Positions 1 through 37,069 of a stretch of DNA of 37,069 nt are shown one piece after another. Source of the DNA: Candidatus Limadaptatus stercorigallinarum (lineage in GTDB: Bacteria; Bacillota; Clostridia; Christensenellales; CAG-917); assembly GCA_018714975.1 (NCBI GenBank), contig DVMN01000029.1:1-37069 (forward strand). Direction: 5' to 3'. The number at the start of each line of letters is the position of its first letter. Within the stretch, counting starts at the first letter, position 1. The translations under genes were made by a program, and so were the position numbers. The notes under the pieces were generated by a model. It made no database searches. It had not been told where the DNA came from and saw nothing but the letters and a program-made list of their open reading frames with translations.

Positions 1-226
1 GCACTAACTGAACATCGCTCGTTTTACCCCATCGAAAGCATTTTCGATGGGGACCCCGAAGTGGCGAGGAAGGCGACTCGCCTCGCACTACGCCCGTGTC
101 TGCTTAATTGCCATCCAGCTCGCGAGGTCGCGAAGCGCGCCGCGGCGTTCAAGCGACGGTTGCACCGCCTGTGAACGCTTGGCTGAGCGGCGCGTGGCAC
201 CTTTACGGGGCTAATCCCGCGGTATA

Positions 227-255
227 TTGACTTGCCTGTGCGGAACGGCTATACT
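227..255 (+). promoter_or_regulatory. sigma-A type promoter, probably giving a leaderless transcript
   Basis: TTGACT (227-232), 17-bp spacer, TATACT (250-255); ATG 6 nt later at 262 with no Shine-Dalgarno. Confidence 0.75.
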
Positions 256-261
256 GAAAAT

Positions 262-669
262 ATGGAAGAAGAAATCAGACTGTATATCGTCCTCGCAGTC
301 AGCATTGTCTTTGCGGTGTTGTATATTACGGGCATACTGGTTTTTTTCGGACACGCGGGTACGCTTGTCGCGGGATATAACTTTGAACCCGAATGTCCCG
401 AGGCGAAGAAACTGCACAAAAAAATTATGCGCCGCTTCGGTTGTGCTTTGCTTTTGATTTTTCTTTTTTTGCATGGGACGACAATGGCTTTCGTGTTCGG
501 AGAAAATGTTGCGGGCGGCGTTTTGGCAGGGCTTTCGGCTGCGGTTGTCATCCTGCTTTTGACTTACGTCAACATGGGAAAAGTGAAAAGGTGGGTGGAA
601 GAGGAACGCAGGATTGAGGAAGATTATCGCAGTTCGACAGGACGGGAAAACAAAGATTTTGGCGATTGA
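262..669 (+). CDS. small membrane protein, DUF3784-like
   Basis: Three hydrophobic segments and an LVAGYN motif; start moved from 232 to ATG 262. Confidence 0.7.
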   Translation: MEEEIRLYIVLAVSIVFAVLYITGILVFFGHAGTLVAGYNFEPECPEAKKLHKKIMRRFGCALLLIFLFLHGTTMAFVFGENVAGGVLAGLSAAVVILLLTYVNMGKVKRWVEEERRIEEDYRSSTGRENKDFGD

Positions 670-678
670 TTATATTGC

Positions 679-706
679 AAAAACGCCTGTTTAACAGGCA
701 TTTTTT
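679..706. terminator. bidirectional intrinsic terminator
   Basis: AAAAAC-GCCTG-tttaa-CAGGC-ATTTTTT between convergent genes. Confidence 0.65.
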
Positions 707-789
707 GTTTATAAACTTGGCTTTATGCGTTTTAACTGATTTTTGGCGTCAGCTTTGGGAACTGTCTGCGGTATTGTTTTCCGGCGGCA

Positions 790-1542
790 TCACGGTTCGT
801 TTGCGGTTGCGGACAGAGTTGCCGTGACGGTGTCGGCGGTAAGCCCCGCGGCGGCTATGCCGTCGAGTATTGAGGGGAGCGCTTCCACGGTTTTTTCGGT
901 GGGATGCAACAGGATGAGGTCGCCGGCCTTGATTCCTTTCAGCGCGCGTTCGGCAATCAGCGCCGCGTCGTGGTCGCGCCAGTCTATCGTGTCGCGAGTC
1001 CACATTATGACGGTGTAGCCGAGCTCTTCGCAAACTTCGAACATAGTGTTGCCCAGGCTTCCCGACGGCGGTGCGAAGAGAGGGGGGACCGCGGCGTCCG
1101 CCTGTTCGTCGGAAAGGTCGGAAAGTATGGCGCGCAGCAATTTTTCCGTGATGACAATCTCCTCGCGGTTGCCTGCGGCGTCGAGTTTCGCGTGGTCGCG
1201 GTGGAGATAGCCGTGGTTGCCGAGCTCAAAGCCTTCGGCGGCAAGACGCACCACCGTATCGCCGTTTTTCTCCGCCCATTTTCCGCCTACGAAAAAGGTA
1301 GTGTTCCATCCGCGTTCGGAAATGAGGCGGGCGATTTCTTCCACATATTCCGTGCCCTCGTAGACGTTGAACATCAGAGCCACGCGTCCGCTTTCGGGGT
1401 TGCCCTCGTAGACCGCGTTGTTCGCCTCGACTGCGGCGGGCGTTTCGGGGGTGAGCGCAAACAGCGCGGATGCGAGCACCAGCCCCAGCACGGCGCATAT
1501 TATCAGATTGGAGGTCACCAGTCGGAATCTGCGTTCTTTCAT
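790..1542 (-). CDS. ylxY: sporulation polysaccharide deacetylase-like protein (YlxY/SwsB type, NodB fold)
   Basis: N-terminal TM, then LMFNV in place of TFDD, GNHGYLH, FAPPSG, MWTRDTIDW and ILLHPT, matching the YlxY subfamily; adjacent to an M16 peptidase as in Bacillus; real start MKERRF at 1542. Confidence 0.8.
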   Translation of the reverse strand: MKERRFRLVTSNLIICAVLGLVLASALFALTPETPAAVEANNAVYEGNPESGRVALMFNVYEGTEYVEEIARLISERGWNTTFFVGGKWAEKNGDTVVRLAAEGFELGNHGYLHRDHAKLDAAGNREEIVITEKLLRAILSDLSDEQADAAVPPLFAPPSGSLGNTMFEVCEELGYTVIMWTRDTIDWRDHDAALIAERALKGIKAGDLILLHPTEKTVEALPSILDGIAAAGLTADTVTATLSATANEP

Positions 1543-1547
1543 ACTAC

Positions 1548-1576
1548 AAATTATGTTTGCGCGGACGGGGATATGT
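1548..1576 (-). promoter_or_regulatory. putative sigma-E promoter of ylxY
   Basis: Minus strand ACATATC-14 nt-CATAATTT, then GTAGT-ATG; fits the sigma-E consensus ATA-N16-CATAnnnT. Confidence 0.55.
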
Positions 1577-1584
1577 GGTATAAT
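1576..1584 (+). promoter_or_regulatory. extended -10 promoter of the M16 peptidase-dut operon
   Basis: TG-G-TATAAT (1576-1584), ATG 6 nt downstream at 1591, no SD. Confidence 0.7.
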
Positions 1585-1590
1585 AACGCT

Positions 1591-2853
1591 ATGAACGAAA
1601 TGATAGTATTCGACAGCGGGCTCAAACTCGTCGTGTCCCCGAACAGCGCCGTGCGTTCGGTGTCCGTGGGGGTGTTCGTGGGAGCGGGCTCGGCTTACGA
1701 AACGCCCGAAATGTCGGGCATATCGCATCTTATAGAGCACATGATGTTCAAAGGTACGGGGAGCCGCAGCGCCTTTGACATCGTCAACGAAATCGATTCC
1801 CTCGGCGCGCAGATAAACGCGTACACCACCAAGAGCCACACCTGCTATTACACCCTTTCGCGCGACGTGCACGCGGAAGAGTGTATGGACGTGCTTGCGG
1901 ATATGTACTTTAATGCCGCATTCGACCCGTCCGAGCTGAAAAAGGAAAGGAAAGTCGTGCTGGAAGAGCTGAGCGAGAGCGAGGACACGCCCGACGACCT
2001 TTGTATGGAGAAACTTTCGGCGGCGTTTTTTGCGGAACATCCTCTCGAAAAGCCGATACTCGGCACAAAAAAGACGTTGAAAGGGCTGACTTCCGAGCAT
2101 CTGCACGCCTACAAAAACGCGTTTTACGTCCCCGGCGGCACGGTCGTTTCCGTTGCGGGCAACGTGAGCGCGGAAGAGGCTGAAAGGATGGTGCGCAGGC
2201 ATTTCGAAGACAGATTCGGCTTCGGTGCGGAAAGTCCGCGCGCTCCTCTTGCGAAAGCGCCTATGAAAGGGGGCTTTGCGGGCGGAAAGAAGGAGATAGA
2301 GCAGGCGCACATTGCCTTTGCTTTCCCCGGCGCGGCGTACAACACGGAAGCGAGCTTTGCCGCAAGGCTGCTCGGCGCGGTGTTCGGGATGGAGATGTCC
2401 TCGCGTCTTTTCCAGAGCGTGCGTGAGAAACTCGGACTGTGTTACAGCATAGTCGGCTATCCCACGGCGTACGAGAACAACGGGGCGTTCATCATTTACA
2501 CGTCCACCAACCCTGCCAGCGTGGAGCAGGCAGTCGGCGCGATAAAGGGCGAGATAAAGAAGCTGCTTGCCGACGGGATAACTCCCGACGAACTCAAAAA
2601 GGGCAAGGAACAGATTGTCACGGGTATGGTGCTGGGGCAGGAGAGCACGTCCGCGGTGATGCGCGGTATGGGCAGGCACGCCGTAGTGACGGGCGACCTT
2701 TACGACATAGACGAACAGATAGCGGCGGTGGAGGCGCTCACCTGCGGCGACGTGGCGGAAGAAGCGGAAAGGATTTTCGATTTCGACCGTGTGGCGGCGA
2801 GCTGCGTCGCGTCCGACGTGCGCGACGTGTGTCGGATGATGAAGGAGATGTAG
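1591..2853 (+). CDS. M16 family zinc peptidase (pitrilysin/MPP-like, YmxG/MlpA type)
   Basis: HLIEHMMFKGT (HxxEH), INAYT, SSRLFQSVREKLGLCYSI; start at MNEMIV. Confidence 0.92.
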   Translation: MNEMIVFDSGLKLVVSPNSAVRSVSVGVFVGAGSAYETPEMSGISHLIEHMMFKGTGSRSAFDIVNEIDSLGAQINAYTTKSHTCYYTLSRDVHAEECMDVLADMYFNAAFDPSELKKERKVVLEELSESEDTPDDLCMEKLSAAFFAEHPLEKPILGTKKTLKGLTSEHLHAYKNAFYVPGGTVVSVAGNVSAEEAERMVRRHFEDRFGFGAESPRAPLAKAPMKGGFAGGKKEIEQAHIAFAFPGAAYNTEASFAARLLGAVFGMEMSSRLFQSVREKLGLCYSIVGYPTAYENNGAFIIYTSTNPASVEQAVGAIKGEIKKLLADGITPDELKKGKEQIVTGMVLGQESTSAVMRGMGRHAVVTGDLYDIDEQIAAVEALTCGDVAEEAERIFDFDRVAASCVASDVRDVCRMMKEM

Positions 2854-2854
2854 T

Positions 2855-3289
2855 ATGGACAAAGGAATAAAGAGCGTAGACAACGAGTTTTTCAAGGGTG
2901 CGGATTTCGGCGGTATGGACAAGCTGGACATTATATTCGCCATGCAGGAGAAGTTCGACCAAGACGTCATCAAAAACCGCGGGCTGGAAGACGTCACGCC
3001 GGAGCAGTGGATACAGAAACAGACTCTCGCTATGCTCAGCGAGCTTGCGGAGCTCATTGCGGAAGTCAATTTCAAGTGGTGGAAGAATCCCAAACCCGTA
3101 AATTCCGACAACGTGCGGCAGGAACTCGTGGACATACTGCATTTCTTTGTCGGGATGTGCAACCGCGCGGGTATGGGCAGCGAGGAACTTTTTGCCCGTT
3201 ACATAAAAAAGAACGAAGAAAATTTCAAGCGGCAGTACGGGGCTTCGGCAAAGCCGGGATATGCGCTTTCCGATTTGAAGGGCGAGTAA
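2855..3289 (+). CDS. dut: dimeric all-alpha dUTPase (dUTPase_2 / MazG-like)
   Basis: ELAELIAEVNFKWWK and ELVDILHF motifs; sits at the usual dut position after the M16 peptidase. Confidence 0.8.
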   Translation: MDKGIKSVDNEFFKGADFGGMDKLDIIFAMQEKFDQDVIKNRGLEDVTPEQWIQKQTLAMLSELAELIAEVNFKWWKNPKPVNSDNVRQELVDILHFFVGMCNRAGMGSEELFARYIKKNEENFKRQYGASAKPGYALSDLKGE

Positions 3290-3408
3290 AAAGCGGCGTT
3301 TGACGGCTGTTTGCGCAGATGAACGATAAACGAAACTTTGTTTCGTTTATTTTCTTTCCGCGCAGGTGGGCGCGCGCATATTTTTCGCTTGTTTTTGTAT
3401 ATATTGTG

Positions 3409-3417
3409 TGGTATAAT
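3409..3417 (+). promoter_or_regulatory. extended -10 promoter of the ftsK operon
   Basis: TG-G-TATAAT about 33 nt upstream of ATG 3450. Confidence 0.6.
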
Positions 3418-3449
3418 TGTCAAAAATAACAAAATACGGGACGGTGGAA

Positions 3450-6400
3450 ATGAACGATACCAGGCAGATGAGAGCCAATACCGGGAACAGGATAGCCTTC
3501 GGCGTCCTTATTCTGCTTGTGTCGCTTTTCGTGTTCATATGCACCTGCGGAGCGTTCGGCGGAGTGGGGGAGATGGTGTCCTCCGTGTTCGTCGGGTTTT
3601 TCGGGCTGGCGGACTACGCCTATTCTCTCGTCGGTATGGCGATTGCCGTCGCCGTCATTTTCAATTTCCGCATAAAGGCGACCCCCTCCAAAATCCTGAA
3701 ACTTTCCCTGATGTTCGTGCTCGGGATATGGGCGCTCAACATCTACTCTTCGTCGGGACACATGGCGGGCAACGGTTACGGCGAATATCTTCTCGCCAGC
3801 TATCACGGCGCAAACACCGCGGGCGGGATGCTTTACGGCATCATTTCCTATCCGCTTATGCGCGTGATTACGACGGTCGGCGCGCTTGTTGTGGTCTGCG
3901 CCGCGTTTTTCGTGATGGCGTTCATTGCCTTGATGCCGACCATCAAGAAGGACGTGACCTATGTCGCCGCGGACGCGACGCGCAGGGAAAAGCCCCGCCG
4001 CGGCAGCCGTATGGACAGACAGAAAGCGCCCGCGATTACGGATTTTTCCTCGCAGGAGGGCGGCGGTTCGCTCTATGTCGTGGACGTTGAGGGCGACCCG
4101 CTTTCCCGTTCCAAACGCAAAAACAAAGGCGCGGAGGGCTATGACCCTCTCTATCCCAATGCGGGAGCGCATTACGAGGACGAGCTGCGCTCGGGCGAAC
4201 GCGTTCAGACGCGCCCCGACCGTTTTTCCTCCCGCAGCCTTGCAAGGGACATTCTGTTCAGTCCCTCTCCCGAAGAGGACAGTTTTTCCAATTACAGGAC
4301 GATGACGAATCCGGGTGAAGCGCTGGCAAGCCCCGGAGCGCCTTACTCCGCCGTGCGCCGCAACGAGCTCAGGCGCAGACTCGGCGTCGACGATACGGAC
4401 GCCATGGCAAGGGATATAGTGCGCGAGCGCTACTTCGGAGAGGAGAAAAAGACGGAGGAAAGCTCTCCGTCCGCCGCTTCGAACATAATCGACCCCGACG
4501 CAAAGGGAGCGTCCGCGCTCGGCTATTCTTCTTTCGACGCGCTGAAAGCGGACAGAACGAAACAGTTCGGGCAGATGTTCGGTTCGGATACGAAAGCCGC
4601 CGAGGAAGCGGCGGCGAAGGGCGGTTTCGTAAAGCCCGCGTCTTACGGCGCCGAAAGCACGGGAGATGCGGTGAGGAGAGAAGTCCCGAAGCCCACCCGT
4701 CAGATGCCGAAACCTGCCGCGGGTGTGCCGGGCGCACCCAAAAAGGAGCAGTCCGCGGCAAATATGGCAGGGCTTCACGGCAGTGTGTCCAGGGCGATAA
4801 CGGGTGAGGAGAAGGCGGCGCCGCCTCAGCCCAACGCAATCCCCGACGTGCCCGCATACGAGAAAGCGGCGCGCCCCGACCCGACAAAGGACGCGAAGTT
4901 CGAGTCCGCGGTGGACGCGGCGCAGCGCGCGGTGCAGAACAAGCCGACGGATTTCGCGCGCAATACCGTGAGCGGAGCCGCACGCGAAAACAGAGTGCCG
5001 AGAGCGTTTGAGGGGACGGCGGCAAGAAAGGAAGACGCGGAAGCGGCAGCGCCGCGCACCGAAGAGCGCCGTGACACAACCCGTACCGACAGAATATTCG
5101 GCGGCGGATATGCTCCCGCCGAAAGGATAACCAAGGACGAGCCCGCAAAAACGGGCGGCACCGAGTCCGCGCGTACCGAAAGCGGTGCGTCCGAAAGCCG
5201 CGCTTCCACCGCGGCGGAAAGGACGGCCCCCGCGGCGGCGGAGAGGAAACAGCCCGAAAAGAGAGCGGCGGACAACGCGTTTGCGACGTCCGCGGGCGCG
5301 GCGGCGGCGCATCCCGAAACGCAGAAGCGTATGGAGGAGGCGATTTCCCGCGGCGTACCCGCAATGGAGGACGGCGGTTTCAAGGGCGACGGCCCCGTCA
5401 TACAGCAGTCGCTTTTTGCCAAACAGCAGATGGAAAACATTGCCAAGGCGCGCAGGGAAGCTCCGCCGCTCGCGAGTTACGAACGCATTGCGGAAGAGCG
5501 CAGCAAGCGCATTTACGCCCCTCGCGACAAGAGTATGCAGAAGGCGGAAAATCTGGCGAAGAAGATGGCGAAGGAAGGCGGCGGCGAGCGTATGACGCAG
5601 GTCAACATCGACCAGGCGATTTCGCAGGTTACCCCGCGCAAACCGTATATCGCGCCTCCTATGAAGCTGCTCATCCCGCCCGAACCCGAAATTTCGCAGA
5701 ACGAGGACTACGAATACAAGAAACAGGTCATATGCGACACTCTGCGTTTCTTCGGAGTCGAGTCGGAAGTGGTGGAGATAAAGGTCGGGCCCACGTTCTC
5801 GCTGTACACTCTGCACGTCGAGATGCCCAAAGGGAAGTCCGTCAGCAGTCTTGAAAACTACGAAAACGACATTGCGATGAAGATGGAGGAGGAGAGCGTC
5901 CGCATCCTCGCGCCCATCCCCGGCAAGAATGCCGTCGGCATAGAAGTGCCCAACAAGAAGCGCAGAATTGTGCGCCTCAGCGAGATTTTGCAGTCGCCGA
6001 AGTTCAATCAGTCCGCTTCGCCCGCGACGTTCGGGCTTGGCAAGGACCTTTACGGACAGGAATACGTCTGCGACATCAAGGAACTGCCACATATGCTCAT
6101 CGCGGGTGCGACGGGCGCGGGCAAGAGCTGCTGCATAAACTCCCTCATCATCAGTCTGCTTTACAAGGCGTCGCCCGAAGAGGTCAGGCTCATTATGGTC
6201 GACCCCAAGAGGGTGGAGCTTTCCGTATACGCGGGCATCCCGCACCTTATGCTTGACGAAATCATCTGCGACGTCGACAAGGCGATACGCGCGCTCAACT
6301 GGGCAATCGCGGAGATGCAGAGAAGGATAGAGTATCTGTCCCAGCTGCGCTACCGCGACATAGACGAGTACAACCAGAACTGCGAGAAAGAGGGCTACGA

Positions 6401-7133
6401 AAAGATGCCGCGCATCGTCCTCATAGTGGACGAACTCGCCGACCTTATGGCGCAGGGGAAGAAGGCGGTGGAAGACGCAATCAACCGCATCGCGCGTCTG
6501 GCGCGCGCGGTGGGCATCCACCTCATACTTGCCACACAGCGTCCTTCCGTCGACGTCGTCAGCGGCACGATAAAGAACAATCTGCCTTCGCGAGTGGCGT
6601 TCAAGGTCACCTCGCTTCCCGACTCGCGTACAATCCTCGACGCGGGCGGCGCGGAGAAACTGCTCGGCAACGGCGACTTGTTCTATATGACTCCGAAAAT
6701 CGCCACGCCTATCAGAATGCAGGGTGCGTTCATCTCCAACTCCGAGGTGAAATCGGTGGTGGAATTCTTGAAAGCCAACAACGAGTCCTATTACGACGAA
6801 AAGGTGAAGGACGCGATATTCAACGAGAAGTCGGACGAGCCCGCGGAGTCGCCCAAGGGCGGCGGAAAGAACAAGGAAGCGCAGGGCGGCATTCCGTCCG
6901 AGGTGTTTGCCGCCGTAAGAATGGGGCTGGAAGGCAACCCGATTACCATTTCGGGTATGCAGCGCAGGCTGGGGCTGGGCTTCCCGAAGGCGGCGAAGAT
7001 ATTCGACCTTATGCGCGATATGCACCTCATCGAGCCCACGGAAGACGGCAAGAAACACAAGGTGTGCATAACGGAAGAGGAGCTCGAAGAGCTGGAAAAC
7101 GGCGGCAACGCCGACGGAGAGAACGAAGAATGA
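3450..7133 (+). CDS. ftsK: DNA translocase FtsK/SpoIIIE
   Basis: N-terminal TM domain, long low-complexity linker, PHMLIAGATGAGKS Walker A, LIVDELAD Walker B, ATQRPS, C-terminal gamma winged helix (ISGMQRRLGLGFPKAAKIFD). Confidence 0.96.
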   Translation: MNDTRQMRANTGNRIAFGVLILLVSLFVFICTCGAFGGVGEMVSSVFVGFFGLADYAYSLVGMAIAVAVIFNFRIKATPSKILKLSLMFVLGIWALNIYSSSGHMAGNGYGEYLLASYHGANTAGGMLYGIISYPLMRVITTVGALVVVCAAFFVMAFIALMPTIKKDVTYVAADATRREKPRRGSRMDRQKAPAITDFSSQEGGGSLYVVDVEGDPLSRSKRKNKGAEGYDPLYPNAGAHYEDELRSGERVQTRPDRFSSRSLARDILFSPSPEEDSFSNYRTMTNPGEALASPGAPYSAVRRNELRRRLGVDDTDAMARDIVRERYFGEEKKTEESSPSAASNIIDPDAKGASALGYSSFDALKADRTKQFGQMFGSDTKAAEEAAAKGGFVKPASYGAESTGDAVRREVPKPTRQMPKPAAGVPGAPKKEQSAANMAGLHGSVSRAITGEEKAAPPQPNAIPDVPAYEKAARPDPTKDAKFESAVDAAQRAVQNKPTDFARNTVSGAARENRVPRAFEGTAARKEDAEAAAPRTEERRDTTRTDRIFGGGYAPAERITKDEPAKTGGTESARTESGASESRASTAAERTAPAAAERKQPEKRAADNAFATSAGAAAAHPETQKRMEEAISRGVPAMEDGGFKGDGPVIQQSLFAKQQMENIAKARREAPPLASYERIAEERSKRIYAPRDKSMQKAENLAKKMAKEGGGERMTQVNIDQAISQVTPRKPYIAPPMKLLIPPEPEISQNEDYEYKKQVICDTLRFFGVESEVVEIKVGPTFSLYTLHVEMPKGKSVSSLENYENDIAMKMEEESVRILAPIPGKNAVGIEVPNKKRRIVRLSEILQSPKFNQSASPATFGLGKDLYGQEYVCDIKELPHMLIAGATGAGKSCCINSLIISLLYKASPEEVRLIMVDPKRVELSVYAGIPHLMLDEIICDVDKAIRALNWAIAEMQRRIEYLSQLRYRDIDEYNQNCEKEGYEKMPRIVLIVDELADLMAQGKKAVEDAINRIARLARAVGIHLILATQRPSVDVVSGTIKNNLPSRVAFKVTSLPDSRTILDAGGAEKLLGNGDLFYMTPKIATPIRMQGAFISNSEVKSVVEFLKANNESYYDEKVKDAIFNEKSDEPAESPKGGGKNKEAQGGIPSEVFAAVRMGLEGNPITISGMQRRLGLGFPKAAKIFDLMRDMHLIEPTEDGKKHKVCITEEELEELENGGNADGENEE

Positions 7134-7176
7134 CCGGAAGTGCCGCGGGCTGCGGCGCGGAAGTGCGGGAGAACGG

Positions 7177-8475
7177 ATGAAGATAGGCGTTGTGTCGCTC
7201 GGCTGCGACAAAAACAGGGTGGACTCCGAAAAGATGATTGCGAGGCTTGTCGCCGCGGGACACGACATCGTGTCCGACGAAGCGGCGGCGGATATCGTCG
7301 TCATCAACACCTGCGCGTTCACGGACGACGCGAAGAGCGAAGCAATCGACGAAATACTTTCCGCGGCGCAGAACAAGACGGGGAACAAAAAGCTCATCGT
7401 CACTGGATGTCTGCCCGAAAGGTATATGGAAACGCTGGAAGAGGAGTTCCCCGAAGTGGACGCCTTTTTCGGAGTGGCGGATTACGACGAACTTGCCGCC
7501 GCAGTGGACAAGATTGCAAAGGGGGACAGGATTTACTGCCGCGGCGGCGCGGACGCGTATTACGGCGGCAGAGTGCTGACCACCCCGTATCATTACGCAT
7601 ATCTCAAAATCGCGGAGGGGTGCAACAATTTCTGCACCTACTGCGCCATCCCTTCCATACGCGGAAAATACCGCTCCGAGAAACCCGAAAATCTGCTCGC
7701 GGAAGCGAAGCGGCTTTCCGACGACGGGGTGAAAGAGCTCATCCTCGTTGCTCAGGACGTCACGCGTTACGGGGTGGATTTCGACGGGAAACCTCATCTT
7801 ACGGAGCTTGTGCGCGAGCTCGAAAAGCTGGATTTCGACTGGATAAGGCTGCTTTATCTCGAACCCGAAGTCGTGGACGATGAACTGATTGCGTTCGTGG
7901 CGAACGAGCCGAAGGTGTGCAAGTATATGGACGTGCCTTTGCAGCACGTCGACAGCACGGTGCTCAAAAGGATGAACCGCCACACCACGGAAGAGAGCAC
8001 GCGGGAACTCGTGAGGAAGATAAAGGCGGCGGGAATAACGCTGCGCACGTCTTTCATTTCGGGATTCCCCGGGGAGAGCGAGGAAGCGCACGCGCGGCTT
8101 GCCGCGTTCCTGCGCGAGGCGGAGATAGATTTCGCGGGCGTGTTCGCCTATTCCCGCGAAGAGGGCACTCCCGCGGACAGAATGCGCGGACACCTCGACG
8201 AGGACGTCAAACGCGCACGCGCCGACGAGTTGCGCGCTATTGAAACGGAAGTCATCGAGGCAAATTGCCTGCGCCGCATCGGACGCACGCTTAAAGTGCT
8301 TGCCGACGGCATAGATTACGACAGGCAGTGCTTTGTCGGGCACACGGAAAGACAGACGCCCGACGTGGACAACGTGGTATATTTCACGTCTGACGGGGAA
8401 GTGCGCGTCGGAGAGTTTTACGACGTCGCGGTGACCTCGTGCGACGGCATAGACCTCATCGGGAGAACGATATGA
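7177..8475 (+). CDS. rimO: ribosomal protein S12 methylthiotransferase RimO
   Basis: SLGCDKNRVDSE, INTCAF, radical SAM CNNFCTYC, TRAM domain; ftsK-rimO-pgsA synteny. Confidence 0.93.
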   Translation: MKIGVVSLGCDKNRVDSEKMIARLVAAGHDIVSDEAAADIVVINTCAFTDDAKSEAIDEILSAAQNKTGNKKLIVTGCLPERYMETLEEEFPEVDAFFGVADYDELAAAVDKIAKGDRIYCRGGADAYYGGRVLTTPYHYAYLKIAEGCNNFCTYCAIPSIRGKYRSEKPENLLAEAKRLSDDGVKELILVAQDVTRYGVDFDGKPHLTELVRELEKLDFDWIRLLYLEPEVVDDELIAFVANEPKVCKYMDVPLQHVDSTVLKRMNRHTTEESTRELVRKIKAAGITLRTSFISGFPGESEEAHARLAAFLREAEIDFAGVFAYSREEGTPADRMRGHLDEDVKRARADELRAIETEVIEANCLRRIGRTLKVLADGIDYDRQCFVGHTERQTPDVDNVVYFTSDGEVRVGEFYDVAVTSCDGIDLIGRTI

Positions 8476-9119
8476 CTCTTGCAACCAAAATCACGATAGC
8501 AAGGATAATTCTCATCGTGCCGACTGTGGTGTTTTATATAGTCGGAATGATAGAAGAAGCGGTTTATCTGCCGTTTTTGATAGTTTCGTGCGTCCTTTTT
8601 GCGATTTTGTGCTCCACGGACTTTGTGGACGGACACATCGCCAGAAAGACGAACACGGTTTCCGCGCTGGGCAAGTTCCTCGACCCGCTGGCGGACAAAA
8701 TCGTCATCGTGGTGATGCTGTTCCTCATCGTGTATTTCCGCGATTTCACGCTGTTTGCGTATGACGGGCTGGTCATTGCGCTGCTCGGCGGACTCATACT
8801 GACCCGCGAACTTACGGTCAGCGTGTTCAGGGCGGTCGCGGCAAGCCGCGGGCTCGTGCTTGCCGCCGACATTTACGGCAAGATAAAGACCGTGTTGCTG
8901 GACATCGGCACTGCGTTCCTCATCCTCGGAGGGGTGCACGAAGTCATAAAGTGGATAGGCGAAATAGTCTTCTTTGCGGGGGCGGTGCTCACCGTATGGT
9001 CGGGAGTGAGATACCTCGTCAAAAACAAGCAGGTGCTTTCCGACATCAACGCGCCCGCGGCAAAAGAGGAAAAGGCGGAAGAAAACGCGCAGGACGGGGA
9101 GAGCGTGAAAGCGGAATGA
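8472..9119 (+). CDS. pgsA: CDP-diacylglycerol--glycerol-3-phosphate 3-phosphatidyltransferase
   Basis: DFVDGHIAR...GKFLDPLADK CDP-alcohol phosphotransferase motif; ATGA overlap with rimO. Confidence 0.92.
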   Translation: MTLATKITIARIILIVPTVVFYIVGMIEEAVYLPFLIVSCVLFAILCSTDFVDGHIARKTNTVSALGKFLDPLADKIVIVVMLFLIVYFRDFTLFAYDGLVIALLGGLILTRELTVSVFRAVAASRGLVLAADIYGKIKTVLLDIGTAFLILGGVHEVIKWIGEIVFFAGAVLTVWSGVRYLVKNKQVLSDINAPAAKEEKAEENAQDGESVKAE

Positions 9120-9670
9120 GCGAAGTCATAAGAGAAAGCGACACGTTTTTCGGGCTGGTTGCCCGTGCGCTCGAAACGGCGGCGGACGCGGGACGCATTT
9201 CGGAAAAGAAAATCGTTTCCGCGCTCGGGGTGCGCAAGCCGACGGCGGCGAAGATAATGTGCGCGCTGGCGCTTATCGGCGCGCTGGGCGAAAAGCACGG
9301 CGGAAAATACGCTTATGCGGGAGAGTCGGATGCCACGGCGGACGTCAGGAAGCGCGCGGAAGAATTCCCGCAGGATTATCTTCCCATGGTGGAAGAGGAC
9401 AAGGCGTTCAAAGCGATAGGTGCGGAAGGTTATATGACGGGCACTCTGCTGCCCGCAGTCAGGATATGCGTGCTGTACGGCAGCGTCAGCGTGATATTCC
9501 TGCAAAGGAAAATGTCCGTGGGCTATGAGCGCGCGCACGAAATATTCGACATCATCGCCGCGTGCGGTTTTCTCGGCGAAGAGGACGAAATAAACCCCGG
9601 CCGCAGAAAGGTGAACATAGGCTACGCAGATTACGACAGACTGTTCGCCGCGCTCGGAGGCGGGAAGTGA
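9116..9670 (+). CDS. motor-less protein with one clear and one probable FtsK-gamma winged-helix domain
   Basis: SVSVIFLQRKMSVGYERAHEIFDII and ISEKKIVSALGVRKPTAAKIMCAL resemble the gamma domain of the upstream FtsK; start and stop overlap pgsA and cinA. Confidence 0.7.
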   Translation: MSEVIRESDTFFGLVARALETAADAGRISEKKIVSALGVRKPTAAKIMCALALIGALGEKHGGKYAYAGESDATADVRKRAEEFPQDYLPMVEEDKAFKAIGAEGYMTGTLLPAVRICVLYGSVSVIFLQRKMSVGYERAHEIFDIIAACGFLGEEDEINPGRRKVNIGYADYDRLFAALGGGK

Positions 9671-10362
9671 TTCGCGAGGTTATGAAAATATGCGGGCTGG
9701 ACTGCGACGAGATATGCGCGGCCCTCGCAGACATAGCGGACAAGGGAGTGGACTTCACCGTTGAGGAACGCTGCCTGGACGCGAAGGTCATAATGACTTC
9801 GGAGCTGGACAGAAAGAGTTTCGACGCCGTGAAAAGCCTTGCCTACAACATATTTTCGGAGCAGGTCTATTCGGCGGAGGACAGAGAACTCCACGAGCTT
9901 GCGGCGCAGCTGCTTGCCCTCAACGGGAAAATGCTCGCCGTTGCCGAAAGCCTGACGGGAGGGGAGATATGCTCCCGCCTGACGTCGGTGCCCGGCATAA
10001 GCGCGAACTTTTACGAAGGCGTGGTGTGCTACAACCGCGGTGCGAAGATGAACAGACTGCGCGTGCCGAAGGCGCTGCTCGGCGCATACGGGGCTGTGAG
10101 CCGCGAAACGGCGTATGCGATGGTCAACGGGCTTGTCGTGCCGCCCGTCAACATAGGGCTTGCCACGACGGGGCTTGCGGGGCCGCAGGGCGACGAAGGA
10201 AAGCCCGTGGGGCTTGTGTATATAGGCGTCGGCGCGGGCGACTTCATCACGGTGTTCGAGAAACATCTGACAGGCGACCGCAACCGCATAAGGCAGTCTG
10301 CGGCAAACCTTGCGCTGTTTTATCTCGTGCGCTATCTGCGCGGCGACATATTGCAGCTTTAA
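9667..10362 (+). CDS. cinA: CinA C-terminal / NMN deamidase PncC, lacking the N-terminal MoCF-like domain
   Basis: AVAESLTGG, PGISANF, GAVSRETA, TTGLAGP, KPVGLVYIG; GTG start overlapping the previous stop; upstream of recA. Confidence 0.85.
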   Translation: MIREVMKICGLDCDEICAALADIADKGVDFTVEERCLDAKVIMTSELDRKSFDAVKSLAYNIFSEQVYSAEDRELHELAAQLLALNGKMLAVAESLTGGEICSRLTSVPGISANFYEGVVCYNRGAKMNRLRVPKALLGAYGAVSRETAYAMVNGLVVPPVNIGLATTGLAGPQGDEGKPVGLVYIGVGAGDFITVFEKHLTGDRNRIRQSAANLALFYLVRYLRGDILQL

Positions 10363-10513
10363 GGGCACAAACGCGGCTTTATCAGCTTGTTTTGTGCGGT
10401 AAAGCGCGGGTTTCGGAATATTGCGGCTGAGCCGAAGCGAAGTCGCACCGTGCGGAAAAAGAAAACAAATCGCCCGTCCGCAAAACGCGGCGGAGCGCGG
10501 AAGGAGAAAGATT

Positions 10514-11506
10514 ATGGCAGAAAAAGACAAAGGCAATCCGTTGGAGCTGGCTCTTGCGCAGATTGAGAAGCAGTTCGGCAAGGGCGCGATTATGCGCCTC
10601 GGCGACAACGAAGTGCAGAAGGTGGAGGCGATTTCGACAGGGTGCCTCACGTTGGATATAGCGCTCGGAATAGGCGGCATTCCGAAGGGGAGGATTGTGG
10701 AGATTTACGGTCCCGAATCTTCGGGCAAGACCACAGTCGCGCTGCACATCGTCGCGGAAGTGCAGAAGGCGGGCGGCACCGCCGCGTTCATTGACGCGGA
10801 GCACGCGCTCGACCCTTCTTACGCTTCGCGTCTCGGCGTACAGCTTGAAAACCTCTACATCTCCCAGCCCGACAACGGCGAACAGGCGCTCGACATAGTC
10901 GAAACGCTGGTCAGAAGCGGCGCGATAGACATCGTCGTCGTGGACTCGGTCGCGGCACTCACTCCGCAGGCGGAAATTGACGGCGAAATGGGGGACAGCC
11001 ACGTCGGTTTGCAGGCAAGACTGATGTCGCAGGCGCTGCGCAAACTCACCGCGGTGACGTCCAAGAGCAAGTGCTCCATCATTTTCATCAATCAGCTGCG
11101 TGAGAAAGTCGGCGTGGTCTACGGCAGTGCGGAAACCACCACGGGCGGCAAGGCACTCAAATTCTACGCTTCCGTCCGCATCGACATCAGGCGTACGGAG
11201 TCCATAAAGGACGGCAGCGACATCATCGGCAACCGCGTCAAAGCGAAGATAGTGAAGAACAAGGTCGCCCCTCCGTTCAAGGTGGCGGAGTTCGACATTA
11301 TGTACGGCACGGGCATTTCCTCGCTCGGCTGCCTCATCGACCTCGGCGTGCAGAACGGGCTCGTGCAGAAGAGCGGAAGCTGGTTCAGCTACAACGACGA
11401 GAAGATAGGACAGGGCAGGGAGAAAGCCATCGAATTCCTGCGTGCAAATCCCGAAATCGCGGAAGACATAGACCGCAAGATACGCGAAAAGTACGAGTTG
11501 GTGTGA
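10514..11506 (+). CDS. recA: recombinase RecA
   Basis: [39 protein letters not shown]; AAGGAG SD. Confidence 0.99.
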
Positions 11507-11562
11507 TTTTCGCGTCGACCGGTAAACAGGACATAAGAAAATACAGGACATAAAAATATTCC

Positions 11563-11603
11563 GAAAAGAACACTGCCGACGCGAAACCGCGTCGGCAGTG
11601 TTC
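11563..11603. terminator. strong hairpin terminator, U-tract on the minus strand, likely bidirectional
   Basis: Perfect 16-bp stem GAACACTGCCGACGCG-aaac-CGCGTCGGCAGTGTTC preceded by AAAA. Confidence 0.8.
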
Positions 11604-11757
11604 AAAGGGATAGGATTAAAAACGATTTGTTTCGTTGTTTCGGCGTCGCATTCCGTTCGCGGCGCCGTTTTCGTGCCGCGGCATCCGCCGTGCGGCGTGC
11701 GGGTGCTTTCTGCCGCGCATATGCGGCGTTTTGCGGATTTTTTCACGCTTTGTTCAC

Positions 11758-11786
11758 ATTATAAAGGCACATTGTGCCATTGTCAA
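11758..11786 (-). promoter_or_regulatory. consensus sigma-A promoter divergent from the XRE gene, with an operator in its spacer
   Basis: Minus strand TTGACA-atggcacaatgtgcctt (17 nt)-TATAAT. Confidence 0.8.
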
Positions 11787-11808
11787 GAAAAATAAGGCAC
11801 ACTGTGCT
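11766..11808. promoter_or_regulatory. two palindromic operators, putative XRE binding sites
   Basis: GGCACAtTGTGCC (11766-11778) and GGCACAcTGTGCt (11796-11808), 30 bp apart. Confidence 0.7.
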
Positions 11809-11823
11809 ATTAACAATTTTGCA

Positions 11824-12036
11824 ATGATAAGCATTTACGATGTGCAGGCGCGTCTTCGTGACGCAATAAAAAACAGCGGACTTTCGCAGAAGGAGCTGGC
11901 GGGCAGGCTGGGCATAGACCCGTCGACCGTGAGCAAATATATGAGGCTGGACAAATTTCCGTCGCTGGATACGTTTGCCAATCTCTGCGAAGTTCTCGAC
12001 ATCTCCGCGGACGACATTCTCGGACTGAAAAAGTAG
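11824..12036 (+). CDS. XRE-family HTH transcriptional regulator (70 aa)
   Basis: LSQKELAGRLGIDPSTVSKY...PSLDTFANLCEVLDISADDILG. Confidence 0.88.
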   Translation: MISIYDVQARLRDAIKNSGLSQKELAGRLGIDPSTVSKYMRLDKFPSLDTFANLCEVLDISADDILGLKK

Positions 12037-12042
12037 CGAAAG

Positions 12043-12063
12043 AGGCGGTGCGCGCCGCCTTTT
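12043..12063 (+). terminator. intrinsic terminator after the XRE gene
   Basis: AGGCGG-tgcgcg-CCGCCT-TTT. Confidence 0.6.
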
Positions 12064-12138
12064 CCGTTGTCTTGCGGGAGCGGGTCCGTGCGCTTTTTCG
12101 CGACAGGGCCGTATTTACGCGTCTTTTAACTATTAAAC

Positions 12139-12168
12139 TTGACTAGTGTATAGTTTATAGTATATAAT
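12139..12168 (+). promoter_or_regulatory. sigma-A promoter of rny
   Basis: TTGACT-18 nt-TATAAT. Confidence 0.65.
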
Positions 12169-12244
12169 ATCCGTGACAAAGTGTATTGCGCGCGCTCCGG
12201 CGCGGAACGCGGCGCTTTGATTATATAAATGGAGAGGTCATTCG

Positions 12245-13861
12245 ATGACAGGCAGTATGAATTTATTGCTTGCCGCACTCGAAGCCGGACCTATCGTCGG
12301 GATTGCTGTCGCAGCCTTCGCCGTCGGAGCGGCGATAGGGCTGATTGCATACAGACTGTATACGCAAAACAAGATAGGCTTGGCAAAAAGAGAAGCGGCG
12401 AGAATTCTGGAAGAGGCCGGGTTGGAGGCGAAAGCCATCCGCAAAGACGGACTTCTGGAAGCCAAAGAACAGCAAAACAAATTGCGCGCGGATTTCGAGC
12501 GCGAAACCAAGGAACGCAGAGCAGAATGGCAGAGGACGGAGAACCGTCTTATGCAGAAAGAGAGCGCCCTCGACCGCAAAGAGGACAATCTCAACAAGAA
12601 GGACGAAGCCCTCGACAAGAAGATTGCGGAGGTCGAAAAGGCGCAGAAGAACGTCGACGAACACCGCGAGAGGCTGAAAGCCATCGAAGAGGAGCTGAAC
12701 AATTCGCAGGAAATCATGCGTAAGGAACTCGAAAGAGTTGCCGGCATGACAAAAGAGGAAGCCGCTGCGGAACTCAAAGACGCGCTCATCGACGAAGTCA
12801 AGCGCGGTGCGGCGGCAGAGGCGAAAGCCATAGAGGCGGAAGCCAAGGAAAACGCGGTCAAGGAAGCGCAGAACATCATCGCGACGGCGATACAGCGCTG
12901 CGCCGCGGACCACGCGACGGAGAACACCGTCAGCGTCGTCGCCCTTCCCAGCGACGAAATGAAGGGCAGAATCATCGGACGTATGGGCAGAAACATCCGT
13001 GCGCTCGAATCGGCGACGGGGGTGGACCTCATCATCGACGACACGCCCGACGTCATCACTCTTTCCAGCTTTGACCCCGTGCGCCGTGAAGTGGCGCGCC
13101 TCACGCTGGAAAAGCTCATTGCAGACGGACGCATTCATCCCGCACGCATAGAAGAGGTTGTGGACAAGGTGCGCCGCGAAGTCAACGCTTCCATAAAGGA
13201 AGCGGGCGAAGAGGCAGTCTTCGAGGCGGGCGTGCACGGGCTGCATCCCGAACTCGTCAAGATACTCGGCAGGCTCAAATACCGCACAAGTTACGGTCAG
13301 AACGTGCTCAAACATTCTCTCGAAGTGTCCTTCCTTGCGTCGCTTATGGCGCAGGAGCTGGGCATAGACCCCAGGGTGGCGAAGAGAGCGGGTCTTCTGC
13401 ACGACATCGGCAAAGCCGTGGACCACGAAGTGGAAGGCACGCACATTCAGATTGGCGTGGAACTCGCCAAGAAGTATAAGGAGCACGGCGACGTCATACA
13501 CGCCATCGCCGCCCACCACAACGACATCGAGCCAGAAACCATCGCCGCGGTGCTCGTGCAGGCGGCTGACGCGATTTCTTCTGCGCGTCCCGGCGCAAGA
13601 CGCGAGTCTCTCGAAAACTACGTCAAGCGCATCGAGAAGCTGGAAGACATCGCAAAGTCCTTCGACGGAGTGGAACAGACGTTTGCGGTGCAGGCGGGCA
13701 GGGAAATCCGCGTAATGGTCAAGCCCGAACAGGTGGACGACGCGGCGACCGTTTTCCTCGCGAGAGAGATTGCGGAAAAGCTGGAGAACGAGCTCGAATA
13801 TCCCGGACAAATCAAGGTCAACGTCATCCGCGAAGTGAGAAGCGTGGACTATGCGAAATAA
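12245..13861 (+). CDS. rny: ribonuclease Y
   Basis: N-terminal TM, coiled coil, KH domain ([14 protein letters not shown]), HD domain (LLHDIGK), QAGREIRV. Confidence 0.97.
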
Positions 13862-14546
13862 TCACGTCAAAAATGCCGAAGAGCTTGCGCTTATGCGCCG
13901 CGCGGCGGAGATTACGGACGAAGTTTACGACTATGTCCTCTCTCTTGTCCGCGAGGGCGTGACGGAGCGCGAAGTTGCGGACGCAATACTCGAAAAGACG
14001 TTGGAGCTGGGGGCGAGCGGGGTGTCCTTCGACACAATCGTTGCCTTCGGCGCCGGCGGGGCGGAGCCTCACCACGTCCCCTCCGACAAAAAGCTCGAAA
14101 AGGGGATGTTCGTCACCGTGGATATGGGGGCGGTGGTCGGCGGATACTGTTCCGATTTCACCCGCACGTTCGCATTCGGCGACGTCGACGCGGAGCAGCT
14201 CCGTGTGTACGAAACCGTGTACGAGGCGCAAAAACGCGGGATGGCGGCGGTCGCCGACGGCGTACCGTGCAGGACCGCGGACGCGGCTTGCCGCGACTTC
14301 ATCACAGAGCGCGGTTACGGGGAATTTTACATCCACGGCACGGGCCACGGCGTGGGGACGGAGATACACGAGCCGCCGACGCTCAACGCGAAGAGCGAAG
14401 AGACGCTTGTCGCAGGGCAGGTGGTCACGGTCGAACCGGGCATCTATATCCCGAAACGCTTCGGCGTCCGCATAGAGGATATGGTGCAGGTCGGAGAGGG
14501 CAGACCTTTCAGCAAACATAAGACGGAGCTCATCACGCTTCGCTGA
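13851..14546 (+). CDS. M24 Xaa-Pro peptidase, catalytic domain only
   Basis: [38 protein letters not shown]; upstream of efp; no N-terminal creatinase domain. Confidence 0.88.
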
Positions 14547-14582
14547 ACCAACTATAAAGAAATCAACGACAGGAGAAATATT

Positions 14583-15146
14583 ATGGCACAAATTATGGCA
14601 GGCGACCTCCGCAAGGGAGTCACGTTCCTCTACGAGAACAACATAATGACGGTTGTGGATTTCCAGCACGTCAAGCCCGGTAAGGGCGCGGCTTTCGTCC
14701 GTACGAAGATGAAAAACGTCGTCACGGGCAGCGTGCTCGAAAAAACTTTCAACCCCACCGAGAAGTTCGACCTCGCGCACATCGAAACCAAGAATATGGA
14801 ATATCTGTACAACGACGGCGAATTCTATTACTTTATGGACACCGAAACGTACGAACAGATACCCCTCAACCACAGCCAGGTCGAGGACGCGCTCAATTTC
14901 GTCAAAGAGAATATGAACGTCACGATGAAGTTCTTCCAGGGCGCGCCTTTCTCTGTCGAACCGCCCAACTTCGTGGAACTCAAAATCACGGTTTGCGAAC
15001 CCGCGGTCGTCGGCAACACCGCCACCAACGCGACCAAGCCCGCAACGCTCGAAACGGGTTATTCTCTGCAAGTCCCGATGTTCGTCAACGAGGGAGATAC
15101 CATCCGCATCGACACCCGCACGGGCGAGTATATGTCGAGAGTTTAA
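14583..15146 (+). CDS. efp: elongation factor P
   Basis: [30 protein letters not shown]; AGGAG SD. Confidence 0.98.
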
Positions 15147-15235
15147 GACGGCAACGCTGCATTCGGCAGCTGCATTGTTTTTCCTCCATAGAAAAAATCG
15201 AAAACATTGCCTTAAAAGGCAAGGTTTTCGGCTTT

Positions 15236-15272
15236 CGTCCGCAATCGGCATATTCGGGTGCGGGCGTTTTTT
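15236..15272 (+). terminator. intrinsic terminator after efp
   Basis: CGTCCGCA...TGCGGGCG stem followed by TTTTTT. Confidence 0.55.
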
Positions 15273-15293
15273 GTTTTCGGATTTTAAGCGGTT

Positions 15294-15761
15294 TTACGTC
15301 AAATCGCTTCTGCCGAGAAGATAATCCGCAGAACAGTGCAGATAATCTGCAAGCAGAACGAGGGTTTCCGCTTTCGGCAGTTTGCCGTGTTTCCATTTCG
15401 ATATCGCACTTTGCTGCAAGCCGCAGTCGCACGCCAGACGGTATTGCGTTATGCCGCGCGTTTTCAGCAGAGGAAAAATGCGGTCTTTGAACTCGGCGGG
15501 AGAGCGTGCGGGAATATATTCCCGCCTGTCCGAAAGACCGAGCAGATAGTCCGCGGAGCAATTCATTGCGTCGGCGCATTTCATTACGGTGGCGGGAGAA
15601 GGCTCCGCTTTCCCCGAAAGCACGGCAAGCAGACCCGAAACGGAAATTCCGGCGTGTTTGCAGAATGCGTTCACGCTCATTCCTTTTTCCGAGATGTAAT
15701 CCTTTATTCCGTCCGCAAATCCGAAAGTGGCACGGTTTTTTTCTTTGAGGGGTGAAGACAT
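15294..15761 (-). CDS. tandem double XRE-HTH regulator (155 aa)
   Basis: Two HTH_3-like repeats each ending CSADYLLG; start MSSPLK at 15761, 6 nt after TG-C-TATATT. Confidence 0.85.
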   Translation of the reverse strand: MSSPLKEKNRATFGFADGIKDYISEKGMSVNAFCKHAGISVSGLLAVLSGKAEPSPATVMKCADAMNCSADYLLGLSDRREYIPARSPAEFKDRIFPLLKTRGITQYRLACDCGLQQSAISKWKHGKLPKAETLVLLADYLHCSADYLLGRSDLT

Positions 15762-15897
15762 ATTTTCAATATAGCACAAAAGGACGACGGAGGCATATTT
15801 GTTTTGGCATTCTGTGTGATGTGCGGGCGCAGAACGCTTTTTTTGTCGAATAGTGCGGTATAAGACTTGCGCGAAAGGGCGGGTCATATCTTTTAGT

Positions 15898-16782
15898 ATG
15901 TTTGACGGACTGGTGACGGGAATGATGGCGAGTGCGGTTGCCGCCGTCGCCGACGAAAAGGCGGTGACGGAACTGCGTATGCGCGTGGGCAGACCGCTTG
16001 TCGTGCTCACGGCGGAGGGAAGAAGCGTCGCCAGAATGCCGTCGGGCGCCCCGTTTATCGTGCGCGGCGAGGACATCGAGCGTGTGCTTGCCCTGGCGTC
16101 GGATTTCTCCGTGTATGCCGTCAACGACCAGCTTGTCAAAGGATTTATGGCGCGGCGCGGCATACGCATAGGCGTGGCGGGCGAAGGCGTGGTGGAGGGC
16201 GGCAGCGTGCTCACAATGAAGCACATAGCCTTTCTCACCGTGCGCATTCCCCACGAGGTGCGCGGAGCGGCTGACGGGATAAAAAATGCGGTATTCCGCG
16301 ACGGAGGGGTGCGGAACACTCTGGTCATATCTCCGCCGTACGGCGGAAAAACCACTATGCTCAGAGAGCTTGCGCGGCTCGCGTCCGAAAGGCGGAATAC
16401 GCTCATCATAGACGAACGCTTTGAAATCGCCGCCGCGGATAAGGGATTGCCTACGCTGGACGTGGGCGACGCAGACGTCGTGAGCGGTGTGAGCAAGCTG
16501 ACGGCTTACGAAAACACAATACGGGCGATGAGCCCCGAAGTCATCGTCACGGACGAGCTTTTCCGCGAGAGCGAAGCGGACGCGGTGTGCGACATCGTGC
16601 GCAGCGGCGTAAAAGTGTTTGCGTCATTGCACGGCGACGGTGCGGCGGGAGTGCTGGGCTCCGCCGTGTTCGGCAAGCTCGCCGACGTGATGGAACTTTT
16701 CGTGGTGCTGTCGCCCCTTCCGCGTGTGGGAACCGTAAAAGAGGTCGTGGACGTCCGCGAAGCGCTCGGGAGGGCGGTATGA
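15898..16782 (+). CDS. spoIIIAA: stage III sporulation ATPase SpoIIIAA
   Basis: ELRMRVGRP, RIGVAGE, SPPYGGKTT Walker A, IIDERFEI, IRAMSPEVIVTDE; first gene of the 8-gene operon. Confidence 0.92.
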   Translation: MFDGLVTGMMASAVAAVADEKAVTELRMRVGRPLVVLTAEGRSVARMPSGAPFIVRGEDIERVLALASDFSVYAVNDQLVKGFMARRGIRIGVAGEGVVEGGSVLTMKHIAFLTVRIPHEVRGAADGIKNAVFRDGGVRNTLVISPPYGGKTTMLRELARLASERRNTLIIDERFEIAAADKGLPTLDVGDADVVSGVSKLTAYENTIRAMSPEVIVTDELFRESEADAVCDIVRSGVKVFASLHGDGAAGVLGSAVFGKLADVMELFVVLSPLPRVGTVKEVVDVREALGRAV

Positions 16783-17291
16783 CTGCGGAAATTCTGCGGC
16801 TCGTGGCGGGAGGGCTGCTCGCCCTCATCTGCTGTTACGGCGGGGTGCTCATAAAACGTCATTACGCCGACCGAGAGAAGTTCTATACGGAAGCGGAAGC
16901 GTTCGCGGCATATCTCTCGTCGGAATTGGGGTTCAGAAAGACTCCGCTCCCGGCGCTCATCGCGCAGTTTGCGGAGGACAGGAAGGGCTCGTTTGCCGCG
17001 ATGATAAAGCGTTTCGGCGCGGGGCTGTCCCTCGGAGCGGCGCAGGACAAGGCGGCGGCGGAAGCGGCGGAAAGCGCGAAACTCAGACCCGACGAAAAAA
17101 AGCAGATGAAGGAGTTCCTTTCCTCGCTCGGCAAAACCGCGCTCGGCGACCAGCTCGACGGCGCGGGCAGGGCAAAGGCGGAGTTCGCCGCAAAACGCGC
17201 GAAATGCGCCGAGGAAACGAAGCGCCTCGGCGGGATGTATTTCAAGCTGGCGGTGCTTCTTGGCATCGCGCTGATAGTCGTGCTGGCGTAA
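16779..17291 (+). CDS. spoIIIAB: stage III sporulation protein AB
   Basis: TM segments at both ends, SLGKT...Q motif, ATGA overlap with AA, operon position. Confidence 0.85.
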   Translation: MTAEILRLVAGGLLALICCYGGVLIKRHYADREKFYTEAEAFAAYLSSELGFRKTPLPALIAQFAEDRKGSFAAMIKRFGAGLSLGAAQDKAAAEAAESAKLRPDEKKQMKEFLSSLGKTALGDQLDGAGRAKAEFAAKRAKCAEETKRLGGMYFKLAVLLGIALIVVLA

Positions 17292-17365
17292 GGGCGGGAC
17301 GTGCGGAGAAGGCATTCGTTTGTTTTCGGTGCGGGCGTACCGAAGCGGAAGTTAGGAGGTGAGAA

Positions 17366-17563
17366 GTGGGCATAGACATCATTCTCAAAATCGCAGGAGT
17401 GGGCTTGCTCACCGCCATAGTGTGCATCATATTGAAACGCAGCGACCGCGACGACATCGCGACGTTTGCCACGCTCGCGGGGCTTATAGTCGTCATTGTC
17501 CTTGTCATGGATATGGTGGGCGGACTCTTCGACACCATAAAGAACATACTTTCGCTCACATGA
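17366..17563 (+). CDS. spoIIIAC: stage III sporulation protein AC
   Basis: IDIILKIAGVGLL...TLAGL; GGAGGTGA SD with GTG start. Confidence 0.92.
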   Translation: MGIDIILKIAGVGLLTAIVCIILKRSDRDDIATFATLAGLIVVIVLVMDMVGGLFDTIKNILSLT

Positions 17564-17952
17564 TGATAGTCAAGCTGATAGGCATAGCCCTGATAGGAAT
17601 TGTGGCGGTAAGTCTGCTGCGCACGGCAAAGCCCGAGTTTGCGGTGTTTGCGGTCATAGGCACGGGCATTGTCATGGTCATCACAATGATAAGTTCGCTG
17701 CAAAGCGCAATCCTCGCCTTTGACGACCTGGTGGACAAGAGCGGGATAGACGACAGGGTGTTTTCCGCGGTGCTGAAAATCATAGGCATAGGCTACCTCA
17801 CAGAATACAGCGCGTCCATCGCCACGGACGCGGGGTGCGCGTCCATCGCGCAGAAATTGCAGTTCGGCGGCAAGATAGTCATTTTTCTGATGAGCATATC
17901 CATAGTCACCGCGCTCGTGGACGTCATAGGCGGGCTTTTGAATCTGGTATGA
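17560..17952 (+). CDS. spoIIIAD: stage III sporulation protein AD
   Basis: LKIIGIGYLTEY...DAG...IAQKLQFGGKI. Confidence 0.92.
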   Translation: MMIVKLIGIALIGIVAVSLLRTAKPEFAVFAVIGTGIVMVITMISSLQSAILAFDDLVDKSGIDDRVFSAVLKIIGIGYLTEYSASIATDAGCASIAQKLQFGGKIVIFLMSISIVTALVDVIGGLLNLV

Positions 17953-19211
17953 ACACGGGACTTGCACCGACGCTTTGCAGCCTGCTTTTACGGCGGCGGA
18001 AAAAATCGCGTATTTTCGTAATATGCGTGTTTATCTGCGCTATTCTGCTGTTTATCGTGCTGTTTTGCGCTTCGGAAGGCATTGCGTATGCGGCGACGTC
18101 GGACGCGCAGGAGAACCTGGAAAGCGAGCTTTCCGACAGCGTGGACAGCGCCATTGACAGAATAGACTCCGACCTCTTCGAGGACTTCATAGCGTCGCTG
18201 GGAGAGGAGCAGTCGGCGGCGGTGGGCATAGAAAATCTCAAAGAAGCGCTCAAAAATATGACGCAGGGAGAGCCGTCGGACTTTTTCGGCTCCTTTATGT
18301 CCGCGCTCGCGTCCGCGCTCGGCGGCTACTTCCTCGGCTTTCTGCCGGGTTTCATATCCGTAATCATCGTGTGTCTGCTGAAAAGTATGCTGGCGGGGAT
18401 GTCGTCCGGGTTCAAAAACGCGTCCACGGGAGAGGTGGTGCACATCGTATGTTACTCCGCGGTGATAGTCATCCTTTCGGCGGCGGCGGTGAATGTGATA
18501 ATCACCGTCACGGACACGATAAACGCTCTCGCGGCGTTTTCGGAGGCTGTGTTCCCGATTTTGCTCACCTTGCTTGCGGCGGTGGGAGGCAGCAGCGGCG
18601 TGGCGTTGTATCAGCCCTTTATGGCGGTGCTTTCCGGCACGATAATCAAGCTGGTGCAGAGCGTCATTGTGCCCGCGTTCATTGCGACAATCGTTTTTTC
18701 CGTCGTCGGCAACGTGTCAAAGAGCGTCAAGCTGGACAAGCTCGCAAAACTTTTCAAGTCGGGCGCGGGCTGGCTCATCGGCATAGTTTTCGGGCTGTTC
18801 GCCGCTTTTCTCACGGCGCAGGGTATAACGGGCGGGGTGCTGGACAGATTGAGTTTCAATGCCGCCAAATTCGCCGTATCCAGCTATGTCCCCATACTCG
18901 GAGGCTATCTTTCCGACGGCTTCGACCTGCTCACGGCGTCGCTGGTGCTTGTGAAAAACGCGGTGGGCGTGACGGGGGTGGCGGTGCTTGCCGCCGTAGT
19001 TTTGTTTCCGTTGCTGCAACTTGCCGCATTCATACTCGGACTGCGCCTCACCGCCGCGATAACCGAGCCGATAGGGGACACGCGCACTTCTTCCGTGCTC
19101 GGTGCGCTCGCCGACAATACGGGGCTGCTCGTGACCGCGCTCGTCGGGGTGGGGTTTATGTTCTTTGTGATACTGATGCTGGTCATCGGCAGTTTCAACC
19201 CGGGGGTGTGA
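17949..19211 (+). CDS. spoIIIAE: stage III sporulation protein AE
   Basis: Multi-TM protein, AKFAVSSYVPILGGYLSD, LVKNAVG. Confidence 0.92.
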   Translation: MNTGLAPTLCSLLLRRRKKSRIFVICVFICAILLFIVLFCASEGIAYAATSDAQENLESELSDSVDSAIDRIDSDLFEDFIASLGEEQSAAVGIENLKEALKNMTQGEPSDFFGSFMSALASALGGYFLGFLPGFISVIIVCLLKSMLAGMSSGFKNASTGEVVHIVCYSAVIVILSAAAVNVIITVTDTINALAAFSEAVFPILLTLLAAVGGSSGVALYQPFMAVLSGTIIKLVQSVIVPAFIATIVFSVVGNVSKSVKLDKLAKLFKSGAGWLIGIVFGLFAAFLTAQGITGGVLDRLSFNAAKFAVSSYVPILGGYLSDGFDLLTASLVLVKNAVGVTGVAVLAAVVLFPLLQLAAFILGLRLTAAITEPIGDTRTSSVLGALADNTGLLVTALVGVGFMFFVILMLVIGSFNPGV

Positions 19212-19212
19212 G

Positions 19213-19695
19213 ATGCTGAACGCTTGGATTATAGGTATAGTCGGAGTTATATGCCTGGGCGTGTTGCTCGAAATCGTATTGCCGGAAGGTCAGACGGGGA
19301 AATACGTCAAAGGCGCTTTTTCCCTGCTGGTCATCTTTGTCATAGTGGCGCCGCTGCCCACCGTTGCGGGCGCGCTCAAAGACTGGCAGCCGGAGTATTC
19401 CGACGTGCAGCCCGACTACGGGTTCATAGAGGAAACAGCGGCGGCATACGAGAAAGAGACTGCCGCCGTGCTGGAAGAGCTGCTTGCGGACAACGGATAC
19501 GAATCCGAGGTTAAAGTGAGTGTAAAAGACGGTTCATTGTCGGATATTGACGAAATAACGGTGATTTTGTATCTGCCGGTTCTCTCCGCGGACGAGGAGA
19601 ATAGACATATAGCGAGCGTGGTCGGGCTGGTTGCGGAGCGAACTTCCGCGTCGGCGGACAAGGTCGCCGTGACGGTGGCGGAAGGGGAGGAATGA
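19213..19695 (+). CDS. spoIIIAF: stage III sporulation protein AF
   Basis: W...EIVLPEG...KYVK N-terminal motif, operon position. Confidence 0.85.
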   Translation: MLNAWIIGIVGVICLGVLLEIVLPEGQTGKYVKGAFSLLVIFVIVAPLPTVAGALKDWQPEYSDVQPDYGFIEETAAAYEKETAAVLEELLADNGYESEVKVSVKDGSLSDIDEITVILYLPVLSADEENRHIASVVGLVAERTSASADKVAVTVAEGEE

Positions 19696-19696
19696 T

Positions 19697-20113
19697 ATGG
19701 AAGTGCTGGATGAAAGAAAGCCCGACGTGCTGAGCAAGGTCAGAAACTCCGGCATCGTCAAAAAAATAAAGGGCATAAAAAACATCCGCATCATCGCGGC
19801 GATATTCATAATTGCGGTGGCATTGCTCATATATTCCAGTGTGGCTACGGGAAACGCCGCAAGGACCGCGTCATCGGATGAGCAGTCCACCGAGATGGAC
19901 GAGGACGAGAGCCGCCTTGCGTCCATCCTCGAAGGGCTGGAAGGTGTGGGCAGAGTGGAAACTATGATTACGAGAGAGGACGACACGATAGTCGGCATAC
20001 TCGTGATTGCCGAGGGCGCGGAAGACATCGCCGTAAGACTGCGGCTGCTCTCGGCTGTGACAACGGCTATGGGCGTGGATAAGCAGATTGTCAACGTCTA
20101 TACAATGAAATGA
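19697..20113 (+). CDS. spoIIIAG: stage III sporulation protein AG, short form
   Basis: TM then ESRLASILEGLEGVGRVETMIT...GILVIAEGA ring-building motif. Confidence 0.82.
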   Translation: MEVLDERKPDVLSKVRNSGIVKKIKGIKNIRIIAAIFIIAVALLIYSSVATGNAARTASSDEQSTEMDEDESRLASILEGLEGVGRVETMITREDDTIVGILVIAEGAEDIAVRLRLLSAVTTAMGVDKQIVNVYTMK

Positions 20114-20128
20114 GTTATGGAGGACAGT

Positions 20129-20614
20129 ATGAAAATAAAACCCAGAACCAAGAAAGTGTTAGTGTTGTCGGTGATGGTTGCGCTGCTCGTTGCCACCGGC
20201 GTCCTCAACTGGGCGCTCAACGACAGACTTTCGTCAAACGAACCCATCGACGCGGGCGTGGTGACCGAAACCTTCTTTGCCGCTTACCGCAGCGACAGAG
20301 AAGCCACGAGAGAGTCCGAATTCCTCTATCTCGACGCCATCATCACTTCCGAAACCAGCTCCGCCGAAGCGAAATCCGCCGCGGAAGAACAGAAACTCGA
20401 CCTCGTCGAGCGTATGGAAACGGAAATGCAGCTTGAAACCCTCGTCAAATCCAAGGGCTTCGAGGACGCAATCGTGACTATGAGCGACAGCGGCGTGAAC
20501 GTCGTCGTGGGTGCTGCGGAACTCACTGCGGAACAGGCCGCACAGATTTACGACATCATTCAGTCCGAAACCACGTTCAAGGCGGCGGATGTCAAAATCA
20601 TTCCCTACAACTGA
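20129..20614 (+). CDS. spoIIIAH: stage III sporulation protein AH
   Basis: TM, FFAAYRSDRE, ETLVKSKGFEDAIV; GGAGG SD before ATG 20129. Confidence 0.9.
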   Translation: MKIKPRTKKVLVLSVMVALLVATGVLNWALNDRLSSNEPIDAGVVTETFFAAYRSDREATRESEFLYLDAIITSETSSAEAKSAAEEQKLDLVERMETEMQLETLVKSKGFEDAIVTMSDSGVNVVVGAAELTAEQAAQIYDIIQSETTFKAADVKIIPYN

Positions 20615-20684
20615 ATCGATATGCGGCAAGAGGGCGTGCCTGACTCAAAGTGCGCGCCATTCCGCATTTTCCGCATAGCAAGGT

Positions 20685-20728
20685 AAAAAAATGCTCCGCA
20701 ATGACATCTCTGTCATTGCGGAGCATTT
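20685..20728 (-). terminator. distal terminator of the tRNA-Leu transcript, also facing spoIIIAH
   Basis: Perfect 18-bp stem AAATGCTCCGCAATGACA-tctc-TGTCATTGCGGAGCATTT with an A7 run on plus (U7 on minus). Confidence 0.8.
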
Positions 20729-20966
20729 GGTGCGCGGGACGGGACTTGCTCCGCGCTCGCTATGAAGTGATGCGGACTGCGGTTTGCGGATGACATCTTC
20801 CTCGTTCGGCTGTGCTTTGCTCGCGCTATCACGCCGGGGCAGAACAACAGCCAATCCGTAGGCTGTTGTTTTTTCTGCCCGTTCAAGCCCCGCCCCTTGA
20901 CAAATTAAATGCTCCGCCACGACAGAAATGTCATTGCGGAGCATTTGGTGCGCGGGACGGGACTTG
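20689..20966 (-). repeat. tRNA-Leu 3'-end plus terminator duplication with a 218-bp period
   Basis: 38-bp exact direct repeat at 20711-20748 and 20929-20966 (about 60 bp with 6 mismatches); inverted T-arm-region copy at 20881-20896. Confidence 0.9.
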
Positions 20967-21033
20967 AACCCACATGAACGTATTGTTCACTAGAACCTGA
21001 ATCTAGCGCGTCTGCCAATTTCGCCACCCACGC
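20946..21033 (-). tRNA. tRNA-Leu (anticodon CAG)
   Basis: GCGTGGGTGGCGAAATTGGCAGACGCG-CTAGA-TTCAGGT-TCTAG, long variable arm, GGTTCAAGTCC, encoded CCA. Confidence 0.96.
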
Positions 21034-21051
21034 ACGGGTGATTGCTTGTAG

Positions 21052-21080
21052 ATTATATTCCAAGCGTCTTGTCATGTCAA
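21052..21080 (-). promoter_or_regulatory. consensus sigma-A promoter of tRNA-Leu
   Basis: TTGACA-17 nt-TATAAT on the minus strand. Confidence 0.88.
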
Positions 21081-21169
21081 ATGATTTTGACGGGACGGCG
21101 GAAAAACTTGTGCGGCGGATTGTGTTGCGGCTATGGTGCGGAGGCGCGGCGCGCTTTGGGCGCACGGGG

Positions 21170-23731
21170 TCAGTCGGAGCGGAGCATTCTGTCTTCGCGG
21201 CGGCGGTATCTTGCGGTGGAAACCTGCACAAAGGCGATGATATGAGAAACAATCCAGAGGAGTACGAATATGCCCGTTGCCGCGGCGGCAATCACCGCGC
21301 TTTCGGGGCTGAACTCCGCCGGCGACAGGAATTTGTCCACGACCTGAGCTATTCCGCGTGAAGCGCCTTCGGCGAGAAACGCAAACAGCAGTCCGACGGA
21401 AAATCCGCCGACGGCAAGCAAGGCGGTTTCCGCGAGGATGTAACGCAAAGCGTCCGAGAAAGTCATTCCCGCGAGGCGGAAAACGTCGAACTCTTTTTTT
21501 CTTTCGCTTGCCGTGATGACGATAAGGTTTATAAGTCCGACGGCGGCAACGGTGTAGATGATGAGAGAAAAGACCGAAAGCAACTGCTGTGTATCGAGTG
21601 CGCCCGACGTTTCGAGAGGGAAGTAGCCGCTGTTTCTGAACAATGTTGTCCATTCGGTGTCTATCTCGTCGCGAATCTGTGCAAATGCCGATTCGTCGCC
21701 GTTGAGATAAATGGTATATATGGGGGTCAACGGCACGGATTCGTAATCCATATCGCCGGCATATATCATTGCGTAGTAATCCCACGCCGTGACAGAGTCG
21801 TCGATTCCCACCACGGTGAAAGTCGAGCCGACGGGACCGTAGCCGAGATAAGTCGTTGCCAGCAGCATCACTTCGTCGCCTATCGAAAAGCCGTATTGGT
21901 CGGCGAGATAGCGTGTGAGGACGATGGGGCGGCTGCCGTCCGCCACGGCTTTGTCGAAACGCTCGATGACGTCTTCGCCGATAGGTTCGAGGCAGCAGAA
22001 GTCGAGTGCCGCTCCCGTTTGTACGGTAAGCATACGAATAGACGCGTCTATTGAAGTTTCACCCACGGGCGTCCCGTCGGGATACGCCAAAGTGACATTG
22101 TTGTGTTGTCCTATCAATGCTCCCGAAGTTATGCCGTCGACGGCAAGGCAACGCTCCAATTCCTGTTCGTACGTTGCGGGGGAGAGGTTGTCGACTTTGA
22201 CGACGAAATCCGAGTCGTATCGGGCGGAAGAAGAGGCGCCCGTTAATGTGACGATGTCGATGAGGCAAGTGCCGAGCCAGATAAAGGCTATGAGGGCGGC
22301 AAGCATTGTGAAGACCGAGTTAACCGACGCATTTCGCGGGGCGGCATACTCCGCGACAAGTTCCGCTCCCGAACGCGTGAATTTGCGTGCGACAAAACAC
22401 AGCGCACGCAAAACCGAGGGCATCACCGTCAGCAGCCAGACGAGCAGCAGAGCTACCGCCGCAAACGACACGGGCAAAAGAGCAGACGTCGGCACGGTAA
22501 AAACGGCGATTGCAACGGCGAGCGCGGCGGCAGTAATCACCAATGCGACAGGCAGAGGGAGGTGTTTTTTTATGCGTTCGGTTCCGCCGAGCAGTCTGTG
22601 TATGGGACGGACGCTCATACGGACGGCGGGGATAAAACAGGCGGCAAGTCCGCACGCCGCTCCGATAAATAGCGCGAGCACATAGTCCGTCGCGACGGGC
22701 GTTATCACTGCGGACGTGACGTTTTCGGCAACGAGTCCGTTGAGATAACCCACGAGCCCTTGTCCGAGCGCAAGACCTATCAACCCGCCGACGATGACAT
22801 ATACTGCCGCTTCCGAAAGCAGAATGAACACGGATTGAGCGGGCGTTGCTCCCGCGGCTTTGAATTTTACGAGTTCGCCGACTCTGCTTCTCACTATGAC
22901 GGAGAACGATGAGCAGAGCAGGCATACCATAACCACGGTTATGACGGCGGCGGCGATGTTCATCATCCGCATACTTTCGCCGACGGATTCCGCCGCGTCC
23001 GCAAAGCTGTCGCGGGCGGAAACGACAACCGCGCTACGGTCTTTTATTAACGCGCCTACCTCGTCGGCATATGCGGCGGTGTTTTCTTTTCCGTCAGCGT
23101 TCAGCGCATACGGGTCGTTGAACCAGACGTTGAAACGGATGCCAATCGTGGCAGCTTCCAAATCGATTTCGCAGGAGAATGTCAGGTCCGGGTTGGGGTA
23201 ATAGCAGGATGTATCGGCGCATATCGCTTCGACAAAGAATGTTCCGCTGTTTTTGATGTCGAACAAATCGCCCGCATCGAGTCCGGCTGTCCGCGCCAAC
23301 GACAGCGAGATATGTGCGGAGGGGAATTCGGTAGTGTTTTCGGCGTAAGACAAGACCGTCGCGCCGACCTGTTCGTCGAATTCGTCCAGAGTGCCGTATT
23401 CGACGCCGAGCCGTCGGGCGTTGATTGTTTCGTCGTCGACGATTACGATTGCGTCGATTTCGCTGAGCACGGTGTAGGCTTCGATTTCGTCGGAATGTTC
23501 TTCTATCCACGCGAGCACGGTTTCCCTGTTGTCCGCTCCCGCATTAATGACCATCTGCGAGCCGACATAGTATTTGTTTGCCCAAAGCGAGGTCGTGTAT
23601 TCGAACATCGACGATATGCAAAGGCACACGAGGATGCAGGCGGTTATCATTGCCGTCGAAATCATTATGATGACCGACTGCACGGGATTGCGGGCAATGC
23701 TTGCGAGAGTGTGGCGGAGGAGTATGTTCAT
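21170..23731 (-). CDS. ABC transporter permease, FtsX/MacB family with two repeats
   Basis: Two extracellular domain plus FtsX segments (RVGELVKFKAAGAT; ERKKEFDVFRLAGMT); overlaps the ATPase stop. Confidence 0.9.
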   Translation of the reverse strand: MNILLRHTLASIARNPVQSVIIMISTAMITACILVCLCISSMFEYTTSLWANKYYVGSQMVINAGADNRETVLAWIEEHSDEIEAYTVLSEIDAIVIVDDETINARRLGVEYGTLDEFDEQVGATVLSYAENTTEFPSAHISLSLARTAGLDAGDLFDIKNSGTFFVEAICADTSCYYPNPDLTFSCEIDLEAATIGIRFNVWFNDPYALNADGKENTAAYADEVGALIKDRSAVVVSARDSFADAAESVGESMRMMNIAAAVITVVMVCLLCSSFSVIVRSRVGELVKFKAAGATPAQSVFILLSEAAVYVIVGGLIGLALGQGLVGYLNGLVAENVTSAVITPVATDYVLALFIGAACGLAACFIPAVRMSVRPIHRLLGGTERIKKHLPLPVALVITAAALAVAIAVFTVPTSALLPVSFAAVALLLVWLLTVMPSVLRALCFVARKFTRSGAELVAEYAAPRNASVNSVFTMLAALIAFIWLGTCLIDIVTLTGASSSARYDSDFVVKVDNLSPATYEQELERCLAVDGITSGALIGQHNNVTLAYPDGTPVGETSIDASIRMLTVQTGAALDFCCLEPIGEDVIERFDKAVADGSRPIVLTRYLADQYGFSIGDEVMLLATTYLGYGPVGSTFTVVGIDDSVTAWDYYAMIYAGDMDYESVPLTPIYTIYLNGDESAFAQIRDEIDTEWTTLFRNSGYFPLETSGALDTQQLLSVFSLIIYTVAAVGLINLIVITASERKKEFDVFRLAGMTFSDALRYILAETALLAVGGFSVGLLFAFLAEGASRGIAQVVDKFLSPAEFSPESAVIAAAATGIFVLLWIVSHIIAFVQVSTARYRRREDRMLRSD

Positions 23732-24435
23732 TCCGAGCGTTCCTCCGGGCGGATGCGGGAGGGGATATCCTCGGAAGAAACAATCTTGCCGTCGCTTATC
23801 GTGATGACCCGCGTGCCGTACAAAGCGTTCTTTTCGTTGTGGGTGACTTGTATGATTGTTGTGCCGAAATCGGAGTTTATCTGCGAAAGCAGACGCATTA
23901 TCCCCTCGGAATTGACGGAATCGAGGTTCCCCGTCGGTTCGTCGAGCAGTATGATTTCGGGGTGCGAAATGAGCCCGCGCGCTATTGCGATGCGCTGTTG
24001 TTCGCCGCCCGAAAGTTTGCCGGGGAGGGAGCTGCGCTTGTCGGCGAGCCCGACCAGTTCCAGAAGCGCGTCAAGGTCCTTGCCGACCGACTTTTTCCCT
24101 TTGCCGCCGAGCAGAACGGGGACGAGTATGTTTTGTTCCACGGTGAGATAAGGCGCGAGATTGAAAAACTGGAACACGAAACCTATCTTGCTGCGGCGCA
24201 GCACGGCGCGGCGGCGTTCGCCGCATTCGGTGATGTCCTCGCCGTCTACGAAAACGTGCCCTGCGGTGGGACGTTCTATGCCGCCGAGCACGGAAAGCAG
24301 GGTGGTTTTTCCGCTGCCGGACGCGCCGAGCACGGAAAGGAACTCTCCCTTTTTGACGGAGAGGTCAATGCCGTTCAGCACCGTGTCTTTGCCGTTGTAG
24401 GAATGAAAAATGCCTTTTGCGTCGATAATGCCCAT
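23728..24435 (-). CDS. ABC transporter ATP-binding protein, LolD/MacB-like
   Basis: GASGSGKTT, GFVFQFFNL, LSGGEQQR, LLDEPTGNLD; start MGIIDA. Confidence 0.95.
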   Translation of the reverse strand: MGIIDAKGIFHSYNGKDTVLNGIDLSVKKGEFLSVLGASGSGKTTLLSVLGGIERPTAGHVFVDGEDITECGERRRAVLRRSKIGFVFQFFNLAPYLTVEQNILVPVLLGGKGKKSVGKDLDALLELVGLADKRSSLPGKLSGGEQQRIAIARGLISHPEIILLDEPTGNLDSVNSEGIMRLLSQINSDFGTTIIQVTHNEKNALYGTRVITISDGKIVSSEDIPSRIRPEERSE

Positions 24436-24492
24436 ATTTTCCCTTGAAAACCGCGGAGGCGGCAACCGTTGCCTCATCGCCGACAACATATT

Positions 24493-24521
24493 ATTTTACA
24501 CTTGCCGCCGCGGGTTTGCAA
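24493..24521 (-). promoter_or_regulatory. sigma-A promoter of the ABC pair
   Basis: TTGCAA-17 nt-TAAAAT on the minus strand. Confidence 0.6.
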
Positions 24522-24630
24522 GAGCGAACTTTGCGCGCCTGCTTGCTTTAATATAAAAAGAGATAAAATACAATAATGCTTTCGTTTTTCCGCTGCGGTG
24601 TGTTAATATGAAAAACAGGTAGCAGACGGA

Positions 24631-25197
24631 ATGAACAAAAGAAAAAGCGAGAAGATAAACGAAGCCCTCATCGGCATCAAAAACGGCAAGGCGGAATGCG
24701 TATCGGAACTTTATGTGGAGATTGCCCCCACTATGCGATACATAGCTTTGAAATACGTGCGCAACGATGCCGACGCCGACGACCTCGTGCAGGATTTCTG
24801 GGCGGACATTTACAAAATCGCTTCCGGCTTTTTCTATATGAGCAACGCTTTCGCATTTTTGTGCAAAGTCATGACCCGCAGAGCAATCAACCGTTACCGC
24901 GAGATGCACAGCGGCAGAGAAGTCAGCATAGACTTCGTCGACTATTCCGTCATTGACCGTGACGCGGAGTTCACTTTCGAACAAGCCGAGACCAAAAGCG
25001 CCGTCGAAAAGGCAATGACATCCCTCACCGACCAGGAGAAAATCGTCATCCAGGAAACTTATTTCGAGGAGAAGACTTTGCGCGCCATAGCGCACGATAT
25101 GAAACTTTCCGTGCAGCAGGTTTCGAGGCTGAAAACGGACGCGATGGAAAAAATGAAGAAAAATTTTGAAAAAATGCGAGAAAAAAGCGGTGGCTGA
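24631..25197 (+). CDS. ECF-type RNA polymerase sigma factor
   Basis: Region 2 (DADDLVQDFW...FAFLCKVMTRRAINRYR) and region 4 (LTDQEKIVI...KTLRAIAHDMKLSVQQVSR), 188 aa. Confidence 0.9.
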   Translation: MNKRKSEKINEALIGIKNGKAECVSELYVEIAPTMRYIALKYVRNDADADDLVQDFWADIYKIASGFFYMSNAFAFLCKVMTRRAINRYREMHSGREVSIDFVDYSVIDRDAEFTFEQAETKSAVEKAMTSLTDQEKIVIQETYFEEKTLRAIAHDMKLSVQQVSRLKTDAMEKMKKNFEKMREKSGG

Positions 25198-25224
25198 TTT
25201 GTTATATATACGGAGGACAGAAAA

Positions 25225-26106
25225 ATGAAAGCACAATCAATCAAAAATTTTGCAATCCGTATCACGGTTTTCGCGCTGCTTCTCGCGGTGGCGCTCGGCG
25301 CGACGTATTTCCTTTTCGCGGCGATAGGACAGGCGGGAACGGACGTCGCGCAGGCGGAAGAAAAACGCTATTGCGATAGCAGCTATCTCGGGGCGGGCAG
25401 TTACGTCACGCAGACGGAAACCGTTTCTTACGCCACGAAATCGACGTCGAGAAACACCATCGGCAGCTCTTTTCCCGCCTATTACAACACCGTCGCTTCC
25501 GTGACGGACAACTGCGCGGGCGTTGCGGGTGCTATATTGATGGGGTATTACGACAGATATCACGCCGACCTCATCCCCGGGACGGCGACAGGGTCGGGGA
25601 GATTTTCTTATAAATACTTTGAGCAATCTCAAATCCAAAGTTACGTGCAGGCGGTCATCAACGGTTTTTATGACCTTATGAACGTGGGGCAGGATGCCGC
25701 GGGCGCGTCGCGTCAGGATTACATAGACGGACTGACTTCTTACGTTGCGTCCAAGGGGTTGAGCATTTCGTTCGGTTCGGTGATGACGGGCGGTGCGATT
25801 GACCTGGCGAAGCTCGACACGGCAATCTCCGCGGACCGCCCCGTTTCGATTTTCATGAGCGGGTTCGGCATCACCACGTCCATAACCGACAACGGTTCTT
25901 CCGCCGTCTACACCAAGCGCGTGTATGCGGGTTCCGCACACATAATGATAGTCTACGGCTACGAAAACGTGGAATATTACAACGCGGCGGGACAGCTCGT
26001 TGCGACGAAGCTCAATCTTCTCGTGTCCACGGGGTTGGCGAATGTTAGCGGTTATGTGACCGTAGGCACGGGCACGATAGACGCGGCGGATTATGCCGCA
26101 ATATGA
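25225..26106 (+). CDS. exported putative papain-fold cysteine peptidase (C39/C10-like)
   Basis: Signal/TM segment at the N-terminus; NCAGVAGAILMGYYD (Cys at a helix start) and SAHIMIVYGY (His strand); GGAGG SD. Confidence 0.6.
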   Translation: MKAQSIKNFAIRITVFALLLAVALGATYFLFAAIGQAGTDVAQAEEKRYCDSSYLGAGSYVTQTETVSYATKSTSRNTIGSSFPAYYNTVASVTDNCAGVAGAILMGYYDRYHADLIPGTATGSGRFSYKYFEQSQIQSYVQAVINGFYDLMNVGQDAAGASRQDYIDGLTSYVASKGLSISFGSVMTGGAIDLAKLDTAISADRPVSIFMSGFGITTSITDNGSSAVYTKRVYAGSAHIMIVYGYENVEYYNAAGQLVATKLNLLVSTGLANVSGYVTVGTGTIDAADYAAI

Positions 26107-26122
26107 CCTTGAAAGGTGAAGA

Positions 26123-26896
26123 ATGGATGACAGAAAATTCGACGAAACGATGCGTTCCTATGTCGCATCCACGGCAAAGGGCGAAGAGCACGACCTTGCA
26201 AAGCTGAAAGCGGAGGAAAAGCCGAAAAAGCGCCGCTTGCAGCTTTCGCAATGGCTGCCTGCCGTTGCGGCTGTCGTAGTGGTGGCGGTCACGCTCTCCG
26301 TGTGCCTGCCGTTGACGCTGGCTGCGGAAGGTGACGACCCGCATTATGAATCCGGGGACAGCTTTTACGACGCGGACTTTATTTCCCTCGACGACGTTTC
26401 GCAGCTGGAAGAAGTATACGGCTTTTCTATGATGATACCCGATATCGTCGTGGAAACGCAGATTTACGCGACTGCGATAGTGGATTCGGAGGACGGGACG
26501 TTTTACGGCGGAAGGCTGAGTTTTCTGCCTGTCGACTGGGCTTTCGGCGGTGTGGAATGTACGGCGGTCGGCGAAGGGAAACAGTATGACTGGCAATGGG
26601 ACGTGGACACGTCGTATGCCCGAAAATGCGACTGGCACGGCACGGAGGTTTATTTCACCGTGGCTACATATTGGGACGAGTCGACATCCGGCACCGAATT
26701 GATAGAATTGCATCGGTACAGAATTAAATTCACTTTTGACGGGTTGGATTATCATATAGAATTCGACTTTTTCCCGATAGATTTGGAGGAGGACGGAATT
26801 ACGCCGCCGTCCACGCCCGAAGAGGAGGTTGTGCTTGCGTTGGATATGCTGTTTTCCTATTTCGGAGGGGACGCGGAAAGCGGCGACGCAGAATAA
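26123..26896 (+). CDS. single-pass membrane protein, putative anti-sigma factor
   Basis: Short cytoplasmic N-terminus (MDDRKFDETMRSYV), basic patch, one TM, acidic extracellular domain; linked to the ECF sigma. Confidence 0.55.
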   Translation: MDDRKFDETMRSYVASTAKGEEHDLAKLKAEEKPKKRRLQLSQWLPAVAAVVVVAVTLSVCLPLTLAAEGDDPHYESGDSFYDADFISLDDVSQLEEVYGFSMMIPDIVVETQIYATAIVDSEDGTFYGGRLSFLPVDWAFGGVECTAVGEGKQYDWQWDVDTSYARKCDWHGTEVYFTVATYWDESTSGTELIELHRYRIKFTFDGLDYHIEFDFFPIDLEEDGITPPSTPEEEVVLALDMLFSYFGGDAESGDAE

Positions 26897-26948
26897 CGTC
26901 CGCTTCCGTGACGGCACGGAAATGTCTGCCCGCGGAGCGCGAAATGCG

Positions 26949-26976
26949 AAAGAAAACCGAAATTTCGGTTTTCTTT
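26949..26976. terminator. perfect 28-bp palindrome, probable terminator
   Basis: AAAGAAAACCGAAA|TTTCGGTTTTCTTT. Confidence 0.6.
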
Positions 26977-27040
26977 TCATTCCTCGCACAACCCGCGCAA
27001 GCATAACGAAAAGGAATAGTATACGATAATAAATAAGCAT

Positions 27041-27068
27041 TTGACATAGCCGCGCGCGGTGCTATAAT
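27041..27068 (+). promoter_or_regulatory. sigma-A promoter of the flavoprotein operon
   Basis: TTGACA-16 nt-TATAAT with TG extension; GGAGGT SD downstream. Confidence 0.85.
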
Positions 27069-27086
27069 CGTGGCGGAGGTGCGGGT

Positions 27087-27620
27087 ATGAAAATATTGGT
27101 GCTTGCGGGCAGTCCGCACAAGAACGGGACTTCGAACACCCTCGTGCGGGAATTCGCAAGAGGCGCGGAGGAAGCGGGACATTCCGTGAAGATTTACGAT
27201 GCCGCAAAGGGAAACATCCGCCCGTGTCTGGGGTGCGACCGCTGCGGTATGGCAGGGGACTGCGTTCAGAAAGACGACGGAAACGCGGTGCTTGCGGAAC
27301 TGCTTGCCTCGGATATGGTGGTGTTTGCGACGCCCGTCTATTATTTCGGAATGAGCGCGCAGCTGAAAACCGTCGTCGACCGTTTTTATGCGCGCAACGG
27401 CGCAATCACGAGCAAACATATGAAAGCGGCGCTCATTGCGACCGCTTGGAACGACGACGACACCGTGATGAAAGGCGTGGAAACCTCTTTCGACATAATA
27501 TTCGGTTATCTGTCGTTCAAGGATATGGGGCGTGTGCTCGCAAAGGGAAGCGGCACTGTTTCGATGATGCCGCAAAAATATCTGCGGCAGGCTTATCTGC
27601 TCGGGAAAAATCTTGTCTGA
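27087..27620 (+). CDS. flavodoxin-fold iron-sulfur flavoprotein / NAD(P)H-dependent FMN reductase family
   Basis: LAGSPHKNGTS, PCLGCDRC...C, FATPVYYFGMSAQLK. Confidence 0.88.
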   Translation: MKILVLAGSPHKNGTSNTLVREFARGAEEAGHSVKIYDAAKGNIRPCLGCDRCGMAGDCVQKDDGNAVLAELLASDMVVFATPVYYFGMSAQLKTVVDRFYARNGAITSKHMKAALIATAWNDDDTVMKGVETSFDIIFGYLSFKDMGRVLAKGSGTVSMMPQKYLRQAYLLGKNLV

Positions 27621-27632
27621 CAGGAGGCTTTT

Positions 27633-28385
27633 ATGGACAGAGTGGAAAGATGCGAAGAAAAATTTGCGGAACTCTTCGGCGGCAAGCCCGTGACGAATGA
27701 GGGGAAAGACCCCGAATTTATGCGCATATTGCAACGGTTCATTTTCGGCGAGGTGTGTTATACGGGCTCGCTTGACAACCGTATGCGCGAGCTTATCACC
27801 GTCACCGTGCTGACGGTCAATCAGACTCTTCCGCAGCTGGAATCGCACACCGCGGCGTGTCTGCATATCGGCGTTTCGCCTGCGGAGATAAGGGAAGTCG
27901 TATATCAATGCGCGCCTTTTGTCGGGTTCCCCAAGACGCTGAACGCAATCGCCGTCATTGACAAGGTGTTCGAGGCGAACGGGATTTCTCTGCCGCTCGA
28001 AAACGCGGAAACCGTGACGGAGGACACAAGACTTGCCGAGGGCGTGAAATTGCAGGAGGCGGTGTACGGCACGGAAATCAAGGAAAGATACGCGTGGCTG
28101 CCCGCCGAGTTTGCGGAGGCGGTGCCGCGCTTCCTCTCCGGGCTGGGCTTCGGGGATTTTGCGACGCGCAAGGGGCTTTGCGCCAAGGACAGGGAGCTGC
28201 TCACCGTCGTCATTCTCGCGGCCGTCGGCGGCGCCGAAACGCAGGTGCGCTCCCACGTTGCGGGCGCGCTGAAAGTCGGCTGTTCCAAAGAGGAAGTGGT
28301 GTGCGCACTCGTCCACGCAATGCCGTATATGGGCATTCCGAGGTTGTTCAATGCGCTCAACTGCGCGAAAGAACTGCTGGTTTAA
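27633..28385 (+). CDS. carboxymuconolactone decarboxylase family protein with two CMD domains
   Basis: LDNRMRELIT...H...G...YQCAPFVGFP and a second copy, DRELLT...H...PYMGIPR. Confidence 0.88.
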   Translation: MDRVERCEEKFAELFGGKPVTNEGKDPEFMRILQRFIFGEVCYTGSLDNRMRELITVTVLTVNQTLPQLESHTAACLHIGVSPAEIREVVYQCAPFVGFPKTLNAIAVIDKVFEANGISLPLENAETVTEDTRLAEGVKLQEAVYGTEIKERYAWLPAEFAEAVPRFLSGLGFGDFATRKGLCAKDRELLTVVILAAVGGAETQVRSHVAGALKVGCSKEEVVCALVHAMPYMGIPRLFNALNCAKELLV

Positions 28386-28408
28386 CTGTTCGTTCAGGAG
28401 GTATAAAC

Positions 28409-28837
28409 GTGGATTACAAGCAATTCGAGAAGCAGAACGTGTTCGGGCTCGGCAGCGAGAACACGGCGTTTGCACAGTATTTCATCGGCAAATCTTATCT
28501 CAATCCCCTGACCGTCCCCAGGACGGGGAAACCTTTCTTTGCCAACGTGACGTTCGAGCCGGGATGCCGCAACAACTGGCACACCCATCACGCCTCCGAA
28601 GGCGGCGGGCAGATTTTGCTTTGCGTCGCGGGAGAGGGCTGGTATCAGGAATGGGGCAAAGCTCCGCGCTCCCTTTCGGCGGGCGACGTGGTCGAAATCC
28701 CGGCGGAAGTGAAACATTGGCACGGGGCGAAAAAGGACAGCTGGTTTTCGCATATCGCGGTGGAAGTCCCCGGCAAAGATACGCATAACGAATGGCAGGA
28801 AGCCGTCACCGACGAAGAGTACGGCAAACTCGACTGA
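28409..28837 (+). CDS. cupin domain protein
   Basis: VTFEPGCRNNWHTH, GQILL, KHWHGA; GGAGG SD with GTG start. Confidence 0.9.
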   Translation: MDYKQFEKQNVFGLGSENTAFAQYFIGKSYLNPLTVPRTGKPFFANVTFEPGCRNNWHTHHASEGGGQILLCVAGEGWYQEWGKAPRSLSAGDVVEIPAEVKHWHGAKKDSWFSHIAVEVPGKDTHNEWQEAVTDEEYGKLD

Positions 28838-28857
28838 CGGGACGTTTAGGAGGGAAA

Positions 28858-29436
28858 ATGACGCTTGAAGAATACAAAAAATTCGTTGCCGGAAGGAATT
28901 TCATCGCGCCGGGTTCGGAAGCGAGCGCCGTTATGCGGCCGTTTGCGAGGGAAGCGCAGATGATAACCGCCGAAATAAACAACTCTTACCACACCGCCGA
29001 GGAGCTCCGCGACCTTTTCTCACGGCTGACGGGAAGGGAAGTCGACGAGAGTTTCGCCCTCTTTCCACCGATATACACCGACTTCGGCAAGAACATCACG
29101 GTGGGCAAAAACGTGTTTATAAACTCGGGCTGCTGTTTTCAGGACCAGGGCGGAGTGGAAATAGGCGATGACTGCCTCATCGGGCATCAGGTCGTCTTTG
29201 CGACGCTCAATCACGCCCTCGACCCCGAACTGCGTGCGGGGATGTGTCCCGCGCCCATTAAGCTTGGGAAAAACGTCTGGGTGGGTTCTCACGCGACGTT
29301 GCTTGCGGGAGTGACCGTGGGCGACAACTCCGTCATCGCCGCGGGAGCGGTGGTGACGCGCGACGTGCCCGCAAACACCGTGGTAGGCGGAGTCCCCGCA
29401 AAGGTCATAAGGCACATCGAACACGACGGAGAGTAG
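28858..29436 (+). CDS. sugar O-acetyltransferase (hexapeptide repeat, Maa-like)
   Basis: DFGKNITVGKNVFIN, hexapeptide repeats, GVPAKVI. Confidence 0.9.
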   Translation: MTLEEYKKFVAGRNFIAPGSEASAVMRPFAREAQMITAEINNSYHTAEELRDLFSRLTGREVDESFALFPPIYTDFGKNITVGKNVFINSGCCFQDQGGVEIGDDCLIGHQVVFATLNHALDPELRAGMCPAPIKLGKNVWVGSHATLLAGVTVGDNSVIAAGAVVTRDVPANTVVGGVPAKVIRHIEHDGE

Positions 29437-29569
29437 GTTTTCCGCCGCTGCGGTGATTTTGCCGTTCGTCCGCCTGTGCTGCGGACGAATTTCTTTTTGC
29501 CGCTTTATTTTGCGGCGGTCGGGTTGCGCGCGGGCGGGCATTGTGATATACTGCTTTCACGGTGAATTT

Positions 29570-29914
29570 ATGCCCAAAGAAATGAATGCGAAGAATTTGT
29601 CGGTGTTTTCCGACGTCATAATGTCGCTGGCGTCCGACGCGGCGGCGGAGGTGGAGGGAGTGGAAGTGCTGCGCTCGCGCGACTCTTCCAAACGTGCCAT
29701 ACGCGGCGGCGGCGTTTCCGTCTATTTTCTGCCCAACGACAAGGTCGCCGTGGACGTTTTCGTCAATGTCAATTATCCCTGCCGCGTGCCCGAAGCGGTT
29801 GCAGCCGTTCAGCTGCGCGTCAAGGAAGAGATAGAAAATGCGACGCGCTTCCGCGTGCACAGCGTCAACGTGCAGGTGGTGAGCGTGCTTTTCCCCACTC
29901 AGACGGATATATGA
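29570..29914 (+). CDS. Asp23/Gls24 family protein (YqhY-like)
   Basis: AAAEVEGV, VDVFVNVNY, VQLRVKEEIE; directly upstream of nusB; promoter TTGCGC-17-TATACT at 29524-29552. Confidence 0.85.
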   Translation: MPKEMNAKNLSVFSDVIMSLASDAAAEVEGVEVLRSRDSSKRAIRGGGVSVYFLPNDKVAVDVFVNVNYPCRVPEAVAAVQLRVKEEIENATRFRVHSVNVQVVSVLFPTQTDI

Positions 29915-30315
29915 GAAGAGCAAGCAGAGAATACGTTTTCAAGTTGGTGTTCGAATACACCTTTTACGGTAAGGAAAATCCCGATACGCTGGAACTTTTC
30001 CTGACCGACGCCGACCTCGACGACGAGGACAAGGCTTTTATACGCGACTGTTACGACGGCGTGTCGGAGAACGCGGACGCGCTCAAAGCGGAGCTTGCGG
30101 GCAAGCTGGAACGCTACACCGTGGACAGGCTTTACCGTCCCGACCTCTGCGTCCTGCTCATCGCTCTTTACGAGTTGAAAAAGGGCGAAACGCCTGCGAA
30201 AGTCGTCGTCAACGAAGCGGTTTCCCTTGCCAAAAAGTACGGCACGGAAAAATCGGGCGCGTTCGTAAACGGCGTTCTGGCGAAGTTTGTCCGCGAGAAC
30301 GGGCAAAGCGCATAA
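29911..30315 (+). CDS. nusB: transcription antitermination factor NusB
   Basis: RRASRE, VVNEAVSLAKKYG...FVNGVL. Confidence 0.95.
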   Translation: MRRASREYVFKLVFEYTFYGKENPDTLELFLTDADLDDEDKAFIRDCYDGVSENADALKAELAGKLERYTVDRLYRPDLCVLLIALYELKKGETPAKVVVNEAVSLAKKYGTEKSGAFVNGVLAKFVRENGQSA

Positions 30316-30345
30316 TGCGCTGATTTCAAGGTTTATTGCGTTAAA

Positions 30346-31551
30346 ATGACAGCACAGAACCCGATTTCGGAAAAAGCAATCAGCGTCACGGAGCTCAATG
30401 CCACGCTCAAAGCGTGTCTGGACGCGCCTATTTTCCGCGGGCTGGAAGTGTTCGGGGAAGTGTCGGGTGCGCGTATGAGCGGCGCGCATCTTTATTTTAC
30501 GCTGAAAGACAGAGAGTCGCAGATACAGTGCACCTCTTTCAATGCGGCGCGCACTTATATCCCGAAGGACGGAGAGAGCGTCATCGTCCGCGGCAGCGTG
30601 GATTACTGGACGAAGGGCGGCAGGCTGTCCTTCGTCGCGTCCGCAATCACTCCCGCGGGGAAGGGGTTGCTCGCAATCGAGTTCGAAAGACTGCGCGCAA
30701 AACTTGCGGCGGAAGGGCTTTTCGACGAAAAACACAAAGTTCCCGTGCCGAAGTTTCCGAAGGACGTGCTCGTCGTGACGTCAAAAACGGGCGCGGTCAT
30801 CCGCGACATCGTCACCACCGTCCGCAGAAAGAACCCCGTCATCAACATCGCCGTGCGCGACGTCAGGGTGCAGGGCGAAGGGGCGGCGCACGAGATTGCG
30901 GGAGTGCTCCGCAGGGTGGACGCTCTCGGCTATGACGTGGTCATAATCGCAAGAGGCGGCGGGTCGCTGGAAGACCTTGCGCCGTTTTACGACGAGGAGC
31001 TCGTCAGGGCGATTTACGATATGAAGACCCCCGTCGTTTCCGCCGTCGGACACGAAACGGACTTTTCGCTTGCGGATTTTGTTGCGGACGTCCGCGCCGC
31101 GACTCCGACCGCCGCGGCGGAGCTGGTGGCTTACGACTATTACGCTCTTGCGGACACCGTGAAAAAGTATGCCGCCGATATGAGACGCGGAGTGCTTCGC
31201 AATTTCGAAAGGAAGAGTTCGCGCACAAGCATTGCGGGCGCGGCGCTCGGCAGGCGTATGGTTTCCTTCCACACCGCGCGGGAGAACAGGGTACGCGCGC
31301 TGTCCTCGCGGCTCAGGATGCTTGCGGAGAACAAGGTCGCGGCGGCGGAGGCAAAGCTCGGAAAACTCTCGGGTATGCTGGACGCTCTCAGCCCCCTCAA
31401 AGTGCTTTCCAGAGGATATTTCAACGTGCAGGCAGCGGGCAGGAGCGTGACGTCCGTCAGAAAGCTCGCCGTGGGCGACACCGTCACGGCACGCGGCGGG
31501 GACGGCAGTTTCGATGCGCAGGTCACCCGCATCGTACCCGACGAAAAATAA
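30346..31551 (+). CDS. xseA: exodeoxyribonuclease VII large subunit
   Basis: HLYFTLKD, ARGGGSLEDL, SAVGHETD, RAATPTAAAE, LSPLKVLSRGY. Confidence 0.96.
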   Translation: MTAQNPISEKAISVTELNATLKACLDAPIFRGLEVFGEVSGARMSGAHLYFTLKDRESQIQCTSFNAARTYIPKDGESVIVRGSVDYWTKGGRLSFVASAITPAGKGLLAIEFERLRAKLAAEGLFDEKHKVPVPKFPKDVLVVTSKTGAVIRDIVTTVRRKNPVINIAVRDVRVQGEGAAHEIAGVLRRVDALGYDVVIIARGGGSLEDLAPFYDEELVRAIYDMKTPVVSAVGHETDFSLADFVADVRAATPTAAAELVAYDYYALADTVKKYAADMRRGVLRNFERKSSRTSIAGAALGRRMVSFHTARENRVRALSSRLRMLAENKVAAAEAKLGKLSGMLDALSPLKVLSRGYFNVQAAGRSVTSVRKLAVGDTVTARGGDGSFDAQVTRIVPDEK

Positions 31552-31582
31552 GTGTTCCGCATCTCGTGCGGACGGAGGCTGT

Positions 31583-31810
31583 ATGGCTGATGAAAAAATG
31601 AACAAATTCGAAGACAATCTGGCACAGCTCGAAGCGCTTGTCAGAAAGCTGGAAAGCGACGTGCCGCTCGACGAGGCGATAGCGGCGTTTTCCAAGGGGA
31701 TAGAGCTCACCAAACTCTGCATTTCCGAACTCAAAGCGGAAAAGGGCAAGCTGGAACTCCTCGTCGGGGATTTGGACAAAATCACCGAGGAATTCACTTT
31801 GGAAAAATGA
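31583..31810 (+). CDS. xseB: exodeoxyribonuclease VII small subunit
   Basis: FEDNLAQLEALVRKLE...LDEAIAAFSKG; GGAGG SD. Confidence 0.92.
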   Translation: MADEKMNKFEDNLAQLEALVRKLESDVPLDEAIAAFSKGIELTKLCISELKAEKGKLELLVGDLDKITEEFTLEK

Positions 31811-32604
31811 ACGCTTCGGATTTCCGCGCGCTTTTCGAAAAGTGTTTCTCCACGCTGTTCGACGGCTCGGAGGAGTTTGACGACGCTATGCGCTACGCCT
31901 GTTTCAGCGGAGGAAAGCGCGTGCGCCCCGTCGGAGTATATCTCGGAGCGGCTTCGGTGTCCGCCGCGCCGCCTCTCGACGAGGTGCTGAGCCTCGCGGG
32001 CGCGATAGAGCTTGTGCACAGCTATTCGCTCGTGCACGACGACCTGCCCGCAATGGACAACGACGATTACCGCCGCGGACGTCTTACCGTGCACAAGAAG
32101 TTCGGCGAAGCCGCCGCAATACTCGTCGGCGACGCGTTGCTCAGCCGCGCCGCGCAGGTGCTGGCGTCGGGAGCGGTGCAATTCGGAAGAAAATATGCCG
32201 CCGCGGCGGCGGTGATGACCAAAGCCGCCGAAGATATGGTGAGAGGGCAGGTGTACGACCTTGCCGGAATGCGCACGGAAGAGGAATTCCGAAAAATGTA
32301 TGCGTTGAAGACGGGCGCGCTCATCAGAGCCGCTTTTGTCGCGGGCGCAACGGTCGCGGGCGCGGACGACAAGCAAATCCGCCTTGTCGCGGAGTATGCC
32401 GAGGCGCTCGGACTCGGATTTCAGATTGCGGACGACCTGCTCGACGAGGGCGAGGAAAATTCTCTCGTCGCCGTCATCGGCGCGGAGCGCGGACGCAAAC
32501 TCCTCGACGAGTGCACCGAAAGAGCGGTGAGGTGCGCGGGGGGTCTTCCTTTCGGCGAAGAGCTCGCGGCGTTTGCCGAGCAACTCCGCATACGCAAAAA
32601 TTGA
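31807..32604 (+). CDS. ispA: geranyltranstransferase / FPP synthase
   Basis: GGKRVRP, SLVHDDLPAMDNDDYRRG, KTGALI, FQIADDLLD. Confidence 0.93.
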   Translation: MNASDFRALFEKCFSTLFDGSEEFDDAMRYACFSGGKRVRPVGVYLGAASVSAAPPLDEVLSLAGAIELVHSYSLVHDDLPAMDNDDYRRGRLTVHKKFGEAAAILVGDALLSRAAQVLASGAVQFGRKYAAAAAVMTKAAEDMVRGQVYDLAGMRTEEEFRKMYALKTGALIRAAFVAGATVAGADDKQIRLVAEYAEALGLGFQIADDLLDEGEENSLVAVIGAERGRKLLDECTERAVRCAGGLPFGEELAAFAEQLRIRKN

Positions 32605-32632
32605 CCCGAACGGCTTTATTTTGAAAAATCGG

Positions 32633-32661
32633 TTGCCAAAACGGCGTCCTTTTGATATATT
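32633..32661 (+). promoter_or_regulatory. sigma-A promoter of the tRNA-Gly/tRNA-Cys unit
   Basis: TTGCCA-17 nt-TATATT with TG extension. Confidence 0.7.
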
Positions 32662-32671
32662 GATAAAGCGC

Positions 32672-32746
32672 GCGGGAGTGACTCAGTGGTAGAGTGTCAC
32701 CTTGCCAAGGTGAAAGTCGCGGGTCCGAATCCCGTCTCCCGCTCCA
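32672..32746 (+). tRNA. tRNA-Gly (anticodon GCC)
   Basis: GCGGGAG acceptor, CACC-TTGCCAA-GGTG anticodon arm, GCGGG-TCCGAAT-CCCGT T arm, CCA. Confidence 0.96.
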
Positions 32747-32934
32747 AAAAAGAAAGAAGGACTCATTCGCCGTTGCGAATTCCGCGGATTGTGGATTGCG
32801 GATTGTGACGGGATGAGGACCCGGGGTCCGGCAGGTTTCCTGCCGCCGCAAACGTCGAGCAGTATAAAACGGAGCGTAAGAAAGAGAAAGACGGAAAACT
32901 GCCTGTGCGGCTATCCCGTCTCCCGCTCCAAAAA
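32729..32934 (+). repeat. tRNA-Gly 3'-end duplication with a 184-bp period
   Basis: ATCCCGTCTCCCGCTCCAAAAA at 32729-32750 and 32913-32934; inverted GACGGGAT at 32807-32814. Confidence 0.88.
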
Positions 32935-32938
32935 GCAC

Positions 32939-33013
32939 GGCACCATAGCCAAGAGGTAAGGCAAGGGTCTGCAAAACCCTCATTCTCCGGTTCAAATCCG
33001 GATGGTGCCTCCA
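32939..33013 (+). tRNA. tRNA-Cys (anticodon GCA)
   Basis: GGCACCA acceptor, AGGGT-CTGCAAA-ACCCT anticodon arm, CCGGTTCAAATCCGG, CCA. Confidence 0.96.
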
Positions 33014-33017
33014 AACG

Positions 33018-33055
33018 AAAAGCGGTATCTTATGCGATACCGCTTTTGCTTTTTT
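33018..33055 (+). terminator. terminator of the tRNA unit
   Basis: AAAAGCGGTATC-ttatgc-GATACCGCTTTT followed by GCTTTTTT. Confidence 0.85.
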
Positions 33056-33228
33056 CGGCGTTCTGTCTTATGAAGTTTCGGTTTCCCGTGCGGTCGGTGC
33101 GTGATGCCGCAGCTGCCGACTTGTTTGCAATTCCGTTGACTTGCCGCCGTTTTGAGCAAGTCGCATTGAAAAACCCGACAGAGTTCATTATAATAAAACC
33201 GAAGTATGATGTTTCATTGCTTATAAAG

Positions 33229-33924
33229 ATGAGGTACTGCATTTCTGACATCCACGGAGAATACGATTTGTTTTGTCGGCTGATGGAATATGTGAAATTT
33301 TCCGACAGCGACGAGCTTTTCGTGCTCGGAGATATGACGGACAAGGGAAACGACACGGTCGCGCTTTGCAACCTTCTGCGCAACGTGCCGAACATACATT
33401 GCATACTCGGCAATCACGAGTGCGATTTCCTGAAAGCGTATCACGGGCTGATGAAAAATTCCGACGGCGATTTCGACGAAGTGTCGGACGCCTTGCGCCG
33501 CTATTTCCCGGGGGACGGCAAAGATATGAGCTTCGATATCGTGGATTGGCTGGACTCCCTGCCTCTTTATTTCGAGGAAGAGGACTTCATCGGCGTTCAC
33601 GCTTCCGTGGGGATGGATGAGAGCGGAGCGGTGCTGCCTTTTTCCGAAACGCCTTATGAGGAATTCGTATATTCGCGCGCGCTCAACGGCAAGGATGTGT
33701 TCCCGCGGGATGCGAAATGTATAGTTTTCGGGCATACGCCCGTGAGAAACATTTCGGGTGACGACAGATTTTTGTTTTATCCGCGCAGCGAAGAAGCCGC
33801 CTACAGCCGCGACATCCGCGATTACTGCAAAATTCATATCGACACGGGCGTCTACCTCGGCGGCATCCTCGGCTGCCTTTGCGTCGACGATTGCACCGCC
33901 TACTACCTGAAACGGAAACTTTAA
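33229..33924 (+). CDS. calcineurin-like metallophosphoesterase (PrpA/ApaH-like Ser/Thr phosphatase)
   Basis: SDIHG, LGDMTDKG, GNHE, VHA, FGHTP, IDTG; promoter TTGAAA-17-TATAAT at 33166-33194. Confidence 0.9.
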   Translation: MRYCISDIHGEYDLFCRLMEYVKFSDSDELFVLGDMTDKGNDTVALCNLLRNVPNIHCILGNHECDFLKAYHGLMKNSDGDFDEVSDALRRYFPGDGKDMSFDIVDWLDSLPLYFEEEDFIGVHASVGMDESGAVLPFSETPYEEFVYSRALNGKDVFPRDAKCIVFGHTPVRNISGDDRFLFYPRSEEAAYSRDIRDYCKIHIDTGVYLGGILGCLCVDDCTAYYLKRKL

Positions 33925-34010
33925 TCGCCCGCTGACTACGGTTAAACCATCCCGATTCCGTTGCCGATACGTTCTGCACCGCGACGGAATCGTCAGCCGG
34001 CATTTCCGAG

Positions 34011-34299
34011 CTCGCGTCAGCAAAAGGTGAGAGGGACACCTCGGAAAAGAAAAACTCCTCAACAAGAGGAGTTTTTTGGTGCCGGTGGTGGGACTCGTAA
34101 GGAGCGGAGGCGCGACGGAACAGCGAGGATGAGAGGCGGGAATAAACGGGTGCAGGACGATAGGGAGGGAAGACAACAGCGGCAATTTACGGAAAAACGG
34201 GTGTGGAGAAAGCCGTTTGCCGAACAACTCGCGTCAGCGAAAGGTGAGAGGGACACCTCGGAAAAGAAAAACTCCTCAATAAGAGGAGTTTTTTGGTGC
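34011..34299 (-). repeat. 72-bp direct repeat (terminator plus GCACCA) with a 217-bp period, including an orphan tRNA-Leu-like 3' end
   Basis: 34011-34082 vs 34228-34299 with 2 mismatches; minus strand CGAGTCCCACCACCGGCACCA at 34077-34097; AAAAACTCCTC-n-GAGGAGTTTTT hairpin in each copy. Confidence 0.9.
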
Positions 34300-34587
34300 A
34301 GAGTGCCGGAATTTGTACGAACACAGAGGGAAAGAAGAAGCAGATCGGGAAGCCTCCCCGACCTGCTTTTCCAATTGCTCGACATAGGATTTGCAGAATC
34401 TGTCCGTCGTAGCATACTCTTGAAAGTTGTAAGTGATGACGATGTGGTCGCCGTACCAGAGGATGTCGCGGATAAAGGTGTTGACGAGCAGTTTGCGTAT
34501 TTTGATATCGTCCGGGTCTTCAAAGACTTTGGAGAGCAGATGCTTTTCCACGTCTTCCACGGTAACACGCATATAGGCTTTCTGCGT
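34276..34587 (-). pseudogene. C-terminal remnant of a large serine recombinase, reading across the att junction
   Basis: TVEDVEKHLL...RKLLVNTFIRDILWYGDHIVITYNF...CSY...SAP resembles clostridial LSR C-termini; in-frame TAG just upstream and no catalytic domain. Confidence 0.65.
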
Positions 34588-34661
34588 CTATTCGTATATA
34601 AGTAAAATATATGTTCAATCGCTATATTAAAAAACATATAATTTTGTTTTCTGTTGAACAG

Positions 34662-35798
34662 CTAAATGTCGGCAATATTAATTCCTTTTGTTCTCAATAT
34701 ATCTTCGATTGTATTATGATATTTGTCCGTTGAATAGTTTTTTGAACATTTCTCATGCTTAGTCTTTTCTTTAACGATAGGAATATGGGCTTTCCTTATT
34801 TTATCTTCGGTAACATTGAGCAATTTGTACAAATCTTTAAAAGTTAATATTTCCATTTCATCTCCGGCTTTAAATTTTTCCAAGGCCGTTACGAGCCTCG
34901 AATGCGGCTCCGGCAGGGTAGAAAGCTCTGCATCGGTTGCTATGTACAAATCATTGTCTGTGACCTTTGTATTATAGGAACAGCCATGATTTTTCATTAA
35001 ATACATCAAAATTAAAGCTTTTTTTGTTTCTTCTATCTCAAATTTTTTGCTAAAACAATATTTTTTGCCGTTTAATCTGCTTTTTATAATTTCACCTTCC
35101 AGACAAATGTTTTCATTAAACTTTTTTATACATTCTTTTTTCTTTCCAATACTTAAAGACTCAGAATCGTGCTCTATGGCTAAAAGCATTTCGTCCAAAC
35201 TCTCTCCAGTATAACGAATCTCGTTATCTCTACTGCTACCACAAGCATTAGGACAAAGATTCATTAATTGTGCAAGGTCGATTTCTAATAGTTGACATAT
35301 AACTTGAACTAATCTCAGAGAAAGCAAAGCGTCATCATCACTTTTATGCAATCTGCCTGATTTTTCAAGTAACATTTTGTCTCCTGCATTCTCAAGGGAA
35401 ATTTGTTCCGTTAGATTGGCATATTCACTATAAACTTTCTGAGAATCAAAAAACCGAAAATTTATAGGAGCAAGATTGTACCGCTCACACGCGGTTCGCA
35501 AAAAAACGGCATCATTTTTGACCGCATGTCCCACAACAATTTGATCGGGATGCTCCAGCATGTTTTTGATTTCGTCATAATATGTCGTAAACCTCGGACT
35601 TTTATAATATTGTTCTTCTGAAAAAAACAAATGCAAATCCCGACCATCCGGTCTTCCAGTTAGGTTAAATCGGCGATCCGGATCTATCGTTATAACACTT
35701 TTGTTAATCACATTAAATTTCTCGTCGGTGATTACATAGCCGAATTCGCAGATATGCTTACCATCGCAGCACTCTATATCAAACGCCAAATATCTCAT
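34662..35798 (-). CDS. DEDDh 3'-5' exonuclease with a probable C-terminal BRCT-like domain
   Basis: FDIE (ExoI), GHAVKND (ExoII), HKSDDDA (ExoIII); LNGKKYCFS...HGCSYNTKV is BRCT-like; AAGGAG SD before MRYLAF. Confidence 0.8.
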   Translation of the reverse strand: MRYLAFDIECCDGKHICEFGYVITDEKFNVINKSVITIDPDRRFNLTGRPDGRDLHLFFSEEQYYKSPRFTTYYDEIKNMLEHPDQIVVGHAVKNDAVFLRTACERYNLAPINFRFFDSQKVYSEYANLTEQISLENAGDKMLLEKSGRLHKSDDDALLSLRLVQVICQLLEIDLAQLMNLCPNACGSSRDNEIRYTGESLDEMLLAIEHDSESLSIGKKKECIKKFNENICLEGEIIKSRLNGKKYCFSKKFEIEETKKALILMYLMKNHGCSYNTKVTDNDLYIATDAELSTLPEPHSRLVTALEKFKAGDEMEILTFKDLYKLLNVTEDKIRKAHIPIVKEKTKHEKCSKNYSTDKYHNTIEDILRTKGINIADI

Positions 35799-35919
35799 CC
35801 GTATCTCCTTCTGCGTAAGACAATAACTTAATTCTCCATCATGCAAACGGAGTAGTATGTTTATCTCGGTATGTTTTTTAGATGAAGCAACATATAAACT
35901 TTTTCTGTGGGCTATTGTT

Positions 35920-36387
35920 TCATTGCATTTTCCCATTGTCGTTCATCGCTTTCGCAAGAATAGAGTTGAACTCCTCCTCGGTTTTGGCGTCACACAAAGC
36001 GATGAGCATCTTATTATATTGATCCAAGGTTATGGTATTGCTGTCTATAAAACGCAGCAATCTTTTTTTGAAGCGCATTCGTTTGCTATAATCTACAAGC
36101 GCCGTATAATACATTTCTTTGTCTTCCTCCATTTGCTTTTGGACTTTTGATAATTCTCTGAAGGAACAATCACCATAGCGATTGAAAATGTATTCTCTCT
36201 TGATGTCATCAAATATCTCTTTTTCTTTGCGTTCTATTCTCTCATCAACGGATATTTCGCGCAGTTCCGTGACCTTCCAAGTTTCATCCAGTTCGGCAAG
36301 CACCGCCTCTTTGGACTCGGCATTGATCACCCATTCAAATGACCCTTCAAATTCGTCATTGCACAATCCTTTAACCAAATAATACAT
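35920..36387 (-). CDS. hypothetical protein (155 aa)
   Basis: AAGGAGG SD, AT-rich ORF co-oriented with its neighbours; no family recognised. Confidence 0.75.
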   Translation of the reverse strand: MYYLVKGLCNDEFEGSFEWVINAESKEAVLAELDETWKVTELREISVDERIERKEKEIFDDIKREYIFNRYGDCSFRELSKVQKQMEEDKEMYYTALVDYSKRMRFKKRLLRFIDSNTITLDQYNKMLIALCDAKTEEEFNSILAKAMNDNGKMQ

Positions 36388-36417
36388 AATAATTTGATCC
36401 TCCTTGTTTCTTATATT

Positions 36418-36642
36418 TTATTGATGTCTTAATAGGTCGATAATATCTGCCGATAAGAAATCGGCAAGTTGCTCTAATGTGTCAATGTCTTTGACGCCCT
36501 GATTCAACCGCCTGCTTAGTGTTCTCGTTTCGGTTCCGAATGCATAAGCAAATTCTTCTTGTGTTCGGTACTTTGTTTCTTTTATAAGGCATTTTAGGTT
36601 TTCACCGGCAATCTTACTTAAAGGCTTATGTGCATTTTCCAT
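36418..36642 (-). CDS. small XRE-family HTH regulator (74 aa)
   Basis: GENLKCLIK...TQEEFAYAFGTETRTLSR...IDTLEQLADFL; AAGGAGG SD. Confidence 0.82.
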   Translation of the reverse strand: MENAHKPLSKIAGENLKCLIKETKYRTQEEFAYAFGTETRTLSRRLNQGVKDIDTLEQLADFLSADIIDLLRHQ

Positions 36643-36667
36643 TTGCTCCTCCTTTATTTGTAGCTCA

Positions 36668-36712
36668 ATTATACGAAACAAATTCGCTGTTGTATACGAC
36701 AAATTTTGTCGT
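36668..36712 (-). promoter_or_regulatory. promoter of the XRE operon with an adjacent palindromic operator
   Basis: TATAAT (36668-36673), weak -35 TATACA 17 nt upstream, palindrome ACGACAAAtTTTGTCGT (36696-36712) abutting the -35. Confidence 0.55.
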
Positions 36713-36748
36713 GTTCCATTAGGCTTTTAAAGGATAATAAGTTCTTGA

Positions 36749-37051
36749 AGCGTTTTCTTCGGCAAGAAGTTCGGCAGGAATGATTTCAAGCCCATAGACC
36801 ATGCCTCCGAAGTGCCGCAGGCGATACGATATCTTACCAAGTACCTGGAAAAGACAGGCGAAAAACTCATCTATTCCAGAGGGCTGTATCGCTACTTCGT
36901 GACGGACGTTATGGACGAGAACATCATCTGCCCCTATGGAGAGAACGACAAGAAGTTCATTCTTTCGGACAAATTCAGCTGCTGGGAGGACGGAGAGTAT
37001 CTCGGCACGGTAAGTCCCGAAGTGATCGCAAGGCTCCCGAAAGTGACATAG
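36749..37051 (+). pseudogene. C-terminal remnant of a rolling-circle Rep/HUH-like protein
   Basis: Open frame with no start or SD: FFGKKFGRNDFKPI...AIRYLTKYLEK (YxxKY catalytic-Tyr-type motif); GC higher than the neighbouring DNA. Confidence 0.55.
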
Positions 37052-37069
37052 CAAAAACGCCTCTCATGA

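Follow-up and report, generated by a model that had tools for sequence, protein, structure and literature searches.

The stretch of DNA analyzed here (the window, 37,069 nt) carries, at three loci, short units that end in a second copy of a tRNA 3′ end and that look like a new kind of small mobile module. Repeat comparison confirmed such units where an initial annotation had described them. The Leu-CAG repeat pair comprises 20689–20748 and 20907–20966 (60 nt, 90% identity, period 218), the Leu-like pair comprises 34011–34082 and 34228–34299 (72 nt, 97% identity, period 217), and the tRNA-Gly(GCC) tail at 32727–32746 is present again at 32911–32930, with 18 of 20 nt the same (period 184). Our preferred reading, to which we assign a probability of roughly 0.45, is that the three loci are short non-coding, non-autonomous insertion modules at tRNA or tmRNA 3′ ends that are read through together with the tRNA. 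Among the three origins proposed initially, non-autonomous tRNA-associated elements fit the data best. The modules encode no protein, and their cores are maintained as base-paired structures. They are discrete insertions: close relatives differ in their presence or absence, copies line up in tandem, and kilobase islands are closed by the same core.

ARAGORN and Rfam placed three tRNA genes in the window, Leu(CAG) at 20946–21033 (−), Gly(GCC) at 32672–32746 (+), and Cys at 32939–33013 (+); both methods found no parent tRNA within the window for the third, Leu-like site, as the initial annotation had stated. All units follow one plan, in which the tRNA is followed by a hairpin terminator, a short spacer, an element that we call X′, a folded core, and a direct tail copy. 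X′ is an inverted copy of the first 8–13 nt of the tRNA tail and ends exactly at the core. The direct tail copy spans the T-loop to the CCA of the neighboring tRNA, starting at about T-loop position 57 in units that we term type A and at a fixed point of their own in types B and C; several tail copies are without the CCA, and some have CCA mutations or indels. The three window units contain three different cores: type B at Leu-CAG, type A at the Leu-like site, and an orphan (type C) at Gly-GCC. The earlier claim that a shared architecture sets these units apart from random scars is thus borne out by the common plan, the covariation, and the presence/absence differences, but the three cores are unrelated and do not form one sequence family.

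X′ occurs solely at tRNAs with units or unit remnants, the exceptions to a strict association with complete units being remnants at array ends and Thr-CGT, where X′ is followed by an AT-rich island. X′ as a native feature of tRNA trailers was rejected, as tRNAs without units show no such complement. Within the 148–229-nt units we found no credible coding frame, because the only long open reading frames of the mechanical list that cross them are overlapping ones, promoter-like sites are absent from their interior, and what is conserved in the cores is base pairing. A recombinase remnant was likewise found inside none of the units. The reported heptamer arrays are present in two units (TGCGGAC/TGCGGTT/TGCGGAT at 20771–20791 and GCGGATT/GTGGATT/GCGGATT at 32784–32804), but they are neither a shared feature nor conserved in other type B copies, and they look incidental.

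The parent of the Leu-CAG unit, tRNA-Leu(CAG) (Rfam tRNA score, 48 bits), has a perfect promoter-like site at 21080–21052, and no promoter-like site was found inside the unit. Proceeding along the minus strand, the tRNA-proximal hairpin (20907–20946; repeat I1/D3) has an imperfect stem and a broken T-run and was not scored as a terminator. X′ (20884–20896) is the 5′ arm of a 13-bp closing stem formed with 20736–20748 in the minimum-energy fold, and among the 14 family members the X′ pair columns of type B covary with tRNA identity. The folded core (20749–20883; family alignment A3; fold z = −5.43) consists, in order, of a long hairpin, a CCCGGCGTGATAGC block, and a terminal GCGGAG. It is followed by a CCA-ended repeat of the final 21 nt of tRNA-Leu(CAG) (20728–20748) and by the distal terminator (20689–20728; repeat I15), whose perfect 18-bp stem and T-run make it the top terminator-like site. 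The T-run has been lost from the proximal hairpin, and the distal hairpin is a perfect terminator.

The Gly-GCC unit, on the plus strand, begins with a leader without a terminator (32747–32806) that contains three GGATTG-type heptamers at 32784–32804. Its X′ (32807–32815, GACGGGAT) pairs with the tail sequence ATCCCGTC in a 9-bp closing stem. The type C core (32816–32912; fold z = −2.46) had no DNA match in any of the 14 other genomes of the genus, and the final 18 nt of tRNA-Gly(GCC) recur at 32913–32930, followed by tRNA-Cys at 32939. The stems at Leu-CAG and Gly-GCC substantiate the proposal that an inverted tail copy closes a long stem at two loci.

At the third site, the inverted copy is weak. 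Its type A core (34097–34261, −) is long and degenerate, with the terminal sequence GCTGTTCCGTCGC-N-GCTCCTTAC and a fold z of +0.59, and the type A model (R1) matched 34077–34261 with 39.9 bits (E = 6.5e-8). The adjoining tRNA-Leu tail copy (34077–34096, −) has one mismatch compared with tRNA-Leu(CAA) of contig C65. The distal copy of the 72-nt repeat (34011–34082, −; repeats D1 and I6) comprises GCACCA, a terminator at 34050–34076, and 39 nt more; the downstream terminator is indeed duplicated at two loci, Leu-CAG and the Leu-like site. The proximal copy (34228–34299, −) starts only at GCACCA and is preceded by the island end ..GTTCGTACAAATTCCGGCACTCT, which also occurs on contig C116, there too abutting GCACCA.

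An ordinary recombinase island has helped to shape this third locus. A C-terminal piece (103 aa) of a large serine recombinase (34276–34587, −) shares 89% identity with the end of a 531-aa open frame of C116 in which the Pfam Recombinase domain is present; the initial finding of no open reading frame or integrase holds inside the units, but this fragment adjoins the third one. A low-GC island remnant (34300–37069) extends to the contig end, with a GC content of 0.36–0.43 compared with 0.52–0.63 elsewhere, and 34276–37069 alone has the arrangement of a large-serine-recombinase island, with the recombinase gene at the island end beside the att junction. Weak exonuclease and HTH matches were also seen in 34300–37069. 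Serine-recombinase islands use the same tRNAs as the units and cut elsewhere, 5–6 nt from the tRNA 3′ end. Serine recombinase genes adjoin units in genomes G010, G005, and G007 and on C116, and in G007 and on C116 full islands separate tRNA-Leu(CAG) from the units. The left ends of the islands abut the duplicated tail in three loci, and to this extent the suggestion that the units provide spare att sites is retained, as a side effect.

Units are not confined to the window. At least 12 of the 42 tRNA genes of the whole genome have a unit within 250 nt. Eight of the 42 have an exact or near-exact 20-nt second tail 148–229 nt downstream, and four further tRNAs (Ser-CGA, Asn, Trp, and Arg-CCT) have diverged or partial tail copies. 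By our own estimate, a given 20-mer with up to two mismatches is expected about 0.005 times per 3 Mb of two-strand sequence; second tails at 8 of 42 tRNAs are far beyond chance. Model R1 gave 142 type A matches at E ≤ 0.001, distributed over 15 of 15 genomes of the genus. When 99 of these matches were examined in their loci, 50 ended no more than 300 nt from a tRNA or tmRNA on the same strand, 17 ended at 301–800 nt (arrays), 14 had no tRNA or tmRNA within 1000 nt, and 18 could not be judged; the neighboring genes comprised 22 kinds of tRNA or tmRNA. Type B is represented by 14 aligned copies at 6 kinds of tRNA. The expectation that such units would recur at other tRNAs and in relatives was thus satisfied.

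Beyond the genus, R1 matched 8 of 151 sampled genomes of the order at E ≤ 1e-5, G000 and one congener included. Among the contig matches listed in a pattern scan, at least about 20 were true, with records titled Candidatus Coproplasma, Christensenella sp., Christensenellaceae, or uncultured Clostridia; a few true matches lay in oddly binned records, and most of the listed matches were due to chance. An exact-pattern scan of viral contigs for the type A end motif, which can miss diverged copies, returned 33 stretches, none of which was accepted as a unit. The literature that we searched held no description of such units.

Strong compensatory changes were found in cores A and B, as had been anticipated for structured elements. 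For type A, 84.3% of cells were paired, compared with 64.2% in shuffles and 35–43% in slid controls, and 30 of 32 pairs showed compensatory changes, a count equalled in none of 500 shuffles. The type B values, from a plain MAFFT alignment, were 95.7% of cells paired compared with 83.9% in shuffles, with 15 of 33 pairs compensatory (equalled in 0/500 shuffles). The two families differ in their wobble pairs. Helices 1–3 of type B contain 13 G·U against 3–4 A·C, and type B has one invariant U·G pair; type A has 62 G·U against 92 A·C and hence no sense-strand bias, which speaks against an RNA of the tRNA strand for type A. In the cores, a small conserved hairpin precedes 7 nt and an invariant boundary. 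In the Rfam scan of the window at gathering thresholds, tRNA alone passed, and E-value scans of both window units and seven other unit loci returned nothing but tRNA; the best non-tRNA match overlapping a core scored 24 bits against a cut-off of 42 bits, which is at chance level.

Filled and empty sites were found, as the initial annotation had proposed to look for. In a near relative, a contig from an RNA library whose flank is 98.5% identical is without 20687–20906 and joins 20686 directly to 20907. This empty Leu-CAG allele bears the proximal version of the terminator, which counts against a simple crossover in the T-loop in which the element supplies the proximal arm, as the distal version would then be expected. 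At tRNA-Leu(CAG) itself, G002 has both type B and type A, G000 has only type B, and G004 has neither directly. Units also form tandem arrays, for example in G007, where cores with 94% identity lie at Arg-ACG and Arg-CCT, each with a terminator, X′, and tail specific to its locus. Such similar cores within locus-specific flanks require gene conversion or a core that moves by itself. At the end of many arrays, a unit is truncated at variable points, with a repeat of 27–123 nt, or up to about 230 nt at two ends, and not of 20 nt. Furthermore, a core closes a 5.8-kb island at tRNA-Ala(GGC), in which no recombinase-like open reading frame was recognized by eye.

The Leu-CAG unit is covered by contigs of three RNA libraries from two studies, one of which spans 20738–20966; such contigs cannot prove transcription or show RNA ends. 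The neighboring ftsX had no coverage over the first ~1.1 kb beside the unit in four of four runs, with traces beyond. Co-transcription of a structured RNA, as suggested initially, thus has real but incomplete support that is limited to the Leu-CAG type. At Gly-GCC, an RNA-contig joint of 32748 to 32939, with a short side of 50 nt and with tRNAs that are conserved across species, was kept out of the evidence, as were the parts of that unit without RNA-contig coverage.

No recombinase was tied to the units; the only candidates present in five of five genomes checked were a XerS-like recombinase and serine recombinases. Each genome encodes one to three tyrosine recombinases, of which the conserved one best matches XerS and matches the integron integrase model weakly (62 bits against a cut-off of 265 bits); no integron integrase, which an attC-type site with an attI platform would require, was found. 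Serine recombinases were rejected as simple movers of the units, given that their islands join the DNA within the acceptor strand and have ends distinct from those of the units. Among the loci examined, which hold a fraction of the islands, no recombinase-bearing element had a type A or B core as an arm. TnpB omega-RNA and IS110 bridge-RNA readings were discarded, with the TnpB and IS110 DEDD domains in 0/5 genomes each and positive controls, and a likeness of type A motifs to hammerhead ribozymes or group II introns was dropped after inspection by eye. RVT_1 was detected in two of five genomes and is absent from G007, which has 28 cores, some near-identical; its absence despite these recent copies weakens a reverse-transcriptase reading. 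Rep_trans was found in 0/5 genomes and a relaxase in 2/5.

Much of this evidence bears on other explanations. It is unlikely, in our assessment, that the units are primarily structured trailer RNA genes, read through from the tRNA promoter and trimmed to the second CCA, with insertion and loss secondary. Such an RNA would be a hairpin-closed domain with a free acceptor-strand-plus-CCA end, acting as a mimic, decoy, or spare 3′ half of the neighboring tRNA. It would agree with the strong Leu-CAG fold, the covariation in both core families, the sense-strand G·U excess and invariant U·G pair of type B, the weakened proximal hairpin and perfect distal terminator with no internal promoter, and the RNA-library contigs over the core in two studies, one of which bridges it to the tRNA. 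However, A·C pairs outnumber G·U pairs in type A, the cores are unrelated across families and one is an orphan, tail copies have CCA mutations or indels, the acceptor strand is paired over 1–4 nt only and so forms no true minihelix, and RNA ends are not visible from the contigs. The near parity of G·T and A·C in type A is instead what folding DNA would give, and together with the small conserved hairpin, the 7 nt, and the invariant boundary it brings to mind REP-like single-stranded DNA elements, moved or processed in trans by an HUH (Y1) RAYT-like transposase that would cleave at a fixed distance 3′ of the last hairpin, directly after ..TCCTTAC. Nine of the 15 genomes of the genus encode a Y1-domain protein, in one diverging copy each (two in G000), and this protein best matches NCBIfam NF047646, "REP-associated tyrosine transposase", at 65 bits, under the 80-bit cut-off. 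Genomes with the gene have a mean of 12 type A cores and those without it 5, a difference confounded by completeness and kinship. Yet G010 and G001 are without the gene and have 13 and 9 cores, and none of the nine RAYT-like genes examined has a core match beside it. IS200-type transposition is not known to leave a target duplication, so that the tail copy and X′ are not accounted for, and we regard this origin as quite improbable.

Decay offers another origin, in which the units are ordinary scars of integrase or serine-recombinase islands after internal deletion and the cores are island arm sequence. The shared use of tRNAs with serine-recombinase islands, the recombinase fragment beside the third unit, the full islands between tRNA-Leu(CAG) and units in G007 and on C116, and the truncated units at many array ends all fit this origin. 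We nevertheless hold it to be very improbable: unit sizes cluster tightly, no recombinase remnant lies within the units, island junctions differ from unit boundaries in nucleotide position and in end sequence, fresh tandem copies have identical cores, and neutral scars would not keep their pairing by compensatory changes across 142 cores in 15 genomes. A further possibility, which we consider rather improbable, is that the cores constitute a new, hairpin-dependent class of mobile module that gives rise to a tRNA-anchored cassette array, an analogue of the integron array. The tRNA T-arm would be the primary site and X′-core-tail the folded secondary site; the closing stem would be built from the target, so that the tail is carried once direct and once inverted. 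The unit would have no dedicated integrase gene, and landing sites for serine-recombinase islands would be multiplied.

Under the preferred reading of non-autonomous insertion modules, each module would bring its own hairpin terminator, X′, a family-specific folded core, and a T-loop-to-CCA tail copy. A recombinase supplied in trans would insert it site-specifically at the tRNA T-loop or 3′ end, where the inserted DNA would restore the tRNA end and thus displace the old end downstream; X′, tail, and core may together be the cis-acting site, read single-stranded. In the Leu-CAG type, read-through from the tRNA promoter would yield a structured trailer RNA whose ..NCCA end is free. Later copies may have arisen by unequal crossing-over within a locus, with core homogenization between loci by gene conversion, and the duplicated tails would double as extra landing sites for serine-recombinase islands. 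The module reading leaves the match of X′ to each new tRNA unexplained, and the lack of a tied recombinase, the CCA-less tails, the truncated array ends, and the proximal terminator in the empty allele count against it.

The units overlap in part with several known systems. Williams reportedly described in 2002 genomic islands in tRNA and tmRNA genes that have the regenerated gene and a displaced 3′ fragment as flanks. Two further papers describe tRNA and tmRNA islands as flanked in this way (PMC9897764; PMC4383910). Like such islands, the units have a direct repeat of the tRNA 3′ end that starts in the T-loop, an intact gene, tandem arrays, and filled and empty states that vary among relatives; unlike them, they are only ~130–230 bp, have no internal integrase or cargo, and contain a covarying folded core and an inverted tail copy. 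To our knowledge, neither of the last two features has been described for tRNA-integrated islands. Cis-mobilizable elements (CIMEs) of streptococci are presented in two papers as att-flanked elements without recombination or transfer genes (PMC5704250; PMC7563491). The units resemble them in being non-autonomous, att-flanked, and located at tRNA genes, and CIMEs are thought to depend on the recombinase of a resident element. However, CIMEs are known to derive by deletion from an identified ICE or IME, with which they share att arms, whereas no parent element sharing the unit cores was found, and these cores are structurally conserved across dozens of loci.

Folded single-stranded recombination sites are known from integron attC and the CTX phage attP hairpin. 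The units share with them an imperfect inverted repeat around a variable or structured middle, covariation, and arrays beside a fixed primary site, but their stem derives from the target's own sequence, their boundary lies at the stem apex and not at its base, and no integron integrase was found. As with REPs and REPINs, the units are short non-coding hairpin repeats, tens per genome and lineage-specific, in hosts with a single-copy Y1 gene. REPINs, however, have a conserved inverted repeat and a variable loop, whereas the units have a conserved middle and a variable inverted repeat and are tied to tRNA ends; their cores neither flank the Y1 gene nor consistently co-occur with it, the gene being present in 9 of 15 genomes and the cores in 15 of 15. 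Small RNAs cut from tRNA 3′ trailers (3′ external transcribed spacers) are likewise non-coding products downstream of a tRNA and from the same transcript, and we know of none that has a second tRNA tail or an inverted copy or that belongs to an insertion-polymorphic repeat family.

If the units are mobile, tRNA 3′ ends would be open to elements of ~100–200 bp that consist only of a folded site and a replacement tRNA end, candidates so small that island finders throw them out. Many units lie at contig ends, which would be part of the reason why these genomes assemble badly. No mechanism has been described that would flank a conserved folded core with one inverted and one direct copy of its target, and elucidating it could uncover a novel means by which insertion sites are selected or copied. 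Should the RNA reading hold, a dozen loci of a small genome would be given to tRNA-tail mimics, which would indicate a hitherto unknown layer of tRNA biology or of defense against tRNA-targeting agents. Under either reading, the duplicated tails alter where serine-recombinase islands land.

ARAGORN and Rfam placed three tRNA genes in the window: tRNA-Leu(CAG) (20946-21033, minus strand), tRNA-Gly(GCC) (32672-32746, plus strand), and tRNA-Cys(GCA) (32939-33013, plus strand). The initial annotation had claimed three repeat pairs, each produced by a short non-coding unit that ends in a second copy of a tRNA tail (with CCA), and all three were recovered where it had placed them, with periods of 218, 184, and 217 bp. 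At Leu-CAG, the repeat takes in the final 21 nt of the tRNA together with the hairpin terminator. The Gly-GCC repeat is the final 18 nt of the tRNA, and its unit lies between tRNA-Gly and tRNA-Cys. At the third site, the distal copy has a full tRNA-Leu-like tail (34077-34096) ahead of the repeat, with one mismatch to tRNA-Leu(CAA) of contig C65; the proximal copy starts only at GCACCA.

Second tails were then sought by comparing the 3'-terminal 20-mers of the 42 predicted tRNAs with the whole assembly (1.50 Mb, 127 contigs, estimated completeness 81%, the entire 37,069-bp contig C2 being the window), allowing up to 2 mismatches. The expectation that other tRNAs carry such copies was borne out: eight of the 42 (Arg-CCG, Leu-CAG, Gly-GCC, Pro-GGG, Pro-CGG, Gly-CCC, Val-GAC, and Ser-TGA) had a second copy 148-229 nt downstream, with about 0.005 extra copies per 20-mer expected by chance on our own estimate. 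Diverged or partial second tails were present at four more (Ser-CGA, Asn, Trp, and Arg-CCT, the last in 87-nt mini-units with a "core" of merely ~19 nt), and three tRNAs lay too close to contig ends for scoring. The second tail of tRNA-Ala(GGC) was 5.8 kb off, beyond an AT-rich island in which no recombinase-like ORF was seen. Units or arrays also sit at many contig ends (start of C34 and C45, end of C70, C93, and C108, and C121), where they probably break the assembly and conceal more copies.

In the tRNA sense, a unit follows the order tRNA with CCA, hairpin terminator (absent from the Gly-GCC unit), 10-15-nt spacer, X', core, and tail copy. X' matches the first 8-13 nt of the tail in reverse complement and ends exactly where the core starts, and the tail copy runs from a fixed T-loop position through CCA. 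Inverted tail copies were confined to tRNAs bearing units or unit remnants; at unit-free tRNAs of this genome, X'-like sequences scored no better than shuffled sequence. The paired terminators of the Leu-CAG unit (20907-20946 and 20689-20728) and of the Pro-GGG units on C70 and C108 have the same stems and mutually reverse-complementary loops, which is the mark left by an intrastrand template switch or by copying in inverted orientation. Downstream of tRNA-Thr(CGT) (C99:5700-5835, minus strand), the terminator and X' (11/12 matched) are followed, in place of a core, by AT-rich DNA encoding a membrane-less, FtsH-like protease of the AAA type alongside proteins that had no Pfam match; a second Thr-CGT tail was not found in the assembly. 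An additional trailer module, common to at least five tRNA loci or tail copies (C1:991, C12:234, C34:232, C116:6158, and C124:6), directly follows CCA and reads CGTCGCCGCAAGGC (a small GCAA-loop hairpin), ..GCAACA, a terminator hairpin, and TTTGC.

The initial annotation had also proposed an architecture shared at different tRNAs. The architecture proved general, but the cores belong to more than one family, none with an Rfam match. Type A, found at the third site, has conserved blocks GCTGACGCG, A-CAGATG, GCT(A/G)TTCCGTC, and TCCTTAC with hairpins between them. A covariance model built on 10 copies gave 142 matches (E ≤ 0.001), and each of the genus's 15 genomes had between 1 and 28 of them. 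Of 151 genomes sampled evenly from the order, 8 matched at E ≤ 1e-5, including the present genome and one congener, the rest representing three families; a shorter variant of the core is present in other uncultured Clostridia records. Among 99 matches in the excerpted loci (97 distinct rows), 50 ended no more than 300 nt from a tRNA or tmRNA on the same strand and 17 at 301-800 nt, corresponding to arrays; 14 had neither gene within 1000 nt, and 18 were not scorable. The genes concerned represent 22 kinds of tRNA or tmRNA. Type B, found at Leu-CAG, combines a long hairpin with the block CCCGGCGTGATAGC and has GCGGAG as its end; 14 complete copies from nine genomes (at Leu-CAG, Leu-TAG, a Leu-CAA-like tail, Gly-CCC, and Glu-CTC) were aligned, and one more, at Ser-GGA, lies outside this alignment. 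The type C core at Gly-GCC had no DNA relatives in the 14 other genomes of the genus.

Both type A and type B keep base pairing: in neither did any of 500 shuffles reach the observed score. In the type A alignment, which was fitted to the model and thus leans towards structure, 84.3% of pair cells formed standard pairs, against 64.2% after column shuffles and 35-43% with slid partners, and 30 of 32 pairs had both-sided changes; the effect size and the slid controls argue for real pairing. For type B, aligned plainly with MAFFT and given an RNAalifold structure, the values were 95.7%, 83.9%, and 41-46%, with both-sided changes in 15 of 33 pairs. In both types, the closing stem of X' and tail covaries with tRNA identity. 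Folded as single sequences, the Leu-CAG unit scored z = -5.43, the Gly-GCC unit z = -2.46, and the type A copy in the window, a weak, degenerate family member (39.9 bits), z = +0.59.

In their distribution the units act like insertions, and filled and empty sites were both observed. One contig from an RNA library, whose flank matches the window at 98.5% identity, joins 20686 straight to 20907 and therefore lacks the 220-bp Leu-CAG unit. Locus states also differ within the genus (G-numbers denote its genomes, G000 being the present one): tRNA-Leu(CAG) is followed by type B alone in G000, by type B, a short type A, and then the sequence that directly follows this tRNA in G004 in the case of G002, and by an island end in place of units in G009, G012, and G013. 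Arrays of 2-4 units are common. Cores 97-100% identical occur within arrays (G007 and G009) and, at one G009 locus, at the ends of kilobase islands. The Arg-ACG and Arg-CCT arrays of G007 have 94% identical cores, including a variant with a 330-nt insert, and locus-specific terminators, X', and tails, which means that either the core moves alone or gene conversion homogenises cores. In G009 (C5:4000-33500), two stretches are bracketed by three type A cores that carry Tyr tails and are 98-100% identical: one of 23.6 kb, with a 1087-aa serine recombinase as well as type IV pilus-like genes, and an AT-rich one of 3.2 kb.

Serine-recombinase genes often adjoin units, yet their islands have their own junction. 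One island end, ..GTTCGTACAAATTCCGGCACTC(T/C), abuts GCACCA, 5-6 nt from the tRNA 3' end, and the opposite end carries its own terminator. Islands lie within the tRNA proper, upstream of units (G007 C6 and G000 C116), or at the duplicated tail that ends a unit (G000 C118 and loci L237 of G007 and L006 of G008). These junctions and placements indicate that the islands share the target of the units and do not move them, and serine recombinases were rejected as the simple answer to what moves the units. The degenerate type A unit in the window (34077-34261) adjoins such an island end: a 103-aa recombinase C-terminal fragment (34276-34587) is 89% identical to a 531-aa gene on C116, and low-GC DNA extends to the contig end, beyond which the parent tRNA would lie. 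Compared with window positions 20400-21000, C116 (5497-6700) also has a further copy of the spoIIIAH end, at 76% identity, together with a type B unit, a Leu-CAG tail, and the full end of a serine-recombinase island; the assembly thus seems to contain either this locus from two related organisms or a large duplicated region.

An enzyme survey of five genomes (G000, G005, G007, G009, and G010) detected no TnpB domain, IS110 DEDD domain, or Rep_trans. Relaxases were present in two, as were reverse transcriptases, which are absent from G007, the holder of 28 cores; all five had tyrosine recombinases and large serine recombinases (1-8 each of the latter). Just one tyrosine recombinase (C105 of G000, L001:963-2033) is conserved across the five; it is syntenic, has XerS as its best match (175 bits, short of the cut-off), and is the sole one in G010, which suggests a single-recombinase Xer system in the genus. 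None of the surveyed enzymes could be tied to the units. A Y1 (RAYT-like) protein was found in four of the five genomes and in 9 of 15 across the genus, and the units might be a REP-like single-stranded-DNA element served by it. We regard this as improbable: no cores flank a Y1 gene. A separate REP-like palindromic repeat may be the true partner of the RAYT-like gene. That repeat, in tandem (..CCCCAC..AAAATC-NNNN-GATTTT..GGGGACCCCG..), occurs in G000 at C65:9663-9760, C120:7145, C122:6635, C127:1170, C28:40300, and C32:16308, and is inserted into some units (L008, L009, L013, and L242). G000 has two RAYT-like genes (C66:29435-30250, minus strand; C109:51-842, plus strand; mutually 58% identical), and other Y1-positive genomes of the genus have one each. 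Slightly less probable still is that the units are plain decay scars; the retained pairing has to be set beside array ends, where the repeat is only the 20-22-nt tail at about 10 loci and elsewhere extends through the terminator, X', and up to ~100 nt of core, as in a truncated last unit.

On the tRNA-sense strand, type B helices 1-3 contain 13 G.U against 3-4 A.C, which fits RNA or top-strand DNA; type A has no G.U excess (62 vs 92 A.C), which does not fit an RNA of the same sense, and its cores may fold as DNA. No unit in the window contains a promoter-like site, the proximal Leu-CAG hairpin lacks its T-run, and the distal hairpin is the best terminator-like site of the region, making read-through of this unit from the tRNA promoter plausible. 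Contigs from three RNA libraries in two studies cover its core, one reaching 20738-20966, although RNA ends are invisible in such contigs and DNA carry-over is possible; the first ~1.1 kb of the adjacent ftsX was uncovered in all four runs, with traces only beyond.

We favour, at a probability of about 0.45, the reading that the units insert at tRNA 3' ends as non-autonomous modules. A primarily RNA function is the likeliest of the alternatives, though still unlikely. The difficulties of the favoured reading are the missing enzyme, an X' matched to each tRNA, an empty Leu-CAG allele that has the proximal terminator version, and the truncated array ends. The main texts searched, including work on tRNA gene fragments, contained no description of such units. 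As insertion modules, they would use X', core, and tail together as a cis-acting folded site, and at least those of type B would be read through as a structured trailer RNA.
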